From positions 474,544 to 538,543 of the forward strand of contig JACPWO010000001.1 of the NCBI GenBank assembly GCA_016197005.1: a stretch of 64,000 nucleotides of DNA, given 5' to 3'. Origin of the DNA: Candidatus Anderseniibacteriota bacterium. Its GTDB lineage: Bacteria; Patescibacteriota; Andersenbacteria; UBA10190. This document shows, one piece after another, positions 1 through 64,000 of the stretch. The position numbers and the translations under genes are program-made. The stretch's first letter is position 1, and the number at the start of each line of letters is the position of its first letter. The notes below the pieces were generated by a model. The model saw only the letters and a program-made list of their open reading frames with translations, was not told the DNA's origin and did not search any database.

Positions 1-855
1 CAAGGAGGCCCGTCGTATTATTACAGCCCGGCTGGCATTCCGGTATATCTAACAAGAACTGCTTCTGCTGCTCAGATTCAACCACCACTGGCCACCCCAC
101 TCCCAGTACCGCAATTCAGCTTGGGACCAGCCCCAAGTTTTTCGCTAGCACCCAGTTCATTCCCGTCTTTGCCGCGTTTTTCTCCCCGTCCTGCTGACGG
201 GGTTTATGTAATTTTAGGTGATTCAATTGCTGCCGGCGCGTATGGCTTTCCCAGCTATCCGAATATTTACGAAGACAATTTAGAAAATACTAATCAGAAG
301 GAACTGGATTCGCGAAACCTGGCTCGAAGCGGCTGGCACAGCAGCCACCTTGCGGCCGCTCTCCAGCAAGATCCTTTGTTTCAACAAAATATTGCCGAAG
401 CTGACGTTATAACAATAAATATTGGTGGAAACGACCTACGAGCAGCCCGCGACCAGTATTACGCCGGCACTTGCGGCGGGGCGGACAATCAAGATTGTCT
501 GCGTCGAGCAGTGCGTGCCTTCGATGCCAACTGGGACGTCATTACCTCTGAGATCAACAGCCGTAAGCCTGCTGGTGCAATTGTCCGTGTCACCGACTTA
601 TATAACCCCTACGTTCGTGAGGATATGGCACAAGGAACGTTTTCAATCCTCCAGCCATATTTTGACCAAGTAAATACTCAGATTTACAACAGTGGTCTAC
701 CAGTGGCTCAAGTCCGTGATGCCTTTAATGGCAGCAATGGATTAACGGATCCAGCAGATCTCGGCTTCATTAGTGCTGATGGTTATCACCCCAACTCAGC
801 TGGCCATCGCGTCATTGCCGCTAAACTGGCTGAATTAGGAACGAGTCTTCCGTAA
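1..855 (+). CDS. SGNH/GDSL-family hydrolase (lipase/esterase-like), 5' partial; frame is open to window start
   Basis: GDSIAAG block near N-term of domain, GGNDL block, DGYHPN C-terminal block typical of SGNH hydrolases; Pro-rich linker upstream; no stop in frame back to position 1. Confidence 0.7.
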   Translation, partial: QGGPSYYYSPAGIPVYLTRTASAAQIQPPLATPLPVPQFSLGPAPSFSLAPSSFPSLPRFSPRPADGVYVILGDSIAAGAYGFPSYPNIYEDNLENTNQKELDSRNLARSGWHSSHLAAALQQDPLFQQNIAEADVITINIGGNDLRAARDQYYAGTCGGADNQDCLRRAVRAFDANWDVITSEINSRKPAGAIVRVTDLYNPYVREDMAQGTFSILQPYFDQVNTQIYNSGLPVAQVRDAFNGSNGLTDPADLGFISADGYHPNSAGHRVIAAKLAELGTSLP

Positions 856-1785
856 ATGAGTAAGGACTTGTTGAAGATCTTCCGGTAGCTCTGCTTCAAT
901 AATTTTCTTCTTACCCGACGGTAACTGAAAGGCAATTCTCTCCGCGTGAAGGAATTGATGGGTAACGCCTTCAGGGGGACGCTGACGCTTGAATGTATAT
1001 AGCGTGTCTCCAACTACTGGGTGTCCCAAAAAATGCATGTGAACGCGAATCTGATGCGTACGACCAGTGAAGATATATACCTGGAATAAGGAAAAATCAT
1101 TTCCGAACGTTTCTTTTAGTTTCCACTCAGTAATGGCCGGTTTACCTTCTAGGAGGTCATCGGATGTACCGGCTGGTATGACCATCCGGCGGTGCGGATT
1201 TCTTTTGCTGCGACCAATTGGGCGGGTAATGCGTCCAAATTTTTCTCCTGGAATACCAAAAACGAGCGCTAGGTACTCTTTACGTGGCCGGTGACGCTTG
1301 AATTGTTCCTTCAGCCTCGTATATGCCTCGGCCGTTTTCGCCAGCAGGAGAACGCCGCTTGTATCTTTATCTAGGCGATGCACAATTCCTGGCCGACCAG
1401 GATCACCCACCTCCGCACTTCGAGGATAGCGGGCAGCAAACCACGCACTAATGGTTGGGCCGCGCTCGGCGGGAGCGGGGTGAACCGAAATTCCTGCCGG
1501 CTTATTAATTGCCAGCATGTCCTTATCTTCATAGATAATGGGAATTTTGAGGCTGCTTGAGTCTGGGGCTGGCTCAGTATTTTCTGGTGGCACAATGTTT
1601 ACCGTAATGGTGTCATCGACGCGGAGAGTCTGTTTTGGTTTCACTACCACACCATTTAGCATTATGCCGCCTGCTTTAATCGCACGCTGGAGAGCAGCTC
1701 GAGAGTACTGCGGAAAATGCGCAGCACACCACACGTCGAGACGTTGTCCTGATTCTTCTTTACTTACGGTTAGTAGTTCTGGCAT
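835..1785 (-). CDS. rluD: RluA-family 23S rRNA pseudouridine synthase (RluD-like) with N-terminal S4 domain
   Basis: S4-like RNA-binding N-terminus; catalytic motif HRLDKDTSGVLLLAKT with conserved Asp. Confidence 0.85.
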   Translation of the reverse strand: MPELLTVSKEESGQRLDVWCAAHFPQYSRAALQRAIKAGGIMLNGVVVKPKQTLRVDDTITVNIVPPENTEPAPDSSSLKIPIIYEDKDMLAINKPAGISVHPAPAERGPTISAWFAARYPRSAEVGDPGRPGIVHRLDKDTSGVLLLAKTAEAYTRLKEQFKRHRPRKEYLALVFGIPGEKFGRITRPIGRSKRNPHRRMVIPAGTSDDLLEGKPAITEWKLKETFGNDFSLFQVYIFTGRTHQIRVHMHFLGHPVVGDTLYTFKRQRPPEGVTHQFLHAERIAFQLPSGKKKIIEAELPEDLQQVLTHLRKTRS

Positions 1786-1840
1786 ACTCTTTCTTCCTAG
1801 GCATCATGCTAGGATATCTTTAGAAGTCAAGTTTGTATCT

Positions 1841-3124
1841 ATGAAACGAGTACCTAAAATCATTATCGCAGTTGTCGTTATACTCCTAGGCGCCGGGATT
1901 GTTTTTGGCGTTATTCGGTCACGAGGCGGAGAGGAAGAAGCACGAACTACTACTGTCAGTCGAGGAACCGTAACCCAAGATGTTTCATTCACTGGCCGCA
2001 TTTTCCCTGCTCGTTCCTCAGATGTGAGTTTCTCAGCCGCGGGTGTAATTAGTGCGATTCACGTGAAAGCTGGTGAAGTCGTGCAGGCAGGGCAGCTTTT
2101 AGCCTCTCTTGATCCCCGTACTGCTCAACTCGATGTGGCTAAAGCAAAAGCCGATTTAGCTAGTGCTCAAGAAGAAACTCGCCTCACCTGGGAGAAGACA
2201 AAAGTAGAATACGAAAAAGTGAAGGGTGAAAATACTCAGCTTATTGAAGAACAAAAACAACGCGTACGAGACGCAAAGGCGGAACTCGATCAGGCTCTGT
2301 CTGCCTATCAAACTCGCGCTGATGATGAAGGAGACGACTCGTACCTAGCAAAAGCAGCTTACGCGAGCTATCTAAGTGCTCGCTCAGCATATAACAACGC
2401 GCAAGAAAGCCTTACGACGCTGCAAAAAACAGTGGCAAAATCCAACGCTTCAGCCAAAGCCGCTAGTGACGTAGCCGGTGAGCAACACGTATCTACCACG
2501 CAAGCAGCTAGCACGACAGCTGGACTTTCTTCCCTCGGCGCTCTCCAGCAACGCAGTGCGGTGACGCTGTCTCAATATAATCTGTACGCTCCGTTCGCCG
2601 GCACTGTTACGACAAGTGATGTTGAAGTAGGCGAGTACGCCACTTCTGCAGTGAGCGCGTTTACAGTTGAGACCACTGCAGAGTTACAAGTAAAAGCGGA
2701 CGTTACTGAAAGCGACACCATTAAATTAGCAGTGGGTATGTCAGCCGACATATCTTTTGATGCAATTCCTGACCAAACTTCACCCGCTCAGATCTCATAC
2801 ATTGCTCCATCAGCTAAAATTGTTGAGGGAGTACCGGTATATGAGGTTACGTTGCAGCTTAGTAGTGTCGCTACAAATGTGCGTCCAGGACTAACAAGTG
2901 ACGTCACTGTTCACGCTAATAAAGTAGATAACACGTTATTCATTCCGCGCCGCGCCCTTATTCAAAAAGATGGCAAAACCTATGTTCACATACTGGGATC
3001 AGACGGCCTCACCCAAGAACAAGAAATTGAAACCGGTCTTATCGGCTCGACTGGGTCAATTGAGGTAACTTACGGTCTTTCTGAGGGGCAGACCATTGTT
3101 TTGAGTAGACCTGATGGAGAGTAA
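1841..3124 (+). CDS. HlyD-family periplasmic adaptor (membrane fusion protein, MacA-like) of an ABC efflux system
   Basis: N-terminal TM anchor (MKRVPKIIIAVVVILLGAGIV), long coiled-coil-rich middle, beta-barrel-like C-terminus; immediately upstream of ABC ATPase and FtsX permease; ATG at 1841 chosen over the longer ORF that overlaps rluD. Confidence 0.75.
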   Translation: MKRVPKIIIAVVVILLGAGIVFGVIRSRGGEEEARTTTVSRGTVTQDVSFTGRIFPARSSDVSFSAAGVISAIHVKAGEVVQAGQLLASLDPRTAQLDVAKAKADLASAQEETRLTWEKTKVEYEKVKGENTQLIEEQKQRVRDAKAELDQALSAYQTRADDEGDDSYLAKAAYASYLSARSAYNNAQESLTTLQKTVAKSNASAKAASDVAGEQHVSTTQAASTTAGLSSLGALQQRSAVTLSQYNLYAPFAGTVTTSDVEVGEYATSAVSAFTVETTAELQVKADVTESDTIKLAVGMSADISFDAIPDQTSPAQISYIAPSAKIVEGVPVYEVTLQLSSVATNVRPGLTSDVTVHANKVDNTLFIPRRALIQKDGKTYVHILGSDGLTQEQEIETGLIGSTGSIEVTYGLSEGQTIVLSRPDGE

Positions 3125-3836
3125 TACGCATCGTATTATTCAGGCAGAAAATCTGAATAAAACGTATCAGACTGCTGATACCGAGACGATTGCCATCGCT
3201 GATATATCCCTTTCAATAAACGATGGAGAGTTCATATCAATTATGGGTAAGTCCGGCTCGGGCAAATCAACGCTGCTTCACATCCTCGGATTTCTTGATC
3301 GACCAAGTACGGGCACATATATATTCGGCGGAGTGGATACAACTTCTTTAACTGAAGAAGAATTGGCCTTTATTCGCAATGATAAAATTGGGTTTATTTT
3401 CCAAGCTTTTCATCTTCTCCCGAAACAAACTGTTTTAGAAAACGTGATGCTGCCGCTAGTATATTCCCGAATTCCTAGTCGTGAGCATCGCGCCCGAGCG
3501 GAAGAGGCGCTTGAACGGGTGGAGATGACCCATCGTCTCTATCACATGCCGCCCCAACTATCCGGAGGAGAAAAACAGCGAGTAGCGATTGCTCGAGCCT
3601 TGATCAATCGTCCTGATGTAATCTTCGCTGATGAACCGACCGGAAACCTGGACACCCGAACTGGGGAGAAAGTAATGCACACGATCTCTGAGCTCAATAA
3701 ACAGGGGCACACTGTTATTCTCGTCACGCACGAGAGTACGACTGCTTCTTTTGCCAATCGTATTGTTATTGTCCAAGATGGGCGAATTTTATCTGATCAA
3801 CCAAACGAGCGAAGACACGTTCATTACCAGAAATAA
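3114..3836 (+). CDS. ABC transporter ATP-binding protein (MacB/LolD-type)
   Basis: Walker [13 protein letters not shown] signature [15 protein letters not shown], Walker [13 protein letters not shown]. Confidence 0.9.
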
Positions 3837-3838
3837 CT

Positions 3839-5083
3839 ATGCGTTTCCTTGCTACTACTAAAATTGCTTTCGCCTCTCTTCGCTCCAATCTCTTGCGATC
3901 GTTTCTGACGATCCTCGGCATTATTATCGGTGTCCTTTCTATTGTTTTAATCGTGGCCTTGGGGCAGGGAGCACAGGACTTAATTTTAAGTGAATTCGAA
4001 GGGGTTGGAGCAACCGCAGTGATTTTACGTCCCGGTAAACAACCAACCGGGCCGGCAGACTTTAGTGACACCTTGTTTTCGGAATCTATAAAAGACCGTG
4101 ATATTGAAGCATTGCGAAAAAAAGAAAATGTACCCAACGCTGTTTCTATTGACCCCTCAGTAATTGTTCCGGGAGCGGTGTCCTACGGAGATGAGCTATA
4201 CCGCCCGACAACGTTTGGTTGGACTGCTACAGCCATAGAAGAACTCCTCGATATTCAACCAGAAAGCGGTGAATTTTTCACCGCTGACGACATCCGGGAG
4301 CGGGCAAAAGTGGCAGTTATCGGTTCAAAAGTAAAAGAGGAGCTATTTGGTGACGACGATCCAATCGGCCAATCTATTACTATTCGCAATCACAACGTTA
4401 AGGTTATTGGTACGTTCCCCTCCAAAGGACAGCTAGCCTTCTTTAATATTGATGAAGTTGTACTGCTTCCCTATACGACTGCGCAGCGGGATATTTTAGC
4501 AATTGATTATTATCAAGAAATATTTATTCGCGCCGATAGCGAAGAAAATATTAACTTCGTAGTACAAGATGTCGAAGCAACGATGCGCGAACAGCATAAT
4601 ATTACCGACCCGGAAAAGGATGACTTCTTTGTAAATACGCAAAAAGACGCGGTAGAGTCGATTAGCACTGTTACCGATGTACTCACGATTTTCTTAGTTG
4701 CCATTGCCTCAATTGCTCTCGTTGTCGGGGGTATTGGGATTATGAATATTATGTTGGTATCTGTTACCGAGCGAACAAAGGAAATTGGTCTACGTAAAGC
4801 AGTCGGGGCTACTAACCGCGATATTTTAACTCAATTTCTCATTGAAGCCGTCATGCTTACTGTCGGCGGCGGTTTAATTGGTACTACCGGTGCCATCGCG
4901 CTAGCGGCCCTGGCCGCATTAGTTATTCGCCAGCAATTTGCCCTTGATTGGCCCTTATCCGTACCGTTCGGCGCAATCGCGCTCGGTATTGGCGTGGCGA
5001 GCGCAGTTGGGCTGGCTTTTGGTCTGTACCCTGCTCGTCAGGCCTCCCGCAAACACCCTATTGAGGCGCTCCGATACGAGTAG
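3839..5083 (+). CDS. ABC transporter permease, FtsX/MacB family
   Basis: N-terminal TM, large periplasmic domain, C-terminal 3-TM FtsX-type bundle; operonic with ATPase. Confidence 0.85.
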   Translation: MRFLATTKIAFASLRSNLLRSFLTILGIIIGVLSIVLIVALGQGAQDLILSEFEGVGATAVILRPGKQPTGPADFSDTLFSESIKDRDIEALRKKENVPNAVSIDPSVIVPGAVSYGDELYRPTTFGWTATAIEELLDIQPESGEFFTADDIRERAKVAVIGSKVKEELFGDDDPIGQSITIRNHNVKVIGTFPSKGQLAFFNIDEVVLLPYTTAQRDILAIDYYQEIFIRADSEENINFVVQDVEATMREQHNITDPEKDDFFVNTQKDAVESISTVTDVLTIFLVAIASIALVVGGIGIMNIMLVSVTERTKEIGLRKAVGATNRDILTQFLIEAVMLTVGGGLIGTTGAIALAALAALVIRQQFALDWPLSVPFGAIALGIGVASAVGLAFGLYPARQASRKHPIEALRYE

Positions 5084-5106
5084 TTCGAACTCCTAAAGAA
5101 AAAATG

Positions 5107-5180
5107 TAGGCTCGCTGGGATTCGAACCCAGGACCTCGGCTTTATAAGAGCCGCGCTCTTACCAACTGAGCTACGAGCCT
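5107..5180 (-). tRNA. tRNA with anticodon UAU (Ile-like, decoding AUA)
   Basis: Manual cloverleaf on minus strand: acceptor AGGCUCG/CGAGCCU, D-arm GCUCAGUUGGUAAGAGC, anticodon stem CGGCU/AGCCG with loop CUUAUAA (U33, anticodon UAU, A37), T-arm CUGGG-UUCGAAU-CCCAG, discriminator A. Confidence 0.75.
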
Positions 5181-5230
5181 GTATATCTGTTTATTGCACG
5201 TTGCAGCGGCTTTGGCTATAGTTTCCTCGC

Positions 5231-5303
5231 GCGCGTGTAGCTCAGTGGTTAGAGCATCACATTGACATTGTGGGGGCCGAAGGTTCGATTCCTTCCACGC
5301 GCA
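5231..5303 (+). tRNA. tRNA-Val (anticodon GAC)
   Basis: Acceptor GCGCGUG/CACGCGC+A73; anticodon stem UCACA/UGUGG loop UUGACAU; T-arm GAAGG-UUCGAUU-CCUUC. Confidence 0.85.
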
Positions 5304-5337
5304 CCCATAAAAAGAGCCGATGCATGATCGGCTCACC

Positions 5338-5766
5338 TTAGAACAAACGCGCTTCCTCTCCGGAGATCAGTACCTTTACGTTGGACGGAGCTACACGAGT
5401 ACGTTTCTCGTCGCCCGGGTAAAGATCAACCAGGAGAGTATAGAGACTGGGAGGTTGTCCATACTTCTCGCGAACTTTTTCAATCTCTGCCTTACTCCTG
5501 ACGCAAAGACCAATTACTTCACCTATCCTTCCGCCGAAAGCACCGCGCCTGAGCCGTACCCGAGCCCGGTAATACGTGCGAAAAAACTTTCGTAATTGAC
5601 GGATGCGAGTTTCGGGCATTTCATCCGGTTTGCCTGTGCCTTGCAATATGAAGGTGATGAATGTGTCACACGCCTCACGCGTACTCGGGACTGGAAACTC
5701 CAAGACTTGCCCAATCCAATCTCTCTGTTCTTCAGAAGGCAGCCGCCTTTTTCTGTTTGTATCCAT
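5338..5766 (-). CDS. hypothetical protein (basic, Arg-rich)
   Basis: 142-aa ORF with GAGGGAG RBS-like sequence upstream; no recognisable motif. Confidence 0.4.
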   Translation of the reverse strand: MDTNRKRRLPSEEQRDWIGQVLEFPVPSTREACDTFITFILQGTGKPDEMPETRIRQLRKFFRTYYRARVRLRRGAFGGRIGEVIGLCVRSKAEIEKVREKYGQPPSLYTLLVDLYPGDEKRTRVAPSNVKVLISGEEARLF

Positions 5767-5823
5767 AGCTCCCTCTCGAAAAGAAAAGGCGGACGCGCAA
5801 TAAGGCGAATCCGCTTGTGATCT

Positions 5824-6153
5824 TTAAACCAGCACTGCTTCTTCCACTTGGAAGAAAGTCTTCAGCCCGGTGGCTTCTAGAGCTTCAGTCAGCGAGCGTG
5901 GTGGGTGAATGAGATAAAGATGGCGACTGCCACTCTTTCCATTCCGCCGATAAGAGATTAGGGTTCCCACCAACGAAGAGTTGGTTTGCTCTCGCGAAAC
6001 TGAGGAAAAATCAAATGTGACGCTATCGCTGGGGTGCTCATCCAAAAACGCACTCATCTCTTTCCTGACTTGTCCGACCCCTTCCTCATCACATACATCA
6101 TCTGGTTCGAAGACCAACGTTACGCCGCCTTCAGAAATACATAGAATCTTCAT
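5824..6153 (-). CDS. STAS-domain protein (anti-sigma-factor antagonist-like)
   Basis: ~110 aa; the VTFDFSSV...SSLVGTLI region resembles the SpoIIAA/STAS fold pattern; strong GGAGGAG RBS 6 nt before the ATG at 6153. Confidence 0.55.
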   Translation of the reverse strand: MKILCISEGGVTLVFEPDDVCDEEGVGQVRKEMSAFLDEHPSDSVTFDFSSVSREQTNSSLVGTLISYRRNGKSGSRHLYLIHPPRSLTEALEATGLKTFFQVEEAVLV

Positions 6154-6272
6154 GGCCGGACTCCTCCGAGAAAGAGGGTCAAGATGGGTGTCGGCCCGAG
6201 CCGGCACATACAACACATTGGGAAGGTGCTACCTTCGCTATACGCCTTTCCCAGTCAAAAGACAAGGATATA

Positions 6273-8213
6273 TCAAATCGTCGCTCCAGCTGGTTTCGGA
6301 GTAGTAGTCGGGGATGGTTCCGAAGAGGCCCCTGGAAGTGGGTCTCCGAGCGTATCTGGATCAATACCCCCCATAAGGTCAGCAAATTCAGTTTGGCCAA
6401 TCGTTTCTTTTTGCAGAAGCGTTTTGGAGATGAGCTCAAATTTATCCTGGTACTTCACTAGAATGTCATGTGCTCGCGTTTGGGCAGTCTTAAGCAACTC
6501 AGATACTTCTTCATCAATCGTAGCGGCTGTTTTTTCTGAGTATTCCCGCGCTTCATGCATTTCCTTGCCCAAGAAGACAAATTCATCTTTATGGCCATAC
6601 GTAACAGGCCCTAATTTACTCATTCCAAACTGAGTAACGATACGTCGAGCAAGTTTTGTTGCTTTGGATAAATCGCTACTGGCACCAGTTGTCAGCTCCT
6701 TGAACTTTAGTAGTTCAGCGGTATACCCACCCATCAGCGTTGCAAGTTCGCTCAAGAAGCCGGTACGGGTGTGATAGTGTTTGTCGTGCTCGGGTAACTT
6801 CAAGGTATAACCGCCAGCGTGACCGCGAGAAATGATAGAAATCTTTCGGACCGGATCAGAGTCTGGAGTGTAATAGGCCACAATCGCATGCCCAGCCTCA
6901 TGATAAGCCGTCAGTTCCTTATCTTTTTGTGAGAATACTCGACTGCGTTTTTCTGGCCCTAAGAGAACTTTTTCAATCGATTCCTCTAAGTGCATTTGCT
7001 CTACTTTTTCGGCATCCTTCCGGGCCGCGAAGATAGCAGCTTCATTCACCAGGTTGGCTAGGTCGGCGCCAGAAAAGCCCGGGGTGCGTTCAGCAATGTT
7101 GCGCATCTTCACATCGCTTGCCAACGGAACTTTAACAGAGTGAATCTTTAAAATTGCTTCTCGCTCCTGAATATCTGGGAGTTCCATCGTTACTTGTCGG
7201 TCGAAACGACCCGGACGAAGCAACGCTGGATCGAGAACGTCAGGACGATTTGTCGCTGCGAGAACAACCACTCGGTCAGTCTGCTCGAAACCATCCATTT
7301 CAACGAGAATCTGGTTTAAGGTTTGCTCGCGCTCATCGTGCCCACCGCCAAGACCAGCTCCGCGATGACGGCCAACGGCATCGAGCTCGTCGATAAAGAG
7401 AATCGCGGGAGCATGACGCTTCACTTTCTTGAAAATATCACGAGTACGAGCAGCGCCGACTCCAACAAACATTTCGACAAAATCTGATCCTGAAATACTA
7501 AAGAAAGGAACGCCAGCTTCACCCGCCACTGCTCGAGCCATCAACGTTTTACCTGTTCCTGGAGCGCCAATAAGTAATACACCCTTCGGAATTCGAGCAC
7601 CCATGCGATGAAACTTCTTTGGGTGCTTTAAGAACTCAACAACTTCTTGGAGTTCTTGTTTTGCTTCTTCATTACCAGCGACATCTTTAAATGTTGTTCG
7701 TTTTTTCCCTTTCTTAGCATCAACTGGAGCAGTCATCATCTGACCAAACGTCATCGCCCGATTTCCAGTGGCTTGAGCAGAACGCATCATGAACCACAAG
7801 AAAGCTCCTAGGAGAATAAACGGTAGGAGAAGCGGGATTAAGGTAGATATCCAGAAACCAAAGCCAGAAGGCTTTACTACTGTCAGCTCAATATTGTTGA
7901 GCTTACTTTCAGAAACACCAAGGTTACGAAACGTTTCCGTTACGGACGCATCCGGTTCTTTTTGCGTTACTAGTGTCGACGTCCCGTCTTTTAATTTTAC
8001 CTGCAGCTCGCTCTGGTCGACTGTTATATTTGAAACATTATCTTTGCTAATTTCGGAGGCAATGCGAGAAAGACTAGCGTCTTCGGTACGCTCCAAGGGG
8101 CGGCCATAGAAGCTCACAAGAGTGGCTCCAGCCAGAACAACGAGAAGAATAACACCTATGTTTTTACCTACGTTTTCCCGCCGAAATGGAGGGAGTGAAG
8201 TTGGAACTTTCAT
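6273..8213 (-). CDS. ftsH: ATP-dependent zinc metalloprotease FtsH
   Basis: Two N-terminal TMs, AAA Walker A GPPGTGKT, SRH region, Zn-binding HEAGHA. Confidence 0.95.
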
Positions 8214-8604
8214 ATACTAAAGCTATATCAATTAGGGCTATGAATAAAACGAGTGCGTTCCTGGAATATGCCGTGATCAGCCCCTCATTGCAAGTTTCTT
8301 CATTTTGGGCTAATTTGAGCCTCGGGTGGAAGCTCTTTTCAGTGGGTCATTCTCACACGGGAGATGGGAATGGCTCTGGTGAATCTCTTAACGCAAATCC
8401 ACGAAAGGAATGGAAGGGGTTTAAAAGCCCGAGATTCTCTGTTCAAAGTGTGCAGTAATTTCCGGGCAAAGAGAGCCTCTCTCAACGACGTCAGACAAGC
8501 TCAAAATGATTTTCGTGATGCGATTCGTTTGGCGCCACCTGCAGTTGCAGAGATGAAGAGGGAGTTGCTTGAAGGGCAATAACAACGAGTTAGCCCGCAA
8601 CCTA

Positions 8605-8637
8605 GCTAAGAATATGGATGTTCTTAGCTTTTTTTAT
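8605..8637 (+). terminator. Rho-independent terminator-like hairpin (GCTAAGAA-loop-TTCTTAGC followed by T8)
   Basis: Perfect 8-bp stem, 8-nt loop, then TTTTTTTATTT on plus strand. Confidence 0.5.
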
Positions 8638-8674
8638 TTGAGCTTTATCTCCTGATACTCGAGAATTGAGGCAA

Positions 8675-8749
8675 GCCCTCGTAGCTCAGTGGATCCAGAG
8701 CACTCCCGTCCTAAGGGAGGTGTCGTAGGTTCGATTCCTGCCGAGGGCA
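8675..8749 (+). tRNA. tRNA-Arg (anticodon CCU)
   Basis: Acceptor GCCCUCG/CGAGGGC+A73; anticodon stem CUCCC/GGGAG loop GUCCUAA; T-arm GUAGG-UUCGAUU-CCUGC. Confidence 0.8.
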
Positions 8750-8750
8750 C

Positions 8751-9398
8751 ATGATTGTCCCAACCTTCACATTCGAAGAACAATATTGGCAGCAAGGCAT
8801 TAGCCTCGTTGCAGGTATTGATGAAGTTGGTATGGGTGCTCTGGCGGGGCCGGTTGTAGCTGCGGCGGTTATATTTGAAAACGCAAAAGCAGTAGACGTA
8901 ACCAGCCCAACTATTCGCGACAGCAAAACACTTTCTTTAAAACAGCGAAGTACAGCAGCCACCTTTATTCAAAACCGAGCTGTCTCCTGGGCAATCGGGG
9001 AAGCGTCAGTTGAAGAAATTGGAAATCTAAATATTCGTGGTGCAGCACATTTAGCTATGCGCCGAGCGGTTGATACTCTCACCCAAATTCCTCAACTTTT
9101 GCTTATTGATGGTACGCCCGCACAACCCCACCCTCACATTCCCGCCTCCAATATCATCGATGGCGACGCCCTGTCTTTTTCTATTGCCGCCGCCAGTATC
9201 TTGGCCAAAGTTTACCGAGATAATCTTATGGTCAAATTAGACAAAGAGTTCCCAGTATATGGTTTTGCTGGACATAAAGGATATGGCAGCAAATTTCATC
9301 TAGAAGCACTAAAAACCCATGGCGTAAGTCCCTATCACCGTTTAAGCTATGCGCCTATTCAGGCACTTTTGACAAAATCAAGAATATCAATAAGCTAA
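8751..9398 (+). CDS. rnhB: Ribonuclease HII
   Basis: N-terminal IAGIDEVGMGALAGPVVAAAV (catalytic DE), conserved RNase HII core. Confidence 0.9.
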   Translation: MIVPTFTFEEQYWQQGISLVAGIDEVGMGALAGPVVAAAVIFENAKAVDVTSPTIRDSKTLSLKQRSTAATFIQNRAVSWAIGEASVEEIGNLNIRGAAHLAMRRAVDTLTQIPQLLLIDGTPAQPHPHIPASNIIDGDALSFSIAAASILAKVYRDNLMVKLDKEFPVYGFAGHKGYGSKFHLEALKTHGVSPYHRLSYAPIQALLTKSRISIS

Positions 9399-9410
9399 GA
9401 ATCTAAACCT

Positions 9411-9632
9411 ATGGCAGTACCAAAACGGCGGACATCTCGAACTCGACGCAATAACCGACGCAGCCATCACGGCGTGACGGCGATCCAGCTTGTAAAAGAC
9501 CCAGAAACTGGCCTGCCAACCCTTCCTCATGTCGCCAACCCAACCACTGGAAAATACAAAGGCCGAGAAGTTGTGAATGTTCTGCGGAAAGTAGAACGCG
9601 ATCAGAAACGTCGCCAGGCACAAAATCAGTAA
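9411..9632 (+). CDS. rpmF: 50S ribosomal protein L32
   Basis: MAVPKRRTSRTRRNNRRSHH N-terminus characteristic of bL32; C-terminal extension. Confidence 0.85.
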   Translation: MAVPKRRTSRTRRNNRRSHHGVTAIQLVKDPETGLPTLPHVANPTTGKYKGREVVNVLRKVERDQKRRQAQNQ

Positions 9633-9707
9633 TCGGGGTTTACCCCTGCCGCCCCTGGCGGTATAGTGAAGTGAAGTATGATCTTTAGTTCTTTATTGTA
9701 GAGTCGT

Positions 9708-10145
9708 ATGGCTAACAGACATCTATCACGCTCTGTTGCTCTTCAAAGTCTTTTTGAATGGGATGTTCGCGGGCAGAAGAAAAACACTTTGAAAAGCATC
9801 GTGAGTCACAATCTTACTGAGTTTGCGCCGGGTATGGAAGATACGGAATTTATTAATGACCTTGTTCTTGGAACCACGAAGTACCAAGACGAAATAGACA
9901 AACTCATTCAAGAGGCGGCACCAGATTGGCCACTGGAACAAATTACCAATGTTGATCGCAATGTTTTACGCCTTGGTATTTACGAATTGAAATATGCTGG
10001 TGCGGAAGACGTGCCACCGAAGGTAGCAATTAACGAAGCAATTGAACTCGCAAAATCATTTGGCGGCGCCTCCTCGGGAAAATTCGTGAACGGCGTCCTA
10101 GGAACTATTTATAAACAGATGGGGGAACCACGAAAGAATGAATGA
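9708..10145 (+). CDS. nusB: Transcription antitermination factor NusB
   Basis: [22 protein letters not shown] and NusB helical core. Confidence 0.85.
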
Positions 10146-10824
10146 TTTATCAAATCTTGAGAAAAAACTGGGGGCAAAATTTAACGACGAAAATATTCTC
10201 TGGCAGGCAGTAACCCACCGGTCATATCTTAACGAAAACCCAGATTGGAAACTCGATCACAATGAACGATTGGAGTTTTTAGGCGATGCTGTACTCGAAT
10301 TAGTAGTAACGGATCATTTGTACCATCACTACAACTTGCCAGAGGGCGAGCTTACTAACCTTCGCTCGGCGGTGGTGCGAGGAGAAATGCTTTCAAAGAT
10401 CGCAGAAGAGTTAGAAATTGATGATTTTATGCTCATGTCACGAGGCGAGCGTAAAGACACCGGCAAAGCCCGCCAGTATATTCTGGCGAACGCGATGGAA
10501 GCAGTTATTGGGGCGGTTTATTTAGATTCTGGATACGACGCTGCCAAAAAACTCATTGATACTTATATTGTCTCAAAGTTAGCAGCTGTCGTAGAACAAG
10601 GACTGCATATAGATAACAAAAGTCGCTTTCAAGAATTAGCCCAAGAAAAGTTTCGCGTTACTCCTACCTACAAAGTTTTGTCTGAGGCCGGACTTGATCA
10701 CGAAAAACAGTTTGTAGTGGGAGCATTTTTGCAAGATAAGAAGATAGGTGAAGGAGCAGGCAGCAGCAAACAAGAAGCCCAGCAAAAAGCCGCTAAAGAA
10801 GCCTTAATTCAATTGGATGTCTAG
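10138..10824 (+). CDS. rnc: Ribonuclease III
   Basis: RNase III signature [15 protein letters not shown]; C-terminal dsRBD ([16 protein letters not shown]). Confidence 0.9.
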
Positions 10825-11299
10825 CATCATTTTGTGGACCGTAACGACCGTCTTGTTCATTGTCGGCCTAGGAGGAACGGTTATTCCCGGTTTACCTGGG
10901 ATTGGTTTTGTATTCGCTGGAATTTTACTGTATGCCTGGGCCACAAGCTTTACGACGGTAAGTGGAGTTTCCGTCGTGGCTCTCGGTATAGTGGCGCTCG
11001 CAGCGTTAGCCGCTAGCTATCTCGGATCTGCAGTCGGTGCAAAGTATGGGGGAGGTAAGCAAAAAGCAATATGGGGCACCATTTTAGGAGCTTTGATTGG
11101 TGCAACCTTTGGTCCAATTGGAATTTTCGTTGGAGCATTTGTCGGTGGTCTTATTGGAGCACTTCTTGAAGGAAATTCCCATCAACAAGCACTGCGTATT
11201 GCCGCTCTTTCGATTCTTGGAACACTTGGAGCTTCGGTTATTCAATTTTTCCTAGCGCTCGCTATGATCGCCGCATTTCTGGTAGCGGTATTCGTGTAA
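10817..11299 (+). CDS. Gly-rich multi-TM membrane protein (DUF456-like)
   Basis: 160 aa, four hydrophobic helices with GxxxG-rich segments. Confidence 0.5.
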   Translation: MSSIILWTVTTVLFIVGLGGTVIPGLPGIGFVFAGILLYAWATSFTTVSGVSVVALGIVALAALAASYLGSAVGAKYGGGKQKAIWGTILGALIGATFGPIGIFVGAFVGGLIGALLEGNSHQQALRIAALSILGTLGASVIQFFLALAMIAAFLVAVFV

Positions 11300-11326
11300 T
11301 TTTTCCTAGCAACTTATCATACAGCC

Positions 11327-13537
11327 ATGAGGGTGGCTTCCATCGATATCCAAGGATTCAAATCCTTCGCTAAAAAGACTCGCATTGATCTAACCGAGGG
11401 GATAACGGCTGTTATTGGTCCTAACGGCTCCGGTAAAAGCTGTGTTGTCGACGCCGTCAGGTGGGTTCTAGGAGAACAATCAATAAAACAGCTGCGCGGT
11501 AAGGCAAATACTGACATTATTTTTCACGGCAGTGAAGTGCTGCCACCGGCCCGCCGAGCAGAAGTTACGATTACCTTCGATAACGAATCGGGACGGTTCC
11601 CCTTGCCCAGCGCCACGGTCGCAGTAACTCGCCGCCTTACACGTGATGGTGAGAGTAGTTACCAAGTAAATCGCGAAGATGTGCGACTGCTTGATCTCCA
11701 ACAAATGCTGGCGCAAGCCGGAATTGGGGCAAAAACGTTTACGGTAATTTCTCAAGGCATGGTTGACCGTTATATCACCGCCTCACCAGCTGAACGTAAG
11801 GAATTATTTGATGATGCCACCGGCATCAAGCCACTGCAGCTCAAACTCATGGAAGCTCACCGCAAACTGAAGAAAACGCAGCAGCACGCACTAGAAATTG
11901 AAACCACTATTCGTGAGCTGGAGCCTCGTCTTAAAGTTTTGGCACGACAAATAAAACGGTATGAGCAACGAGAAAAAATCCAGGAGGCTTTTACCGTTAG
12001 CCAAGTACAGTGGTTTTCTCATGCCTGGCACAATGTGCGTCAACGTTTGACTGATTTAACAGCCCAGCAAGCTGAAGTAAGTAGGACAATTAAACAAGCT
12101 CGATCGCACCGCGAAACGTTAGAGAAAAAACTTATTACTGGTACGGGAACCCATAATCATGGGCTACACGCAGAGCTAACAACAGCGAATCAGGAGCTAG
12201 CAGCTGCTCAAAAAATATATAACGAGCGCACGCACGCACGAGTTCAACTGGAAAAGCTAATACAAGAAGCGCAGCTACAACTACAGCGAGCAGATAAGGC
12301 TCTTCAGGCCGTTACAACAAGGAGCCAGCCACTCGATTGGGTAGGCAATGTCACTCAACTACTTGAGCGTTGTCAAAAACTCTTACTTAAGATTGCTAAA
12401 AATCCAGCCACGACCACAACTGAAGCAGAGGCTATGGCCGATCAAATTCAAGAAAGCCTACAAACTCTTAAAAATACTTCAGCGGACACATTAATTCGCT
12501 CCGCCGCTGACGAACTCACGCGACCAGCAGCAGAGCTAGCGCGGATCGAGGCAATCCTGGAAGAACGGAAAAGGCAACTAGATGCTCTCCCCCCTCTGGA
12601 GGCACCTTCCTCCGCTCAAGTGGAGAAATTAACAAAACAACTAGCCAACCAGGGTGCCGTGCCTTTATCTGAAGACTCATTGGCTAGTCAGTTATCTTCG
12701 GCCAGACAAAACGAGCTAGCCGCCGAACGAGCAGACGGGGCGCTCGAAGCTGCTCTCGAACAAGCACGCATTGACTTAGCTCAACTGGAAAACGATATCT
12801 TACGGGAGCGCGGATCGCAGGCCTTGTCCACAATGCAACAAAAACCACCAGCTGAAAGTGGTCATACTCCATCTGAAGAAGAGCTACGACAACTCGCTGG
12901 TAAATTAGCGGCCTTAGGCGAACCAGATCCTCTCGTCATTAAAGAATATGGCGAAGTAGAGGAGCGGTATGAAAATCTAACCGCACAAATTGCTGATATT
13001 CGTTCTGCAGCAACCAACATTGTTGATCTCATGGGAACACTCCACACCCAAATGCAGAAACAATTTGGAGAAAAATTTCATGTCATACGCGCGGCTTTTA
13101 CGCGAGCATTTGTCGAACTGTTTGGTGGGGGCAATGCCGAACTTATGTTGATAGAAGAAGGAATAGACATTTCAGTTACTCCTCCCGGGAAAAGATCTCG
13201 ACATATTGGGCTGCTGTCTGGCGGAGAGAGAGCCTTAACATCGCTGGCGCTCTTGATGGCTATTTTAGAAGCGCAGTCGCCGCCCTTTATTGTCCTCGAT
13301 GAGGTTGATGCCGCGCTCGACGAAGCTAACTCTCAGCGGTTCTCTCACCTCTTGAGAGAGCGCTGCCACAACACTCAATGTATTGTCGTTACTCATAACC
13401 GTGAGGCCATGGCCTCAGCCGATGTTCTGTATGGGGTGACAATGCAGCAAAAAGGTGTTTCCAGCGTATATTCGGTAAAACTAGCCGATATTACGGAGAC
13501 GGATATGGGACAAGCTCATCAGGAAATCTCCATTTGA
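11327..13537 (+). CDS. smc: SMC-family chromosome segregation ATPase, unusually short (736 aa), no recognisable hinge
   Basis: N-terminal IQGFKSFA + Walker A GPNGSGKSCVVDAVRWVLGE; C-terminal LSGGERALTSLALLMAIL signature and FIVLDEVDAALDE Walker B; coiled-coil-like middle. Confidence 0.75.
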   Translation: MRVASIDIQGFKSFAKKTRIDLTEGITAVIGPNGSGKSCVVDAVRWVLGEQSIKQLRGKANTDIIFHGSEVLPPARRAEVTITFDNESGRFPLPSATVAVTRRLTRDGESSYQVNREDVRLLDLQQMLAQAGIGAKTFTVISQGMVDRYITASPAERKELFDDATGIKPLQLKLMEAHRKLKKTQQHALEIETTIRELEPRLKVLARQIKRYEQREKIQEAFTVSQVQWFSHAWHNVRQRLTDLTAQQAEVSRTIKQARSHRETLEKKLITGTGTHNHGLHAELTTANQELAAAQKIYNERTHARVQLEKLIQEAQLQLQRADKALQAVTTRSQPLDWVGNVTQLLERCQKLLLKIAKNPATTTTEAEAMADQIQESLQTLKNTSADTLIRSAADELTRPAAELARIEAILEERKRQLDALPPLEAPSSAQVEKLTKQLANQGAVPLSEDSLASQLSSARQNELAAERADGALEAALEQARIDLAQLENDILRERGSQALSTMQQKPPAESGHTPSEEELRQLAGKLAALGEPDPLVIKEYGEVEERYENLTAQIADIRSAATNIVDLMGTLHTQMQKQFGEKFHVIRAAFTRAFVELFGGGNAELMLIEEGIDISVTPPGKRSRHIGLLSGGERALTSLALLMAILEAQSPPFIVLDEVDAALDEANSQRFSHLLRERCHNTQCIVVTHNREAMASADVLYGVTMQQKGVSSVYSVKLADITETDMGQAHQEISI

Positions 13538-13570
13538 AATTTTTTGCCCCTTACGCTAGGATCCACTCAC

Positions 13571-13906
13571 ATGTTAAAGCTTCGACTACAACGACGCGGC
13601 AAACGAAACTACGCCACTTATCGAGTGGTTGTTACAGAAGCCGGCGCTCCAATTAAAGGACGATTCATTGCCGACGTTGGCCATTACAACCCACACACGA
13701 ATGTATTTAGCGTTGACGCCGATGTGGTAAAAATGTGGCTTGGACGTGGTGTGCAAGCGTCTCCGACCGTTCATAATTTACTTGTAAATCACAAAGTTAT
13801 TGACGCCCCTAAAGTAACGAGCTGGCGTCCTAAGAAAAAAGCAACCGAAGCCGCTCCGACTGCTGCAATCGCGGCCCCTGCCGCTCAAGCGGAGAAAAAG
13901 GCGTAA
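13571..13906 (+). CDS. rpsP: 30S ribosomal protein S16 with Ala/Lys-rich C-terminal tail
   Basis: MLKLRLQRRGKRNYATYRVVV N-terminus typical of bS16. Confidence 0.85.
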   Translation: MLKLRLQRRGKRNYATYRVVVTEAGAPIKGRFIADVGHYNPHTNVFSVDADVVKMWLGRGVQASPTVHNLLVNHKVIDAPKVTSWRPKKKATEAAPTAAIAAPAAQAEKKA

Positions 13907-13935
13907 TTGACCGGCTGGGTCGTTTGTGATACTAT
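13907..13935 (+). promoter_or_regulatory. sigma70-like promoter (TTGACC -17- TACTAT) upstream of KH-domain gene
   Basis: -35 TTGACC at 13907-13912, 17-nt spacer, -10 TACTAT at 13930-13935. Confidence 0.45.
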
Positions 13936-13976
13936 ATTCATATTAATTTTTAATTTCTAACCGAACTATTTCGACT

Positions 13977-14357
13977 ATGGCAGATGATCGCCAATCTCAC
14001 GACGTTGAGTTTGTAGAATATGTGGTCAAATCAATCGTTGACCATCCTGATGATGTAAAGTTAGACCGCGCTATTGATGAAATGGGTGTTCTCATTACCC
14101 TAACTGTTAACCCAGAAGATATGGGTCAAGTGATCGGTCGCTCCGGTGCTACCGCTAAATCTATCCGTACTCTTTTGCGTGTTATCGGAGCTCGCAACAA
14201 TGCTCGCGTTAACCTGAAAATCAACGAACCAGAAGGTGGACGAAAGCCAGCTGCTGACACACCAGCGGTTGCTCCTACTGCTTTGCCTGTTGAGGCTCCA
14301 GCCCCTGATGCACCAAAGCCTTCTGTAGAAGAGGCAATCGACGACCTCGACCTCTAA
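13977..14357 (+). CDS. khpA: KH-domain RNA-binding protein (KhpA/YlqC-like)
   Basis: KH motif VIGRSGATAKSIRTLLRV; conserved position after rpsP. Confidence 0.75.
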   Translation: MADDRQSHDVEFVEYVVKSIVDHPDDVKLDRAIDEMGVLITLTVNPEDMGQVIGRSGATAKSIRTLLRVIGARNNARVNLKINEPEGGRKPAADTPAVAPTALPVEAPAPDAPKPSVEEAIDDLDL

Positions 14358-14377
14358 TAGCTACCGTCTTTCGAATA

Positions 14378-14408
14378 AATCCCGCCTGATGGCGGGATTT
14401 TGATTTCA
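14378..14408 (+). terminator. Rho-independent terminator (AAATCCCGCC-TGAT-GGCGGGATTTTGATTT)
   Basis: 10-bp GC-rich stem plus T-run directly after the khpA stop. Confidence 0.55.
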
Positions 14409-14448
14409 CAAAGGCACTTTTTCGTGCTATATTGATACAGTCCTTCGT

Positions 14449-17010
14449 ATGAAATTCCTGTACCGCGTATTTTCTCACCTTCTCCTTGCAACGCTCTTGT
14501 TGCCGGTTCATACTCTACACGCACAGCAAACACCTGAACTATCTCCAAGCTTGTTTGTCCGAGATATTGTAGCTTCTGCTGAAAACGAAACCATTTCTGG
14601 CTCATTCCGCGCTATTAGCCAAAGCGACAACATTGTTGGCGGTATCTACTACCAGATGGCAGTGCTTTCCACCCTGCCAGAAGCGCCAGAGGGAGAATTA
14701 ATTGCTGATGATCCGATTATATACAGTCAAGAAGTAGTTCCCGCTAATCTTAGCTTCCAACCAAAAGAAGAGCAGGTAGTTAATTTTTCTCATGCGTTAC
14801 CGACAGTCCCGACTGGCACTTATCGATTTCGTGTTCAGCTGACAACAGCAAACGGCCGAGATCTCGGTTGGTGGGATCAAGATGTTGTCTTAACTTCCGA
14901 TTCATCTGGATTTATTGATCTCAGACCAATAGCTGTCTTGGTTGATAGTGTCGATCCTCGCGTTAAGCTTTTTGATCAACAAGGGAGTGGTGACAACAAT
15001 ATTAATGAATTCTATCCGGAATTAACTGATTCCTTAAATCCCCCAGAAGCGAATCGATCGGAATGGGGACCGCTCGAAGGCGTTAATGTCGACGCTGGAG
15101 CTACTGCCCAATTGCGTGCTGATGCTACTAACATTGGCACCGGCTCATTGACTGGCACCATTACAGCTTCGGTTAAACGAGACCTCACCACCACGACGAC
15201 GGCCGAGTCTAAAGTGTTACGTGCAATATCACTCACACCGAACCAAACAGAAACTCTTACTATTCCATTTACGTCCCCGCAAGCTGCTGGTGCCTATGAA
15301 ATATTTTTGATGGTTCGAGATGAGAATAACAATTTGGTTAGTTCTATTGGTGAATACCGCCTGGTTGTTCGTGGTCCTTCAGCATCTGTCATCAGTGTGC
15401 TCACGCAAAAATTGAGCGTAACCAAAGGTGATCCGATTGAGTTCACCGTGAATATAGTTGGCCCAGCTGATGGTGAAACAACAATCGCCGGAACAGCAGA
15501 GGTTTCATTACTTGATGGCGCAACGGTGGTCAGTAGCCAAAGTACGGCCGTACAACTTGCGATGGAACCTATAACCATAGAGGGAAGCCTTGTCCCCGAT
15601 CGCGATATTACTGGTAACCCCAAGTTACGAGTAACGCTTAAGGATGGCACCGGAAATATTCTTGATACATATGAAGTCGAGTTTCCGCGCGATGGAATAG
15701 CAGCCGCATCAACATCGCAGGCAACGGATCCCAAGGGGTCCAGCACAAAAATCATTATTGCTGTTGGACTCGCTCTTCTCCTGCTGCTCCTAGGTCTTTT
15801 CTACCGGTATCGTTCTCCCAAGACTCCTATTCCTCCCGTTGCAACAACGACTCTGCTTCTTATCCTGTTAGTCGGTGGGTTATTCACAACAAATCAAACC
15901 GGGAAAGCGAACCATGAATACACTAGTAATTTGGCGGTGGGTAATTATTTAAAAAAGACTAGTGATGGCGGCGGAACAGAGACTTTCATAAACTCGCCGA
16001 TGCACAATGAAACCTTTGTGGGAGGACAGACTATCTCATATAGTGCTTCTTCTACTTTTTGGAACTGTAATAATACAGCACATCGATATAACTATTGGAA
16101 TGTAAACTTGGCTACTTCAGGAGGGAAAGTATCATCTCACGAACAAGCAAGTAGTTGGAATAAGGTACTGGCTTTTCCGACTGTTGCGTTTGGGAAAGGT
16201 AAAGTAACAAGAACGGTAAGCGGGACATTTACATTGTCTCCGTCATATCCTGGAAATTCAACAACTATGTGGAATGAAATATGGTGGAACGGTCATGGAA
16301 GTTATAGGTTGCGTAGTATCATGACGTGGCTCAACGTTAGCAGCCCAACACCTACAGCCACACCAACCGTAACTGCTACTCCGACCCCAACACCTACAGC
16401 CACACCAACTCCCACGCCGACAGAAACTACTCCTGTTCAAAGTCCGTCGCTTGTTTTCACTGCTGACCCAACATCTGTTCCGTATGGAGACAAAACCACC
16501 CTCCAGTGGTCAACAACGAATACAACGAGCTGCTGGGCCGAGCAAGGATGGACTGGCTGGAAAAATCATTTAGGTGGTACTGAGCTTTCTGCCGAGCTTA
16601 CCCAGACTACAACATTCAGTCTTGAGTGCTGGAATGCGGTGGGAGTATCAAGCGGTAAAAAGTTTGTTACTGTTCAGGTTACTCAACCTTCTGAACCCAT
16701 GCTCGTATTTACTGGCGACCCTTTATCTGTACCTATTGGCGGGACAAGCACACTTACGTGGCAAGCAACAAATGCCACCGCTTGCACGGCTAGTCTCGGC
16801 TGGAGCGGTAATAAAAATAACGTCAGCGGTACACAAGTTACTGCACCCCTGACTCAAAGCACAACCTACGCGCTATCATGTCAAAACGCCGCTGGGGTAT
16901 CGACGGGACCAAAGTTTGTAACCATTACGGTCATTGGCGGTCCACCTACACCCACACCCACGCCAACGCCTACGCCCATAGACGATGGACCATTCCAAGA
17001 AGAAGAATAA
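14449..17010 (+). CDS. Large cell-surface protein: signal peptide, extracellular domain, central TM hairpin, PT-rich linkers and two tandem ~85-aa repeat domains
   Basis: N-terminal signal peptide MKFLYRVFSHLLLATLLLPVHTLHA; two hydrophobic helices ~aa 437-480; PTPTATPT linkers; repeats SLVFTADPTSVPYG.../MLVFTGDPLSVPIG... each ending KFVTVQV/KFVTITV. Confidence 0.7.
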   Translation: MKFLYRVFSHLLLATLLLPVHTLHAQQTPELSPSLFVRDIVASAENETISGSFRAISQSDNIVGGIYYQMAVLSTLPEAPEGELIADDPIIYSQEVVPANLSFQPKEEQVVNFSHALPTVPTGTYRFRVQLTTANGRDLGWWDQDVVLTSDSSGFIDLRPIAVLVDSVDPRVKLFDQQGSGDNNINEFYPELTDSLNPPEANRSEWGPLEGVNVDAGATAQLRADATNIGTGSLTGTITASVKRDLTTTTTAESKVLRAISLTPNQTETLTIPFTSPQAAGAYEIFLMVRDENNNLVSSIGEYRLVVRGPSASVISVLTQKLSVTKGDPIEFTVNIVGPADGETTIAGTAEVSLLDGATVVSSQSTAVQLAMEPITIEGSLVPDRDITGNPKLRVTLKDGTGNILDTYEVEFPRDGIAAASTSQATDPKGSSTKIIIAVGLALLLLLLGLFYRYRSPKTPIPPVATTTLLLILLVGGLFTTNQTGKANHEYTSNLAVGNYLKKTSDGGGTETFINSPMHNETFVGGQTISYSASSTFWNCNNTAHRYNYWNVNLATSGGKVSSHEQASSWNKVLAFPTVAFGKGKVTRTVSGTFTLSPSYPGNSTTMWNEIWWNGHGSYRLRSIMTWLNVSSPTPTATPTVTATPTPTPTATPTPTPTETTPVQSPSLVFTADPTSVPYGDKTTLQWSTTNTTSCWAEQGWTGWKNHLGGTELSAELTQTTTFSLECWNAVGVSSGKKFVTVQVTQPSEPMLVFTGDPLSVPIGGTSTLTWQATNATACTASLGWSGNKNNVSGTQVTAPLTQSTTYALSCQNAAGVSTGPKFVTITVIGGPPTPTPTPTPTPIDDGPFQEEE

Positions 17011-17016
17011 ATAAAA

Positions 17017-17048
17017 CAATCCCGCCATAAACGGGGTTGTTTTCTTTT
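17017..17048 (+). terminator. Terminator-like hairpin (CAATCCCGCC-loop-CGGGGTTG then T-run)
   Basis: Stem-loop followed by TTTTCTTTT after surface-protein stop. Confidence 0.45.
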
Positions 17049-17072
17049 ATAATGCCCGCTAGGTTCAGTGGT

Positions 17073-17732
17073 ATGAGGATTGATATTCTAACTCTGTTTC
17101 CGCAAGCAGTTGAACCATACCTTGAAACAAGCATTATTGGCCGAGCCAAAGAAGCCCAGGTTATTGATATCCGTACCTGGAATATTCGCGATTATACGAC
17201 TGGCAAACATCGAACTGTTGATGATAGCCCGTATGGCGGTGGAGCAGGAATGGTAATGAAAGTAGAGCCAATTGATCTGGCGCTAAAAGCTGCGGTACAC
17301 GGACAAGACAATACCAAAAAGAAGATAGTAGTCTTGGCCGCTCGAGGCACCCCTTTTACCCAACAGAAGGCACTGGAATACGCCACACTGGATCAGCTGA
17401 TTCTTATCTGTGGTAGATATGAAGGAATTGATCAACGCGTTGCTGATCACCTAGCGGATGAGGAAATTTCCATCGGCCCGTACGTTCTGGCAGGAGGCGA
17501 GTTGCCAGCCCTAGTAGTGATGGAGGCCGTTGCCCGCCACATACCGGGCGTCCTTGGCAATCCCGAATCTTTGTCTGAGGAATCTTTTACCCAGGATGCT
17601 ATTGAGTATCCACAATATACTAAACCGGAAGAATATAACGGCTGGAAGGTGCCACCAGTTTTGCTTTCTGGTGATCACGCCACTATTAAAGCGTGGCGAG
17701 ATAAAAGCCGACATGATAATTTAAAATCATGA
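17073..17732 (+). CDS. trmD: tRNA (guanine37-N1)-methyltransferase TrmD
   Basis: MRIDILTLFPQ N-terminus; SPOUT-fold motifs (DDSPYGGGAGMVMK, ICGRYEGIDQRV). Confidence 0.9.
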   Translation: MRIDILTLFPQAVEPYLETSIIGRAKEAQVIDIRTWNIRDYTTGKHRTVDDSPYGGGAGMVMKVEPIDLALKAAVHGQDNTKKKIVVLAARGTPFTQQKALEYATLDQLILICGRYEGIDQRVADHLADEEISIGPYVLAGGELPALVVMEAVARHIPGVLGNPESLSEESFTQDAIEYPQYTKPEEYNGWKVPPVLLSGDHATIKAWRDKSRHDNLKS

Positions 17733-18178
17733 ATCCTATTATCTTCCTTATTCCTATAATCGTGGGAATTGCAGCTCAAGTATCTAAAGCTTTCTTAAAC
17801 AAGAACTGGCTGACCGAAAGTAAAATCCACGGGCGACATTTACCGCGTTATGGTGGCATGCCTTCCGCCCATACTGCTTTTGCGTTTTCTCTGGCTACGT
17901 TAGCTGCGTTAGCTGAGGGTATTGGGAGTATGAGTTTTGCAATTGCTTCAGCCTTGGTCATTTTACTTCTCGATGACGCCCTGCGCATGCGGGTATATTT
18001 AAGTCGCCACGGAGAAGCACTCGCTCAACTTATTAAATCTCAACCCCCTAGCGCACAGCAAAAATTCCCTCCTTTAGAGCGGCGTTTAGGACATTCTTTG
18101 CCAGAAGTAGTTGTGGGAGCGCTTGTAGGAATTGGGCTCACCATTGCCCTCTTTTGGCTGCTGGGCGGCCGCGCTTGA
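17729..18178 (+). CDS. Divergent PAP2-family (YuiD-like) membrane protein
   Basis: GGMPSAHTAFAFSL matches the GGMPSSHSA core of the divergent PAP2 family. Confidence 0.6.
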   Translation: MNPIIFLIPIIVGIAAQVSKAFLNKNWLTESKIHGRHLPRYGGMPSAHTAFAFSLATLAALAEGIGSMSFAIASALVILLLDDALRMRVYLSRHGEALAQLIKSQPPSAQQKFPPLERRLGHSLPEVVVGALVGIGLTIALFWLLGGRA

Positions 18179-18202
18179 CAGCCTTCAAGTCCTACCTATA
18201 CT
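18175..18202 (+). promoter_or_regulatory. Candidate 16S rRNA promoter (TTGACA -16- TATACT)
   Basis: Consensus -35 TTGACA at 18175-18180 overlapping the upstream stop codon; -10 TATACT at 18197-18202; ~205 nt upstream of 16S 5' end. Confidence 0.55.
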
Positions 18203-18408
18203 GATCAATACGATCCTTAACGGGTTGATACAATCCAAACAAAGAACACGCACTATTCTCAGTCAAAGTTCCAGACCAAAAGTGGTCACAGAGAATGTGC
18301 CCTCTTTTTTGTTTTAGGGGTCATGATCGTTTAACAATTTGCTACGGAATTATACGTTAAATTACGTTCTAGTCTGCGTATTTATACGCGACTACAAACG
18401 TCTTTCTA

Positions 18409-19878
<1,470 letters not shown>

Positions 19879-20118
19879 AGGGAGAAAACTGACGTTGTGT
19901 CGTGGTTAACCAGACACAACGCCCTAGAGGTCGACTTTGTCACTTTGACAAGGCTTGCTCGTAAAGAGCCGCGGAGAGCATATCCTCCACGAAAAACATG
20001 TGATATGCAACAAATAGAAAGACTACTTTGTAGTCGCGTATAAGAACGTAGAACATAGGCCGCCCTTAGGGCGGCTTTGTGTTGCAAAAGATACATTTTA
20101 AGGGTTAAATGGCACTAC

Positions 20119-20191
20119 GCGCGTGTAGCTCAGTGGTTAGAGCACCACACTGATAATGTGGGGGTCGAAGGTTCGATTCCTTCCACGCGCA
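20119..20191 (+). tRNA. tRNA-Ile (anticodon GAU)
   Basis: Acceptor GCGCGUG/CACGCGC+A73, anticodon stem CCACA/UGUGG loop CUGAUAA; near-identical to tRNA-Val at 5231. Confidence 0.9.
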
Positions 20192-20233
20192 CAAACAAAT
20201 GCACCTTCTGAACCTTTACCAAGGATCTATTAA

Positions 20234-20626
20234 ATGTCTAAATCTAGGCCAAAAACAAAGTTAGTTCGCTTTGGTCAGTATTTACAAGATTTACGGATAA
20301 CTAGAAAAAAGGGCTCTCAAAGAAAGGTTGCTACTGCCTTGAAATCACAAGGTCATCAGGTAACACAAGGCGCTATTGCACAGTATGAAGGGGGGCTGGT
20401 CACAAACCCGCATTACGAATTGCTCTCCGCCCTAGCACGACTCTACGATGAGCCATACGAAAACATGATCGTGCAATTAGTTGCCGATAAATACAAAGTG
20501 AAACCGCCTCCTGAGCAATTATCAGGTAGTTCTCTCCCAGTTCGCCCTGCGATTCGCTTGGAATTTCGAGACATCGACAGTTTGCGCGAAGCTGGTGAGT
20601 GGTTCTTCAACAAGATGCGACAGTGA
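20234..20626 (+). CDS. XRE-like helix-turn-helix DNA-binding protein
   Basis: N-terminal basic region followed by HTH-like segment (QRKVATALKSQGHQVTQGAIAQYEGG); 130 aa. Confidence 0.5.
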   Translation: MSKSRPKTKLVRFGQYLQDLRITRKKGSQRKVATALKSQGHQVTQGAIAQYEGGLVTNPHYELLSALARLYDEPYENMIVQLVADKYKVKPPPEQLSGSSLPVRPAIRLEFRDIDSLREAGEWFFNKMRQ

Positions 20627-20642
20627 GACTGTTACTTCAGCG

Positions 20643-20675
20643 CCCTCGCAGGTAAAACTGCGAGGTTTTATTTCC
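20643..20675 (+). terminator. Terminator-like hairpin (CCCTCGCAG-GTAAAA-CTGCGAGG then TTTTATTT)
   Basis: 8-9 bp stem and T-rich tail just after the HTH gene stop. Confidence 0.4.
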
Positions 20676-20712
20676 TGATTACTCATTCTTAATTACCAGT
20701 TACTATTCACTT

Positions 20713-22149
20713 ATGACACTGCCACCAGAAGTTCAATCTGCCCTGAAAATACTCCACGATGCTGGCTTTGCCGCTTATGGCGTCGGTGGTGGCGTACGGG
20801 ATTTGCTTCTGAATAAAAAACCAAAGGACTGGGACGTTACAACGAATGCCAAGCCTGAGGAAATTCAGAAACTATTTCCAAAAAGTTTTTATGCCAATCA
20901 GTTTGGGACCGTCACTATTCTCACGACGAGCGAAGATCCTTCTCTAAAAGAAATTGAGATTACAACGTACCGGTCAGAAAAAGGATACTCGGACCAACGC
21001 CATCCCGACGAAATAGCATTTGTTTCAAACTTAGAAGAGGACTTGGCTCGTCGTGACTTCACCATTAATGCAATTGCTCTCGACGAAGAGACAGTGGTTG
21101 ATCCTTTCGATGGCCAAGCTGACCTGGCAGGCAAACTGGTGCGAGCAGTTGGCAACCCGAAGGAACGGTTTGCGGAAGATGCGCTGCGTTTGTTACGAGC
21201 AGTGCGCCTCGCAACTGAACTTAACTTTGAGATAGAACCAAAAACACTCGCCGCTGTTACACAATATGCTCCCGCTATTACCGCCGTGTCGCATGAGCGG
21301 GTACGAGATGAATTAATAAAACTGGTAAAGAGTGACTATCCGGAAAAGGGAATGAATCTTCTCAAAGAGACAGGGCTCTTAGCGCTTATCCTCCCCGAAG
21401 TTGCTGAGGGTATTGCCGTCGGACAAAATCGTCACCACATTTATACCGTCTTTGAGCATAATATTAAGTCACTCCAGTACGCGGCTACGTACAAGTACCC
21501 CTTTCACGTCCGTCTAGCTGCTCTTCTTCATGACATCGGTAAACCGCGTACGAAACGATTCGATAAAAAGATTAATGACTATACGTTTTATGCCCACGAT
21601 ATTGTTGGATCACGCATGGCGGAAAAAGTATTGAAGCGTCTTAAGTTTTCGAAAAAGATGACCGACACTATAACGCATTTAGTTCGTCATCACATGTTCT
21701 ATTACGACGTTGGCAAAGTTACTGAGGCGGGCGCCCGGCGCCTGCTGCGACGAGTCGGCAAGGAACACTTCGACGATCTCATCAAGCTTCGCATTGCTGA
21801 ACGTAAAGGCTCGGGCGTGCCCAAGGCAGAACCATATCGACTCCGTCACTTGCAGTTCATGGTTGAAAAGGCCGCTCAAGAACCTATCTCCGTGAAGGAA
21901 CTTAAAATTACCGGTCGCCACTTACAGGAACTTGGCATGAAAGCAGGACCAATTTTTGGTGGTATTTTGAATGCTCTCCTCGCCGAAGTACTAGAAGATC
22001 CAATAAAAAATACGAAAGAATATTTACTCAAACGTGCAGTGGAGCTTAAGGATAAAAATCCTGATGAACTTAAAAAATTAGGTGAGGTAGCGGCGCAAGA
22101 AGAAGAATTGAAGCGTGAGGAAGACATTAAGAAAAAGTATCGGGTATAA
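20713..22149 (+). CDS. cca: CCA-adding enzyme (tRNA nucleotidyltransferase) with HD domain
   Basis: Pol-beta NTase head GVGGGVRDLLLNKKPKDWDVTT, RRDFTINA motif, HD-domain histidines (LLHDIGKP, HDIV). Confidence 0.85.
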   Translation: MTLPPEVQSALKILHDAGFAAYGVGGGVRDLLLNKKPKDWDVTTNAKPEEIQKLFPKSFYANQFGTVTILTTSEDPSLKEIEITTYRSEKGYSDQRHPDEIAFVSNLEEDLARRDFTINAIALDEETVVDPFDGQADLAGKLVRAVGNPKERFAEDALRLLRAVRLATELNFEIEPKTLAAVTQYAPAITAVSHERVRDELIKLVKSDYPEKGMNLLKETGLLALILPEVAEGIAVGQNRHHIYTVFEHNIKSLQYAATYKYPFHVRLAALLHDIGKPRTKRFDKKINDYTFYAHDIVGSRMAEKVLKRLKFSKKMTDTITHLVRHHMFYYDVGKVTEAGARRLLRRVGKEHFDDLIKLRIAERKGSGVPKAEPYRLRHLQFMVEKAAQEPISVKELKITGRHLQELGMKAGPIFGGILNALLAEVLEDPIKNTKEYLLKRAVELKDKNPDELKKLGEVAAQEEELKREEDIKKKYRV

Positions 22150-22156
22150 TAAAGAC

Positions 22157-22408
22157 ATGTCTTTTGGATCCTTCATCTTTGGTTTTCTTATTATGATCGT
22201 TGGTATGTTTATGGTTATCCGCACCAACTGGTTCCTGGAAAACTTGGGTGATCTTGGTTCTATGATTGGTGTCTACGATAAATCCTGGCTCAGCTGGAAA
22301 GCCTTTGGTGTTTTTCTCATCTTCCTCGGGTTCTCAATTGCTTTTAGTTTATTCACGATCCTGATAAAGGCAACGATCGGCCAACTCTTTGTCTTTGGCG
22401 GATTGTAA
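22157..22408 (+). CDS. small 3-TM membrane protein, hypothetical
   Basis: 84 aa, hydrophobic helices; first internal ATG after the cca stop chosen. Confidence 0.4.
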   Translation: MSFGSFIFGFLIMIVGMFMVIRTNWFLENLGDLGSMIGVYDKSWLSWKAFGVFLIFLGFSIAFSLFTILIKATIGQLFVFGGL

Positions 22409-22409
22409 G

Positions 22410-22480
22410 TGGACCTGGGGAGAATCGAACTCCCATCCCCCGGATGCAAACCGGGTGCTCTGCCACTAAGCTACAGGCCC
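22410..22480 (-). tRNA. tRNA-Ala (anticodon UGC), opposite strand to the rRNA genes
   Basis: Acceptor stem with G3:U70 identity pair, anticodon stem CCCGG/CCGGG loop UUUGCAU, T-arm GGGAG-UUCGAUU-CUCCC, discriminator A. Confidence 0.9.
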
Positions 22481-22521
22481 TTGGTATCAACTTTGAAGCA
22501 GTATGCCTAAAGGCGTTGCTT

Positions 22522-22551
22522 TTGACAACACACGTATTTCTGCGCTATAAT
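22522..22551 (+). promoter_or_regulatory. sigma70-like promoter (TTGACA -18- TATAAT) for the downstream membrane-protein gene
   Basis: -35 TTGACA 22522-22527; perfect -10 TATAAT 22546-22551; GAGAGGAGG RBS before ATG 22616; the -35 region is a near-palindrome (TTTGACAA) that could also serve a minus-strand promoter for tRNA-Ala. Confidence 0.5.
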
Positions 22552-22615
22552 AATTTCAGATACGAGACCGATTTTCCTTCGAAATTAATACTACGAGAGG
22601 AGGTGTTACGAGACT

Positions 22616-23317
22616 ATGGCTGTAAATTCATCATTCGGTACGTGGACTGACGCTGTTGTCACGTCGTTAACAGATTTGTGGCTTCAGTTTGTCTCTTTCA
22701 TCCCGAATTTAGTCGCAGCACTGGTTGTCTTTTTTATTGGATGGGCAATTTCTATCGCAGTTGGCCGTCTAATTGAAAAAGCTCTCGTTGTGTTGCGAAT
22801 CAATGAAGCATTTGGAAGTTTGCAAGGACTGAAGCAAGCAGTAGCTCAAGCAGGGCTTAAGCTCAACGTTGCTCACGTGGTTGGCGAAATCTTCAAGTGG
22901 TTCCTCCTTATCGTGACGGTACTCGCCACGACAGATATCTTGGGACTTAATGAAGTATCACAATTCTTGCGATCAGTATTGCTTTATATTCCGAACGTAG
23001 TAGTAGCCGCACTCATCCTCGTAATTTCGGTGGTGCTGGCAAACTTCGTTTATCGAACAGTACTCGCAAGCGTCGAAGCAGCTGGCTTTACCAGCGGCGG
23101 CGCAGTTGCCTTAGTAAGCAAATGGGCGATCATCATCTTCGCTATCTTTGCTGCTTTGCTCCAATTGAATGTAGCGACGCCTTTGATTCAGACATTCCTA
23201 ACTGCCCTCTTCGCCATGATCGCCATCGCTGGCGGTCTAGCGTTTGGCTTAGGTGGCAAGGAACTGGCTGCCAAATGGCTTAAGAAGTTCGAACAAGACC
23301 TTTCTGGACGTAAATAA
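22616..23317 (+). CDS. Multi-TM membrane protein with repeated conserved TM-helix motifs (MscS N-terminal-like)
   Basis: 233 aa, ~6 TM helices with internal repeat character. Confidence 0.45.
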   Translation: MAVNSSFGTWTDAVVTSLTDLWLQFVSFIPNLVAALVVFFIGWAISIAVGRLIEKALVVLRINEAFGSLQGLKQAVAQAGLKLNVAHVVGEIFKWFLLIVTVLATTDILGLNEVSQFLRSVLLYIPNVVVAALILVISVVLANFVYRTVLASVEAAGFTSGGAVALVSKWAIIIFAIFAALLQLNVATPLIQTFLTALFAMIAIAGGLAFGLGGKELAAKWLKKFEQDLSGRK

Positions 23318-23337
23318 TAACGACTAGAAAAACAAAA

Positions 23338-23366
23338 AACGGTGCCTGCAGTAGGGCCGTTTTTTG
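23338..23366 (+). terminator. Imperfect terminator-like hairpin followed by TTTTTT
   Basis: AACGGTGCC-loop-GGGCCGTT then T6, 20 nt after stop. Confidence 0.4.
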
Positions 23367-23382
23367 CGTTTTAAGGCTCCTG

Positions 23383-23410
23383 TTGACAGCTTTTGCAGGT
23401 TATATATAGT
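23383..23410 (+). promoter_or_regulatory. Candidate separate 23S rRNA promoter (TTGACA -16- TATAGT)
   Basis: -35 TTGACA 23383-23388; -10 TATAGT 23405-23410; ~355-nt leader to 23S 5' end. Confidence 0.5.
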
Positions 23411-24382
23411 GTCTATTAGCTATATGCAGAAAGCTTTTAACTGCAAGACCCCACGAAGCGGCTAGGCCGAAATCTTTTCGAGCCCACCAAAACCGCTTCC
23501 TCTGGACAAGCGGTTTTTTAGTAGCCGCTACAACACAAGCCATCGATAGAATAATGGTTCTCAACAATTATTCCTCTGTGGCTTGTTTGATTGAACACTG
23601 CCAATTGAATAAGCAATATCATTGCAATTGAACGATCACCAATAGTAGTAATTAGAAATCAAAAACAAGGAGCGATGTTGATCAGCGCTTGGGGCGCGGA
23701 TACGCATCGCTAGCTATACAAAAATAGCAAAGCATGCAGCTCATGACGGTGTGAATGAAATTCATACACCGTAAGGGTATACAGGTGGATGCCTTGGCAA
23801 TGGACGACGATGAAGGACGTGGCAGGCTACGATAAGCTGCGGGGAGGTGCCTAGCAACCGGCGATCCGCGGATGTCCGAATGGGGAAACCCGGCTTTGTG
23901 AATAACGAAGTCACTTTCTTACTGCAAGGTAGGATAGAGTAAACCTAGCGAACTGAAACATCTTAGTAGCTAGTGGAAAAGAAAAGAACGATCTTTGTTT
24001 CTCTTTAGAATTCCGTTCTCTCTTTCCCGTTTCCTGCAAAGGAAATTGGATTTGGGAGAACTGGTAATTTTACTGTTGAAGACAACGATTACATTCCCTT
24101 AGTAGTGGCGAGCGAAACGGGAACAGCCCAAACTTACATTTATGTAAGTGTTGTAGGGTATCGTTATATAGATAAGAGATATGTGCCTAGTAGAACGGGC
24201 TGGAATGCCCGGCCATAGAAGGTGAGAGCCCTGTAAACGAAAGGTATATTTCTTAACTTACGATATTCCTGAGTAGGGCGGGACACGTGAAATCCTGCCT
24301 GAACCCGGGAGAACTATCAAAATCCTCTGTGTTTTGGCTTCGGCCAGAACATAGTGGATCTCCCAAGGCTAAATACGACCAT

Positions 24383-24429
<47 letters not shown>

Positions 24430-25866
24430 GGAAGGGGAATGAAATAGACCTGAAACCGTATACCTACATCGAGTCGGAGGCTGCTCGCAAGAGCGGCTGA
24501 CGGCGTGCTTTTTGCAGAACGAACCACCGAGTTCGCTGTACACGGCTTAGGTTAAGTCTCATTCGAGACGAAGCCAGAGCGAAAGCGAGTGTTAATAGCG
24601 CGATTATGTCGTGTGCACGAGACCCGAAACCAGGTGATCTACCCATGAGCAGGGTGAAGTGTCGCGAAAGCGTACATGGAGGCCCGAACCGGTTGGCCGT
24701 ACAATACCATCGGATGACTTGTGGGTAGGGGAGAAATTCCAATCGAACCTGGAAATAGCTGGTTCTCGCCGAAATAGCTTTCGGGCTAGCCTCGTATAAT
24801 GAACTAATCAGTGGTAGAGCACTGCAAGGGATCTTCCGTCCTTTTGGATGGGGACCCTAGCAAACTCCGAATGCTGGTTAGGAATGTACGGGAGTCAGAA
24901 CGCGGGGGCTAAGCTCCGCGCTCAAAAGGGGAACAGCCCAGATCGTAATTTAAGGTCCCTAAATCTTACCTAAGTGGGAAAGGTAGTGGGATTGCTAAGA
25001 CAGCCAGGCAGTTGGCTTAGAAGCAGCCACCTGTTAAAGAAAGCGTAACAGCTCACTGGTCAAGCGATCCTGCGCCGAAAATGTAACGGGGCTCAAGGTA
25101 AGTACCGAAAATACGGAGTATTGTCTTTTAAGACAAAATTGGTAGGCGAGCGTTTCAGTCTGCGTCGAAGGTGTACCGTGAGGTATGCTGGAGCGGCTGG
25201 AAGTGAGAATGGTGGTATGAGTAGCAAGACACAAGGTGAGAGTCCTTGTCACCGAAAGCCTAAGGTTTCCTGGGCAATGTCGATCATCCCAGGGTTAGTC
25301 GGTCCTAAGGCGAGGCCGAAAGGCGTAGTCGATGGACAGCAGGTCGATATTCCTGCACCGTCTATAGCGTTCACAAGGCTTGACGGATCGTTAGAGCATG
25401 TCAGGACATATGACTTATCCTGCAGCAACTATTAGACAGAGTGTTTTGGTAAATCCGGACACTTGTTACGTTGAAAGTTGTTGGGCGAGCGCGGCCTTCG
25501 GGCCAAGCCGCTATATGGGAAAACGGTCCCCGGAAAAGCGTCGTGTGATTTCCGCTATGGGCGTCCGTACCGCAAACCAACTCAGGTAGGCAAGTGTGAG
25601 AGTACTAAGGTGATCGGGAGAAACCTCGTTAAGGAACTCGGCAAAAAAGCAGCCGTACGTTCGCAATAAGGCTTGCCCTGTCTTTATGGCAGGGCCGCAG
25701 CGACTGATCTCTGGCGACTGTTTAACAAAAACACAGGTCCCTGCTAACTCGTAAGAGGATGTATAGGGGCTGACGCCTGGCCAGTGTCGGAAGGTCAATC
25801 CTGGGGGTGAAAGCTCTCAGGCCAAGCCCCGATGAACGCCGGCCGTAACTATAACGGTCCTATGGT

Positions 25867-26166
25867 AGAGGAATTTGGCCACGATACGTCGTGGACTTTG
25901 CTGCCATAGTAAAATTGAGCTATATGCTGGAAACTCTGGTGTACTTAAAGAGAAATCTGACAAGTGCAGCCGTCCATTAGGACGAGCTACCAGACAATCA
26001 GCAGGAAATCCGCAAGGAGATCCTCAGAGACTACACGCTCAACCCAACGTATAAATCTTTACGTTGCGGAAGATATAGTCCGATCTGCATGGCGACATGC
26101 AGAACTCTACAGAAATGGAGAGTCACGTAAACTTAACGAAAGTAGATAAGTACGTCGTAACATTCG
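25867..26166 (+). mobile_element. Group I intron (ORF-less, ~300 nt) in 23S at the site equivalent to E. coli ~L1917-1925 (GGTCCTATGGT | AGCGAAATTCC)
   Basis: Exon sequence on both sides reconstitutes the conserved ACGGTCCTA(A/T)GGTAGCGAAATTCC; upstream exon ends in U and intron ends in G; intron contains P7-like strands CAGAGACTACACG and AAGATATAGTCC. Confidence 0.75.
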
Positions 26167-26738
26167 AGCGAAATTCCTTGGCACGTAAGTTGTGTCCCGC
26201 ACGAATGGCGTCACGACTGGAGAACTGTCTCAACGAGGTACCCGGTGAAATTGCAATGTCGGTAAAGATGCCGCCACCCTGCGGCTAGACGGAAAGACCC
26301 CGTGAAGCTTCACTACAGCTTGATATTGGCACGTCGAACTCAATGCTCAGTATAGGTGGGAGACTTTGAACCAGGTGCTTCGGCGCCTGGGGAGTCACAA
26401 TATGAGATACCACCCTTTGTGTTTAACGCGTCTAACGGCGCAGTGCAATCCACTGCCCGGACAGTGTCTGGCGGGTAGTTTGTCTGGGGCGGATTCCTCC
26501 TAAATTGTAACGGAGGAGCCTATAAGGTTACCTAGGTCCGGATGGAAATCGGACTCGTCGTGTAAAGGCACAAGGTAGCTTAACTGCGAGGCGTACATGC
26601 CGAGCAGGCGCGAAAGCGGAGCTTAGTGAACCGACCGTTCTCGAATAGAAGAGCGGAAGATCATCGGATAAAAGTTACTCCGGGGATAACAGGCTGGTCT
26701 CGCCCAATAGTCCACATAGACGGCGAGGTTCGGCACCT

Positions 26739-27093
26739 TAATTAAAATCGGGGTGCCCAAGGAGTGATCCTTGAAAGTCTGAGTTATAAGTCTTTCTGAA
26801 TAATTACAGATAAAAATCGAATAGTAAGTAAACCAGCTAAAAACGGTGAACTCTTACCTATCTTGATGCATTAAAAAGATAGAAGACAACGCCGTGGGAA
26901 GCATGAATCCAAGGTGGACTCATGCCCCGTAACGACTGACTCGAAAGAGGAGGCCCACAAAACACAGTTAAGGAAATCACTGTGGGCAAAAGGCTGGCTC
27001 TCACTAATAAAAAGATGTTATGGAATTTCCTACGACATCTCGTGAGATGAAGGCATAGTCTAATCTTCTTGGAAACAAGAAGTAGAACGACAG
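26739..27093 (+). mobile_element. Second putative group I intron (ORF-less, ~355 nt) in 23S at the site equivalent to E. coli ~L2500 (GGCACCT | CGATGTCGGCTC)
   Basis: Flanks reconstitute the conserved GGCACCTCGATGTCGGCTC; 5' exon ends in U and insert ends in G; insert contains GGCATAGTC (P7 3'-strand-like). Confidence 0.6.
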
Positions 27094-27577
27094 CGATGTC
27101 GGCTCAACCTATCCTGGAGGGGAAGCACCTTCCAAGGGTGTGTCTGTTCGCCACTTAAAAGGTTACGTGAGCTGGGTTCAAACCGTCGCAAGACAGGTTG
27201 GACCCTATCTGTCGCAGGCGTGGAAACTTGAGGAGCGTCCACAATAGTACGAGAGGACCTTGTGGGACCGACCTCTAGTGTACCAGTTGTCCCGTTCTGG
27301 GGCATCGCTGGGTAGCTATGTCGGGCTGGTGATAAGTGCTGAAAGCATCTAAGCACGAAGCCCACTCCAAGATCAGGTTTCAATAACGAGACTCCTAGAA
27401 GACTACTAGGTTGATAGGCAGGAGGTGTACGCGCAGTAATGCGCTCAGCCGACCTGTACTAATGTTCCAGTTGTATGATTCTTACCACCGACATGAGCAA
27501 ATTGCTTTGTTAATAGCTAGCGATGCGTATTTACGCAGTCGTTTAATTAATGATATTGCGTCGTTTCAATTCAGAGA

Positions 27578-27694
<117 letters not shown>

Positions 27695-27719
27695 TTTTCT
27701 GAATTGAAACCCTTCAAAC

Positions 27720-27748
27720 AAACCGCGCTATGCGGTTTGTTTTGTTTG
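27720..27748 (+). terminator. Rho-independent terminator after 5S (AAACCGCG-CTAT-GCGGTTT then GTTTTGTTTG)
   Basis: GC-rich hairpin and T-rich tail. Confidence 0.6.
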
Positions 27749-27767
27749 TGTATAGTATGATCGGATT

Positions 27768-28700
27768 ATGTATATCACATATACAGAAAACTCACAGGCA
27801 CTAGGAAAAGCTTTAGTAAAGCGCTTAAAAGGCGCCGTTTTGCCAGTGGAGCGCCGGCAGTTCGCCGATGGTGAACGATACCTGCGACTTTCTGTACCAG
27901 ATGCTACGACTCTGGCGGGCGAAGACGTCGTAGTTGTGGGCAGCACGCATACTGATGAAGATTTACTCGAGATCTATCGCCTTGGTTGCACGCTGGCGGA
28001 TATGGGTACCCGGCGGCGTATTTTTGTCATACCGTTTTTTGGATATTCAACGATGGATCGAAGCAAACGCGCAGGTGAATCGGTTGCAGCTAAACACAAT
28101 GCCCGTCTCCTGTCTTCTATCCCCAATTCAAATGAAGGCAACATGTTTGTGTTACTCGATCTTCATGAACCCGTCTTAGTCCACTATTTCGAAGGCAGTA
28201 CTGTTGCCATAGAAATTTCAGCAGAGGCGATGCTACTGGCAGCAATTCGAAAAATGAAATTAAAGTCATTTGTTTTAGGATCAGCTGACTTGGGTATGCC
28301 ACGACAAGTAATGAGTTTGGCCGAAAAATTAAACGTGCCGGTAGCACTGGTAAGTAAGGCGCGTGAATTTGAACATACACAAACACTCGCTTGCGTAGGA
28401 AATGTCCATGGTAACGATGTTGTTATGTACGACGACATGATCCGCAGTGGCAGTAGCCTCATTCAGGCTGCGGAAGCATACGAAGAAGCAGGGGCTAATA
28501 ATGTATATGCAGTTGTAAGTCATTTGGCGTTAACAACGGAAAACGTCCTTACTCAGCTAAAAAATTCTCCTTTAAAAGCGATTATTACAACGAATTCACA
28601 CCCAATGAGTCAATTGAAGAGCGTACAGAAATCCAAGCATATTACAGTACTGGATATATCTTCGGTGGTTGCCAACACCATTGAAAAACTCATATCCTAG
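27768..28700 (+). CDS. prs: Ribose-phosphate pyrophosphokinase (PRPP synthetase)
   Basis: N-terminal PRS domain pattern and PRPP-binding loop (VVMYDDMIRSGSSL). Confidence 0.85.
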   Translation: MYITYTENSQALGKALVKRLKGAVLPVERRQFADGERYLRLSVPDATTLAGEDVVVVGSTHTDEDLLEIYRLGCTLADMGTRRRIFVIPFFGYSTMDRSKRAGESVAAKHNARLLSSIPNSNEGNMFVLLDLHEPVLVHYFEGSTVAIEISAEAMLLAAIRKMKLKSFVLGSADLGMPRQVMSLAEKLNVPVALVSKAREFEHTQTLACVGNVHGNDVVMYDDMIRSGSSLIQAAEAYEEAGANNVYAVVSHLALTTENVLTQLKNSPLKAIITTNSHPMSQLKSVQKSKHITVLDISSVVANTIEKLIS

Positions 28701-28707
28701 TGTGACT

Positions 28708-28794
28708 GGACAGATGGCCGAGTGGTTGAAGGCGCGGCTCTCGAAAAGCCGTAGACGGGAAACCGTCTCGTGAGTTCGAATCTCACTCTGTCCG
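28708..28794 (+). tRNA. tRNA-Ser (anticodon CGA), class II with long variable arm
   Basis: GGACAGA acceptor, GCCGAGUGGUUGAAGGC D-arm, anticodon loop CUCGAAA, long extra arm, T-arm GUGAG-UUCGAAU-CUCAC, discriminator G. Confidence 0.85.
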
Positions 28795-28839
28795 CAAACC
28801 TAGACAAAACCCCTATTTTCCGGTAGATTTAGCCCCATT

Positions 28840-30801
28840 ATGGCTAAAGCAAAGATCAGAACAAAGAAGAATACCATCAAAATTGCAGACTTTTTGCAGG
28901 ATGCAAAGTTGACCGAAACTCGTCTCCAGTTCATCCTACGAGAGCTTAATATTCGCATGGCTGAAGGCCAGAAAAACCTTGATATACAAGAAGCGTCTGC
29001 GGTCCGGGGATGGATAAATGAGCAACGCCGTCGAGAAGAGCTCCGTAATAAAACGATTGTTTTGCCTTCAATTGTAAAAGCGCAAGAGTTAGCCAAACTC
29101 CTTGAATTACCAATTGGAAATGTGTTGAGCGCCCTCCTAAAGAATGGTGTCATGGCTAACCTTAATGATGACTTAGATTATGATACGGCAGCTATTATTG
29201 CGCAGGAATTAGGCTATCGAACCGAGGAAAGCGTAGAGGCGCTTGAAGAAGATGTACTGACGGGTGAAAAGTTAGATGAAATTTTAAAGAAAGAAGACCC
29301 AGCAAAACAAAAAGTTCGCCCACCAATTGTCACTATCCTAGGTCATGTCGATCATGGAAAAACGACTTTACTTGATTCCATTCGTCGAGAAAATGTCGCT
29401 GCGGGTGAAGCGGGTGGCATTACTCAGGCAATAAGTAGCTACCAAGCCCAGCACAAAGGACGAACGATTACGTTTATTGATACCCCTGGTCACGAAACGT
29501 TTGATTTTATGCGTCAGCACGGCGCTCAACTGGCAGATATTGCTGTTCTAGTAGTTGCAGCTGACGACGGGGTAAAACCACAGACAAAACAAGCAGCTCA
29601 ATTCGCAAAGGACGCAGGTATTCCAATTGTGGTCGCCATTAACAAAATGGATAAACCGGGAGCAAACGCTGACAAAGTGAAAACGCAGCTCGCCGAACAG
29701 CTCGACTTATCTCCAGAAGAGTGGGGCGGTAAAACAGTTATGGTACCGGTATCTGCGTTGAAAAAAGAAGGGTTAGATAACCTTCTTGAAATGATTTTAC
29801 TGACAGCAGACATTAATCCACCCAAGGCCGATCCAACTCGTCAGGCACTAGGAACAGTAGTAGAAAGTCGTCTCGATAAGAACTTAGGTTCCCTTGCTTC
29901 TATCCTCATTCATACCGGTACCTTACATGTTGGTGATCACGTAGCGGTCGGTCGATCCTCAGGACGCGTTCGTCGCATGCTGGATTGGCGAAACAAGAGC
30001 ATTCAAAAGGCTGGACCAGCTACACCAGTAACTTTAATTGGTCTACGAGACGTACCGACAACTGGTGATATTCTGCAGGCAGTTGAAGCTAAAGAGGAAG
30101 CAGTTCAAAAAGCTGCTCGGGGGCGAGGTCCACTCAAACGGATGGTGACTAGCAGTGATGATAAGCGACCAACGTTGGCACTCGTTATTAAAGCTGACTC
30201 TAAAGGATCGCTGCGTGCAATTGAACAAACAGTTACTGCGATGGTGCCACCAGAGATTCGCCTTTCAATTGTCCGAGCTGATGTTGGACCAATTTCTGAT
30301 TCTGACGTCTTAACAGCGCAAGCAGCGAAAGCTATTATGTACGGATTCAATGTAACGGTGGCCGGAATGTCTAAGAAACTGGCCGATAAAGAAGACGTGG
30401 TCATTAAAGTATTCGACGTTATTTATCGCCTCACGGACGATGTCCGACAAGAAATTGAAGAGCGACAACCGATGGATATAGTGCAAGAAGATACTGGTCG
30501 CCTGAAAGTACTGAAGGTTTTCTTCTCTACTCCAAAGAAGAAGATTATTGGTGGAGAAATTGCCGAAGGCTTTATTGAACCGAATTCTAAATTCATTATT
30601 CTGCGTGGCTCCGGCGATGCTCGAGAAGAAATTGGTCATGGCACCATTCAAGAATTACAGCGTGAACGACAGAAAATTACCAAAGGACAAATGGGTGATC
30701 AGGTAGGTATGACAGTTGAAGGTAAAGGGAAGATAAAAGAAGGCGACGTGCTCAAAATTTACGTTGAGAAAAAAGTGAAGCGTGTTCAAGGTAAAGTGTA
30801 A
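28840..30801 (+). CDS. infB: Translation initiation factor IF-2
   Basis: G1 GHVDHGKTTLLD, DTPGHE, NKMD motifs; beta-barrel C-terminal domains. Confidence 0.95.
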   Translation: MAKAKIRTKKNTIKIADFLQDAKLTETRLQFILRELNIRMAEGQKNLDIQEASAVRGWINEQRRREELRNKTIVLPSIVKAQELAKLLELPIGNVLSALLKNGVMANLNDDLDYDTAAIIAQELGYRTEESVEALEEDVLTGEKLDEILKKEDPAKQKVRPPIVTILGHVDHGKTTLLDSIRRENVAAGEAGGITQAISSYQAQHKGRTITFIDTPGHETFDFMRQHGAQLADIAVLVVAADDGVKPQTKQAAQFAKDAGIPIVVAINKMDKPGANADKVKTQLAEQLDLSPEEWGGKTVMVPVSALKKEGLDNLLEMILLTADINPPKADPTRQALGTVVESRLDKNLGSLASILIHTGTLHVGDHVAVGRSSGRVRRMLDWRNKSIQKAGPATPVTLIGLRDVPTTGDILQAVEAKEEAVQKAARGRGPLKRMVTSSDDKRPTLALVIKADSKGSLRAIEQTVTAMVPPEIRLSIVRADVGPISDSDVLTAQAAKAIMYGFNVTVAGMSKKLADKEDVVIKVFDVIYRLTDDVRQEIEERQPMDIVQEDTGRLKVLKVFFSTPKKKIIGGEIAEGFIEPNSKFIILRGSGDAREEIGHGTIQELQRERQKITKGQMGDQVGMTVEGKGKIKEGDVLKIYVEKKVKRVQGKV

Positions 30802-30807
30802 CTCGTC

Positions 30808-31152
30808 GTGTCTCGCAGGATTGAAAAAATAAATAAGCATATTCAAAAAACGTTAGGCGAGATATTTCAGCGTGAGACTGACATCCCCCCCGACGTGTTA
30901 GTTACAATTTCTCGAGTTGATACAACCCCGAACTTGCAATCAGCTGCAGTTTGGCTGTATATTCAGCCACTTGAGCGCGGGGAGGATACCTTAGAACTAC
31001 TCAAGAAACAGTTGTATGATATACAAGGAGCGCTTAATAGAGCCCTACAAATGAGGCCTCTCCCGCGCATCACATTACGTTTAGACTTAGGTTCATACCA
31101 TGCCCAAAAGCTGGAAGAAAAACTGGATGAAATCAAAAACGCCGGGGACTAA
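30808..31152 (+). CDS. rbfA: Ribosome-binding factor A
   Basis: RbfA KH-like fold pattern; canonical position after infB. Confidence 0.85.
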   Translation: MSRRIEKINKHIQKTLGEIFQRETDIPPDVLVTISRVDTTPNLQSAAVWLYIQPLERGEDTLELLKKQLYDIQGALNRALQMRPLPRITLRLDLGSYHAQKLEEKLDEIKNAGD

Positions 31153-32125
31153 CCTCTTGGAGCCGTACCGCGAAACAGCACTAGATATTGCTGCCAAACT
31201 TCGGGCCAGCAAACGCGTGCTTATTGGTACTCATGAACATCCTGACGGTGATGCGCTTGGCTCAACGTTAGCCCTCCTCCATGTCCTTGCTATTCAAGGC
31301 AAACAGGTGACTGCCTACATTCCAGATAGTCCACCAGACTTCTTTTCTTTTTTGCCAGCATTTGAAAAACTAACAACACAGAAGCCTGACGTTGCTTCTT
31401 TTGATACTGTCGTGCTCTTGGATTACACGCAGCTGTACCGCACTCATCTGGAGGCAGAAGCCAAAGCGCATCCTAATACTATCGCGATTGATCACCATCA
31501 CGATAACCTTCAAGAAACGAATATCCACCTCATTGTCCCGGAAGCTGCTGCTACTGCCCAGATATTGTATGAGCTGTTTCAAGACACCAACACTCCAATT
31601 ACAAAAGATGTAGCAACCTGCCTTTTAACTGGTATTTTTACCGATACCGGCTCCTTCATGCACGACTCGGTAACGCCTGACATCCTGGAAATTGCCTCGT
31701 TCCTAATGGGAAGAGGGGCTCGCTTGTCTCACATTGCCCACGAAACCTATCAAAAGAAAAATCTTGCTGCCTTACATATTTGGGGACGAGCATTTTCTCG
31801 TATTATGCTCAGCAAAGAAACAGGCGCGGCTACCTCTATTATTACCTACAAGGACTTACAAGAATGTGGCGCCACCCTCGATGATTTATCTGGAGCCGTA
31901 AACATGTTAAATACACTCCCAGATACAAAATTTGCTATGCTGCTCGTAGAATTTGAACCGGGAAAAATAAAAGGAAGTCTGCGCAGTGAACCACAAAAGG
32001 GTACGGATGTTAGTAAAATTGCTCATCGCCTAGGTGGTGGTGGCCACGTTCTGGCAGCTGGCTTTGAAGTACCAGGAACATTTGTACAACAGGATGGTAA
32101 ATGGCACATTAATCCAACTATCTAA
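31100..32125 (+). CDS. nrnA: DHH/DHHA1 phosphoesterase (NrnA-like oligoribonuclease/pAp phosphatase)
   Basis: DHH motifs GTHEHPDGDALGS, IDHHH; DHHA1 GGGH near C-terminus. Confidence 0.8.
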   Translation: MPKSWKKNWMKSKTPGTNLLEPYRETALDIAAKLRASKRVLIGTHEHPDGDALGSTLALLHVLAIQGKQVTAYIPDSPPDFFSFLPAFEKLTTQKPDVASFDTVVLLDYTQLYRTHLEAEAKAHPNTIAIDHHHDNLQETNIHLIVPEAAATAQILYELFQDTNTPITKDVATCLLTGIFTDTGSFMHDSVTPDILEIASFLMGRGARLSHIAHETYQKKNLAALHIWGRAFSRIMLSKETGAATSIITYKDLQECGATLDDLSGAVNMLNTLPDTKFAMLLVEFEPGKIKGSLRSEPQKGTDVSKIAHRLGGGGHVLAAGFEVPGTFVQQDGKWHINPTI

Positions 32126-32131
32126 GACCAT

Positions 32132-32927
32132 GAAATTTCTTGTCTTTGGCGATGTTGTCGGAAGAGTGGGCCGGAGCGCCATGACGAAGATCTTGCCGCA
32201 GCTCAGAAAAGAATATAAGCCGGACTCCGTTATTATTAACGTAGAAAACATGGCCCGCGGTAAAGGCATTACTCGCAACACCATGAACGAGGCTTTAACG
32301 TGGAAAGCCGATGTGTATACTACCGGCGATCATGCCTGGGATAACGATGGAGAGCTTGATGTATTGGATGACTTATCTATTCCTGTTATCCGCCCGGCTA
32401 ACTATCCTGCAAAAACACCAGGGCGAGGCTGGCACGTCTTTACAAATGGTGCCTGGCAAGTAGCCGTTATTAATCTTCAAGGTCAGGTTTTCTTCCGTAA
32501 CCACCCGCGTAGTCCTTTTGAGGCGCTGGATGAAATACTACAGAAGCCTGACGTTGCAGCTGCACATATTAAACTTGTAGATTTCCACGCTGAAGTGACT
32601 TCAGAAAAGCGTGCCTTCGGCTGGCATGCTGATGGTCGCGTCTCAGCAATGTGGGGAACTCATACCCATGTACCAACAGCGGATGCCCAAATTTTACCAA
32701 AAGGGACCGGATATATTAGTGACCTTGGCATGTGCGGTGGGCATAACACCATAATTGGTATGAAGCCAGATGGGCCCATGCGGATGTTCTTAACACAGAC
32801 AAAATCAAAATTTGAACCTCCAGAGGAAGGCTCAGCCGAGATTGGTGCCATGTTTATTGACATAGATCCCTCCTCAGGAAAGACAACTCATATTGAACAT
32901 GTACGTAGAATTGTGGAGAATGTATAA
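32132..32927 (+). CDS. ymdB: YmdB-like metallophosphoesterase (2',3'-cyclic-nucleotide phosphodiesterase family)
   Basis: MKFLVFGDVVGRVGR N-terminus, GDHAWD and GNHE-like metal-binding blocks typical of TIGR00282. Confidence 0.8.
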
Positions 32928-32960
32928 AGAGCTAAACTAAGGAACAATTTAACCTTCTCT

Positions 32961-33236
32961 ATGCTGAACAAACAATCTCTCATCGATCGCGTATCCGACA
33001 TTACTCGTAAGCCGAAGAAAGAGGTGGAGGAAATCGTAGATACTTTTGTTGAAACTATTATCGAGAAGCTTTCAATGGATGAAAAAATTAACTTATCCGG
33101 ATTCGGTGTATTTGAAGTACGAGAACGAAAAGGCCGTAAAGGAGTAGATCCTCGCACGCTTAAACCAACTCAAATTCCAACTGTTCGCGTTGCGAAATTC
33201 CGCCCAGGTAAAACTCTCAAAGAGGCGGTTAAATAA
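32961..33236 (+). CDS. hup: DNA-binding protein HU
   Basis: HU fold signature GFGVFEVRERKGRKGVDPRT, KPTQIPTVRVAKFRPGK arm. Confidence 0.9.
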   Translation: MLNKQSLIDRVSDITRKPKKEVEEIVDTFVETIIEKLSMDEKINLSGFGVFEVRERKGRKGVDPRTLKPTQIPTVRVAKFRPGKTLKEAVK

Positions 33237-33240
33237 CGTG

Positions 33241-33311
33241 TCGGGGTGCTGAGAATTGAACTCAGTCTACATGGTCCCAAACCATGCGTACTACCGGTAT
33301 ACGACACCCCG
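33241..33311 (-). tRNA. tRNA-Pro (anticodon UGG)
   Basis: CGGGGUG acceptor start typical of tRNA-Pro, anticodon stem CAUGG/CCAUG loop UUUGGGA (G37), T-arm CUGAG-UUCAAUU-CUCAG, discriminator A. Confidence 0.85.
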
Positions 33312-33352
33312 TATGCTTTGAGACTATAGCCAATAATGCCATACTGAGCAAC

Positions 33353-33739
33353 ATGACTGCGTCGTTTATTCTTTCCTTGATTATTTTGGCAGTTTCAGCT
33401 GGGTCTTTGTATTTTTTGATTCAGGCTGAAGGTGGGTACAAGGAAATTCCACGGCTTTTAAAACGTTCTGGACTTGAGATCAGTATTCCAACCCTACCAA
33501 CCTTGCCCAAGTCGACCCGTTCAAATCAATCTATCCCGCCAGAATTCCAATCTGGCACTTCTCGTTTCAGCCAAGGCTCATGCGCCACGGCTTCCGACTG
33601 TATGCCGGCGGGTTGTTCCGGAGAAGTATGTGGTAATAGCCCCGATGTAGTCACAACGTGTGAATACAGCGACTCCTTTCCGAATACCCAAGGGTATTCG
33701 TGCACGTGTCTACTCACAAAAGTGTGCGGGTGGAAGTAG
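33353..33739 (+). CDS. Small membrane-anchored protein with 8-Cys C-terminal domain, hypothetical
   Basis: N-terminal TM (FILSLIILAVSAGSLYFLI); C-terminal Cys pattern C-x5-C-x3-C-x4-C-x9-C-x13-C-x1-C-x6-C; ATG at 33353 chosen to avoid overlap with tRNA-Pro. Confidence 0.45.
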   Translation: MTASFILSLIILAVSAGSLYFLIQAEGGYKEIPRLLKRSGLEISIPTLPTLPKSTRSNQSIPPEFQSGTSRFSQGSCATASDCMPAGCSGEVCGNSPDVVTTCEYSDSFPNTQGYSCTCLLTKVCGWK

Positions 33740-33779
33740 GTTGAATATTTTCCCTTTTTCTCGTACAAAAGGATAACGC

Positions 33780-33850
33780 GCGGGTATAGTACAATGGCAG
33801 TACTCCAGTTTTCCAAACTGAGGACGCGGGTTCGATTCCCGCTACCCGCT
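33780..33850 (+). tRNA. tRNA-Gly (anticodon UCC)
   Basis: Acceptor GCGGGUA/UACCCGC + U73, anticodon loop UUUCCAA, T-arm GCGGG-UUCGAUU-CCCGC. Confidence 0.85.
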
Positions 33851-33947
33851 CTTACGCAAACATATACTTGAGTAAATACTCGCTCAGCTATTTCTCTACT
33901 TCCTTAGCACCGTAGGCGATGCCAATTCATTTCGGTATACTAGTGAC

Positions 33948-34364
33948 ATGAAATACGGTCGGTACGGCTGGAGCTATATTTTTATGAGTTGGGGACTAGG
34001 CATTGTCTTCTTGTGGATTGGACTTGATATCTTAGTACACCCAACCAACTGGATTGGATTCCTTCCAGAAAACATTCCGCTCGGTTTATCTCGGGAACGA
34101 GCATTGTTTTTGAATGGCATCGCTGATGCGGTTGCGGGTTCTCTTCTTATTCTCCACTGGTGGCCTCGCCTTATTAGTGGATATGCCATCCTTCACTTAC
34201 TGGGTATTTTAGTTACGAATGGAATTGATGCAGTGATTATTCGAGATGTGGGACTGCTAGGAATAGCCTTGGCACTCTTTTTCTGGCCCACTCATTACCG
34301 TCGCCATCGCTGGTGGAAATTCTGGCAACGCAGCTCTAGTAGTTATACAGAAGAAGAAGAATAA
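33948..34364 (+). CDS. 4-TM membrane protein, hypothetical
   Basis: 138 aa, hydrophobic helices, basic C-terminus. Confidence 0.45.
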   Translation: MKYGRYGWSYIFMSWGLGIVFLWIGLDILVHPTNWIGFLPENIPLGLSRERALFLNGIADAVAGSLLILHWWPRLISGYAILHLLGILVTNGIDAVIIRDVGLLGIALALFFWPTHYRRHRWWKFWQRSSSSYTEEEE

Positions 34365-34385
34365 ATAACTACTTTACGGAGATAA

Positions 34386-34414
34386 CAAAAATCCCGCCTT
34401 TTGCGGGATTTTTT
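34386..34414. terminator. Bidirectional terminator hairpin (AAAATCCCGC-CTTT-GCGGGATTTT) between convergent genes
   Basis: Stem flanked by A-run on one side and T-run on the other. Confidence 0.55.
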
Positions 34415-35720
34415 AGTAAAGACCGAGCGGGTTAACGGGAGTGCCGTTGCGACGAACCTCGAAGTGAAGGTGAGGACCGGTAGAGCGGCCAGTTGAACCC
34501 ATCTGACCAATGGCGGCGCCTTTCTCAACAGCCTGGCCCTTACTAACATAGAACTTATCCAAATGAGCGTAATACGTCGTCATACCACCACCATGGTTCA
34601 CAATAATGAGATTGCCGTATCCCCCAAGCCAACCCGTGAATTCAACTGTACCGCCAGCGGCTGCATACACAGCAGGACGAGAGCGGTTATCGATATCAAT
34701 ACCAGTGTGACCCCACTTGAAGTACTGAGAAATGTGTTTCGTTGTGGTTGGCCAGAGGAGACCAGAACCATCAGTTGGAGCGGGAGCAGGAGTTGGGCCG
34801 TCTTCGGCTTCACGAGCGACGCGAGTGTTACTTGATACAACAGAGGGGACAGCCTGAGCAGGGGTGCCATCTCCATCAGGAACAATAATCTTTTGCCCCA
34901 AAGATAATCGAGAACCGTCACCTAAGTTATTGTATTCAATGATGTCAGACTGTTTGGCATCATAATCAGCGGCAATGCCAGAAATAGTATCACCGTTGCT
35001 AACCGTATGTAGGACGCCTGTCACCGGTAAAATTGTTAAATGATCTCCCACCTTGATAACGTCTTTACTAGAAAGACCATTGGCCCACAAAATAGTATTT
35101 GCGCTGATATCAAATTGAGCGGCAATACTCGCAATCGTGTCATTTTCCTGAACGGTGTAGACACGAGGCTGGCTAGATTTTTGAGTAGAACCGGAAGGAT
35201 CACTGCCTGGTTCTGGAACGAGTGGAGAGAGGGGAGCTACTACTGCATTGCCACCAAGAGTTGCAGCAAATTCCACCTCTGGATCGTCAAATGTAATTAA
35301 CCCAACATCCGAAGCAATTGCTGCCGCGAGACGAGATCCGCCTGTTCCTGGAGCGTTGGTCTGTGCATACGTTACCGGATCGAGCGGTCCTTCAGTTATT
35401 TCCTCACCGGACATAAGACTGTACAAGAGAGAGTTGCGATCGATGGCTGCACCGGACTGACTTTGCCAAGCGAGGATACCAACTACCCCCAGAAAGACAG
35501 CGTGAGCAGCTGTGTTTTTAGATATATGAAATAGACGGCAACCTGAGCGGACAGCCAAAGCAATCGCCGCAGGCGCTTCTTTTAGAATTGAGCTTCCATT
35601 CGTCCTCTCCTTTTTAGGGGAAGATGTCTGGGGAGATAGTAAAATAGCAATACACCAAGGATGAGATGTTTGTAGTTTGGTGTGTTTGATGTTTGAGGAC
35701 TTGTCAGTGGTTCCTGACAA
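34413..35720 (-). CDS. M23-family metallopeptidase with two LysM domains
   Basis: LysM blocks (YTVQENDTIASIAAQF, HTVSNGDTISGIAADY); M23 motifs GHTGIDID, HLHFEV. Confidence 0.85.
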   Translation of the reverse strand: MSGTTDKSSNIKHTKLQTSHPWCIAILLSPQTSSPKKERTNGSSILKEAPAAIALAVRSGCRLFHISKNTAAHAVFLGVVGILAWQSQSGAAIDRNSLLYSLMSGEEITEGPLDPVTYAQTNAPGTGGSRLAAAIASDVGLITFDDPEVEFAATLGGNAVVAPLSPLVPEPGSDPSGSTQKSSQPRVYTVQENDTIASIAAQFDISANTILWANGLSSKDVIKVGDHLTILPVTGVLHTVSNGDTISGIAADYDAKQSDIIEYNNLGDGSRLSLGQKIIVPDGDGTPAQAVPSVVSSNTRVAREAEDGPTPAPAPTDGSGLLWPTTTKHISQYFKWGHTGIDIDNRSRPAVYAAAGGTVEFTGWLGGYGNLIIVNHGGGMTTYYAHLDKFYVSKGQAVEKGAAIGQMGSTGRSTGPHLHFEVRRNGTPVNPLGLY

Positions 35721-35834
35721 GATACAAGAAGGTATAGTACGCGACCGGGCGGGAGAGTCAACCTTGACAAATTATCAACTAATATTTGCTATAATGGCCT
35801 GGCAAAGCCTATCTCTGGGGTAAGGGTATATTCT

Positions 35835-37934
35835 GTGGATAAAAGAAGAGGTTTTGGGGGCTTTTTGGTATTATTAGCTCCTGTGACTCTACTTCTAGAC
35901 GGCCTTAATCCCGAACAGCAAAAGGCAGTAACGACTACTCATGGCCCTGTCCTTATTCTGGCTGGCGCCGGATCCGGCAAAACGAGAGCCCTAACTCATC
36001 GAATTGCCTATTTAGTACACCAAGGCATCGCTCGCCCCCAAGAGATTTTGGCGGTTACGTTTACGAACAAAGCAGCGGGGGAAATGAGAAGTCGTCTGAA
36101 AAAACTTTTAGGATCTCCCCTAAATGTGCCCCGTGCGGTTAGTACATTTCACAGTTTAGGAGCGCGAATGTTGCGAGAGACTACCAGCTTTCACCCTCGT
36201 TCCGCTACCTTCACTGTTCTCGACACAAAAGACAGCGAGAAATTAATTCGCCAAGCACTCAAAGAAGCAAACATATCTTTAAAGACATGGTCGCCATTAG
36301 CCGTCCGGCATATTATTTCACGTGCCAAGAACAGCGGATACACTCCCGCCTCCTTCGCCGAAAGAACTGGAAGCGAAGGATCAGAAGTAGCGGCGCTTAT
36401 CTGGCCTCGATACGAGACACTACTGGCTAGAAATGATGCGTATGACTTCGATGATTTACTTGTTGTGCCGGTGCGGATGCTCCAAGAACATTCGCAACTG
36501 GCAGCCACCTACCAACAACGTTGGCGCTGGCTACACGTGGATGAATATCAGGATACAAATGATTTACAAGAAGAACTCTTACGCCTCCTTTTGGGACCAG
36601 AAAAACATATCTGTGTAGTTGGAGACGACTATCAAGCTATTTATTCCTGGCGAGGAGCACGGGTGGACCATATATTAGGATTCGAAAAACGTTTTCCGAC
36701 ATGTCAGGTTATTCACTTAACTCAGAATTACCGCTCCACTCCACAAATTTTGGAAACGGCTGATCAAGTGATTGCTGGTAATACCAAGCAAAAGCACAAA
36801 CGGCTGTGGACAGAAAATGCCGCAGGCGGCGCAGTAAGTATTTTAGCTCTCCCCACTGACCGCGACGAAGCTGCCTGGGTTCGGCAGCAAATAGCTGAAC
36901 ACACCCAAAATGGCGGAAAGCTACGTGACTGTGCCATTCTGTACCGGACCAATGCGCAGTCTCGTATCTTAGAAGAAGAATTTCTTCGCGCTCGTATTCC
37001 CTACACTATTGTGGGTGGATTTCGCTTTTATGAACGACGAGAGATAAAAGATGCTCTCGCTCATCTTCAGTGGCTGGTAACTCCGGAGGCTCGACTACCG
37101 CTTGATCGGCTATCTGAATCTTTACTCCCACGAGTTGGCCCTAAAACAATTGGTCGTTGGGAGGAAGGTTCGCTTGAGTCGGGTCAGTCATTGCGGTCGT
37201 ACTTAAAAACTGCAACGGGCAATCTTCATGTGATAAAACTACTGCGAGCATATACAAATGTTCCAAAAGAAGGGTCGGTAGCAGACATCCTACGCCATCT
37301 TCTTCTGCGGAGCGGCTACCTCGACTACGTAAAATTGCTACCGGATAGCGAAGAACGTCTGCAAAACATTGAGGAGTTACTCAACGTTACGTCTGTCTAT
37401 CAAAACGTCAGCGAGTTTTTGCAAGAGGCAGCCTTGATGACCGACCTAGATACACAAAAAGCAGGTGAGAGTGATCGCCTGACCTGCATGACACTACACG
37501 CCGCTAAGGGTCTTGAGTTTAAGCGTGTCTTTATTGTGGGCTGCGAAGAAGAGCTCATTCCACACATCAATAGCATTGATGATACGGAAAAATTAGAAGA
37601 AGAACGACGCCTTCTCTACGTTGGCATTACCCGAGCTCGCGAGCAGCTCACCATGACGTATGTAGCACTCCGGTACCAAGCAGGGCAACTCACGCCTCGC
37701 ATGCCCTCTCGTTTCCTCGACCCTATTACCTCGGCTATTCGCCATGACGACCAAACATTACCTCAAGATCAATTCCCAGGAGACCCTAATTTGGTATATG
37801 CCAATCAAGGAGAAATCCTCCAGCATCCTCTCTTTGGTCGCGGCGTGGTGATCAGCGTGTCGGGTAGCAACTTAACGTGCGTATTTGAAGGACATGGCGT
37901 TAAAACAATTAGCGGCGCAGATATTACCCAATAA
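35835..37934 (+). CDS. pcrA: ATP-dependent DNA helicase PcrA/UvrD
   Basis: LNPEQQKAV, Walker A AGAGSGKTRALTHRIAYL, DEYQDTN, VGDDYQAIYSWRGA, TLHAAKGLEF motifs. Confidence 0.9.
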   Translation: MDKRRGFGGFLVLLAPVTLLLDGLNPEQQKAVTTTHGPVLILAGAGSGKTRALTHRIAYLVHQGIARPQEILAVTFTNKAAGEMRSRLKKLLGSPLNVPRAVSTFHSLGARMLRETTSFHPRSATFTVLDTKDSEKLIRQALKEANISLKTWSPLAVRHIISRAKNSGYTPASFAERTGSEGSEVAALIWPRYETLLARNDAYDFDDLLVVPVRMLQEHSQLAATYQQRWRWLHVDEYQDTNDLQEELLRLLLGPEKHICVVGDDYQAIYSWRGARVDHILGFEKRFPTCQVIHLTQNYRSTPQILETADQVIAGNTKQKHKRLWTENAAGGAVSILALPTDRDEAAWVRQQIAEHTQNGGKLRDCAILYRTNAQSRILEEEFLRARIPYTIVGGFRFYERREIKDALAHLQWLVTPEARLPLDRLSESLLPRVGPKTIGRWEEGSLESGQSLRSYLKTATGNLHVIKLLRAYTNVPKEGSVADILRHLLLRSGYLDYVKLLPDSEERLQNIEELLNVTSVYQNVSEFLQEAALMTDLDTQKAGESDRLTCMTLHAAKGLEFKRVFIVGCEEELIPHINSIDDTEKLEEERRLLYVGITRAREQLTMTYVALRYQAGQLTPRMPSRFLDPITSAIRHDDQTLPQDQFPGDPNLVYANQGEILQHPLFGRGVVISVSGSNLTCVFEGHGVKTISGADITQ

Positions 37935-38781
37935 TATGTTGCCAATTAACCTCACAGATAGTGACGCACTACGAGAGTTCCTGGGTCGACAAGGCATTTC
38001 ACCCAAGAAATCAATGGGCCAAAACTTTCTAGTAGCACCAGAAGTTGTTGAAGCAACAGTGGCAGCAGCCAAAGAGGGACCGCAACAGGTAACAGAGCTT
38101 GGTCCAGGCGTCGGTACTCTTACCCAAGGACTCGCGGCTAATAATTTTTCTATTAAAGCGATTGAAAAAGATGATGTGTTTGTGCAACTTCTCGCCAAAC
38201 AGTTTCCGGCTATTACGATTGTTCATGATGATTTAAAAAACGTCGATTGGTCCTGGCCCGACAAGTACCAAATAATTGGAAACATCCCATATAATCTTTC
38301 TGGTCTTATTATTCGCCGTATTACGGAAATGCAACCCGCTCCTGCTCAAGCAATTTTATTGGTTCAACGAGAAGTAGGGCAGCGCCTCCTCGCACAGCCG
38401 CCTGAAATGAGCCTTATGTCACTCGCGCTTCAGCTTTGGGGAACAGGAGAGCTGCTTTTACGAGTACCACGAAATTGTTTTTGGCCACAGCCTGAAGTAG
38501 ATTCCGCATTAGTATTACTGACGCCAGATAAGACATCAGCCCCAAAAGAACGAGAGGCTATTATGCAAATAGCTAAGCCCCTCTTCCAGCAAAAGCGAAA
38601 GCAGTTGGGTGGCAGCCTGCGTCGAATTCTTAATCTTTCTGCCACTGACATAGCAACGCTCTTAGAACAAATACATATTGATACTACTGCTCGACCGCAG
38701 GAACTTTCTCAACAACAGTGGCGCGCATTGCACCAGGCACTTGCATCTTCCTTACCCGAGATACCCCTTACGCCTCGCTAA
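37885..38781 (+). CDS. rsmA: 16S rRNA (adenine1518/1519-N6)-dimethyltransferase RsmA/KsgA
   Basis: GQNFLV and SAM-binding ELGPGVGTLT motifs, NIPYN catalytic block. Confidence 0.85.
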   Translation: MKDMALKQLAAQILPNNMLPINLTDSDALREFLGRQGISPKKSMGQNFLVAPEVVEATVAAAKEGPQQVTELGPGVGTLTQGLAANNFSIKAIEKDDVFVQLLAKQFPAITIVHDDLKNVDWSWPDKYQIIGNIPYNLSGLIIRRITEMQPAPAQAILLVQREVGQRLLAQPPEMSLMSLALQLWGTGELLLRVPRNCFWPQPEVDSALVLLTPDKTSAPKEREAIMQIAKPLFQQKRKQLGGSLRRILNLSATDIATLLEQIHIDTTARPQELSQQQWRALHQALASSLPEIPLTPR

Positions 38782-38811
38782 AGGTGACCATGATATACTG
38801 GGGAGGCAAGT

Positions 38812-40338
38812 ATGAACATGCCTTCATTCCTTCGCCCAAAAAGGGCGTTATTCGCAGTTGTCGCTGGTGTTGTAATAGTTGTACTGGCATTACTTATATG
38901 GGTTAGCATAATCCTCCTGCGTCAATCAGCTAACAATGTCCCGGCCATTCCTTTTTTCGGCACCCTGCCTGGATCCGACATACTTCAACGGCTAGTTGAC
39001 CAGGGGACTACTCCAGCGCCCACATCGCCGACACCCACGAGTAGCGTTTTGGCTACGCCCACATTACCACCCACGTCAGTGGGACAAAATCTTGAGGTAA
39101 CAGTGACCTTCACACGAACACCTCAGTTTACATTTCATATAGAGAGTGTTGGCTTTACGGGAGATGCGCCAAACGTGGCTGATTTTGATCCCCGCAATGG
39201 TGATCGATTTTTTAATGTGAATGTGATCGGTACCAGCAATCAAACAATCGCCACGTATCCAACGATGATAGCAACTACCGAGATCGCGGAAAATGCAACC
39301 TCCGCTCAAATACGTCCGTATGATAATTCTCGTGCTCGAATTATATTGCCCGCCACTACTACTCCACTAACAGGAGTTGAGTTGCGTTCAGTAACTGGTG
39401 CCTTGCTTGATTCCCAAACTATTAGCAGTAGTGAGATATCACTGCTTGATATAAAAAGAAAGTTAGCGGCTTTGCGAGGCGCCTTTACTGGATGGCGTCC
39501 GGTTGTACTAGCACAAGATATTCCACTTGACGATCCTTGCCAGGCCCTAGCACCAGTTGATCCTGAAACCGGGCAGCCGCGAAGTCTTTCACACTACACG
39601 ATTGCAATTACTAATGAAGGAACGACGAAGAGCGAAGAGGAGGTAAAAGTAATTCTAGAACAGATTGAAACGCAGGCAGACGCAATGATCAGCACAATTT
39701 CTCCTTGGTCACTCTATGCTCCTTGTATTGATGCTGTCATTGCAGTAAACGACCAAACATTCGGTGATTGCGTTCTCACCCAGGGCGCATTCCCTTCTTG
39801 CCCTAATCAAAAAACCGTCCCACGTCAAGATGGAGATGTGTCAATTGTCGTTCACCTTGATACCCCTTGTGATTGCACTACTACTCCAGAAAATTTCCCG
39901 GCATATACCGTAGTGGGAACTGGTATCAGTACAAATATGCTTGCTCACGCCTTAGGCCACGCCACCGGCAAGATGACTGACGAATATTTGTATCAGCAAA
40001 ATAATACGTATTCACTACCGGGGAAAAATTGTTTTCCTACGCAAGAGGCTTGTTCGTCGTTCGCTTCGTCTTCTGGGATTGGTATTGAGTGCACCTCTGG
40101 CTGCAGCACGGTAGAAGAATACCGTCCCTCGACCGCTATTATGCACAAGACAATGACGGGGACATACGGCGAGTTTGAAACGTGTATTTTGCGCAATAAA
40201 CTGGCCCGAGCAATTGGTTTCCGTGCCGATGATGAAGGTGGCCACATTAATCCCGCCTGTGATGGGAGTGGCGGACAAAGTCGACCGCAAGATCCCGCCC
40301 CGCAAGGCGAGTACTTTGGTGGTCGGCGTGTATTCTAA
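38812..40338 (+). CDS. Secreted/membrane-anchored Cys-rich hypothetical protein; contains AHALGHATG metzincin-like (E-less) motif
   Basis: N-terminal TM anchor, PT-rich linker, multiple Cys pairs, HALGHATG segment. Confidence 0.55.
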   Translation: MNMPSFLRPKRALFAVVAGVVIVVLALLIWVSIILLRQSANNVPAIPFFGTLPGSDILQRLVDQGTTPAPTSPTPTSSVLATPTLPPTSVGQNLEVTVTFTRTPQFTFHIESVGFTGDAPNVADFDPRNGDRFFNVNVIGTSNQTIATYPTMIATTEIAENATSAQIRPYDNSRARIILPATTTPLTGVELRSVTGALLDSQTISSSEISLLDIKRKLAALRGAFTGWRPVVLAQDIPLDDPCQALAPVDPETGQPRSLSHYTIAITNEGTTKSEEEVKVILEQIETQADAMISTISPWSLYAPCIDAVIAVNDQTFGDCVLTQGAFPSCPNQKTVPRQDGDVSIVVHLDTPCDCTTTPENFPAYTVVGTGISTNMLAHALGHATGKMTDEYLYQQNNTYSLPGKNCFPTQEACSSFASSSGIGIECTSGCSTVEEYRPSTAIMHKTMTGTYGEFETCILRNKLARAIGFRADDEGGHINPACDGSGGQSRPQDPAPQGEYFGGRRVF

Positions 40339-40347
40339 CTGCATCCA

Positions 40348-42147
40348 ATGATTGAATCATTTCTCACGATAATTCTTGCTCCCTTGATTGCTCTGGCAGC
40401 AACACAGCAAGTCTCTATTGTCCCACAAGATACACAGTATGGGGCACTAGCAGCCGCGCAGATATATAACAGCGGATTTTCGACTAACCCAGTCGGAGGA
40501 TCAGTACCAACAGCAGCGCGCGGAACACTAACCGCGTTTCTTATTACAAACCAAGAACACGGAACGCCAGGGGAGCCGGTGGTGGTACGAGCATTGATTC
40601 GTAATGATAGCGCCGGTCCCGCTCGAGATGTAGCGGTAGAACTTTTAGCAGAAGGCGGACTTGAAATAACATCCGTCGAACCAACGGCGGATGATCAAGA
40701 CGAAGACTCACTAACCTGGTTTGCACCTGATATTATTCCTTATGAATATCTGACATATGATATTACTTTCGCTACTTCTTCGCCCGGCCATCTTACCTTG
40801 CGCGTGCAATATCAGAATACAGACGGCAAAGCTTCCGTAGAAACAACTCGGGGGTTAGTGGCGGCTGACGAAGATACCAACCCGACGGAAGAATCGTCTC
40901 CCAGCAGCGCATCTCCGACGCTCGGCGTTAACTTTCAAACCGCGCTGAAAAACGGCACGTATGTCATATTCTGCGGTGATGAAAATGACAGTGAGTGCGC
41001 TGAAAAAAAACCGACACTTGGTAGTCGGTTTAACGAAGCGGTTGCTTCGATCGAACCCGGGGAATGCCGAGTAAACAGTGACGATATCATTGTGACCCCC
41101 GAATATCACGATGCGCTTGGACGAAAATCTCGGCCAGCAGCATATTTTATGTTTCCACTATACGAATCCGGTCAAGATTTTAAGAAATTAGTAGTAGAAA
41201 ATGAAATTGATGGCATTAAAAACATCATTGCAGTCCGCCGCAAACTACTCCCCATATGGCTCGCTTGCGTAAATAAAAAGCAGACACAGGCAGATTGCAA
41301 CCAAACATTAACGGAAGCTCAAAAGAATTTGCTCAAGGATTATGAGGCCATTCAAGATCGGCGGAAAGACCGATTTTCGCCCATTGCTAAACAAGCAGTT
41401 AATAATGCGAATGAATCAATTCGCCGTTCATGCGGTGTTGATTCCGAAAACAACTTACAAGGACCTATCGATGGTGTCCAAAAAGTCTACGAAAGCACAC
41501 TAGATGCTCGAGAGCAGGCCTATACGCCAACGCAAGCTACTTTTATTGCTCTTCTGGGAAACCCGCGTGATGTCAAAGACCCATATAGTGTGTTCGGATA
41601 CGCCCTAACAAACTCCTATCAAGCACACACAACAATTGATAAAAGTCGGGACGAAGCAGTTCGGCTGGAGAATTGGGAAGTCATGCTCGACTCTCCCAAG
41701 ACAGACGCAACGACCTGTGAGAAGGAAATTGTATTTAAAGAACGAGTAGAACGAACCGCTTGCGAGTCTGGTAATTACACGCAAGATATAATCCGAGATG
41801 CTCCAACGCCCGTGAAAGCGAGGCAAGGGTCCATTCAACCACCAAATATTCCTGGTAACATTCCAGAACAATATGCTAACAAACAAACCGTTACCATTGA
41901 AGATCAAGCGCTCGTCGGCGAAGTGTGCGGAGGCCGTCCCGGAGATCCGTATTGGGCCGCCGATTGTTCCTGTAAATGTAACGATGTTTTGAGCTCAGCT
42001 GGCAACGTAATTCCCAAAGGTGATGCAACTGGTGCTGGATTTAACTTATGCCAAGGACAAAAAGAAATAACCCGTCATGATATTTTTGTTACCGATCAGG
42101 CTGAATGCTTAAAACAAGGAGACGAAAGCGATGAAGAATCCTTTTAG
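40348..42147 (+). CDS. Secreted hypothetical protein with Cys-rich C-terminus
   Basis: N-terminal hydrophobic signal/anchor; no known motif; tight spacing within co-directional block. Confidence 0.55.
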   Translation: MIESFLTIILAPLIALAATQQVSIVPQDTQYGALAAAQIYNSGFSTNPVGGSVPTAARGTLTAFLITNQEHGTPGEPVVVRALIRNDSAGPARDVAVELLAEGGLEITSVEPTADDQDEDSLTWFAPDIIPYEYLTYDITFATSSPGHLTLRVQYQNTDGKASVETTRGLVAADEDTNPTEESSPSSASPTLGVNFQTALKNGTYVIFCGDENDSECAEKKPTLGSRFNEAVASIEPGECRVNSDDIIVTPEYHDALGRKSRPAAYFMFPLYESGQDFKKLVVENEIDGIKNIIAVRRKLLPIWLACVNKKQTQADCNQTLTEAQKNLLKDYEAIQDRRKDRFSPIAKQAVNNANESIRRSCGVDSENNLQGPIDGVQKVYESTLDAREQAYTPTQATFIALLGNPRDVKDPYSVFGYALTNSYQAHTTIDKSRDEAVRLENWEVMLDSPKTDATTCEKEIVFKERVERTACESGNYTQDIIRDAPTPVKARQGSIQPPNIPGNIPEQYANKQTVTIEDQALVGEVCGGRPGDPYWAADCSCKCNDVLSSAGNVIPKGDATGAGFNLCQGQKEITRHDIFVTDQAECLKQGDESDEESF

Positions 42148-42895
42148 CAGTCCGGCTACCTGGGTGGCTATTAGTTTTTTAGCAGTCGGTATTTTTCTCC
42201 TTGCTTGGTGGTATAGCAGCCAGGATACGACTGCGTTTCCTGCCAATACTCCATCTCTAAAAACAATTGCGCAAAAAATACTGGAGCCAGTGATGCCGAC
42301 TACTATTCCGGCTGAACCCAATGATGCGTTTACTACCTATCTAGAAGCGGCGACCGGAATATCCGAACAAACCTCTTATACGGCTCGATACAAACTATAT
42401 GCTGGCGTTACCGGTCAGATAACAGAAGGGCTTTCCCAAGAGGAAGAGGTAGCTGCATATGTTGAAGAAGAGAGAAAAAACTTACTGCCTTCAGACTTTG
42501 CAATTCCGCCGCTGGACGCGACGGCTACCGAAGTTACTGCCTACCAACAATCTATCTCACCTACCGCAAACCCAGCGATAACTGCGGTTACGAGCCCAGC
42601 GATTGCGGATGCCTTTCGTAAGTATTTTCAGAACCCCACCACCTCTGCCCTAGATAGGATTAATCAAGATCTCGAAACCACCATTGCTGAACTCAATCGC
42701 ATAGCTGTGCCTGAATCTTTGCGCCCTTGGCATACTGAATACATTCATCTCCATGCGCTCCTGTTAGAAAATATCCAGCTTCTTAAAACAATGCCAGAAG
42801 ATCCCATCGGTGGTCTCGTTGCCGCCCGGAATATTCAAGAACTCGGTGATCGCTTCAACCAACTAGCGAAGGCGCTCAATACGCTGGTACCATAA
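42131..42895 (+). CDS. N-terminally anchored hypothetical protein, paralog family member A
   Basis: N-terminal TM; C-terminal ~70 aa similar to the next two genes (IAELNRIAVPESL...LLENIQLLKTM). Confidence 0.55.
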   Translation: MKNPFSSPATWVAISFLAVGIFLLAWWYSSQDTTAFPANTPSLKTIAQKILEPVMPTTIPAEPNDAFTTYLEAATGISEQTSYTARYKLYAGVTGQITEGLSQEEEVAAYVEEERKNLLPSDFAIPPLDATATEVTAYQQSISPTANPAITAVTSPAIADAFRKYFQNPTTSALDRINQDLETTIAELNRIAVPESLRPWHTEYIHLHALLLENIQLLKTMPEDPIGGLVAARNIQELGDRFNQLAKALNTLVP

Positions 42896-42901
42896 GAAGT
42901 C

Positions 42902-43801
42902 ATGCCTTCTTCAATCAACCGTTTAGGAATAGTGGTCGCTGGTATTGCGGCGCTTGTCATCGTTGCCATTTGGACCCTTTTCATGGGTACACGAGCAGTG
43001 TGGCGACACTTTCATGAACCTGCACCGATCGCGACAGAAGAACATAAAACTGACGTATTATCCGATCAGGACACGGACCAAGACGGCTTAAGCGATGACT
43101 TAGAACCCATATACCGCAGTAACCCAGTTGTTGCTGATACTGACCTGGATGGGACAAACGATGGTGACGAGGTAGTAGCCTTACGCGACCCAACAACTGC
43201 TGGGCCAGACGATGCACTTTTTCCAGAAAACGTCACAAATAACGCCCTTAATGAGAATACGCTGACAAATAAATATCTTCAGACTCTCCCCGCCGATGCG
43301 CCTAGAGAAGAAGTGCTGTCGCCAGAAAAACTTGAAGGATTTGTCGATCAAAATCGCCAACAATTTCTTCCTCAACCTGCTTCTATCCTCATAAAAACCA
43401 CAACCGAGGAGGGGAGAGCAGCAATTGAGGCCTATTTAAACACTGTCTCTTCTTCGCACAATACTAAACTCGTTTTTATATCGAGCGATGACATTGCTCA
43501 GGCATTTCAAAAAAGCTTTGGGCAAGAACAGCATGCTGACTTAGACGCCATTATTGAAAAATTAAAAGCAAATATTGCCATTTTAAAAGAGGCGGCCGCA
43601 CCCGCTGAAGCGGCAGAATTACACAAGAAGCTTGTAGCTGCCAGTGAAGCCCTACTCCAGAACGTACAACTTCTGCGAAATATGAAGGTAGACTATGTAG
43701 CGGGCTTGATTGGTGCAAAAAATCTAGAAGGATTGGCGACAACGTTCACTGAGATAACTACGAGTATTAAAGACCTCGAGTCGAAGTACGGGCTTGAGTA
43801 A
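42902..43801 (+). CDS. N-terminally anchored protein with Asp-rich calcium-binding (thrombospondin type-3-like) repeats, paralog B
   Basis: DQDTDQDGLSDDLE and DTDLDGTNDGDE repeats; C-terminal region paralogous to genes A and C. Confidence 0.55.
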   Translation: MPSSINRLGIVVAGIAALVIVAIWTLFMGTRAVWRHFHEPAPIATEEHKTDVLSDQDTDQDGLSDDLEPIYRSNPVVADTDLDGTNDGDEVVALRDPTTAGPDDALFPENVTNNALNENTLTNKYLQTLPADAPREEVLSPEKLEGFVDQNRQQFLPQPASILIKTTTEEGRAAIEAYLNTVSSSHNTKLVFISSDDIAQAFQKSFGQEQHADLDAIIEKLKANIAILKEAAAPAEAAELHKKLVAASEALLQNVQLLRNMKVDYVAGLIGAKNLEGLATTFTEITTSIKDLESKYGLE

Positions 43802-43815
43802 GCTATACTAACGCC

Positions 43816-44778
43816 ATGTCACGGCGAATTGTTATCGCCATCCTAGTGGTCCTTATCCTTGGTGTCCTTGCCGGTACCGTGTGGCTTGTTATTTCTCGTT
43901 TACGCGCAAACGCTCCCACGGACACAGCCAATGACACCACTCCGGGAACATTGGAAGAAGCTCCTACAGGTGGCCAAAATATAGTAAATCCTACCGGTGA
44001 TGATGACGGGGATGGTCTTTCAAATGCCGATGAGTCTATTTGGGGAGCTGATCCTAAAAATGCCGATACTGACGCAGATGGGTTTAAGGATGGCGAAGAG
44101 GTACGCAATAGCCATAATCCAACGATTGCTGGGCCAAACGACATCCTACCGGATGGATTTACACCAGGAAAAGAAATAACACCTATTGAAGCCGCTCCGG
44201 CTCAACCAATTGCGGTTGACCAGTTTTTTGAAGAGAATGTAAATTTAGAAATTGCGCCAGGTAGAAATTTAACTCTGGAATATGAAAGCAAATACCCAGA
44301 AGATCAGCGAACAGAGGCCAGTTTAATGGATTTTGTCTATCAACAATCTATCGAAGTAAAACTGCCCACCCCTTCCGTTAACTCAACAAATATTTTACAA
44401 CGAGAAGCGAACGCTGCCGACATTAATGCATATGTAGAAGAAGTGGGAAGTTTAGATTTCTTAGGAAACGAGCAAGTAATACAACTAGCGTTGAACGAAC
44501 TACTCAACAATGAAGATCCAACTCTAATTCAAAGTCAAGCAGTACAATTGCAGGTATATCAACAGCTTTTAATTAAGACCCCCGTACCTAAACAAGCAGA
44601 GAGTGTTCACAAATTACTACTAGGCTATAGTGAACTTGCAACAGCCACTTATAATCAAGCCGCTCTTCACCCCGTTGATCCCGTGAAAGCCCTTGTAGCT
44701 ATAAACCAACTCGAATTGATAAATGGGCAATATTTGCCTTTAATTGAACAAGAATTAAATCGCCTTCTCTTAGACTAG
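43816..44778 (+). CDS. N-terminally anchored protein with Asp-rich calcium-binding repeats, paralog C
   Basis: DDDGDGLSNADE and DTDADGFKDGEE repeats; conserved C-terminal helical region shared with A and B. Confidence 0.55.
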   Translation: MSRRIVIAILVVLILGVLAGTVWLVISRLRANAPTDTANDTTPGTLEEAPTGGQNIVNPTGDDDGDGLSNADESIWGADPKNADTDADGFKDGEEVRNSHNPTIAGPNDILPDGFTPGKEITPIEAAPAQPIAVDQFFEENVNLEIAPGRNLTLEYESKYPEDQRTEASLMDFVYQQSIEVKLPTPSVNSTNILQREANAADINAYVEEVGSLDFLGNEQVIQLALNELLNNEDPTLIQSQAVQLQVYQQLLIKTPVPKQAESVHKLLLGYSELATATYNQAALHPVDPVKALVAINQLELINGQYLPLIEQELNRLLLD

Positions 44779-44860
44779 GAAGAACTTTGGCAGGCCGGTA
44801 TCTTAATTAGGCTATAGCTTCTTTCTTTGCCAAACTCTGTTAGAATATGTCTAACTTGCT

Positions 44861-46720
44861 ATGTCCTTCTTTCGCCCTGCTTTTTATGCTGTTGGCTTCC
44901 TAATAGTATTTGGCATTCTTGTTGCCGTTCCGAAAGCACACGCAGATCCACATGCAATGTTCTATACCGCAATTGGTCAACAGCAACTCTTTTTTAACGT
45001 TTTAGCAGCCTTGGACCAGGCAGATTATGTTGAGCCATCTACCAACACAACTGGAACTGATTCAGGAAGTTCTCGGGAAGAACTTATAAAAGAGCGTGAT
45101 GAGGCAGCTAAAGCACTTACTGAAGGTGAAACTGGATATCCAGCTGAAGATTTTCCAGTACTAAAAGCAACTGAGAGCGATCTAGCTTCAGTCTTAACTC
45201 GTAATATTTCACTTGAGGGACAAGATATTTGGACTAGTTATTTACTACGGGAAGCTGTGAAGGAAGAGGAGCGACGAGAACATTTTGAAAAACTCACTGG
45301 CATCTTATGTAACATAAGTCAGGGAGCATGTTCTGGTGAAAAAACTCCAAGAGAAGCGTTTGAAACAAGCCCTTTTGAAAAGGCTGTTAATTCCATTACA
45401 AACGGTGCAGTTGGCGCTCTCTTTTCAAGTAACGATCCTAATAGTTACGATCAAGAACGTCGCCGTAAGGCTTTAGAAGATCAGTTCAAAGGAGACGCAG
45501 CTGAATCTATTCCATACCGTGCGGATATCGCTGCGCTAGAGTCAGCCACAAGTGGAGATGTAACAAAAAAAACAACAATTACACAGCTCAAAAATGCTCA
45601 GCTCCGCGGACTACGAAACCCTGTGATAAATCCAAACGCTTTAAGTGGTATTGTTTTTGACCCCGAGACACAAGAACCCTCCCTTGCGTTTGATGAAAGC
45701 AGTGAAGAGTATGATGTTTCTGCATTTACTGGTTCTATTAGTAATTTCCTAACTCTTAATCAGGCGCTTGGTTCAGCCGCGTCAGAGGGAGCAAATAAGA
45801 GCATCGCAAGCAAAAACAGCACAACAGAAGACGGGGGGTACTTAGCAGAAACTATTCAAGCTGCTCGTCCTGCTGGGAACGGAGCAATTGGAGAACTATC
45901 GCCGCGAATACTTCGTCCAGCTGGTGCGGGTCCAGCTGTATTATCAGGAGTAATTTCTAGCTTAGGAATTTCTGAAGGTATTCCCTCTGATGTCAAATTA
46001 AGCGACAAGGAAGACAGCAAGGACGAAGACTGTGATATTAAAAAGGACGGGATCTGTGTAAAGAATAACAGCCCGATTTGTTTTGTAGGCGGCAGCTCTC
46101 TAACCGTTTCGTTTACCCTGAGTAGTACTGGCGGAGAGTCAAAAGCAGGAGTAGTAGCTTTATACCCAACCCAGCACGATGGCGAAATAGGAGGACCAAT
46201 TCGCGATCCGTCTTACTCTCCTCCGTCTAATAATTTTTACGGTAGCAGCGGAAGATCTTGGGGTAATCAATCTATTGGTAATCAAACATACTCTGTATCC
46301 GGAACAGCACAAGTAAACGGTGTACTTGGATATCGCATCCTCTTTAGATACGGTCAAAGCAGTTCCGTTGCTGCAACTTTAATTATTCCTGAGTGCAATG
46401 CCACTACTAGAAGTACCGATCAAAGTCGAATCTTTGGAGCCCAAGACTCGGTCACTGTTAGTCCTTCTTCACCTACTCCAGAAACAATCAATTCACCTGT
46501 AAATGGTTCGGTTTTAGGTACACGAGAAGACTTAAGGAGTGCGGACAATGATTATCTTCCTTTGCATGAGGAAAGTTATGAAGCTCAGAGCTTACTGCAA
46601 GCCCTATCACCGCTTCATTATCAACGCAAAAAACCTGGAAATTCTAGTTCCGGTGGTACCGTCAGTGGGGCAAGCACTACTTCTTATTTTCAGCAGGCGA
46701 TTACTAACTACTTCAAATAG
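44861..46720 (+). CDS. Secreted hypothetical protein (619 aa)
   Basis: N-terminal signal/anchor (FYAVGFLIVFGILVAVPKAHA), Ser/Gly-rich, no known motif. Confidence 0.5.
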   Translation: MSFFRPAFYAVGFLIVFGILVAVPKAHADPHAMFYTAIGQQQLFFNVLAALDQADYVEPSTNTTGTDSGSSREELIKERDEAAKALTEGETGYPAEDFPVLKATESDLASVLTRNISLEGQDIWTSYLLREAVKEEERREHFEKLTGILCNISQGACSGEKTPREAFETSPFEKAVNSITNGAVGALFSSNDPNSYDQERRRKALEDQFKGDAAESIPYRADIAALESATSGDVTKKTTITQLKNAQLRGLRNPVINPNALSGIVFDPETQEPSLAFDESSEEYDVSAFTGSISNFLTLNQALGSAASEGANKSIASKNSTTEDGGYLAETIQAARPAGNGAIGELSPRILRPAGAGPAVLSGVISSLGISEGIPSDVKLSDKEDSKDEDCDIKKDGICVKNNSPICFVGGSSLTVSFTLSSTGGESKAGVVALYPTQHDGEIGGPIRDPSYSPPSNNFYGSSGRSWGNQSIGNQTYSVSGTAQVNGVLGYRILFRYGQSSSVAATLIIPECNATTRSTDQSRIFGAQDSVTVSPSSPTPETINSPVNGSVLGTREDLRSADNDYLPLHEESYEAQSLLQALSPLHYQRKKPGNSSSGGTVSGASTTSYFQQAITNYFK

Positions 46721-46726
46721 AGTTAC

Positions 46727-48808
46727 TTGATGCCATCACTCAAAAAACTTTACCGACCACTACAGCTCCTTCTGATTGGAATGAGTTTTGCTTTTCCGGG
46801 TGGTGCCTCAGCAGAAGAAGTTTACGACATCAGAAACGCAGAACCCATGTACGTCCTTACTTACAATAAGGCAACTCTTATTAGCCAGTACGGGTGTCAA
46901 GAAGTACCAACAGAAGATCGAGTTAATGATTTAGGGTTTGTTGCCTTTGTTATTCCTGATGGTCAAGTGCTAATTAAAACAGTAGAAAGTGAAACCGGGC
47001 AAAATGCTCAAGCAACCAAAAAAGTGTTTGCGTTTGCGTGGGCAATGTGCACAGAAGCACAAGCAGAGGCGGCTTATAAATCACAACCTCAAATTGAAAC
47101 CGGTATCACGCTGGAAGGTGTCCAATATTACGCAGCACAAATAATAAGTTCGGTATTGTGGATGGTAGCCGAAATCGGATTATGGCTACTACAACTTGCC
47201 AGTAAGCTGCTTTTTCCGGTTTTAACCGCGGGGGCTTTTATTACGAACGATATCGTACAAAAGGGGTGGCCTTTCATCCAAGGCTTGGCAAACCTTGGCT
47301 TTATCCTAGCGTTACTAGCAATAGCAGCTTTAACTGTCCTGCGTATTGACGTTGGCGGCGGAGTAAAGCGGCTGCTTCCTCGCCTTTTGATTGCTGCACT
47401 GCTTATTAACTTCAGCCTTGTTATAGGCGGGGTTATTATCGATTCCTCTCGAGTTGTTATGGCTATTTCTTGGCAAATCCTTAAAGGTAGTTCAGGGGCA
47501 ACTCCAGATAAATTAGGGGCTCGGATCATAGATAATTCTCAGCTTATGAAGAATGTTTTTTGTCCGGTAGGATCAGGGGCAAATGCATCATGCGTAGGTG
47601 GTAGCTTCGAGCTTCAGGGGAAAATATATACAACCTGGGATGGTGTTTTAAAAGTTGCAGAGGCAACAATATTTATTTGGGTCATCACAGGAGCCTTGCT
47701 CGTGCTGGCAATTATGCTCTTCATACGCCACGTGGCTCTATTACTACTCCTTATAGTTTCTCCCTTGGCGTATCTGGCTGCCGCGATGCCAGCAGCTGGT
47801 AAATTTGCCTCGCAATGGTGGGAAAATTTCTTGCGATACGTTATTTATGGTCCGGTAGTCATGCTTATTCTCACAATCATTGCTGCCTTAACCGAATCCG
47901 AGAGTGCGGGTGCTGGAATCGATGTAAAATCTTCGTCACTGCGAAATATTATGGAAATGTCGGTGGTTACAGTCTTGATCATAGTAGCAGCAACTGCGGG
48001 TAAATATGTTGGAATGTACGGAGCGGGAGCAGCAGTCGGATTTGTGAAGGGTTTACCAGGACGCGCAGCTAGAAATCCCAAGAAAACTGCCGCCTTAGCT
48101 GCTGGCATTGCTACCGGAGGGCTTGGGTTAGTTCCTAGTCTAGCCGCTGCCGGCGGAACAGCCTATGGAATACGACGCACACAAGATGCCTGGAAAAAAT
48201 TCCAAACTGGTAGAAAGAAAACCCAAGAAAAGAAAGAAAAAGCCTCCTTTATGCAAAGAGCGGGCGAAGTCGGTTTTCGCAAAGCAACCAAAGAAGCAAG
48301 AGGTAGAAATGAAGCATTCAGAGACGCTCGAGTGCAGGGAGATCTTAGTCGCTTAAGTAGAGCTGAACTTACTACCAACCCAGCTCTTTCTCCAGAAAAA
48401 CTAGCTAATCCTTCATTCCTTACGGGGTTAGGAAAATCTAATATTCAAGAAATATTGAAACGAGGAACCAGGAGCCAGCGTGTCGGAATTGCAGCCAGTG
48501 TTGGATCTATGAAGCAAGAATCACCTGCCATGAAGACCGTAATTGACGGGGTAATTAACCAACAAACATTTGATGTTTACAACAGTGCTCAACAAGTTAT
48601 TAATGACCCTACTGCCACCCAAGGAGCAAAAGACAAGGCTGCAAATGAAATTGATGGTATTAATCGTGTTCTGCGCAGTTTGGCAAACAACGAAAAACTT
48701 GTTGATAAAATGGATGCAGGTCAGATACAGCAAATGCTAGAACACGAAGATACGAAAACCACAGATGATCTTTTAAAGAGCCTTAGTAAGACACGGTCTA
48801 GCGGATAA
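46727..48808 (+). CDS. Polytopic membrane protein, VirB6/TrbL-like candidate (T4SS-like inner-membrane component) with Lys/Ala-rich C-terminal tail
   Basis: Signal peptide, ~120-aa extracellular domain, >=6 TM helices, ~230-aa hydrophilic tail; lies next to a VirB4-like ATPase. Confidence 0.5.
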   Translation: MMPSLKKLYRPLQLLLIGMSFAFPGGASAEEVYDIRNAEPMYVLTYNKATLISQYGCQEVPTEDRVNDLGFVAFVIPDGQVLIKTVESETGQNAQATKKVFAFAWAMCTEAQAEAAYKSQPQIETGITLEGVQYYAAQIISSVLWMVAEIGLWLLQLASKLLFPVLTAGAFITNDIVQKGWPFIQGLANLGFILALLAIAALTVLRIDVGGGVKRLLPRLLIAALLINFSLVIGGVIIDSSRVVMAISWQILKGSSGATPDKLGARIIDNSQLMKNVFCPVGSGANASCVGGSFELQGKIYTTWDGVLKVAEATIFIWVITGALLVLAIMLFIRHVALLLLLIVSPLAYLAAAMPAAGKFASQWWENFLRYVIYGPVVMLILTIIAALTESESAGAGIDVKSSSLRNIMEMSVVTVLIIVAATAGKYVGMYGAGAAVGFVKGLPGRAARNPKKTAALAAGIATGGLGLVPSLAAAGGTAYGIRRTQDAWKKFQTGRKKTQEKKEKASFMQRAGEVGFRKATKEARGRNEAFRDARVQGDLSRLSRAELTTNPALSPEKLANPSFLTGLGKSNIQEILKRGTRSQRVGIAASVGSMKQESPAMKTVIDGVINQQTFDVYNSAQQVINDPTATQGAKDKAANEIDGINRVLRSLANNEKLVDKMDAGQIQQMLEHEDTKTTDDLLKSLSKTRSSG

Positions 48809-49413
48809 TGACTCTTATGCCGTCTACTAACTTCTCTGGTATACCTGCCGCATCCTTGGTAATGATTCCCGAGGATAGACGCGCAGAATATATTCGAGCG
48901 CTACGAGCGCTACCTGTAACTTTACTTAAGGCTACTACTTCCGCAAAAACTGGTGCCTACATACTAGGTCTAGCAAAAACGCATGATATCCCCTTGGCAC
49001 AAGTAGAGAATATTTCTTTTGCTATATTTGAAATATTAATTGGCAAAAAAATATTAGTTCAGTTACCTAGTATTTTTTCAACCGAGCTACAGGTTGCTAA
49101 TGACAAAGCTCAGACAATGGCAAGAGAAGTAGAACGTGACTTAATTGCTCCTATATCGTCCGAATTAAATCGATATCTAGCTGATCAAAAAAAAATACAA
49201 GGAAGCATAAGTTCTAAGATTGGAAAGCAAAAATCTAAGCCAGTAGCTACTTCTCCAGCGTTGTCACCAACAACCAACTCAAAACCGGAAATTAGAACAT
49301 TTTCCACCCCTCCATCATTAAAGCGAATACCAAATAAACCTGCAATTCCTCCAAACATTCTTGATCTAAAAAAGAAGTGGGAACAACCAAAGCCCCCACC
49401 AATTCCCAACTAG
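48808..49413 (+). CDS. hypothetical protein, Pro/Lys-rich C-terminus
   Basis: 201-aa ORF translationally coupled to the upstream gene (overlapping stop/start). Confidence 0.4.
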   Translation: MTLMPSTNFSGIPAASLVMIPEDRRAEYIRALRALPVTLLKATTSAKTGAYILGLAKTHDIPLAQVENISFAIFEILIGKKILVQLPSIFSTELQVANDKAQTMAREVERDLIAPISSELNRYLADQKKIQGSISSKIGKQKSKPVATSPALSPTTNSKPEIRTFSTPPSLKRIPNKPAIPPNILDLKKKWEQPKPPPIPN

Positions 49414-50102
49414 CGTTCTGTTTCCTCAATTTTTAGCTGTCCAACGTCGTGTAATCTCTGATTGTGGGATGTCATTGGGTTATAGAAGTTATAAAACAGC
49501 TCTAAAAGTTCAGGGGTTTTTAAAGGTACGGCCCGTAGTCCAATTGCTCGCAGACCGCTAGCCACTTGCTCAACCCGTTGATACAACTGGGCACGATAAT
49601 GTCCAAATTCTTGCTCCGTAATTTTCTGGTTCCCGGTTGCTGCTTTTGCTCCTTTAAATATACGAGCAAAGAATCCTTCTTTGGAGGCTTGAGTAACTGA
49701 AAATGGGATAGTTACAAAAAATGTTTTTGTCATAATACTACTGTCTTTTACTAATTCACTGACGAAGTTAATATATTCTCCCATTTGAACTCGGAGCAGC
49801 TCATTTTGTTGTTTTTCCCGTAGTACCTTGACTTCTTCGAGATAGGGGGTGATATCTGCTTTGCGAGAAGAAATAGTTATCTGAATAGGATAATCAAGAG
49901 AGTTGAGAAAGTCTTGGTAGGCAAAGATAATAGCACTCTGTTCGTCTTCAGACTTTAGGGCGAAGTTAATCGAGGAAACCATAATGACTGCTCGCATTGT
50001 CCCATCATTCAATACTAGAACTCCATCTCGAATTTCTTTAAGACGCACCAGTACCTGGGAGGGTTTCCCTTTCTTCTCTGTTGATTTCATTTCATCGACC
50101 AT
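49410..50102 (-). CDS. hypothetical soluble protein
   Basis: 230-aa ORF divergent from the VirB4-like gene; no motif recognised. Confidence 0.45.
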   Translation of the reverse strand: MVDEMKSTEKKGKPSQVLVRLKEIRDGVLVLNDGTMRAVIMVSSINFALKSEDEQSAIIFAYQDFLNSLDYPIQITISSRKADITPYLEEVKVLREKQQNELLRVQMGEYINFVSELVKDSSIMTKTFFVTIPFSVTQASKEGFFARIFKGAKAATGNQKITEQEFGHYRAQLYQRVEQVASGLRAIGLRAVPLKTPELLELFYNFYNPMTSHNQRLHDVGQLKIEETER

Positions 50103-50106
50103 AGTT

Positions 50107-50553
50107 CTACTGAGGGACAGTTAAAGGATCTTCTTCATCTACTTTAGAAATATTACCTTCTGTTTCAAGCGAACGCGAGGTAGCTGCTAAAGCAGAAAAG
50201 TCTTCTTGGGCTGATCCACGAGCGATGAGTAATTCCTCCCACTCTGCATCCTGAATAACAAGAATGCGAGGGGTCTTTGTGCGCTGCCAGATATATAATT
50301 GGCCACTAGAGTAAAAGCGGAAAGCAGACGACACCGTTGAAGCGAGAGACTTACCATTAACTTTCCAATGAGCAAATGCGGCCGCTATACCCAGCACAGG
50401 GAAAGCAGCAGAAAAAAAGAGAGCAAGATCAGAAAACAAGAATACTGGCACTAGCGTTAGAGCCGCAGCTACATACATAAGAAACTGTTTTAGGGTAAGC
50501 GGCCCCAAAATTTTATCTTCAATATCAACAAACTGCGGTACCTGATAACGCAT
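50107..50553 (-). CDS. Small 2-TM protein, PrgI/VirB3-like candidate
   Basis: 148 aa; N-terminal MRYQVPQFVDIEDKILGPLTLKQF followed by two adjacent TM helices, as in PrgI/VirB3-type proteins. Confidence 0.4.
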   Translation of the reverse strand: MRYQVPQFVDIEDKILGPLTLKQFLMYVAAALTLVPVFLFSDLALFFSAAFPVLGIAAAFAHWKVNGKSLASTVSSAFRFYSSGQLYIWQRTKTPRILVIQDAEWEELLIARGSAQEDFSALAATSRSLETEGNISKVDEEDPLTVPQ

Positions 50554-50600
50554 CGTCTTTGCATTATAGCAGAAACTAACGTGTGGTATGATGCAGAGAT

Positions 50601-52454
50601 ATGAGCATTGTGAAAGATGCCGTTTCTTACCTTCGCGGCAATAAAGGCGATAAAACCGCAGCTACAGCTGACCATAAAAAAGCTGAGGGAGAAAGCGAGC
50701 GCCAATTTAATGAAGGAATATCTTCATTGACGGATATTTTAGCTCCGGCCGGATATAAGGTGGGGCCACGCCATTTAGAAATAGACGGCAAGTATGTGAC
50801 TACTCTTTTCGTTACAACGTACCCCCGTTATTTAGACACAAACTGGTTTTCACCAATTGTGAACTTTGACGTTGAGTTTGACGTTTCCATGTTCATCTAT
50901 CCGCAAGATACAGCGGCTATGCTTAAAGTTCTTCTAAAACGAGTTACTCAGGTATCTGCCTCTATCTCCATGAAGACGGAGCAAGGGAAAGTTCGCGATC
51001 CACAATTAGAAACGGCTTACCAAGATATTGAAGAGCTGCGCGATCGACTGGTACAAGGCACGGAACGTTTTTACAAGTTCGGCATGTACTTAACTCTGTA
51101 TGCCGATAGCGAAAAGGACCTTGATGATGTGCTATCTCAGATCCAGGTACTTCTGGAGGGGCGCCTGGTATATGCCAAACCTGCGCTTTTCCAAATGGAC
51201 CTGGGCTTTACTTCCACACTTCCATTAGGAAATGATCGACTTGCAGTAAATACCAACATGAATACTTCACCTCTTTCCACAACATTCCCATTTGTTAGCT
51301 CCGACTTAACAAGTAATTCTGGTGTTTTATATGGCATTAACCTCCACAACAGCAGCCTTGTCTTATTTGATCGTTTCAGTTTGGAAAACGCGAATATGGT
51401 CATATTCGCCAAATCCGGTGCGGGTAAAAGCTATACGGTAAAGCTTGAAGTGCTGCGCTCTCTCATGTTTGGAACAGAAGTCATTATTATTGATCCGGAA
51501 CAAGAGTATCGCTATCTATCAGAGGCAGTGGGAGGAAGTTACTTAAAAATTGCTATTGCGTCTGATCACCGTATTAATCCCTTCGATCTACCAGAATTAA
51601 ACGAAGATGAAGAACCAGACTCAGTTCTTCGTGAAAACGTTATCCGCCTTATTGGTCTTGTTACTCTCATGGCTGAAGGACTTTCTGCTGAAGAGCAGTC
51701 GGTCGTAGATAAGGCCCTCTGGGAAACATATGCTTTGAAAGACATAACGCCAGGCGTTCGCTGGCAAAAACCAGAGGTACCTACTCTCCAAGACTTCTAT
51801 AACATCTTAAAAGAAATGGATGGGGGCACAAACGCTGCTACACGACTTCAACGATTCGTTGAGGGAACGTTTGCTGGCGTATTCAATAGACCAACCAATA
51901 TTGATCTAGATAAGCAGCTCGTTGTATTTAACATCCGCGACATGGAAGAGGAGCTGCGCCCGATTGCTATGCACGTTGTACTCGGATACATCTGGAATCG
52001 TGTGCGCTCGAAACTTAAAAGGCGCCTGTTAGTAGTAGATGAGGCGTGGATCATGATGAAACACGAAGAGTCAGCTAAATTCTTGTTTTCCATGGCGAAA
52101 CGCGCTCGTAAGTACTACTTAGGAGTCACTACTATTACACAAGATATTCAAGATTTCCTTGCATCAAAATATGGCAAACCAATTGTCACCAACTCCTCTA
52201 TCCAGCTTCTTTTACGGCAAAGCCCGGCAGCAATCGATATGTTAGCTCAGGTGTTTTACTTAACTGATCATGAAAAATTCCGTCTCCTGGAATCTGACGT
52301 AGGCGAAGGTATTTTCTTTGCTGGTTTAAAACATGTGGCAATCAAAGTTATTGCGAGTTACGCAGAAGATCAGATTATTACTTCCGATCCACGGCAAATT
52401 TTAGCTATTGAAGCCGCTAAGAAGGAAATGCAAGAGCAAGAACTTACTAACTAA
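50601..52454 (+). CDS. VirB4/TraC-family T4SS-like ATPase
   Basis: Walker A FAKSGAGKSYTV; Walker B LLVVDEAWIMM with the VirB4-characteristic DEAW; ~600 aa, no TM. Confidence 0.75.
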   Translation: MSIVKDAVSYLRGNKGDKTAATADHKKAEGESERQFNEGISSLTDILAPAGYKVGPRHLEIDGKYVTTLFVTTYPRYLDTNWFSPIVNFDVEFDVSMFIYPQDTAAMLKVLLKRVTQVSASISMKTEQGKVRDPQLETAYQDIEELRDRLVQGTERFYKFGMYLTLYADSEKDLDDVLSQIQVLLEGRLVYAKPALFQMDLGFTSTLPLGNDRLAVNTNMNTSPLSTTFPFVSSDLTSNSGVLYGINLHNSSLVLFDRFSLENANMVIFAKSGAGKSYTVKLEVLRSLMFGTEVIIIDPEQEYRYLSEAVGGSYLKIAIASDHRINPFDLPELNEDEEPDSVLRENVIRLIGLVTLMAEGLSAEEQSVVDKALWETYALKDITPGVRWQKPEVPTLQDFYNILKEMDGGTNAATRLQRFVEGTFAGVFNRPTNIDLDKQLVVFNIRDMEEELRPIAMHVVLGYIWNRVRSKLKRRLLVVDEAWIMMKHEESAKFLFSMAKRARKYYLGVTTITQDIQDFLASKYGKPIVTNSSIQLLLRQSPAAIDMLAQVFYLTDHEKFRLLESDVGEGIFFAGLKHVAIKVIASYAEDQIITSDPRQILAIEAAKKEMQEQELTN

Positions 52455-52463
52455 GACTAGATA

Positions 52464-52886
52464 ATGGCTACGTACAACGCAGAATCCCAAAATGCAGCAC
52501 GCTTAAATTTTGATCGCCGTCTCAGCCAGACACAACCGCAAGGTACTTCATCAAATCGAAATCCAGCAAGCAATTTAGCGAGCCGATTACCAGGCGCGTC
52601 AATGGCACAACGTCTGGGCCTTAACAAAAACCAGAGAGCGCAGAGAAAACAACCACAAGATATAAGCGAGAAAGCACTATCAACCGCACTGACTGCAGCA
52701 AAATTTGTTGCTAAAAGACTTGCGTGGATGCTTATGACGTGGCTATTCGGAATTCTCATCTGGCTTGCTCCATGGATACTACTTATTTCCTTAGTTCTGC
52801 TTATAATTATTGTTATCTTTGATGCAGGCGCCCTCGAAGCAGCTCGAGACACCTTCGTAGAATTGACCGTAAAAAGTCACCCATAA
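52464..52886 (+). CDS. Small membrane protein, hypothetical (T4SS-like module)
   Basis: 140 aa, long C-terminal TM hairpin (WMLMTWLFGILIWLAPWILLISLVLLIIIVIF). Confidence 0.4.
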   Translation: MATYNAESQNAARLNFDRRLSQTQPQGTSSNRNPASNLASRLPGASMAQRLGLNKNQRAQRKQPQDISEKALSTALTAAKFVAKRLAWMLMTWLFGILIWLAPWILLISLVLLIIIVIFDAGALEAARDTFVELTVKSHP

Positions 52887-52888
52887 TT

Positions 52889-53350
52889 ATGAGAACAAAA
52901 ATCCTATTTTCTCTTTTTGTTACCCTGCTTACATTCAGTGGGATACTTATTAATTCTATTCCCGTACTCGCACAGGACGAGGAGGATCCATGCGCAGAGA
53001 GTCCATTCGGATGTTTTGAAGCTCCTTTACCGGGCATATTTGATGGAAAAATTCTTGATTATGTAAAAGATAATGAAGGAAGTGCCCTAACATCTTACGT
53101 TGGCACTGTTGTTGAGTTTGTTACCGCTACGATTATCATCGTTGGCCTCATTCTTATTGTGGGCGGAGGTTATGTGTATATGACTGCTGGGGGCAGCGCT
53201 GAACGCGTAGGAACCGCTAAAACAATGATTGGCTCTGCTTTGCTAGGAATAGTTCTGGCCTTAGTAGCAGTTCTTATCTTAAATACGCTTAGCCCTCAAT
53301 TTGCTGAGCAGGCAAAAGAACCTTGTATTGGCGAAGACTGCCCAGAGTAA
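52889..53350 (+). CDS. Pilin-like protein (VirB2/TrbC-like topology)
   Basis: Signal peptide (cleavage near VLAQDE), then two hydrophobic helices (VVEFVTATIIIVGLILIVGG; IGSALLGIVLALVAVLILN); Cys at both ends. Confidence 0.45.
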   Translation: MRTKILFSLFVTLLTFSGILINSIPVLAQDEEDPCAESPFGCFEAPLPGIFDGKILDYVKDNEGSALTSYVGTVVEFVTATIIIVGLILIVGGGYVYMTAGGSAERVGTAKTMIGSALLGIVLALVAVLILNTLSPQFAEQAKEPCIGEDCPE

Positions 53351-54503
53351 GAGCTATTAATACAAAGTGTAGTATCGCTAAATCGTTCTTCCAAAAGATA
53401 GTGTCAGTAAAACCAAAGAGTATTAATACAAATAAAGCTAAAGCCACAGAAAACTTGAGACCTCTTTGGTAAAATATCCAGACGTGAAGAACAAGAAAGG
53501 CTCCTACCCCCACTAATCCGGTATTAAGCCAAAAAGAGAGAACCAAACTATGTGGATCCCTATACACAAATTCACTAAGTGGCTTTTTTTGTGATCTAGA
53601 GTTTTTAAAACTCTCAAAACGCTCGTGAAGTTTTCCTTGGTATGCCGGCTCAAAAGTTCCCAGCCCAATGCCAAGGATTGGGTTTTCTCGAATGAGTTCC
53701 CCCGAAATATCCCATAGTTGTAGTCGAACATATGCAGAACTGGCTGGTTGTAATAAGTAACTCGTCTTTTGAACGCTCACCCATACCGCAATCACCAACA
53801 AAATACTTACTGAGATTAAGACGAGAGGTTTTCTTGTTAACTGTATGTGTGGACGTAATGAGATTGTTCCTAAAAAAAGAACTACTATCACTGTCAGAAT
53901 ACCAGCCAGTGACTTTGTTCCCAGCAGGGCTATAAACATGGTACCGGCCATCAAGTAATTGATCTGCCATCCTCCAATTTTTATTCTTGTAAAAACGGCC
54001 AATACAATTAACGGCGCAAGAAAAAGTGCCAGGGATGCAGGGACATCATACACGCTCCGAATTCGATCAAGTGTTCCAATCTGACTAATGCCAATAAGCG
54101 CCACCACTACCCCTGATGTAATAAGCGCATTTAAGATATAGTCTCGTATCTTAGGAAATCTCCAAGTAGCTATATATACCTGAGCGGCATATAGCAAAGG
54201 GACTAATATCCACCCTTTTAAAACTCCAAGACTCGTCTCAGGGTGAGGAGAAATGATAGTAGAAACAACTGCTGCTGCAACAAAGAGAAGGAGACAAGTA
54301 GCTACTGGCCATGGTAGGACCCACATAACTTCTTTCCAACTTCGCCTCATTGTGGGTTGCAGAAACCCTGCAATTGTCACCCCAATAATCAGCACCTCAA
54401 GTACGTTTGTAGGAATACCCAATACGGAAAACCGCACCAGATACGTCGGTAAGAGAGCGGCTATCGCTATGAGGCCGTATCGGTAGAGAGGCTCAGTGCC
54501 CAT
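53289..54503 (-). CDS. Polytopic membrane protein, O-antigen ligase/Wzy-like candidate
   Basis: ~10-12 TM helices with a larger loop; adjacent to GT2 and Wzx genes. Confidence 0.45.
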   Translation of the reverse strand: MGTEPLYRYGLIAIAALLPTYLVRFSVLGIPTNVLEVLIIGVTIAGFLQPTMRRSWKEVMWVLPWPVATCLLLFVAAAVVSTIISPHPETSLGVLKGWILVPLLYAAQVYIATWRFPKIRDYILNALITSGVVVALIGISQIGTLDRIRSVYDVPASLALFLAPLIVLAVFTRIKIGGWQINYLMAGTMFIALLGTKSLAGILTVIVVLFLGTISLRPHIQLTRKPLVLISVSILLVIAVWVSVQKTSYLLQPASSAYVRLQLWDISGELIRENPILGIGLGTFEPAYQGKLHERFESFKNSRSQKKPLSEFVYRDPHSLVLSFWLNTGLVGVGAFLVLHVWIFYQRGLKFSVALALFVLILFGFTDTIFWKNDLAILHFVLIALTLGSLRQYKVLLPAQQIEG

Positions 54504-55792
54504 AAAATGCTTAAAGTAATAAGGAGATGTACATACAAAAAGCTATTAAGAAATTGAGAGTGAATAAGAAGCGTCAGAAAACAACCAAGCGGAGCAAGTA
54601 AGGGGAGAGCCCTTTCACTCAGAAATCGCCGCCATGTTTGTTGCAGGCCATATGTCCATGGAAGAAGAAACAAGATAACTCCTGGTATTCCAGTTGTAAC
54701 CCATAACATAAGCCAGCTGTTATCTACCCCGGCTCGAGAATGGAGAGAGAAGTCCGAAGCAAGACCTGCCCTGGCTGCTGCAAATTGATAGCTATTATAC
54801 CCAACCCCCACGAGAGCTGTCGTCGAAGCAAATTCTTGCCACACTGCTCTCAGTGACTGTAGCCGCAATTGAACAGTGGAATCATGCGTTATTGTTCCCA
54901 CCAGCCGATCGCCGAGTATCCACCCGGCTATGCTTACACTCACTAGCCCCAAGGCTCCAACGAGAACAATCTGAAGGATCCTATGCTTCCGATATATTGC
55001 GCCCGCAGCAGATACATACCGCCAGACAAGGAGGGGAGACATAAGTAAGCCGGCTGCCGCCAGCGCAATCAAGCTGCTGCGAGACTGGGTTAGGGCGAGA
55101 GCTAAAAAACTAGCCCCTATAAGAAAAGCACGCTGAATGGTCCAGCGTGCATTTGCGCCCCAAAAAATAAGCATGAGCATAAAAAACCCACCCAGGAAAT
55201 TCGGATCAAGCCAACTCGCAACCAGTCGCTTCTCGTGTGGATCCCAGCCCGTGCCAACCCAAGCTGGCAGATCATGTATGTTTGGCAGAATGAGTATCTG
55301 TAAAAATCCAAGAACAAGTAAAGCGACTGTAGCCCCCATCAAAATTTTATGGGCAAATCGTCGCAGCAGTGGATCCTGGAACAGAAGTAAAAGTGCCGGC
55401 AAGAGGAGAAGGTAAGAAGTAAGACGAAATAGGTAAGATATCGAAATGATTGATACCGACGTATCCATCGAAGGTAGGTGAATAACAAGTGTAAACAAGG
55501 ACCACATAAGAAATGGGAGAAGGAGCAAACCGTGATAAGTAGCTGTCCTACTTATCTGTTTTCTCTGCAGAACTCGCATGCTGCTAGCTACTAGTATAAG
55601 AATAACAGCCACGTCGCTGAGTAAGAGTCCTCCCGCTTGTCCGAAGACTGGAATACGTAAGACCTGCCCAGTGATAAGGGATATTCCGAGTATTCCAATG
55701 GCTATCCGTGGGAATACTACTGACCACCACCCTAACGGGAGTAAGGCGAGACCAAGCGGTATAAATGGCGCAAAAATCGCTGTAATAGCCAT
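54467..55792 (-). CDS. Polytopic membrane protein, O-antigen polymerase/ligase-like candidate
   Basis: 441 aa, >=10 TM helices; polysaccharide-cluster context. Confidence 0.45.
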   Translation of the reverse strand: MAITAIFAPFIPLGLALLPLGWWSVVFPRIAIGILGISLITGQVLRIPVFGQAGGLLLSDVAVILILVASSMRVLQRKQISRTATYHGLLLLPFLMWSLFTLVIHLPSMDTSVSIISISYLFRLTSYLLLLPALLLLFQDPLLRRFAHKILMGATVALLVLGFLQILILPNIHDLPAWVGTGWDPHEKRLVASWLDPNFLGGFFMLMLIFWGANARWTIQRAFLIGASFLALALTQSRSSLIALAAAGLLMSPLLVWRYVSAAGAIYRKHRILQIVLVGALGLVSVSIAGWILGDRLVGTITHDSTVQLRLQSLRAVWQEFASTTALVGVGYNSYQFAAARAGLASDFSLHSRAGVDNSWLMLWVTTGIPGVILFLLPWTYGLQQTWRRFLSERALPLLAPLGCFLTLLIHSQFLNSFLYVHLLITLSILWALSLSTDTAS

Positions 55793-56508
55793 ATCGATGG
55801 AGAATAGTGCTTTTTGAAGTACTTGTCTGCAGAGGCATCATATAGCCGGGCTTTCACTCGCTTATTACTCAAGCTTGCTCCACGTTCATGCCGTACTTTT
55901 ATCGTCGGCTCAATTACTACTTTCCACCCACCAACACGCGCCCGGCGACATAGGTCAACATCCTCCCAATACATGAAGAACTCTTCATTAAAGCCCTTTA
56001 GTTGTTCAAATGTCTGTCGGCGAATAAGCATGGCTGCTCCAGAGACCCAATCTGGCAATTGGTATTCCGATTGGTACGTTTTTCCTTTTTTAATAAGTGA
56101 CCATAGCGTTGGCTCCATGCCATACGCAAAGGTTTCTGGTTTACCATCAGAATCTTCTAAACCCAATCCGATAATACCTATTTGTGGGTCAGCTTCGAAT
56201 ACGGCCGTAGCAACGTCGAGCGAACTTTGTAACTCGGCATCAGGATTGATGAAAAGGAAATACGCAGGAAGCGTGGCTTGGTTAATAAGAGCAGCTACTC
56301 CCTGATTTATTGCCGCTCCAAATCCCTTGTTAGTAGCATTTACGATTGCAGTAACCGAAAGGGTATGTAATATCTCAACTGTTTTATCTTGAGAGGCGTT
56401 ATCAACGATAACGATACGAGAAATATTCGCCCGCTGCAGACTTTGTACACACTTTGTGATCGTGTGCTCATTGTTATGGGTAACAATAGCGACAGCAGTT
56501 TTGTTCAT
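55732..56508 (-). CDS. Family 2 glycosyltransferase
   Basis: AIVTHNNEHTITKCVQSL...IVIVDNASQD GT-A N-terminus, DxD-like motif. Confidence 0.8.
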   Translation of the reverse strand: MNKTAVAIVTHNNEHTITKCVQSLQRANISRIVIVDNASQDKTVEILHTLSVTAIVNATNKGFGAAINQGVAALINQATLPAYFLFINPDAELQSSLDVATAVFEADPQIGIIGLGLEDSDGKPETFAYGMEPTLWSLIKKGKTYQSEYQLPDWVSGAAMLIRRQTFEQLKGFNEEFFMYWEDVDLCRRARVGGWKVVIEPTIKVRHERGASLSNKRVKARLYDASADKYFKKHYSPSIWLLQRFLRHLYRLVSPYSR

Positions 56509-57287
56509 ATCACTATACTTTTTCTATCGACTAAAGCTTGTGCGAGATCAGTATGTCCAGACAGACGATGATAGAGATAACGACCAGAGTTTAGAGCCTT
56601 CCAATACACGCGCCAAAAAGAAGATGTATAGTTCTCCAGAACGTAAGCGCCATTCCGCACTAGGTAATACTTCTTCAGAGGAGGTAGAGGTTCTACTGCG
56701 TCATTATGCGTTATCCCTATACGAGGCAGGGGCAGAAGGGGGATACCAGCTTTGGAGACACTCCAGCTAAATACTACGTCTTCCCAATACATGTATAACC
56801 CCAACGGTAACTGTGTCACTTGAAAGACGTGAAGCGGAGCAACTAATACTGAGCCGTGAACATATTGCTTGCCCATTAATATTTCTGGCATTGGTGGCAG
56901 ATGAGCCCTCCCCGTAAACAGATTTACTACCCCCAATTTATCCCCCGCTAAGAAGGGATTGCTTCGGCTCTCTGCCCACTCACGTAATCCTTTCATCGTG
57001 CCACTTGAAATCTCAACGTCGTTATTAAGGCAAATAACAACATCATCCGATTGCCCTCCCAAGGATTGAATCACTTTTAACCCCACGGTTAATCCAGCAA
57101 CATATCCCTTATTTGACTGCCGTTTAACTATTACCGTCTTATCTGTCGGTAGGTCATAGGGAATATCAGCATGATCTACTATAACGGTGAAGTCAGGGCG
57201 GGCACTGCTACTGCCTAAAGCCTCAACAAGCCTAAAAGTGCTTCTAGGCGATGTATAATGGACAATTACAGCAAAATACCGTCTCAT
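56505..57287 (-). CDS. Family 2 glycosyltransferase-like protein
   Basis: VIVHYTSPRS...VIVDHAD N-terminal GT-A-like pattern. Confidence 0.65.
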   Translation of the reverse strand: MRRYFAVIVHYTSPRSTFRLVEALGSSSARPDFTVIVDHADIPYDLPTDKTVIVKRQSNKGYVAGLTVGLKVIQSLGGQSDDVVICLNNDVEISSGTMKGLREWAESRSNPFLAGDKLGVVNLFTGRAHLPPMPEILMGKQYVHGSVLVAPLHVFQVTQLPLGLYMYWEDVVFSWSVSKAGIPLLPLPRIGITHNDAVEPLPPLKKYYLVRNGAYVLENYTSSFWRVYWKALNSGRYLYHRLSGHTDLAQALVDRKSIVI

Positions 57288-57364
57288 ACTGGGGAATTAT
57301 ATGTGGAAAACTCTGTGGGAAAAGGGGTCGTCATCTGTGTACAAGTCTGGACACTAATACTAGT

Positions 57365-58288
57365 CTATTTCGACAATTTTCGCGGGATTCCAGCAACTAC
57401 CCCCCGACGATAGGCGTAGGCCGCGGCGTGCGAAAACAAACGAGGAAGCGTATATCGACGAGAGGTAAGGCGCACAACGGAAGTAAGCAAAGGAGCAATA
57501 AGGAAAGGATACAAAAAAAGTTGAAGCCGATGCCGAAAACTAAATTCGGATTCTGGCGAGGGCAGATGAAGAAGCTTTGCATAGAGGTGCCGACTTTTCC
57601 CAGCTGCATACTGCCGCTTCAGAAAGGCAGAGGTGGAATAGAAATGGTGATGAAGTCCCGTCGCTCGTTCCAGTATGTGCAATCGCAACCCCCTCGTCGC
57701 CAGTCTATCACCCAGTTCTGTATCTTCATGCCCATAGCCAGTAAACTGCTCGGAAAAGAGGTCAGAAGAAATAAGGTCACGCTTCAGAGAAAGGTTTGAG
57801 CCGTACAGGTACTTTCGAGCATCGACGATCTTTTCTCCTAATAAAGTATCGAAGTCATTTTGTGGCCCTCCGTGTATTGCCCATTGCATCAGGGGCGTTG
57901 GTCGCAACCGGGGGTCCCACATTACAAAACCAAGCGCACCGTCTTGCGTACTCGGATGTTGTTCATGAAAAGAAAGATGAGCTGCAAGCGCGCTTGGTCG
58001 GAGAATAATATCGGCACCAAGAAACAAAAGAATATCAGCCCTTGAAGCTTTAATACCGCGATTTCTCGCCGCGGCTGCACCATGATGCTCTCCGGATATA
58101 GAGATGGTTTCCAGGCAGTATTTCGTGCGAGATATCATTTCACGCGTTGCATCCGTTGACCCGTCATCACACAGGAGCACGCGTACTTTCCACGAAGAAA
58201 CAATCTCTTGCCTGTTGAGCTCTTCCAATACTAACGGGAGAGTCTCAGCGTTGTTGTACGTTGGAACAATAATGTCGCATGTTTTCAT
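57365..58288 (-). CDS. Family 2 glycosyltransferase
   Basis: IIVPTYNNAETLPLVLEEL...VLLCDDGSTD. Confidence 0.8.
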   Translation of the reverse strand: MKTCDIIVPTYNNAETLPLVLEELNRQEIVSSWKVRVLLCDDGSTDATREMISRTKYCLETISISGEHHGAAAARNRGIKASRADILLFLGADIILRPSALAAHLSFHEQHPSTQDGALGFVMWDPRLRPTPLMQWAIHGGPQNDFDTLLGEKIVDARKYLYGSNLSLKRDLISSDLFSEQFTGYGHEDTELGDRLATRGLRLHILERATGLHHHFYSTSAFLKRQYAAGKSRHLYAKLLHLPSPESEFSFRHRLQLFLYPFLIAPLLTSVVRLTSRRYTLPRLFSHAAAYAYRRGVVAGIPRKLSK

Positions 58289-59709
58289 GCTGTCTTCTGC
58301 ATAAGAAGTTTAAATTGTTTGGCTTTTAGTAAGCCCGCCGCCCATGCCCCCGCCCCATATACCATCATAGCTAAGATAAGCGCAGGAACAGTTGGTATAA
58401 CTCCAAGAAGCGCTCGACATACAAGCCAAGTGGCTACAGATAACACACTGATTGCCAGTAGCGCCCCAAAGGAAATACGGAAGTGAATACTTTTGTGTAC
58501 CAATACACCCGCAACTATAGCTGAGAGTGCCTCAGTGGCTACTGTTACCCACGCCGCGGCCGGTGCGCCAAAGTGAGGAATGGTAAGGGAGTTAGCGATA
58601 ACTGCAAAAATCACGAGCCCGGCGTATAACACAAGAAGACTACGCTGCTTTCCTTGAGCTACTAAAGTAAACCCAAATAAGTTACCAAAGAACATAACGA
58701 GAAGGGCAATTGCCAACGTAGACAAGAGAGGACCGGCTGGAGAAAATTCTGCGCCAGATAATATTGTAACAATGGGTGTCCCCGCGCTAATAAGTAAGGA
58801 ACAGACGAGCCCGCCGGCGATAAGCAGCGCATAGAGTGACTGTTCTAGTAACGCCCGAAGTTTAGTAGTGTCTCGAGTAGCACTTAGTTTTGGTAAGAGC
58901 AGCCCTCCAAAAGCAGCCGGGATGAAAAGTAAGCTTTCAACAATTCGGTAAGCTAAGCCGTACCACCCCACTTCTACCGCTGGCCTAAACCAGGACAACA
59001 TAAGAATATCGATACGAAAATAGATGGCGCTCAGAATGAGCATAAGAGCTAGTGGCCATGACGTCGTGAGTAGCTCTTTCCACTTTTCTCCCGCAAATGT
59101 TAAGCGAAAAGGCCGCAGTTGAGGCAAGAGTAAACTATGAATGAGGTAAGCTCCAGCTGCAGATACGGCAAACGCTGCCGTCGCAAAAACGACCGAGACT
59201 TTTCCATATTGATGTGCAAACACGCTTATGAACACTCCAACTACTACTACCTGCAAGAGACGACCAACAAAGTCACCAAGAGCGGCTCGCCACATGGCGC
59301 CATACGTTTGGTACACCCCCATAAAAAGTTGGCTCCAGGATTGAAACAAGAAGCCAAGAGCGGCAACTGCATACGCCGAAAGGAGAAAACGGTAGGTAGG
59401 TAGAAGAAAAATCGCTACTCCTCCCAAACCAAACACCACTACGGCGAGCACTAGCCGCAACGACATGGCTGAGGAAAGTATTGTTTGTTGCCGAGAAGCA
59501 GCTGCTCCTAGCTGTCGCGTTACCGTAAGATAAAGTCCAAAATCAGCTGCTGTTTGTAAAAGCGCTCCCAAAGAAAGCAGCAGAGCATAATCCCCAAAGT
59601 TATTAACTCCTAAGAGACGACTTATGAGGGCGGCAACGACTACCCCCAGGGCGCCACTAGCTACTCGCCCGGCGACCGACCAGCCGGTGTTAGCGAGGAC
59701 AGACGCCAC
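58285..59709 (-). CDS. Wzx-type polysaccharide flippase (MOP superfamily)
   Basis: 474 aa, ~12-14 TM helices, N-terminal pattern of polysaccharide biosynthesis protein family. Confidence 0.75.
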   Translation of the reverse strand: MASVLANTGWSVAGRVASGALGVVVAALISRLLGVNNFGDYALLLSLGALLQTAADFGLYLTVTRQLGAAASRQQTILSSAMSLRLVLAVVVFGLGGVAIFLLPTYRFLLSAYAVAALGFLFQSWSQLFMGVYQTYGAMWRAALGDFVGRLLQVVVVGVFISVFAHQYGKVSVVFATAAFAVSAAGAYLIHSLLLPQLRPFRLTFAGEKWKELLTTSWPLALMLILSAIYFRIDILMLSWFRPAVEVGWYGLAYRIVESLLFIPAAFGGLLLPKLSATRDTTKLRALLEQSLYALLIAGGLVCSLLISAGTPIVTILSGAEFSPAGPLLSTLAIALLVMFFGNLFGFTLVAQGKQRSLLVLYAGLVIFAVIANSLTIPHFGAPAAAWVTVATEALSAIVAGVLVHKSIHFRISFGALLAISVLSVATWLVCRALLGVIPTVPALILAMMVYGAGAWAAGLLKAKQFKLLMQKTA

Positions 59710-59721
59710 TTCAGTAGCGAA

Positions 59722-60192
59722 TTATAAGAAAACCGGACGGACAACAACCCGCCGATTTGGCTCTTCTCCTAAACTCTCGGTGCGAATATCTTTATGAGTC
59801 GCAAGTGCCGTGTGAATAGCTCGACGATCAGCTGCCGTCATCGGTTCCAGTACGACAGTTCGACCAGTGCGATGGGCACGCCTTGCTACTTCCTGCGCCA
59901 TCTCAAGGAGGGTACGCTCACGACGCAGTCGGTAACCGTTCACATCTACTAAGATTCGAACTTCTTCATTCTTTAAATTCTTGCGGAGCAAGCAACGTAG
60001 TACGTGCTGGAGAGCAGAGAGATGAGCACCATGAGCGCCGATTAATAGTCGCCCCTCATCCCCAGCCTCTATTTCCACTCGAATAAGGTGTTCTTCAGGA
60101 AGAGCACAATGCACTGTAACTTCGGCAAACCCGACCATTGCCAGTATATGCCTGACATGTTCCTCTATAAGTGCTGCCCCTTGCCGATCCAT
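59722..60192 (-). CDS. khpB: Jag/KhpB RNA-binding protein (KH + R3H domains)
   Basis: R3H block (HRTGRTVVLEPMTAADRRAIH); conserved position downstream of yidC; internal ATG chosen to limit overlap with yidC. Confidence 0.75.
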   Translation of the reverse strand: MDRQGAALIEEHVRHILAMVGFAEVTVHCALPEEHLIRVEIEAGDEGRLLIGAHGAHLSALQHVLRCLLRKNLKNEEVRILVDVNGYRLRRERTLLEMAQEVARRAHRTGRTVVLEPMTAADRRAIHTALATHKDIRTESLGEEPNRRVVVRPVFL

Positions 60193-60227
60193 ATTCGTAC
60201 AGTAAACAGGCGCTATACGCCCGTCAA

Positions 60228-60977
60228 TTACACCATCGGAACGTTGCCGGATACATGATACCAACGACGCAGGAGATACTGCTGAGCTGCTCCAAAGACA
60301 GTGGTCACAAACCAATAGAGAGCAAGAGCCGCTGGTAATCGCAAAGAGATAAATACGGTCATAGCCGGAAATATATAGGCCATATTCTTTTGCATGCTAT
60401 TCGTAACTGCAGCTGCATCATCATCGGCTGTCATCTGGGGAGGAGTGGGTGCCAGAAATTTCATCTGCGCAAATTGGGCAACGCCAGCCAGTATACCCAA
60501 TACCAGACTAGGCTGAGTTAAATTAATACCAAAGAACAAATTGTGTATGTCACCAGGAAACGGCACAAAGCTATAAAGCATTGATTGTATTTCAGGAGTA
60601 AGACCAGCTAAGAACACTCGGTACAGCGCAATCAAAATCGGGAGTTGCACCAACAGGGGCAAACAACCAGCCGCGGGATTAATACCGCTTTCACGGTAGA
60701 GACGCATGGTTTCCTCGGCTTGTTTTGCCTTGTCGTCTTTATGTTGTTCTTTGATGTGCTTGAGCCTGCCTTGAACAGCAGCCATCTTTGTTTGTTGCTG
60801 ACTGGCTCGCTTTACCTGATGTAAAGAAGACGGCAGAAGAATGAGGCGAACAATAAAAGTTACCACGATGATTGCCCACCCGACCGAGTGAGCAGGGATG
60901 ATGTTTGTTGTACCGACCAAGAGGTTCAGAAGCGGGCGAAACAGCCCTTCGGTATATACCAAAATAATAGGATTCAT
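60228..60977 (-). CDS. yidC: Membrane protein insertase YidC (short, Gram-positive-type)
   Basis: YidC/Oxa1 5-TM core; rnpA-yidD-yidC-jag synteny. Confidence 0.85.
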   Translation of the reverse strand: MNPIILVYTEGLFRPLLNLLVGTTNIIPAHSVGWAIIVVTFIVRLILLPSSLHQVKRASQQQTKMAAVQGRLKHIKEQHKDDKAKQAEETMRLYRESGINPAAGCLPLLVQLPILIALYRVFLAGLTPEIQSMLYSFVPFPGDIHNLFFGINLTQPSLVLGILAGVAQFAQMKFLAPTPPQMTADDDAAAVTNSMQKNMAYIFPAMTVFISLRLPAALALYWFVTTVFGAAQQYLLRRWYHVSGNVPMV

Positions 60978-61225
60978 ACTTTTGCGGACTTAAAAGCGGG
61001 AACATCATCACGACCACCTACTGCAAATGGATGACAGCGCAGAATACGCAATGCACCCAGTTTTAACCCTCGCCAGCCGTGGTGACGAAGGGCAAGCGCC
61101 ATGTACTGCGAGCAGGTTGGCTCGTATCTGCACACCCCGTGTGGAAAAAATATTTTCAACCAACCGTGATCAGGGGAAAGCGTGTGTTGATATATCGCAA
61201 TGAGTTTAAGGAGAATACGAATCAT
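60974..61225 (-). CDS. yidD: Membrane protein insertion efficiency factor YidD
   Basis: Conserved CRYEPTCSQY and HPFAVGG motifs. Confidence 0.85.
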   Translation of the reverse strand: MIRILLKLIAIYQHTLSPDHGWLKIFFPHGVCRYEPTCSQYMALALRHHGWRGLKLGALRILRCHPFAVGGRDDVPAFKSAKV

Positions 61226-61569
61226 TTTTTGGAGGTTAATAATTTTAAAAGTGGCTGCGCCTCTTCCATTATTTCGGCCAAGCTTGTAAGACGAGCGAGG
61301 GAAGGCTGAGCCACTACTACCATATCATAGCCGATTGGTGCTTCTTTTATCACGTCACGACAAACCTCGCGAAGCCAGCGTTGATACATGTGCCGTTTCA
61401 CCGCAAGTGCATGTACTCGTTTGCCCACAACTACGGCTGCCCGGGTTGGTTCTTTATCAGAACGCTGGGCTATGCGTACGACAAAAGATCGCCCGCGTAT
61501 AAGACGGCCTTCTCGTAGGGTGCGCCGAACGTCTCCTTGTCGGTGCAGCCGATTTGAGTGCGGCAGCAC
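61222..61569 (-). CDS. rnpA: Ribonuclease P protein component
   Basis: Basic RnpA fold; synteny rpmH-rnpA. Confidence 0.85.
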   Translation of the reverse strand: MLPHSNRLHRQGDVRRTLREGRLIRGRSFVVRIAQRSDKEPTRAAVVVGKRVHALAVKRHMYQRWLREVCRDVIKEAPIGYDMVVVAQPSLARLTSLAEIMEEAQPLLKLLTSKK

Positions 61570-61578
61570 AAGCGATTC

Positions 61579-61713
61579 TTAGACAGGTGCTATTCGAGCG
61601 CGCTTCTTGGCACGACGACGATTCAATACACGAACGTGCTTGCGAGCCCGGGCTAAGAAGCCATGGCGGCGGGCGCGACGACGTTTGCTAGGCTGGTATG
61701 TTCTTTTAGGCAT
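61579..61713 (-). CDS. rpmH: 50S ribosomal protein L34
   Basis: MPKRTYQPSKRRRARRHGFLARA...RRRAKKRARI matches bL34 (44 aa); internal start of the longer ORF. Confidence 0.9.
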   Translation of the reverse strand: MPKRTYQPSKRRRARRHGFLARARKHVRVLNRRRAKKRARIAPV

Positions 61714-61922
61714 TGTCCCGATTATGGAATCAGTGCACCGAGAAGTCAACTCGAGGAGGGCTTTGTGCTGTGTAAGCTCACTTACAGTTTTTAACATGTG
61801 AAAGGGCAACTTTTTCCTTACAAGGTCAATGTTTTAATTTTGTTCGGTGAAGCTGTATGATATTCACATCTTTTCAACATGTTTTTCACATACTGCATTA
61901 TGTCGAGTGATAGGATGAACCG

Positions 61923-63305
61923 ATGACTAATGATCAGTTGTGGAAAGCTGCGCTAGGACAGTTGGAGTTACGGGTAAGTCCTGGCAATTTTCTGACTTGG
62001 TTTCGCAGTACTCGTGCTAAGGAGCGTAAGCGCTCCACCCTCGTAGTAGAAACCCAGAACCCCTTTGCCTACGAGTGGCTCTCACGAAAGTATCGCTCTC
62101 TCATTCTCGAGGTACTGAAAGACCTCGATCAATCGATTACAGATATAAAGATAATGGCTACTCCCAAGAACCATGCGGCTGCTAGTCAGCGACGCAATCT
62201 ACGTATCGTTGCTCATAAACAAAAAGTAACGCGTCCATCCCTAACTACTCCCACCAGACAAGTCACGACTGGACAATCATCCGTTATTGCCCTGAACGAA
62301 AAATATACCTTTGAATCATTTGTGGTTGGTGCTAGTAATGAAATTGCTTACGCTGCTTGCCGTGCTGTAGCCGACAAACCAGGAGCGGCATACAATCCAC
62401 TTTTTATCTACGGGGGAGTAGGACTAGGAAAAACCCACTTACTCCAGGCCATTGGTACAACTATTTTAGCTCGTAATCCCAACTCCCGAATCCTGTATGT
62501 GGCTTCAGAAAAATTCATGAATGACTTTGTGCGATCCCTGCGAGAAAAGGCCACTCAGAAATTTAAGGATTTTTACCGTAATGCAGATGTTTTAATCGTT
62601 GATGATATTCAAATCCTAGCTGGCAAAGAAAAAACACAGGAAGAATTGTTTTATACCTATAACTCCCTTCATCAGCAAAACAAACAGCTCATTATTAGCA
62701 GTGATCGACCACCATCAGCCATTCCCGCTTTCCAAGAACGTCTTTCCTCTCGGCTCGCCGCTGGAATGATTGTTGATGTTAAGAAACCAGATTTTGAAAC
62801 ACGTCTTGCAATTTTAGAAGAAAAATCTAAGCACACCAGTATCACTATTCACGGAGACGCTCTAACTTTCATTGCAAAAAACATTCAAAGTAATGTCCGA
62901 GACTTAGAAGGAGCCTTAAATCGAGTTATTGGTCACGCTGAGATCCGAAAACAAGAGGTAACAGTCGAATATGCCAAAGAAACACTCCAAGATATCTTAA
63001 CCCAATCTCAACATAAAGCTGTAGATACTAAACAAATTATTCAAACTGTTAGTACCTACTACAACCTCACATCCGATGAAATCTGTGGTAAGCGCCGTAA
63101 TAAAGAAATTGTTCGACCACGCCAAATTGCTATGTACCTCTTACGAAAAGAAAATAATATGTCCTACCCCTCTATAGGGAATTACTTTGGTGGACGAGAT
63201 CATACTACCGCCATGCATGCTTGTGAAAAGATAGAAAAACTTATTGAACGAGACGAAGAATTATCCCAGGAAATTAATTTTTTACGAGAACGCCTCTATG
63301 CATAA
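61923..63305 (+). CDS. dnaA: Chromosomal replication initiator protein DnaA
   Basis: AAA+ Walker A GGVGLGKTHLL, Walker B LIVDDIQ, C-terminal DNA-binding HTH. Confidence 0.95.
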   Translation: MTNDQLWKAALGQLELRVSPGNFLTWFRSTRAKERKRSTLVVETQNPFAYEWLSRKYRSLILEVLKDLDQSITDIKIMATPKNHAAASQRRNLRIVAHKQKVTRPSLTTPTRQVTTGQSSVIALNEKYTFESFVVGASNEIAYAACRAVADKPGAAYNPLFIYGGVGLGKTHLLQAIGTTILARNPNSRILYVASEKFMNDFVRSLREKATQKFKDFYRNADVLIVDDIQILAGKEKTQEELFYTYNSLHQQNKQLIISSDRPPSAIPAFQERLSSRLAAGMIVDVKKPDFETRLAILEEKSKHTSITIHGDALTFIAKNIQSNVRDLEGALNRVIGHAEIRKQEVTVEYAKETLQDILTQSQHKAVDTKQIIQTVSTYYNLTSDEICGKRRNKEIVRPRQIAMYLLRKENNMSYPSIGNYFGGRDHTTAMHACEKIEKLIERDEELSQEINFLRERLYA

Positions 63306-63308
63306 GGA

Positions 63309-63494
63309 GGGGATAAGTATGGGGATACATAGTCCCCAACTCACCCAAACAACAACACTTATACCCACACCAACACCAACCCAATATACTTCGCTCCACT
63401 TATCACCAATACTCCACATGTTATACCCACGTCTTTTAGGAAAACTCATACTCAATAAAACCCTTAGTAAAGATACTAAGCAACCTTATCCCCA
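63309..63494. promoter_or_regulatory. Cluster of DnaA-box-like motifs (candidate oriC) in the dnaA-dnaN intergenic region
   Basis: Five TTATNCCCA/TTATCCACA-like 9-mers at 63309-63317 (reverse), 63359-63369, 63400-63408, 63421-63430, 63486-63494, each 1-2 mismatches from TTATCCACA, in a 240-nt A+C-rich spacer. Confidence 0.55.
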
Positions 63495-63548
63495 TTATTT
63501 CTAAACACTACAACAACAATAACTAATACTTATATAGCTATACGTAGT

Positions 63549-64000
63549 ATGACGACAAAAGAATCCACTCAATTCACTTTTACCTGCACTCAAGAAAATC
63601 TTTTACGCGGTCTTCAACGAACAGCGCCAGTAGCGGGAAGAAATTCTCAGCTTCCTATCTTGGGATATATTCTTTTTCAGGCAAAGAACGGAGTTATTCA
63701 GTTAACAGCTACTGATCTTGAAGTGGGAATTATAACAACGGTTGGAGGTGGTCTAAAGGGAAGTGGGGCGGCGGCATTGCCGGCGAGGAGTGTATTTTCT
63801 TATGTACAACAACTTCCTAATACACATCCTATTGTAATTGAATATAAAGATGCGGCAGTTCATATAACCACAACTCACTACTCCGCGGCTTTTCCTACTG
63901 CTAATACTGATGACTTTCCATTATTACCAAGTGGAACAAGTAAAACAACATATTCTGTTTCTGGTAAGGATTTAAGTAGTGGGATTGATCAAGTGTTGTT
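63549..64000 (+). CDS. dnaN: DNA polymerase III beta subunit (sliding clamp), 3' partial
   Basis: N-terminal beta-clamp pattern; follows dnaA; open to window end. Confidence 0.85.
   Translation, partial: MTTKESTQFTFTCTQENLLRGLQRTAPVAGRNSQLPILGYILFQAKNGVIQLTATDLEVGIITTVGGGLKGSGAAALPARSVFSYVQQLPNTHPIVIEYKDAAVHITTTHYSAAFPTANTDDFPLLPSGTSKTTYSVSGKDLSSGIDQVL

What the first reader, a model, noticed from the sequence alone, without database searches (positions are those of the whole stretch)
38812..53350. 14.5-kb co-directional block of secreted/anchored hypothetical proteins ending in a minimal type IV secretion-like module
Downstream of rsmA, all on the plus strand with 7-83-nt gaps, sit four large signal/anchor-bearing proteins of no recognisable family and three tandem paralogs. 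They are followed by a VirB6-like polytopic protein, a VirB4-like ATPase (DEAW Walker B), a small TM protein and a pilin-like protein. Two small genes sit on the opposite strand, one PrgI/VirB3-like. No VirD4 coupling protein, relaxase, integrase or transposase was seen. This looks like a chromosomal secretion/pilus or DNA-uptake apparatus with putative cargo/adhesins rather than a conjugative element. The composition (VirB4 + VirB6 + pilin only) is atypical and the upstream proteins are uncharacterised.
Basis: partly seen in the sequence, partly recalled or inferred. Interest (0 to 1): 0.85.

Follow-up and report, generated by a model that had tools for sequence, protein, structure and literature searches.

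The report
Patescibacteria type IV secretion locus
This block is the chromosomal type IV secretion gene cluster that nearly all ultra-small "candidate phyla radiation" bacteria carry and that was described in 2023-2025, here in an Andersenbacteria genome with some lineage-specific surface-protein genes and a small local inversion, so it is a good example of a known system and not a new one.

Summary
In detail: 14 intact genes lie at the stated coordinates. The block is the origin-proximal, relaxase-less, MPF-FATA-derived T4SS locus typical of Patescibacteria (Wang 2023; Quinonero-Coronel 2025), in a Candidatus Andersenbacteria MAG.

It comprises:
- an extended VirB6
- PrgI/VirB3
- VirB4 (NCBIfam CD1110 family, above cutoff; PDB 4ag5, 8e-43)
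- one VirB2-like pilin

Gene order is conserved across 80 related loci. rsmA lies upstream and Wzy downstream in most loci long enough to show them. dnaA is 8.6 kb downstream in the window.

Two uncharacterised families are conserved with the core. One is a bitopic TSP3 calcium-repeat plus four-helix-bundle family, present here as three paralogs. The other is a small soluble protein between VirB6 and PrgI. C619, a secreted helical plus Ig-like protein, is restricted to Andersenbacteria. The first two genes are a variable insertion: an M64-like peptidase with HExxH mutated to HALGH, and a DUF11 surface protein.

One feature is unique here. The prgI-trsD pair is inverted relative to 73 of 73 relatives, and an identical Logan-assembled contig shows the same arrangement.

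The function is inferred, not shown: a pilus or channel used for host interaction, not for conjugation.

Novelty: new member of a known kind. Interest is modest.

The parts
38812..40338 (+). A508: N-terminally membrane-anchored extracytoplasmic protein with an M64-like metallopeptidase motif region. The catalytic Glu is replaced (HALGH at residues 379-383). Variable accessory gene.
   Evidence: One TM segment at residues 13-31. Only one homologue (56% id) among 5.8e9 clusters. Homologues carry HELGH..DEY or HELAH..DEY and hit PF09471 Peptidase_M64 weakly (E=2e-4, 0.031; window copy 0.25). Found in 2 of 37 eligible related loci.
40348..42147 (+). B599: Sec-signal-bearing surface protein with an N-terminal DUF11 beta-sandwich domain, an unknown middle domain and a Cys-rich C-terminal domain. 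Variable accessory gene.
   Evidence: DUF11 E=0.0039 in the window copy. 9 of 10 sampled relatives hit DUF11, down to 1e-36. 68 representatives among 1.84e9 proteins. Found in 3 of 37 eligible related loci.
42131..42895 (+). P1: bitopic paralog of P2 and P3 that lacks the TSP3 repeats.
   Evidence: TM at residues 9-27. BLASTP to P2 E=6e-17. P-family HMM E=5e-27.
42902..43801 (+). P2: bitopic protein with an N-terminal TM helix, two TSP3 calcium-binding repeats and a C-terminal helical bundle.
   Evidence: DUF6376 hit at E=8.9e-6, below cutoff.
43816..44778 (+). P3: the same architecture as P2. This is the member of the family that is conserved next to T4SS genes across Paceibacteria-type loci.
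44861..46720 (+). C619: Sec-secreted protein with a helical N-terminal half and an Ig-like beta-sandwich domain (about residues 330-511). Its mature N-terminus is almost invariant (ADPHAxFYTAIGQQQLFFNVLAALDQADYVEP). Restricted to Andersenbacteria.
46727..48808 (+). Extended VirB6-like polytopic membrane protein: signal peptide, about 6 TM segments between residues 137 and 430, and a C-terminal hydrophilic region of about 260 aa. An ATG at 46730 is the likelier start.
   Evidence: TrbL/VirB6 E=0.0063. 10 of 41 orthologues hit TrbL, best 6.8e-10. TM profile. Found in 45 of 46 eligible loci, same strand. The family profile hits the VirB6-slot protein of a Pontibacillus plasmid module at 5e-8. The gene call in L081 starts at the position equivalent to 46730.
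48808..49413 (+). D201: small soluble (no TM) protein of an uncharacterised family that always lies between VirB6 and PrgI.
   Evidence: Iterated HMM search found it in 48 of 63 eligible loci, same strand. No Pfam and no PDB sequence match for the family profile.
49410..50102 (-). TrsD/TraC-like protein, homologous to the N-terminal part of VirB4.
   Evidence: TraC_F_IV profile positions 15-180, E=5.7e-5. NF045971 CD1110 VirB4 model positions 11-121, E=1.8e-9, and NF041427 TrsD E=7.3e-6. PF26593 TraC-like in precomputed hits. Present in 73 of 73 eligible loci.
50107..50553 (-). PrgI/VirB3-like small membrane protein.
   Evidence: PF12666 PrgI 30.4 bits, above the cutoff of 27. Present in 63 of 67 eligible loci.
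49414..50578 (.). Segment of about 1.17 kb carrying prgI-trsD, inverted relative to every related locus. Breakpoints are approximate: the left one is at a palindromic CTAG that serves as the stop codon for both D201 and trsD, and the right one lies within the 47-nt prgI/virB4 spacer.
   Evidence: In relatives PrgI, TrsD and VirB4 are co-directional, with 0 of 73 and 0 of 63 on the opposite strand. blastn shows reverse-oriented alignment over 49415-50559. No flanking inverted repeat. A Logan-assembled contig of run SRR12113388 is 100% identical over 42848-57228 and includes the inversion.
50601..52454 (+). VirB4 ATPase without its extreme N-terminus. Walker A is AKSGAGKS and Walker B is LLVVDEAW.
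   Evidence: NF045971 conju_CD1110 E=9.3e-110, 368 bits against a cutoff of 325, model positions 185-733 of 752. P-loop_TraG 2e-25. PDB 4ag5 8e-43 and TrwK 6e-11. 56-84% identity to 80 Patescibacteria loci.
52464..52886 (+). E140: small protein with a long polar, basic N-terminal region and a C-terminal TM segment. Fast-evolving positional analogue of the gene that follows virB4 in relatives.
   Evidence: TM at residues 101-119. No sequence homologues were detectable, but 11 of the 12 Andersenbacteria-level loci examined have a protein of the same architecture in this slot.
52889..53350 (+). VirB2-like T4SS pilin precursor: signal peptide followed by two hydrophobic helices.
   Evidence: TrbC/VirB2 E=0.0028 and T4SS_pilin E=0.017. 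Mbov_0395 pilin-like E=8.5e-4. 13 of 16 orthologues hit PF18895, best 1e-17. Topology. Found in 43 of 47 eligible loci.

Best explanation
The block is the vertically inherited, origin-proximal type IV secretion locus of a Candidatus Andersenbacteria (Patescibacteria/CPR) genome. It belongs to the Patescibacteria clade of MPF-FATA-like (monoderm) T4SSs.

Shown:
- It encodes a cytoplasmic-membrane translocon made of an extended VirB6, a PrgI/VirB3 and a VirB4 ATPase.
- The extreme N-terminal region of VirB4 is supplied as a separate TrsD-like polypeptide.
- It also encodes one Sec-exported VirB2-like pilin.
- No coupling protein, relaxase or integrase was found among the window ORFs that were Pfam-scanned.

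Inferred: VirB4 hexamers, docked on VirB3/VirB6 with TrsD, power extraction and polymerisation of the pilin into a pilus or conduit across the monoderm envelope. This structure contacts the host cell on which the epibiont lives and moves macromolecules. The direction and the substrate are unknown. Protein export and nucleic-acid or nutrient import are both open. Conjugation is unlikely.

Four further genes are co-oriented and conserved with the core. The bitopic calcium-repeat/four-helix-bundle proteins (P1-P3) and the small soluble D201 protein are conserved across Paceibacteria-type loci. The secreted helical plus Ig-like C619 protein is conserved only within Andersenbacteria. The small TM protein E140 is conserved in position and architecture only. 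These are most likely lineage-specific accessory subunits or envelope adaptors of the machine.

The first two genes are a recent, variable insertion of surface proteins: an M64-like pseudo-peptidase and a DUF11 protein. Their link to the machine rests on proximity only.
For: Identity of the core.

Split VirB4: TrsD_230 matches positions 11-121 of NCBIfam model NF045971, and the 617-aa ATPase matches positions 185-733 of the same model.

Lineage: the 80 best VirB4 loci are all CPR MAGs at 56-84% identity. The best plasmid-borne VirB4 in PLSDB is at most 38% identical. The source proteins are annotated as a Candidatus Andersenbacteria MAG.

Synteny among eligible loci, always in the same order and orientation:
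- TrsD 73 of 73
- PrgI 63 of 67
- VirB6 45 of 46
- pilin 43 of 47
- D201 family 48 of 63
- P family 30 of 41
- rsmA 27 of 37
- Wzy 24 of 40
Three independent metagenome contigs found through distant P-family members show the same order.

Selection: VirB4 (77-84%) and TrsD (65-70%) are far more conserved than the flanking housekeeping uvrD (50-54%) and rsmA (42-49%) in the same genome pairs.

Chromosomal context: rRNA, IF-2, uvrD and rsmA lie upstream. Wzy, glycosyltransferases, yidC, jag and dnaA (61923-63305) lie downstream.

Literature:
- The same composition, the missing relaxase and the KsgA and dnaA proximity are described for Patescibacteria in PMC12102498.
- The homologous cluster is essential for epibiotic growth of a Saccharibacterium (PMC10633639).
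- Tubular structures at a parasite-host interface have been suggested to be T4SS pili (bioRxiv 10.64898/2026.06.21.733656).
Against: - No experiment or structure exists for this lineage, and the function of the Patescibacteria T4SS is stated to be 'completely unknown' (PMC11665869).
- The VirB6 and pilin assignments for the window proteins themselves are below Pfam thresholds. They rest on orthologues, and no structural model was made of them.
- No VirB8- or VirB1-like component was identified.
- The roles of P1-P3, C619, D201 and E140 rest only on conserved position and predicted topology.
- A coupling protein or relaxase could be encoded elsewhere in the genome, which I could not see.
- In this genome prgI-trsD is inverted, so the core is not a single operon.
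Confidence: 0.8

Rival explanations
1. The machine is an import device. It would be a ComB/Ced-like uptake system that pulls host nucleic acids or other macromolecules into the epibiont, not an export or effector system.
For: - There is no coupling protein or relaxase nearby, as in the H. pylori ComB system.
- There is a weak generic match of VirB4 to the archaeal DNA-import ATPase CedB (E=7e-11).
- A review proposes the T4SS as a candidate nucleotide-acquisition route because competence is dispensable in S. epibionticum (PMC11665869).
- A 2026 preprint links host-RNA feeding and VirB4.
Against: - The CedB match is far weaker than the match to conjugative VirB4 families (9.3e-110) and reflects shared ATPase ancestry.
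- No nuclease, ComEC-like channel or nucleic-acid-binding protein is encoded in the block.
- Nothing in the sequence indicates the direction of transport.
Confidence: 0.25
2. The block is a decayed or domesticated integrative conjugative element that still mobilises DNA, with its relaxase and T4CP encoded elsewhere.
For: - VirB4 belongs to a conjugative family (CD1110).
- The trsC-trsD-trsE-like order matches Gram-positive conjugative plasmids (own knowledge; PMC12102498).
- T4CP homologues do occur far from virB4 in many Patescibacteria.
Against: - No integrase, relaxase, T4CP, flanking repeats or tRNA target was found.
- GC content is only slightly lower than that of the flanks.
- The same chromosomal neighbours (uvrD/rsmA upstream, Wzy or jag downstream) recur across class-level distances.
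- VirB4 is more conserved than its housekeeping neighbours.
- Relaxases occur in only 103 of 3,035 Patescibacteria genomes.
Confidence: 0.05
3. The genes upstream of VirB6 (38812-46720) are ordinary envelope or surface proteins. They merely sit beside the T4SS because the neighbourhood is inherited vertically, and they play no role in secretion.
For: - A508 and B599 are present in only 2-3 of 37 eligible related loci, and their order varies.
- None of these proteins matches any known T4SS component by sequence or fold.
- The flanking rsmA and Wzy genes are equally syntenic without being T4SS parts.
- A Bacillota module with the same five-gene core lacks the P, C619 and D201 families.
Against: - The P family keeps its position and strand, directly before a secreted protein and VirB6, in 30 of 41 eligible loci and in distant contigs at 25-28% identity.
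- Spacings are 6-82 nt, or overlapping, in one direction, which suggests co-transcription.
- All are extracytoplasmic or membrane-anchored, as expected for envelope-spanning accessory parts.
Confidence: 0.3

Closest known systems
Patescibacteria-clade T4SS (S. epibionticum SEML1_0006-0019, Wang et al. 2023, PMC10633639; survey by Quinonero-Coronel et al. 2025, PMC12102498)
   Same: - VirB4 with an adjacent TrsD and PrgI/VirB3, plus VirB6 and a VirB2-like pilin in a monoderm.
- No relaxase or T4CP at the locus.
- Chromosomal, near dnaA and next to ksgA/rsmA.
- No VirB7/9/10.
The Andersenbacteria class is included in that survey.
   Different: - A single pilin gene, where Saccharimonadia and Microgenomatia often carry arrays.
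- No peptidase or lysozyme directly downstream of virB4.
- prgI-trsD is inverted.
- The accessory families (P1-P3, D201, C619) do not appear under the terms I searched in the paper's main text or stored supplements.
CD1110-family VirB4 modules of Bacillota, for example Pontibacillus sp. ALD_SL1 plasmid NZ_CP062975.1 (352-361 kb)
   Same: The same five-gene core in the same order logic. There are two pilins (profile E=1e-15), a VirB6-like protein (5e-8), a small PrgI-like protein, a TrsD-like protein (1.6e-26) and VirB4 (36% identity, 6.6e-135).
   Different: - The pilins lie upstream, not downstream.
- A large M23 peptidoglycan hydrolase follows virB4.
- It has no P, C619 or D201 families.
- It sits on a megaplasmid.
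- Sequence identity is only about 36%, against 56-84% within CPR.
Gram-positive conjugative T4SSs of the pGO1/pSK41 and pIP501/pCF10 type (MPF-FATA)
   Same: TrsC(VirB3)-TrsD-TrsE(VirB4) gene order, a VirB6-like PrgH/TraL, and no outer-membrane core complex (PMC12102498; own knowledge).
   Different: Those systems have a relaxase, a T4CP, VirB8-like proteins (PrgL/TraM) and a VirB1-like hydrolase, and they lack VirB2 pilins. None of these proteins was found in the block, and a pilin is present.
H. pylori ComB and archaeal Ced DNA-import systems
   Same: VirB4-dependent machines without a relaxase or coupling protein. They offer a possible model for import.
   Different: ComB has VirB7-10 in a diderm envelope. 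Ced uses CedA/CedA1/CedA2. Only generic VirB4 homology is seen here (CedB E=7e-11 against 9.3e-110 for CD1110).

Membership tests
Patescibacteria-clade MPF-FATA-like T4SS | VirB4 ATPase related to monoderm (MPF-FATA) VirB4 and nearest to other Patescibacteria VirB4s | tested here: met
   NF045971 at 368 bits, above the cutoff of 325. PDB 4ag5 (Thermoanaerobacter VirB4) at 8e-43. All 80 best genomic loci are CPR MAGs at 56-84% identity, against at most 38% for any PLSDB plasmid. No formal phylogeny was built.
Patescibacteria-clade MPF-FATA-like T4SS | TrsD homologue (VirB4 N-terminal-like) associated with virB4 | tested here: met
   49410-50102 minus strand. NF045971 positions 11-121 at 1.8e-9, TrsD NF041427 at 7.3e-6, TraC_F_IV at 5.7e-5. 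It is adjacent to virB4 but on the opposite strand.
Patescibacteria-clade MPF-FATA-like T4SS | VirB3/PrgI homologue near virB4 | tested here: met
   PF12666 at 30.4 bits, above the gathering score of 27.
Patescibacteria-clade MPF-FATA-like T4SS | Polytopic VirB6 homologue | tested here: met
   The window protein gives TrbL E=0.0063, below cutoff. 10 of 41 aligned orthologues hit TrbL (best 6.8e-10), and about 6 TM segments are predicted. The fold itself was not modelled.
Patescibacteria-clade MPF-FATA-like T4SS | VirB2-like pilin gene(s) near virB4 | tested here: met
   Signal peptide plus two hydrophobic helices. 13 of 16 orthologues hit PF18895 (best 1e-17). The window copy itself is sub-threshold.
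Patescibacteria-clade MPF-FATA-like T4SS | No relaxase or T4CP at the locus; chromosomal position near dnaA and rsmA/ksgA | tested here: met
   Pfam scans of the block genes and 26 flanking ORFs (most ORFs of 180 aa or more) found none. rsmA is immediately upstream and dnaA lies 8.6 kb downstream. The rest of the genome was not available.
Conjugative T4SS / integrative conjugative element | Relaxase, type IV coupling protein, and an integrase or att boundaries | tested here: not met
   None was found among the scanned window ORFs. There are no flanking repeats and no tRNA at the borders. A distant T4CP or relaxase elsewhere in the genome cannot be excluded.
VirB8-like (NTF2-fold) component, considered for the bitopic P1-P3 proteins | N-terminal TM helix followed by an NTF2-like alpha+beta periplasmic domain | tested here: not met
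Peptidase M64 (considered for A508) | HExxH...DEY zinc-binding and catalytic motif, with a family-level profile match | tested here: not met
   The profile match is sub-threshold even in homologues (2e-4, 0.031; window copy 0.25). The window copy has HALGH, so the catalytic Glu is absent. It is M64-like in motif only.

The most novel reading that the evidence does not exclude
The conserved but unannotated genes of this locus would be genuine, lineage-specific structural subunits of the Paceibacteria/Andersenbacteria T4SS. These genes are the calcium-binding bitopic four-helix-bundle family (P1-P3), the soluble D201 family between VirB6 and PrgI, and the secreted protein in the slot before VirB6 (C619 here). 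They would take over the roles of the missing VirB8, VirB1 and adhesin components. The variable A508 (M64-like pseudo-peptidase) and B599 (DUF11) proteins would be host-range determinants or substrates of the machine.
Probability: 0.3. Interest if true: 0.55.

Novelty: new member of a known kind. Interest (0 to 1): 0.3.

Why it matters
The Patescibacteria T4SS is one of the few machines known to be essential for the epibiotic lifestyle of a very large and mostly uncultured part of the bacterial domain. Its function is still unknown.

This locus does not change that picture. It does give a compact, cleanly delimited Andersenbacteria example and three useful pointers:
- It separates a conserved core plus two conserved uncharacterised families from a variable surface-protein insertion. 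That narrows the list of candidate missing subunits (the VirB8- and VirB1-like roles) for structural or genetic work.
- VirB4 and TrsD are far more conserved than the neighbouring housekeeping genes, which fits an indispensable role beyond Saccharibacteria.
- The natural inversion of prgI-trsD shows that these genes need not be co-transcribed with virB4.

Tried and rejected
1. P1-P3 as the missing VirB8. Rejected: the high-confidence AF2 model is a TM helix, TSP3 loops and a four-helix bundle. Only generic bundles and MCP or kinase sensor 4HB domains match.

3. The inverted prgI-trsD segment as a site-specific invertible switch or an assembly artefact. There are no flanking inverted repeats, and a Logan-assembled contig is identical. 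I therefore treat it as a fixed rearrangement.

4. Profile searches of the VirB6, pilin and D201 family alignments against PDB sequences found nothing meaningful. Single-sequence PDB searches for VirB6 and TrsD were also empty.

5. E140 homologues were not detectable by tblastn or jackhmmer. Only positional and architectural analogues exist.

6. The M23/LysM peptidase at 34413-35720 as a conserved VirB1 substitute. It is not conserved near virB4: 1 of 80 loci, plus L085.

7. Homology between C619 and the secreted proteins in the same slot in other lineages. None was found.

8. Promoter and terminator consensus scans: promoter-like sites were fewer than in shuffles, and terminator-like sites were more numerous than in shuffles (29 against 17.4, sd 3.6), but no operon structure could be derived from them.

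9. Repeats in the block: none of note.

10. The afdb50 fold library was unavailable.

Full report
**Observation.** Eleven co-directional plus-strand genes run from 38812 to 53350, with spacings from a 17-nt overlap to 82 nt. Two minus-strand genes interrupt them, at 49410-50102 and 50107-50553. Hydropathy gives the following topologies:
- a single N-terminal anchor or signal sequence in the 508-, 599-, 254-, 299-, 320- and 619-aa proteins
- about six TM segments in the 693-aa protein
- none in the 201-, 230- and 617-aa proteins
- a C-terminal TM segment in the 140-aa protein
- a signal peptide plus two hydrophobic helices in the 153-aa protein

The three tandem genes are true but distant paralogs (E=6e-17 and 5e-13; 21-29% identity). 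I count three large upstream proteins, not four.

**Where the window comes from.** The window carries a 16S gene and a 23S gene with a group I intron, separated by protein-coding genes. It also carries IF-2, uvrD, rsmA, yidC, jag and dnaA. Proteins identical to the window's are annotated as coming from a Candidatus Andersenbacteria MAG (locus tags HYR90_05045 to HYR90_05070) on a 576-kb contig. The 80 best genomic matches to the ATPase are all CPR/Patescibacteria MAGs. Andersenbacteria-level loci are 73-84% identical. Moranbacteria, Paceibacteria and other loci are 56-63% identical.

**The core machine.**
- *VirB4.* The 617-aa protein is a VirB4. It matches NCBIfam NF045971 (VirB4-like conjugal transfer ATPase, CD1110 family) at 9.3e-110 and 368 bits, above the curated cutoff of 325. 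It also matches Pfam P-loop_TraG at 2e-25, the Thermoanaerobacter VirB4 structure 4ag5 at 8e-43, and R388 TrwK at 6e-11.
These are NF045971 positions 11-121 (1.8e-9), TraC_F_IV positions 15-180, and the TrsD family (7.3e-6). The ATPase itself starts at model position 185. The two proteins therefore behave as a split VirB4, as TrsD and TrsE do in pGO1.
- *PrgI/VirB3.* The 148-aa protein passes the Pfam PrgI threshold.
- *VirB6 and pilin.* For the window proteins alone these assignments are weak. They hold when the aligned orthologues are scanned: 10 of 41 hit TrbL (best 6.8e-10) and 13 of 16 hit T4SS_pilin (best 1e-17).
- *Missing parts.* No VirB7/9/10, VirB8, VirB1, VirD4, relaxase or integrase was found among the window ORFs that were scanned. 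These were the block genes plus 26 flanking ORFs, which cover most ORFs of 180 aa or more.

**Conservation.** I searched each window protein against the 80 loci by tblastn and iterated HMMs, counting only loci long enough to contain the gene.

| Gene or family | Loci with hit / eligible loci | Strand relative to VirB4 |
|---|---|---|
| TrsD | 73 / 73 | same |
| PrgI | 63 / 67 | same |
| VirB6 | 45 / 46 | same |
| Pilin | 43 / 47 | same |
| D201 family | 48 / 63 | same, always between VirB6 and PrgI |
| P family | 30 / 41 | same, always upstream of VirB6 |
| rsmA | 27 / 37 | same |
| Wzy | 24 / 40 | opposite |
| C619 | 11 / 41 | same (Andersenbacteria only) |
| B599 | 3 / 37 | same |
| A508 | 2 / 37 | same |

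Three contigs reached independently through distant P-family members (25-42% identity) show the same string: rsmA, P, a secreted protein, a VirB6-sized polytopic protein, a small protein, PrgI, TraC-like, VirB4. In several Andersenbacteria relatives uvrD-rsmA abut the P genes directly. A508, B599 and P1 are therefore an insertion or expansion confined to a subclade.

In the same genome pairs VirB4 is 77-84% identical and TrsD 65-70%. The flanking uvrD is 50-54% and rsmA 42-49%. That pattern fits strong purifying selection on the machine.

**What is already known.** This is the system described by Wang et al. 2023 (PMC10633639). In Southlakia epibionticum a T4SS cluster with an unusual Gram-positive-like composition, essential pilins and no recognisable coupling or relaxase proteins is essential for epibiotic growth. 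It was surveyed by Quinonero-Coronel et al. 2025 (PMC12102498), who reported the following:
- VirB4 in 2,417 of 3,035 Patescibacteria genomes, forming a monophyletic clade nested in MPF-FATA
- TrsD as the most abundant associated component
- VirB3/PrgI, VirB6 and VirB2-like pilins nearby
- relaxases in only 103 genomes
- frequent proximity to dnaA and to KsgA (RsmA)

Andersenbacteria genomes are in that dataset. Reviews call the function 'completely unknown', with effector export and nutrient or nucleic-acid import both proposed. A 2026 preprint reports tubular structures at a parasite-host interface that may be T4SS pili.

**Outside the phylum.** The best plasmid-borne VirB4s are from monoderms at 35-38% identity. 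One of them, on a Pontibacillus megaplasmid, sits in a module with two pilins, a VirB6-like protein, a small PrgI-like protein, a TrsD-like protein, VirB4 and an M23 hydrolase. That is the same five-part core, without the P, C619 or D201 families.

**The uncharacterised genes.**
- *The D201 family* has no Pfam or PDB relatives.
- *E140* has only positional analogues of the same architecture.
- *A508* is nearly an orphan, with one homologue in 5.8e9 clusters. Its homologues carry HELGHxxGxxxDEY or HELAHxxGxxxDEY and give weak Peptidase_M64 matches. The window copy reads HALGH (codon GCC), so the catalytic glutamate is missing.
- *B599* belongs to a small family with an N-terminal DUF11 domain. 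Two relatives carry an inserted calcineurin-like phosphoesterase domain.

**An unexpected detail.** In every related locus PrgI, TrsD and VirB4 are co-directional. In the window the prgI-trsD pair is inverted as a unit of about 1.17 kb. Both genes are intact. No inverted repeats flank the segment. The left junction is a palindromic CTAG that supplies the stop codons of both D201 and trsD. A Logan assembly of run SRR12113388 gives a contig 100% identical over 42848-57228, including the inversion. I treat it as a real, lineage-specific rearrangement. The 47-nt divergent spacer contains extended -10-like motifs in both directions: TGCTATAAT before prgI and TGGTATGAT before virB4, read from the sequence. 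These are consensus resemblances only.

**Mechanism.**
- *Shown:* the gene content, the homology, the topology, the conservation and the chromosomal context.
- *Inferred from the known roles of VirB3, VirB4, VirB6 and VirB2 in characterised T4SSs:* VirB4, with TrsD, docks on VirB3/VirB6 in the membrane and energises pilin extraction and pilus or channel assembly. The structure crosses a monoderm envelope and engages the host cell.
- *Unknown:* the substrate and the direction of transport. Conjugation is unlikely because the relaxase and T4CP are absent locally and rare in the phylum.

The P, D201, C619 and E140 proteins are best read as lineage-specific accessory or envelope-adaptor parts. A508 and B599 are best read as variable surface proteins whose connection to the machine is proximity only.

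**Verdict.** This is a correct and careful observation of a real system, but the system is already described. It is a new member of a known kind. The incremental value lies in the conserved uncharacterised families, the variable insertion and the inversion.

Noticed in passing
window 49414-50578: The prgI-trsD pair is inverted relative to all related loci examined (0 of 73 relatives have it on the opposite strand). There are no flanking inverted repeats. A palindromic CTAG at the left junction serves as the stop codon for both D201 and trsD. A Logan-assembled contig is identical across the region.
   Followed up: yes
window 39946-39960 (A508 residues 379-383): The M64-like metallopeptidase motif reads HALGH, whereas homologues have HELGH or HELAH followed by DEY. 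The catalytic Glu is replaced by Ala (codon GCC), which suggests a pseudo-enzyme.
   Followed up: partly
window 49376-49400 (minus strand): A terminator-like hairpin followed by a T-run lies directly after the trsD stop codon, embedded in the 3' end of the D201 coding sequence on the other strand. It may terminate the inverted prgI-trsD transcript, or it may be a chance match.
   Followed up: no
window 50554-50600: The 47-nt divergent spacer between prgI and virB4 holds extended -10-like motifs on both strands, 8-9 nt from each start codon: TGCTATAAT on the minus strand and TGGTATGAT on the plus strand. This hints at leaderless or very short-leader transcripts. No -35 match was found.
   Followed up: no
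window 18406-27695: The rRNA genes are unlinked and interrupted. The 16S gene (18406-19876) and the 23S gene (23760-27482) are 3.9 kb apart, with tRNA-Ile, a CCA-adding enzyme gene, an opposite-strand tRNA-Ala and a mechanosensitive-channel-like gene between them. The 23S gene is about 800 nt longer than the model and contains a group I intron (25851-26102).
   Followed up: no
window 5106-5180 (minus strand): A tRNA-Ile with anticodon UAU, which is uncommon in bacteria. It lies divergent from tRNA-Val(GAC).
   Followed up: no
window 14449-17010: An 853-aa protein with a signal peptide, a central TM segment, Pro/Thr-rich linkers and two C-terminal repeats of about 90 aa containing Cys. It has no Pfam or NCBIfam match and is another uncharacterised surface protein.
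   Followed up: partly
window 50601-52454 and 49410-50102, compared with 35835-38781: VirB4 (77-84% identity) and TrsD (65-70%) are much more conserved between this genome and its Andersenbacteria relatives than the neighbouring housekeeping genes uvrD (50-54%) and rsmA (42-49%).
   Followed up: partly
L086 (Pontibacillus sp. ALD_SL1 plasmid NZ_CP062975.1, 351-361 kb): A Bacillota megaplasmid typed as non-mobilizable carries the same pilin-VirB6-PrgI-TrsD-VirB4 core plus an M23 hydrolase, next to flagellar genes. VirB2-like pilins are therefore not confined to Patescibacteria among monoderms.
   Followed up: partly
P0158 and P0167 (relatives of B599): Some members of the B599 family carry a calcineurin-like phosphoesterase (Metallophos) domain inserted after the DUF11 domain. 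This hints at extracellular phosphoesterase or nuclease activity in relatives.
   Followed up: no
window 53289-60977: Downstream of the pilin gene, all on the minus strand, lie two Wzy/O-antigen-ligase-like genes, three GT2 glycosyltransferases and a polysaccharide flippase, followed by jag/khpB and yidC. dnaA lies beyond them on the plus strand at 61923-63305. Wzy is syntenic with the T4SS locus in 24 of 40 eligible related loci.
   Followed up: partly

Follow-up and report, generated by a model that had tools for sequence, protein, structure and literature searches.

Three tandem open reading frames on the plus strand of the window, a 64,000-nucleotide stretch from a Candidatus Anderseniibacteriota bacterium, encode proteins of 254, 299 and 320 aa (A, B and C), and they lie exactly where an earlier note, made from the sequence alone, had placed three paralogs. 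These genes and their neighbors are listed below.

38812..42147, plus strand: u508 and u599, uncharacterised genes of the same unit, upstream of A and retained alongside the cluster in Andersenbacteria loci; weak DUF11/CLIPPER-like match for u599
42131..42895, plus strand: paralog A, 254 aa (ORF call, hydropathy, family HMM 1.4e-35); TM anchor at about residues 9-31, helical module at about residues 73-252 (nt 42347-42886), TSP3 loops absent
42902..43801, plus strand: paralog B, 299 aa, NCBI HYR90_05055 'hypothetical protein' (family HMM 9e-53); TM helix at residues 5-37, TSP3 pair, helical module at about residues 112-299 (nt 43235-43798)
43070..43171, plus strand: TSP3 loop pair of B, DTDQDGLSDDLE (residues 57-68) and DTDLDGTNDGDE (residues 79-90)
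43816..44778, plus strand: paralog C, 320 aa (ORF call, hydropathy, family HMM 7.8e-30); TM anchor at about residues 5-27, TSP3 pair, longer linker, helical module at about residues 147-317 (nt 44254-44766)
43999..44100, plus strand: TSP3 loop pair of C, DDDGDGLSNADE (residues 62-73) and DTDADGFKDGEE (residues 84-95)
44861..49413, plus strand: u619 (with an N-terminal hydrophobic segment), the VirB6-like gene and u201, downstream of C
46727-48808, plus strand: VirB6-like polytopic protein, weak TrbL match
49410-50102, minus strand: TrsD/TraC-N-like; the block 49410..50553 is inverted relative to all other loci
50107-50553, minus strand: PrgI/VirB3-like, inverted here, unlike in every other locus
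50601-52454, plus strand: VirB4-like ATPase, CD1110-family (NF045971, 9e-110)
52464-52886, plus strand: small membrane protein
52889-53350, plus strand: VirB2/TrbC-like pilin candidate, weak VirB2 match

The genes are closely packed, with a 17-nt overlap between u599 and A and gaps of 6 nt between A and B and 14 nt between B and C, and the sequence AAGGAG stands 8 nt 5' of the ATG of A. That the three form a tandem-duplicated family is borne out by BLASTP for A with B (2e-18 across 153 aa) and for B with C (2e-14 over the whole length, the helical part alone giving only 1e-3), and by profiles for all three. The pairwise alignment of A with C, which the earlier note had also called for, is not significant (0.47), and the three are linked by profile comparison: a family HMM built without B aligns A, B and C to the same profile positions with the E-values listed above, hhalign of the B-clade against the C-clade modules with the repeats removed gives 96.8% (E 2.9e-10, 168 columns), and A matches the C-clade profile at E 3.8e-4. 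On the strength of these profiles, the homology of all three is established and A, B and C can be regarded as true paralogs. Their common C-terminal helical region extends over about 170-190 aa, rather than the ~70 aa first assigned to it. The AF2 models of A (pLDDT 79 overall, 92-98 within the module) and B (pLDDT 91.9) have an all-alpha, nine-helix pattern in common, and the module closes with an up-down helical bundle in which four residues, Y178, P234, H241 and D264, are near-invariant at an overall family identity of 15-25%; A keeps T84, Y138, P194, H201 and D224.

We refer to this module-defined, hitherto unnamed Patescibacteria family as TSPH. The search for relatives elsewhere, suggested at the outset, returned a large family of 2,020 clusters (50% identity) at E<=1e-3, diverged lineages included, with 166 representatives at <=1e-10. 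TSPH proteins are 250-340 aa long and mostly single-copy, the copy number ranging from 1 to 3 across loci. Among the best 150 members, an N-terminal TM is found in 134 and a later TM in 0, exactly two DxDxDG motifs occur in 86 and none in 47, and TSP3_bac is found in 89. The proteome table of Southlakia, the one genetically studied Patescibacterium, contains no TSP3-annotated protein, hence TSPH is not universal to Patescibacteria T4SSs.

Hydropathy agrees with the earlier description of one N-terminal TM anchor per protein, as A, B and C each have one hydrophobic span inside the first ~35 residues and no second span. This 23-residue segment, with a cytoplasmic part of <10 residues, behaves as an uncleaved type-II anchor by its length and by positive-inside analysis, which favors N-in in 111 of the 134 TM-bearing family members (net charge +2.8 in the N-terminal flank and +0.3 past the TM). 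The proteins are thus predicted to be N-in/C-out with an extracytoplasmic C-terminal part, as in type-II bitopic proteins, and exposure at the surface, hence a contact role, is possible. Cys is absent from A, B and C, as from 130 of 150 family members, so that there is no lipobox; no sortase/LPXTG sorting signal was found in the three proteins, whose C-termini end in the helical module, and the sole AxA-like site of C (ANA) has Pro directly after it. The seemingly uncleaved type-II anchor and the missing lipobox and sortase signal argue against a released effector.

The Asp-rich repeats ascribed to B and C are present as all four quoted 12-mers, and A lacks them, as had been implied. They fit DxDxDGxx[DN]xxE, are the only such motifs among the 114 six-frame ORFs of >=80 aa in the window, and start at residues 57 and 79 in B and 62 and 84 in C, with a spacing of exactly 22 residues in each pair. 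Of the two likenesses proposed for them, TSP3 holds and dockerin does not, since Dockerin Pfam models give no match at E<=0.1 in A, B and C and none among the best 150 family members. C passes the GA of 25 for Pfam TSP3_bac (PF18884) with two repeats (31.5 bits, E 1.5e-7), while B stays under it at 13 bits with the motif nonetheless intact; TSP3_bac is therefore assigned to C by score, to B by motif and structure only, and not to A. The B model can be superposed on Bap (7c7u) over the Ca-binding repeats with an rmsd of 0.8 A and 50% identity (Foldseek), and the family profile matches Bap (3.2e-7), lanmodulin and an EF-hand protein. CglD and MtsD are matched weakly through the repeats. The TSP3 loops of B and C would accordingly be expected to bind Ca2+; as the repeats were lost repeatedly (47/150 without them), the core role cannot depend on Ca binding. 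Tandem DxDxDGxxDxxE loops at 22-residue spacing are shared with the TSP3-containing OmpA-family envelope proteins and Bap (7c7r/7c7u), as is the extracytoplasmic setting, and the local structure is near-identical to that of Bap. In contrast to these, TSPH has two repeats only, which about one member in three can do without, and an N-terminal TM helix replaces the beta-barrel or cell-wall sorting signal. The OmpA-family proteins align to TSPH in the repeat segment only, and instead of OmpA_C or another known partner domain there is a helical module of no known type.

For the helical module, PDB sequence, profile and Foldseek searches gave no match to solved structures or T4SS subunits. DUF6376 (PF19903) aligns to B just below its GA of 27.3 (26.4 bits, E 8.9e-6; B 204-291 with profile 26-112 of 116), finds no match in A and C and matches 19 of the 150 best family members at E<0.01; module and DUF6376 are probably remote homologs, at a score below Pfam's GA for membership. 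DUF6376 is the extracellular domain of the Bacillus subtilis lipoprotein YybP; its alignment takes in ~90 aa from the module's last helices and most of the profile, and in both cases a membrane-tethered helical domain faces outward in a monoderm-type envelope. However, YybP is tethered by lipid and TSPH by a TM helix, the module is about twice as long as DUF6376, and neither a function nor a T4SS link is known for DUF6376 itself. The VirB8-like proteins of monoderm systems (PrgL/TraM/TcpC, and SEML1_0012 in Southlakia) resemble TSPH in size (200-330 aa), in their single-pass N-in/C-out topology and in being encoded within the T4SS operon upstream of VirB3/VirB4, but their fold is NTF2-like alpha+beta without Ca loops, whereas the module is all-alpha (AF2). 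A VirB8-like identity was rejected, as the topology fits but the NTF2-like fold is absent and no VirB8-like chain is among the PDB sequence or Foldseek matches. VirB5/TraC minor pilus subunits are likewise all-alpha exported proteins encoded with a T4SS, and the T4SS here also encodes VirB2-like pilins, unusual for monoderms; VirB5, however, is made with a signal peptide that is cleaved off and takes a three-helix-bundle-plus-appendage shape, whereas the anchor here looks uncleaved. This identity was also rejected, with no sequence similarity, no VirB5/TraC among the Foldseek matches listed and no sign of a cleavable signal peptide.

The genes had been described as sitting immediately upstream of a T4SS-like module. 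The physical association stands (VirB4, PrgI, TrsD-like, and weak VirB6 and VirB2 matches), yet by gene order they are part of the T4SS unit and not merely upstream of it. The loci compared (the window, L001, L002, L004, L005, L007, L009, L010, L012, L014 and L016, with L006 and L011 partial) span at least five diverged lineages, with VirB4 identity to the window down to 52-58%. In 12/12 loci whose flanks reach far enough, a TSPH gene is co-directional with the VirB6-like, PrgI, TrsD, VirB4 and pilin-like genes and lies upstream of them, at a distance of 6-9 genes from virB4. It is the first gene of the T4SS unit in single-copy lineages, and this place was recorded for L002, L004, L005 and L006. 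The chromosomal operon order is conserved, running from TSPH through large uncharacterised exported proteins, VirB6-like, PrgI/VirB3, TrsD and VirB4 to the VirB2-like pilin, and the TSPH genes would presumably be co-transcribed with it. Components of Patescibacteria T4SS clusters have been defined as those encoded <=20 CDS from virB4 (PMC12102498), and TSPH, near virB4, co-directional and kept across lineages, falls within this range. KsgA, UvrD and the M23 peptidase are as syntenic as TSPH in many loci, so that synteny alone is insufficient proof of function. A divergent gene separates KsgA from TSPH in four or five lineages, which softens the objection from KsgA synteny.

Orthologs of B and of C are 34-47% identical across Andersenbacteria, similar to PrgI, the VirB6-like protein, u201 and the pilin-like protein, and VirB4 is 75-83% identical; judged by these identities, TSPH appears to evolve as fast as other envelope parts. 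The B clade and the C clade each have a bootstrap of 100% and A+B has 99%, and both B and C are kept in 6/6 complete Andersenbacteria loci. B-type and C-type copies thus appear to be the retained pair of an ancient duplication, and A a lineage-specific branch off the B lineage that evolves fast and has no repeats. The presence of both in every complete locus suggests non-redundant, possibly heteromeric roles for B and C. Fast evolution and paralog expansion would also be compatible with a host-contact protein.

Taken together, we favor, with a probability of roughly 0.55, the reading that A, B and C are previously undescribed extracytoplasmic structural or assembly subunits (or an accessory factor) of the Patescibacteria T4SS. 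TSPH is small, usually single-copy and fixed at the operon head in all lineages examined, with four near-invariant residues, which points to a machine component rather than a variable adhesin, and the gene order suggests that it would be a physical member of the machine. In the spacer and contact mechanism envisaged, the TM helix would keep TSPH tethered beside the VirB6/VirB3/VirB4 translocon. The TSP3 pair, once loaded with Ca, would form a short rigid spacer (a stiffened stalk), in the manner of the OmpA-family envelope proteins that contain TSP3, and the helical bundle would touch either the wall or further exported parts such as u619, VirB6 loops and pilins.

The earlier note had suggested adhesins or secreted effectors, against which the seemingly uncleaved anchor, the fixed T4SS operon position, the mostly single copy and the near-invariant residues speak. 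A surface adhesin or host-contact factor, in which the outward bundle on a Ca-dependent stalk would bind a ligand on the host cell or in the matrix, with paralogs widening specificity, is unlikely in our view. The predicted extracytoplasmic location, the low sequence conservation, the varying copy number and the TSP3 repeats known from adhesion and cohesion proteins (Bap, and the weak CglD and MtsD matches) would suit it, as would the fact that no adhesin has so far been found with the Patescibacteria T4SS (PMC12102498). However, just ~180 aa follow the stalk, and from its cytoplasmic-membrane anchor the protein must still cross or sit in the wall; most lineages have a single copy with the first-gene position fixed, there is no hypervariable region beside the four near-invariant residues, and B and C orthologs are stable 1:1 between genomes, with no turnover.

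An extracytoplasmic sensor or gate regulator, whose four-helix bundle would sense Ca2+ or a host-derived ligand and modulate the T4SS by TM-TM contacts, is more doubtful still. The only recurrent fold neighbors are periplasmic four-helix-bundle sensor domains, namely LytS-N (5xsd_L, prob 0.91, TMt 0.63), PcaY_PP (6s38, prob 0.87) and Adeh_2942, which like TSPH are extracytoplasmic and membrane-proximal; the Ca-binding loops adjoin the membrane, and YybP, reached through the borderline DUF6376 similarity, has been speculated to sense extracellular signals (PMC13598126). Yet these Foldseek matches, to the last ~125 residues (TMt range 0.5-0.63), are all non-significant at E ~1 and four-helix bundles are generic, the 4HB_MCP Pfam model has no match in A, B and C, and sensors of the 4HB_MCP type need two flanking TM helices and a cytoplasmic output domain, whereas TSPH has one TM and <10 cytoplasmic residues.

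Just as doubtful is a general envelope protein unrelated to the T4SS and carried in a conserved origin-proximal block (M23-UvrD-KsgA...), for which it can be said that KsgA is often near virB4 in Patescibacteria (PMC12102498), that in many lineages the locus is bordered by the same housekeeping genes and that TSPH has no homology to T4SS parts. However, in L002, L004, L005 and L006 an opposite-strand gene upstream of TSPH splits it from KsgA while the next cluster gene is 3-8 nt downstream, in L009, L010 and L012 two TSPH copies are interleaved with other cluster-specific uncharacterised genes, and the genes from TSPH through VirB4 all encode co-directional membrane or exported proteins. It is very improbable that TSPH is secreted as an effector or is a T4SS substrate, as adjacency to the secretion system and an acidic, Cys-free protein are outweighed by the seemingly uncleaved 23-residue anchor with charged flanks (the ANA site of C preceding Pro), an operon position kept across deeply diverged lineages, and TSP3 loops that imply export outward by a Sec-type route rather than delivery out of the cytoplasm by the T4SS.

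In the sole species tested, the T4SS-like machine of the ultrasmall Patescibacteria is essential, and its role has been called 'completely unknown' (PMC11665869; PMC12857230). Published inventories comprise VirB4, TrsD, VirB3, VirB6, VirB2 arrays and rare VirB8/VirB1 homologs, with no adhesins found and most neighboring genes without assignment (PMC12102498). TSPH does not amount to a new type of system, and we infer what it does; it is a large family missing from those inventories that heads the T4SS operon in several diverged lineages. Its profile provides annotators with a new marker to recognise these operons, and it offers an experimental target with a model of pLDDT 92, an outward topology, Ca-binding-type loops and four near-invariant residues. 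Tentatively, and with a lower probability than the reading favored above, TSPH may be a core, lineage-specific T4SS envelope subunit whose helical ectodomain has no known fold, and may form a stalk or collar that depends on Ca2+ (in Andersenbacteria as a B/C heteromer). This stalk or collar would replace the missing VirB5/VirB8/VirB10-type periplasmic and stalk parts and connect the unusual monoderm VirB2-like pilus with the translocon. If TSPH is such a core stalk or collar subunit, it would give a handle on how the essential Patescibacteria T4SS machine is built.

The window comes from the chromosome of a CPR/Patescibacteria member (lineage: Patescibacteria group, Parcubacteria group, Ca. 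Anderseniibacteriota), and the three tandem genes upstream of its T4SS-like set exist exactly as they were first described:

42131-42895, plus strand: A, open reading frame of 254 aa
42902-43801, plus strand: B, open reading frame of 299 aa
43816-44778, plus strand: C, open reading frame of 320 aa

Protein B has the same sequence as NCBI HYR90_05055, annotated as a 'hypothetical protein' in a Candidatus Andersenbacteria MAG. The genes are tightly packed, with a 17-nt overlap between the upstream gene and A and gaps of 6 nt (A-B) and 14 nt (B-C), and a promoter and terminator scan of the A-B-C block returned nothing exceeding shuffled expectation. By hydropathy, each protein has a single strongly hydrophobic segment, located at the N-terminus, in agreement with the one anchor per protein proposed before. 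B and C each carry two 12-residue loops of the thrombospondin type-3 (TSP3) form DxDxDGxx[DN]xxE, spaced by exactly 22 residues, and these four loops are the sole instances among all 114 six-frame ORFs (>=80 aa) of the window. Loops of this form are absent from A.

The paralogy of the three genes was to be checked by pairwise alignment, which joined A to B (BLASTP 2e-18 over ~150 C-terminal residues) and B to C (2e-14, largely derived from the repeats; 1e-3 for the helical parts alone), but not A to C, where pairwise BLAST was not significant. It was hence insufficient as the sole test, and profiles were required to join all three. An HMM of the shared C-terminal all-helical region (the module), built from 27 diverse members of the family with B left out, matches A, B and C at identical profile positions (1.4e-35, 9e-53 and 7.8e-30, respectively), and hhalign of the B-clade against the C-clade module alignments, both without repeats, gives 96.8% probability (E 2.9e-10, 168 columns), while A matches the C-clade profile with an E of 3.8e-4. 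In AlphaFold2 models of A (pLDDT 79 overall, >90 within the module) and B (pLDDT 91.9), nine helices follow in matching succession at a constant offset of ~40 residues, which equals the size of the TSP3 insert missing from A. Judged by these profiles and models, A, B and C are tandem paralogs, as the earlier note had proposed, and because the profile scores, hhalign and the predicted helix pattern agree, the common C-terminal region is considered real, although its length is ~170-190 aa rather than ~70 aa.

An exhaustive HMMER search of 1.84 billion cluster representatives with the module only, repeats excluded, retrieved 2,020 proteins at E<=1e-3, of which 166 remain at a cutoff of 1e-10 and 49 at 1e-30. 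This family size was seen only with exhaustive HMMER, since word-indexed homologue searches gave few members and were swamped by the TSP3 repeats of the OmpA family. Nearly all members are 250-340 aa long with the module at the C-terminus, and they are almost always Cys-free. Among the best 150 members, an N-terminal TM segment is found in 134 and a later one in none, exactly two DxDxDG loops occur in 86 and none in 47, and the Pfam matches are TSP3_bac (89) and a borderline DUF6376 signal (19), with no other recurrent family. The charge flanking the TM segment is +2.8 before and +0.3 after it, and N-in is favoured in 111/134 members; from this clear positive-inside signal, the loops and the helical module are predicted to face outward. 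Family-wide identity is only 15-25%; T122, Y178, P234, H241 and D264 (B numbering) are conserved in 89-99% of members and kept in A, B and C alike.

The repeat segment of B and C is, on sequence and model comparison, a bona fide bacterial TSP3 pair with predicted Ca binding. Protein C passes the Pfam TSP3_bac GA, the family profile matches the staphylococcal protein Bap (PDB 7c7u) at 3e-7, and the B model superposes on the Bap repeats at 0.8 A; lanmodulin and an EF-hand protein are matched at ~1.5e-3. Of the two kinds of Ca-binding-type loop first suggested, the TSP3 type thus holds and the dockerin-like type does not, as there is no Dockerin match. Lipoprotein, sortase-substrate and type IV pilin-like leader readings were likewise rejected, together with dockerin, the supporting motif being absent in each. 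DUF6376 (PF19903), whose score lies just below threshold, is the single sequence lead, and corresponds to the extracellular domain of the B. subtilis lipoprotein YybP, of unknown function (PMC13598126). A PDB sequence profile search with the module matched solely 14-3-3 (E 0.009), which was judged spurious, and NCBIfam and PHROGs gave nothing besides repeat-driven CglD/MtsD matches. Membership as a VirB8 analogue was dropped, since the module fold is all-alpha and the proteome table of Southlakia lists an NTF2-like protein within the T4SS cluster of that species. No TSP3 entry occurs in this table, and the family is therefore not universal in Patescibacteria. Two published inventories of the Patescibacteria T4SS make no mention of the family in the text and supplements examined.

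Downstream of A-B-C, the window holds a Gram-positive-type T4SS set:

Downstream cluster: VirB4-like ATPase (NF045971, 9e-110)
Downstream cluster: PrgI/VirB3, T4SS set
Downstream cluster: TraC-N/TrsD-like protein, T4SS set
Downstream cluster: polytopic protein with a weak TrbL/VirB6 match
Downstream cluster: VirB2-like candidate with a weak TrbC/VirB2 match

Fourteen further loci came from an exact-protein look-up and from scans of species genomes and of metagenomes, to which clade-restricted alignments as query contributed 6 and 2 loci, and were annotated with the module HMM and the cluster proteins of the window. The suspected physical association with the T4SS-like module recurs in every locus with sufficient flanking sequence (12 of 12), where the family gene runs in the same direction as, and lies upstream of, u619-like (a cluster gene without assigned function), VirB6-like, (u201), PrgI, TrsD, VirB4 and pilin-like genes, and this order persists where VirB4 identity to the window falls to 52-58%. 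A PDB sequence search with u201 of the window, likewise without assigned function, gave no match. Synteny with the family gene extends to KsgA, UvrD and an M23/LysM peptidase as well, and the proximity of KsgA to virB4 has been noted before (PMC12102498). In L002, L004, L005 and L006, KsgA and the family gene are kept apart by a gene on the opposite strand, and the next cluster gene begins 3-8 nt past the family gene; the T4SS unit therefore starts with the family gene, which is presumably co-transcribed with it.

Several local features of these clusters were also recorded. The TrsD/TraC-N-like and PrgI genes of the window lie on the minus strand (49410-50553), and PrgI, TrsD and VirB4 are co-directional in 10/10 other loci carrying them; the segment is a local two-gene inversion within the cluster, and a search for flanking inverted repeats found none. 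The cluster gene u599 (40348-42147) has a weak DUF11/CLIPPER-like match, and its homologues in L009 (5232-8654) and L010 (5339-8734) reach ~1,130-1,140 aa, twice the length of u599 in the window. Small ORFs of selfish-element type lie within the T4SS clusters of two relatives, namely an 83-aa GIY-YIG ORF in L001 (7435-7686) and a 23S_rRNA_IVP (PF05635) gene in L004 (9885-10247). Directly past the cluster of the window, two tandem Wzy_C (O-antigen ligase-like) membrane proteins and a GT2 glycosyltransferase (53289-56508, minus strand) may represent surface-polysaccharide machinery adjoining the secretion system.

Elsewhere, the window has an unlinked, interrupted rRNA operon, in which 3.9 kb separate 16S from 23S (18406-23760 region). 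Encoded in between are tRNA-Ile, an HTH protein, a CCA-adding/poly(A) polymerase-family enzyme (20713-22149), tRNA-Ala (22409-22480, minus strand) and an MscS-like protein. The 23S rRNA span (23760-27482) exceeds the Rfam model by ~800 nt and includes a group I intron:

25851-26102, within 23S: group I intron, 70 bits
26769-27082, within 23S: group I intron-like match, 45.6 bits, sub-threshold (GA 50)

No ORF of at least 120 aa lies inside the 23S span, and hence no obvious homing endonuclease.

The family is present as a single copy in five lineages, while one B-type and one C-type copy occur in all six complete Andersenbacteria-type loci. The two are adjacent in the window, L001 and L014, and separated by a u599 homologue in L009, L010 and L012, so that cluster gene order has been shuffled. 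A neighbour-joining tree of the module recovers B and C clades (bootstrap 100% each) and A+B (99%), with A as a long branch. A is present in the window only among the loci compared, and no representative screened, save A itself, was closest to A in an orthologue-like manner. A, which keeps every conserved residue and is preceded by a good ribosome-binding site, is probably functional, yet dispensable in relatives. The remaining members without repeats lie nearer to B than to A, which indicates that the TSP3 repeats were lost several times. DNA similarity among the paralogs is confined to one 43-nt repeat-coding stretch, which rules out recent duplication or gene conversion and dates the duplications as old. 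Orthologues of B, and likewise those of C, are 34-47% identical among Andersenbacteria, like PrgI, VirB6-like, u201 and pilin-like proteins and far below cytoplasmic VirB4 (75-83%) and TrsD (56-81%); by this measure, their divergence rate follows the pattern expected of an envelope-exposed machine part.

We favour, with a probability of roughly 0.55, the reading that A, B and C belong to the T4SS-like machine, either as extracytoplasmic subunits or as assembly factors. The protein would be placed by its TM helix next to the VirB6/VirB3/VirB4 translocon, the TSP3 pair with bound Ca could serve as a short rigid spacer, by analogy with TSP3-containing envelope proteins, and the helical bundle would contact the pilin, the wall or further exported products of the cluster. 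Every Andersenbacteria locus has kept B as well as C, which suggests that their roles are non-redundant and perhaps heteromeric. The earlier note's 'adhesins or effectors' has less support: a host-contact adhesin would fit the predicted surface exposure, the TSP3 precedent and the fast evolution, but is unlikely given the small size, the fixed position of the gene, the stable orthology of the copies and the invariant residues. A sensor or regulator, to which the fold neighbours of the module point, is rather less probable as an output domain is absent, and an unrelated envelope protein carried in a conserved gene block is equally improbable; a secreted effector is very improbable.

The T4SS-like machine of Patescibacteria is essential in the one species tested and poorly understood, and parts of its envelope portion are still missing. 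The family is of interest in this respect, as a widespread, previously undescribed group of proteins encoded at the head of the T4SS operon in several Patescibacteria lineages.

Follow-up and report, generated by a model that had tools for sequence, protein, structure and literature searches.

The 617-aa ATPase encoded at 50601–52454 of the window, by which we mean the whole stretch of 64,000 nucleotides analyzed, and the 230-aa product of a gene close to it very probably represent, judging from sequence comparisons, a two-gene split VirB4 of a chromosomal, ori-proximal type IV secretion system (T4SS) of the Patescibacteria. The initial annotation had described the larger protein as a VirB4 of compact size. 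The part missing at its N-terminus is predicted to be encoded by the adjacent 230-aa open reading frame (ORF; 49410–50102, minus strand), and the protein would look short because its first ~200 residues come from this separate neighboring gene. The reading as a shortened or minimal VirB4 had to be given up: the "compact VirB4" would not be a new minimal motor but the bigger of the two pieces of a split VirB4, and pGO1-type Gram-positive plasmids and nearly all Patescibacteria have this design in common. The following features were considered:

46727–48808, plus strand: VirB6-like polytopic membrane protein, 693 aa, at least six TM-like segments (hydropathy)
48808–49413, plus strand: 201-aa protein between the VirB6-like gene and the prgI-trsD cassette, conserved in position in Andersenbacteria relatives
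49410–50600: inverted segment of about 1.15–1.19 kb carrying prgI and trsD (blastn, gene-order survey)
49410–50102, minus strand: trsD-like gene, predicted N-terminal fragment of the split VirB4, 230 aa, soluble (no TM segment)
50107–50553, minus strand: prgI, PrgI/VirB3-like small membrane protein, 148 aa (Pfam PrgI, 30.4 bits, cutoff 27)
50554–50600: divergent intergenic region of 47 bp with two extended -10-like motifs
50563–50571, minus strand: extended -10-like motif TGCTATAAT, 9 nt before the prgI ATG
50584–50592, plus strand: extended -10-like motif TGGTATGAT, 8 nt before the virB4C ATG
50601–52454, plus strand: virB4C, predicted C-terminal catalytic fragment of the split VirB4, ATG-to-stop ORF of 617 aa
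about aa 40–233 of virB4C, plus strand: distal half of the VirB4 N-terminal domain
about aa 234–594 of virB4C, plus strand: full RecA-like C-terminal ATPase domain
aa 269–280 of virB4C (nt 51405–51440, plus strand): Walker A motif (P-loop) FAKSGAGKSYTV, single occurrence
aa 476–486 of virB4C (nt 52026–52058, plus strand): Walker B motif LLVVDEAWIMM including DEAW, single occurrence
52464–52886, plus strand: 140-aa protein with one C-terminal TM segment (hydropathy), directly 3′ of virB4C
52889–53350, plus strand: VirB2-like T4SS pilin candidate, 153 aa, signal peptide and two TM helices (hydropathy)
61923–63305: dnaA, with rnpA, yidC, and jag next to it

VirB4 family membership of the 617-aa protein

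The ORF of 617 aa was found on the plus strand exactly as initially annotated, and both Walker motifs named there are present, with GAGKS at aa 273–277 and DEAW at aa 480–483 as expected for a VirB4. The key residues G273, G275, K276, S277, D480, E481, and W483 are invariant in an alignment of 30 sequences (A1) including members with as little as 31% identity to the query. A Kyte-Doolittle scan with a 19-residue window revealed no TM-like segment in the protein, confirming the earlier observation. For VirB4 proteins, the lack of TM segments is the normal state. VirB4 is held at the membrane via VirB3 (PMC9259494). The size of ~610 aa is conserved, with the best 120 homologues (75–84% identity) being nearly all 600–630 aa long. 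In comparisons of virB4C with its relatives, every ORF was intact and dN ranged from 0.12 to 0.35; because of saturation at synonymous sites, dS according to NG86 was undefined and dN alone is reported. The reading of the ORF as a pseudogene remnant was rejected. An AlphaFold2 model calculated from a 33-sequence alignment (73–83% identity) had a mean pLDDT of 43 and was discarded.

The assignment to the VirB4/TraC/TrbE group made in the initial annotation held up, and the best profile matches lie inside the VirB4/TraC family. The 617-aa protein exceeded the curated cutoff of NF045971 (NCBIfam "VirB4-like conjugal transfer ATPase, CD1110 family", conju_CD1110) with 368 vs. 325 bits (E = 9e-110) and matched a TraC-F-type model with E = 1e-53 (182 bits vs. 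a cutoff of 567). Only positions 185–733 of the 752 positions of NF045971 were covered, in agreement with the correct initial statement that the protein is ~200 aa shorter than proteobacterial VirB4; the full-length VirB4 architecture, which a single polypeptide would carry, is reached here only by two gene products together. Further matches were found to P-loop_TraG, AAA_10, and TraC_F_IV (positions 258–373) of Pfam and to positions 240–725 of TIGR00929. Among the Pfam families suggested for a check, AAA_10 and DUF87 were indeed matched, whereas CagE_TrbE_VirB (PF03135) stayed below its cutoff (12.7 vs. 21, E = 0.13). The cutoffs of the other proteobacterial VirB4/CagE/TrbE models were not reached either, with 135 vs. 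643 bits for TIGR00929 and E values of at least 3e-8, far under the cutoffs, for the TrbE models. In the PDB, the VirB4 of T. pseudethanolicus (4AG5) matched the C-terminal domain at aa 234–594 with E = 8e-43 in a single-sequence search, and TrwK residues 306–736 aligned with aa 140–563 (E = 6e-11); in a profile search, 4AG5 (5e-84) and TrwK (2.5e-15) ranked far above HerA (7e-8).

On these grounds, with E values that put chance matches out of the question, the 617-aa protein is classified as a genuine VirB4 family T4SS ATPase of the monoderm CD1110/MPF_FATA type, with predicted ATPase activity. The best 80 genome loci, sharing 54–83% identity with it, all are Patescibacteria MAGs, with a few record titles differing, and the best plasmid homologue shared only 37.6% identity. 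Because the protein by its sequence probably belongs to a monoderm MPF_FATA-derived clade of the Patescibacteria, proteobacterial VirB4 is the wrong yardstick for its size. PrgI and a VirB6-like protein as neighbors provide the genomic association with a T4SS that is characteristic of VirB4, and together with TrsD and the VirB2-like pilin they justify using the gene as the anchor of a T4SS-like module, as had been proposed.

The chance that the protein is another ATPase of the FtsK/HerA superfamily, i.e., a VirD4-type coupling protein, an FtsK/SpoIIIE translocase, or HerA, is close to nil. DUF87, the HerA central domain of Pfam, scored above its cutoff and HerA and DptH appeared as distant PDB matches, but the DUF87 match is confined to the Walker A region (aa 266–330), and the VirB4-specific models and 4AG5 are far ahead of their FtsK/HerA counterparts with the E values given above. 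No type IV coupling protein (T4CP) chain (TrwB/VirD4) appeared in the PDB profile search, and no T4CP family of Pfam matched even at E ≤ 1. Neither the domains of coupling proteins (VirD4/TraG/TcpA) nor the N-terminal TM anchor which T4CPs carry were found in the protein, and its context of PrgI and TrsD is typical for VirB4. The T4CP/FtsK/HerA identity was rejected in favor of VirB4.

The TrsD-like gene as predicted N-terminal part of VirB4

The ORF at 49410–50102 matched N-terminal parts of full-length models, namely positions 15–180 of the 375 positions of TraC_F_IV, positions 11–121 of NF045971 (E = 1.8e-9), and positions 19–213 of TIGR00929. The match to the TrsD/TraD family NF041427 (E = 7e-6) did not reach the cutoff (25.9 vs. 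200 bits), and the precomputed annotation is PF26593 TraC-like; from its sequence, the product would better be called a VirB4 N-terminal (TraC-like, PF26593) domain protein than a TrsD/TraD family member. In the NCBI record the product begins at Met5 and comprises 226 aa.

BLASTP aligned the TrsD-like ORF with the N-termini of the fused homologues P0127 (E = 2e-47) and P0124 (E = 8e-46). As fused reference, the 830-aa VirB4 of B. cereus plasmid pJ62_2 (RefSeq) was used: hhalign placed the TrsD-like profile on residues 25–214 (probability 97.8%, E = 9e-13) and the 617-aa protein on residues 232–817 (E = 4e-71), so that both proteins tile the fused VirB4 without overlap. Fusions of a TrsD-like N-terminus with a VirB4C-like C-terminus also occurred in more than 50 of 150 library representatives, some of which possibly result from stop-codon read-through by the gene caller, as TrsD and VirB4C share the same frame in some loci. 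Therefore, the argument for a fused state relies mainly on the B. cereus VirB4 and on the curated models of full-length VirB4. The long forms P0122 and P0123 (Peregrinibacteria type) carry unrelated low-complexity N-terminal extensions instead of TrsD. An AlphaFold model of the TrsD-like protein was of moderate quality (pLDDT 67), and the top 13 PDB matches obtained with it in Foldseek all were TrwK/VirB4, each of them individually non-significant (E = 0.03–0.08, TM 0.34–0.41). Searches of PDB sequences by phmmer and by profile hmmsearch gave no match to the TrsD-like protein even at E ≤ 10. Taken by its alignments, the segment of ~200 aa missing from the 617-aa protein is the proximal half of the VirB4 N-terminal domain, predicted to be made by the TrsD-like gene.

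Of 80 loci surveyed in genomes of diverse Patescibacteria, 74 had prgI, trsD, and virB4C on a single strand, with gaps mostly below 25 nt. A prgI homologue was found directly 5′ of trsD in 69 of the 80 loci; in the window both genes are separated by 4 nt. By this gene arrangement, the split VirB4 appears as the norm in Patescibacteria. In the source records, the 230-aa partner nearly always is a "hypothetical protein" and the ATPase an "ATP-binding" or "DUF87" protein. Because of this labeling, surveys of size or domains of CPR T4SS ATPases should count the pair as one VirB4.

The same order and similar sizes of genes are known from staphylococcal plasmids of the pGO1/pSK41 type (MPF_FATA, pGO1 subclass), where TrsC-TrsD-TrsE correspond to prgI(VirB3)-trsD-virB4. 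There, a protein of 135 aa occupies the VirB3/TrsC position and TrsD (227 aa) is encoded directly 5′ of TrsE (670 aa, annotated as DUF87). The 617-aa protein shares 27% identity with TrsE (E = 1e-47), and since the alignment begins at TrsE residue 7, the split point is the same in both proteins. The hhalign match between the 230-aa ORF and S. aureus TrsD was weak (probability 12%, E = 0.0025). In contrast to the locus described here, the staphylococcal system is plasmid-borne and conjugative with a MOBQ relaxase, and its trs genes are colinear rather than divergent. With respect to the fused monoderm VirB4 (NF045971 family, B. cereus pJ62_2), the pair spans residues 25–817 of what is a single polypeptide there but two genes on opposite strands here. 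With proteobacterial VirB4/TrwK (R388, PDB 7O41), the ATPase core and the distal N-terminal domain align and Walker A and B are conserved, and by analogy a partnership with VirB3 would be expected here likewise. Unlike the 617-aa protein, which scored far under their family cutoffs, VirB4/TrwK and F-type TraC are single polypeptides of 800–870 aa from diderm T4SSs with VirB7, VirB9, and VirB10.

That the 617-aa protein instead works as a self-sufficient, streamlined "minimal" VirB4 which lost its N-terminal region, with the 230-aa ORF being an unrelated accessory gene, seems quite improbable. This reading could draw on the separate 617-aa form being kept as its own ORF in more than 100 relatives, on the catalytic C-terminal domain of T. 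pseudethanolicus VirB4 having been crystallized by itself (4AG5), and on Peregrinibacteria-type homologues having no detectable TrsD nearby. In addition, TrsD is listed with no function assigned in the literature (PMC12102498). Yet on three independent full-length VirB4 models the 230-aa ORF covers exactly the segment absent from the 617-aa protein, and both ORFs are contiguous on the fused B. cereus protein. An unrelated accessory gene also fits poorly with the position of trsD directly 5′ of virB4C in the 74 loci, where the stop codon of trsD and the start codon of virB4C frequently overlap, and with the essentiality reported for the TrsD homologue in S. epibionticum (PMC12102498).

Neighboring genes and role of the secretion system

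The PrgI/VirB3-like protein has a hydrophobic hairpin at about aa 20–62 according to its hydropathy. For the 693-aa protein, the match to the Pfam family TrbL/VirB6 was weak and below cutoff (E = 0.006); 51 of the 80 loci have a VirB6-like homologue 5′ of virB4C and in the same orientation. The pilin candidate had sub-threshold matches to TrbC/VirB2 (E = 0.003) and to a Mbov_0395 pilin-like family (E = 0.0009), homologues of it were found 3′ of virB4C in 27 loci, and genes at the same position in loci L085, L086, and L087 matched T4SS_pilin (PF18895). The VirB6-like and VirB2-like pilin assignments in the window hence are weak and denote candidates below the family cutoffs. The 201-aa protein had no match in Pfam or NCBIfam but homologues in seven loci including L002–L004, and a gene for ~167–184 aa occupies the equivalent position in L082, L083, and L085. 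For the 140-aa protein all family matches were sub-threshold, and no homologue was detected in the other loci surveyed.

The cluster is chromosomal and located ~9.5 kb from dnaA. Across the 80 loci, synteny partners of virB4C besides the VirB6-like and pilin genes were yidC (40 loci) and dnaA (32 loci), and dozens of Patescibacteria lineages share the order ksgA, T4SS, yidC-dnaA, an indication of vertical inheritance. The scan took in 55 ORFs, nearly every ORF of the window with 110 aa or more, and revealed neither a Pfam domain of a relaxase or T4CP nor an integrase or replication gene. The window also carries CPR-like unlinked rRNA genes and a group I intron in the 23S rRNA gene.

A T4SS of Patescibacteria comprising a VirB4 clade, TrsD, PrgI, VirB6, and VirB2-like pilins, with dnaA close by and lacking a relaxase, was described by Quinonero-Coronel et al. 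in 2025 (PMC12102498). Measured against that description, the locus is an ordinary member of the system: it stems from an ultra-small bacterium of Candidatus Andersenbacteria, is chromosomal, has VirB4, TrsD, PrgI/VirB3, a VirB6-like protein, and a VirB2-like pilin candidate, and shows no relaxase or T4CP among the 55 ORFs scanned in the window. PMC12102498 treats TrsD as a separate component with unassigned function and "remote homology" to the VirB4 N-terminus, and in the sections considered there is no statement that this region is absent from the VirB4 of Patescibacteria; the view of TrsD and VirB4 as one split VirB4 is therefore our interpretation. For Southlakia epibionticum, a T4SS of this type was shown to be essential (Wang et al. 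2023, PMC10633639).

[quoted passage not shown] By analogy, TrsD may bind both to PrgI/VirB3, with its membrane hairpin, and to the 617-aa fragment. This would rebuild a VirB4 oligomerizing at the cytoplasmic face of the VirB6-like channel, and ATP hydrolysis could then drive assembly of the VirB2-like pilin and/or export of substrates. Since relaxase and coupling protein are missing among the 55 ORFs and conservation of the cluster follows vertical descent, the system most likely would serve host interaction or secretion for an epibiotic lifestyle rather than conjugation, in analogy to the role reported for the T4SS of Saccharibacteria, another class of Patescibacteria (PMC10633639, PMC12102498). 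For tests of what the essential, relaxase-less Patescibacteria T4SSs do, the locus offers no advantage over the Saccharibacteria system, which is published and genetically tractable.

It is unlikely that the module is a conjugative element (ICE or integrated plasmid) whose VirB4 powers DNA conjugation; a variant of this reading, DNA uptake as in archaeal Ced or H. pylori ComB, would still be compatible with the data. The best curated family of the 617-aa protein is named "conjugal transfer ATPase", of 3338 records with plasmid homologues most (2272) are conjugative plasmids, CedB was matched weakly (E = 7e-11, far under the cutoff), and the GC content is slightly lower at 44–54 kb (0.42–0.44) than over most of the window (about 0.45–0.50). 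Against conjugation stand the lack of relaxase, T4CP, integrase, and replication genes among the scanned ORFs and the shared synteny in dozens of lineages. Relaxases moreover were found in only 103 of 3,035 genomes (PMC12102498), and the essential Saccharibacteria T4SS has no recognizable coupling or relaxase proteins (PMC10633639). An origin of the T4SS module as ICE was rejected because of the missing mobility genes in the scanned ORFs and the conserved synteny.

Inversion of the prgI-trsD cassette

The only locus-specific feature is an inversion, by which the locus represents a minor new gene-order variant of a known system. The prgI-trsD cassette is reverse-complemented relative to virB4C, an arrangement absent from all 78 comparison loci. 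With blastn, positions 50553–49458 of the window aligned in reverse with positions 2854–3949 of locus L082, while virB4C aligned forward; the same pattern was obtained with L083, L085, L087, and L002–L004. The left breakpoint is marked by overlapping stop codons (CTAG, 49410–49413) and the right one lies within the 47-bp gap; no repeats or inverted repeats were found at the breakpoints. In L082, just 3 nt separate trsD from virB4C. Due to the inversion, a common mRNA for both VirB4 parts is impossible, and each must have its own transcript.

The motif TGNTATRAT has only four matches in the whole window, two of which are located in the 47-bp gap, each facing outward. A scan for -35/-10 promoters gave no site in this gap. 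In L082, TGGTATACT is found 9 nt before the prgI ATG. From their sequence and position, we infer that TGCTATAAT and TGGTATGAT are putative back-to-back extended -10 promoters, which would give near-leaderless mRNAs.

An assembly artefact or a reversible (phase-variable) switch in place of a fixed inversion is very unlikely. The inverted cassette was found in just one of about 79 genomes, and both assemblies with the inversion may stem from one sequencing run. Nevertheless, L001, an independent assembly from Logan, matches the window with 100% identity over 14,381 nt, the breakpoints lack repeats that might confuse an assembler or act as sites for an invertase, and no recombinase gene is located near the cassette. 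The junctions also look adapted, with the overlap of stop codons on one side and, on the other, a novel motif resembling an extended -10 element 8 nt ahead of the virB4C start codon. As a tentative proposal, which we consider possible but doubtful in its entirety, the inversion would be fixed and adapted, with the VirB4 halves encoded in divergent units driven by the extended -10 promoter pair of the 47-bp gap and near-leaderless mRNAs.

If this proposal holds, the genome would be a natural experiment proving that the TrsD-like N-terminal fragment and the 617-aa C-terminal fragment assemble in trans, and a fusion of the VirB4 halves by read-through or frameshift would be impossible. The phylum-wide split could then be suggested to allow separate dosing or assembly of the PrgI-TrsD membrane "receptor" module and the ATPase motor. 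The inversion provides a small piece of natural evidence for two VirB4 parts working as separate polypeptides.

Family assignment and motifs of the 617-aa protein

The open reading frame at 50601-52454 runs from ATG to stop and encodes 617 aa; the NCBI entry of an identical protein is labelled 'ATP-binding protein'. The gene, here virB4C, and its neighbours are listed below.

Type IV secretion system (T4SS) genes and motifs around virB4C
46727-48808: VirB6-like polytopic protein
49410-50102, minus strand: TrsD-like gene (trsD), 230 aa
50107-50553, minus strand: PrgI/VirB3-like gene (prgI), Pfam cutoff passed
50601-52454, plus strand: virB4C
51405-51440, plus strand: Walker A FAKSGAGKSYTV, from sequence, aa 269-280
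52026-52058, plus strand: Walker B LLVVDEAWIMM, from sequence, aa 476-486
52889-53350: VirB2-like pilin candidate
59.7-63.3 kb: jag, yidC and rnpA (minus strand) and dnaA (plus strand)

The initial annotation had described a VirB4-like ATPase of 617 aa with Walker A, a DEAW-type Walker B and no TM segment. These features were confirmed by the reading frame, the motif positions and a hydropathy scan of the protein, which revealed no TM-like segment. G273, G275, K276, S277, D480, E481 and W483 are invariant in an alignment of 30 sequences with members as low as 31% identity to the query. The structural model (pLDDT 43) was unusable.

Against NCBIfam NF045971, 'VirB4-like conjugal transfer ATPase, CD1110 family', the protein scores above the curated cutoff (368 vs 325 bits, E=9e-110); the models for Mbov_0397 ICE VirB4, F-type TraC and TIGR00929 VirB4_CagE match more weakly, each below cutoff. 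Pfam matches are P-loop_TraG, AAA_10 and a short DUF87; the proteobacterial CagE_TrbE_VirB gave no significant match. Among solved structures, the VirB4 C-terminal domain of Thermoanaerobacter pseudethanolicus leads (4AG5, E=8e-43, aa 234-594), followed by R388 TrwK/VirB4 (E=6e-11, aa 140-563 vs TrwK 306-736). With a profile of 30 relatives these values become 5e-84 and 2.5e-15, HerA reaches only 7e-8, and no coupling protein is among the matches. As family scans and structure matches both favour VirB4, the best hits do not fall outside VirB4/TraC, and the proposed family holds: judged by these comparisons, the protein belongs firmly to VirB4.

Division of VirB4 between two genes

The 617-aa protein covers only positions 185-733 of the 752 in NF045971. 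The TrsD-like ORF matches positions 11-121 of the same profile (E=1.8e-9), positions 19-213 of TIGR00929 and a TrsD/TraD model, and carries a precomputed PF26593 'TraC-like' domain; in Pfam TraC_F_IV, it matches positions 15-180 and the 617-aa protein 258-373. The fused reference was an 830-aa protein of Bacillus cereus plasmid pJ62_2 that RefSeq annotates as VirB4. Its residues 25-214 are matched by the TrsD-like profile (hhalign probability 97.8%, E=9e-13) and residues 232-817 by the 617-aa protein (E=4e-71), so that the two window proteins together account for one VirB4 in adjacent, non-overlapping stretches. With the TrwK N-terminal domain (NTD) at residues 15-400 (PMC9259494), the split point lies inside this domain; the TrsD-like protein thus corresponds to its proximal half, with the distal half and the ATPase domain in the 617-aa protein. 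The TrsD-like model is moderate (pLDDT 67), and its top 13 PDB fold matches are all TrwK/VirB4 but non-significant (E=0.03-0.08, TM 0.34-0.41); no sequence-level match was found in the PDB, and staphylococcal TrsD itself matches weakly.

Among the 150 best library representatives, more than 50 have both parts in one protein, TrsD-like at the N-terminus and VirB4C-like at the C-terminus, for instance P0127 (E=2e-47) and P0124 (E=8e-46). Gene-caller read-through could explain some of these fused forms. Some long library forms carry instead a low-complexity extension unrelated to the TrsD-like part. The N-termini of two further representatives of about 1020 aa, P0264 and P0244, match window PrgI aa 1-47, which suggests putative VirB3-VirB4 fusions among relatives; for Patescibacteria, PMC12102498 describes no fusion of this kind.

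The same split point is found in a staphylococcal pGO1/pSK41-type plasmid, where a small protein in the TrsC position (135 aa) is followed by TrsD (227 aa) and the 'DUF87' protein TrsE (670 aa), since the alignment of TrsE with the 617-aa protein begins at TrsE residue 7 (E=1e-47). For Patescibacteria, a survey of 3,035 genomes (Quinonero-Coronel et al. 2025, PMC12102498) describes VirB4 as a monophyletic clade nested in MPF_FATA, a T4SS with PrgI/VirB3, VirB6 and VirB2-like pilins, frequently close to dnaA, and relaxases as nearly absent. The compact size noted initially is thus real, but it is explained by a gene split of known design, in a system described before: the rest of VirB4 is encoded at 49410-50102 (minus strand).

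The catalytic motifs are intact, the two ORFs are complementary on fused VirB4, and the prgI-trsD-virB4C trio is conserved. A VirB4 oligomer would provide the energy for pilin assembly, export or both. In Saccharibacteria, epibiotic growth requires a T4SS that has no recognisable coupling or relaxase proteins (Wang et al. 2023, PMC10633639); by extrapolation, the present system may serve epibiotic host interaction.

Inversion of the prgI-trsD cassette

We surveyed 80 loci from species-representative genomes of Andersenbacteria, Paceibacteria-type groups, Saccharimonadia, Kazan, Falkowbacteria, Peregrinibacteria and others. The three genes lie on one strand in 74, mostly with overlaps or gaps of 0-25 nt, and a fused trsD-virB4C gene was found in none. 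Six loci have no TrsD match, two being cut by contig ends and four being of Peregrinibacteria type. In these four (L030, L036, L054, L073), the VirB4 homologues comprise 790-910 aa, with N-terminal 115-240 residues of low complexity, rich in A/P/Q/E, that bear no relation to TrsD; nor was a TrsD-like ORF detectable nearby. This fits a remark in PMC12102498 that TrsD is unassociated with VirB4 in Gracilibacteria.

Only in the window genome are prgI and trsD opposite in strand to virB4C. An independently assembled copy (L001) matches the window at 100% identity across 14,381 nt and has the same arrangement. All closest relatives, from independent samples, are colinear (77-84% protein identity); their prgI-trsD DNA aligns reversed to the window and their virB4C forward. 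Inverted repeats are absent from both flanks of the segment. At its left end, the palindrome CTAG forms the overlapping stop codons of a 201-aa gene and trsD. The right junction has a 47-bp gap with two of the window's only four TGNTATRAT matches, pointing outward 8-9 nt from the respective start codons. In the closest colinear relative, a similar motif lies 9 nt before prgI and trsD-virB4C spacing is only 3 nt. We infer that the gap may hold divergent extended -10 promoters giving near-leaderless mRNAs. None of the three ORFs is disrupted; dN vs relatives is 0.12-0.35, and synonymous sites are saturated. Because they lie on different transcripts, the two VirB4 parts have to work as separate polypeptides here. 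Novelty is limited to this local cassette inversion.

The extended -10 motif occurs perfectly a third time, as TGCTATAAT, in intergenic DNA at 35787-35795 (plus strand), ~40 nt upstream of the start of a uvrD/pcrA-like gene at 35835. In one Andersenbacteria relative, a 125-aa 23S_rRNA_IVP gene on the opposite strand separates prgI and trsD (L085 2881-3258, L086 2563-2940), so this junction tolerates insertion.

Chromosomal context and further window features

The window, from Candidatus Andersenbacteria, is chromosomal, and small function-unknown proteins also surround virB4C. A scan of 55 ORFs from the whole 64 kb found no T4CP (coupling protein), relaxase or integrase domain. Synteny in the 80 loci (VirB6-like 51, pilin 27, yidC 40, dnaA 32, upstream ksgA/uvrD 27/21) indicates that the T4SS cluster is inherited vertically rather than as a mobile element.

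Directly upstream of the VirB6-like gene, six successive genes at 38812-46720 (plus strand; 508, 599, 254, 299, 320 and 619 aa) encode candidate surface proteins or T4SS substrates. Each N-terminus has a hydrophobic signal/anchor segment, and matches are faint only (DUF11, DUF6376, TSP3-repeat). Conservation of four of them is confined to the Andersenbacteria loci L002 and L004; homologues of the other two, of 299 and 320 aa, occur in 9-10 loci. At 34413-35720 (minus strand), a LysM-domain M23 peptidase is a possible cell-wall hydrolase of the VirB1 type; a homologue near virB4 occurs in 0 of the 80 loci. Between the T4SS genes and jag-yidC-rnpA/dnaA lies a surface-polysaccharide cluster (53289-59709, minus strand) with two Wzy_C O-antigen-ligase-like proteins, two GT2 glycosyltransferases, a Polysacc_synt flippase and a function-unknown 260-aa protein; synteny with Andersenbacteria relatives covers its Wzy and GT2 part. 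Between a KH-domain gene and trmD lies an 853-aa ORF (14449-17010, plus strand), for which Pfam gave no match at E<=1e-4.

The rRNA genes of the window are unlinked (18406-27695).

rRNA and tRNA features of the window
5106-5180, minus strand: tRNA-Ile, anticodon TAT (UAU), adjoining divergent tRNA-Val(GAC)
18406-19876: 16S, then tRNA-Ile(GAT)
20234-20626: HTH protein
20713-22149: CCA-adding enzyme
22616-23317: MS-channel-like protein
23760-27482: 23S, 3723 nt vs 2925-position model
25851-26102: group I intron in 23S

The three protein genes listed lie between 16S and 23S, and a tRNA-Ala, encoded on the other strand, also precedes 23S. Unlinked rRNA genes and a 23S group I intron are typical of CPR genomes; a tRNA-Ile with anticodon UAU is uncommon in bacteria.
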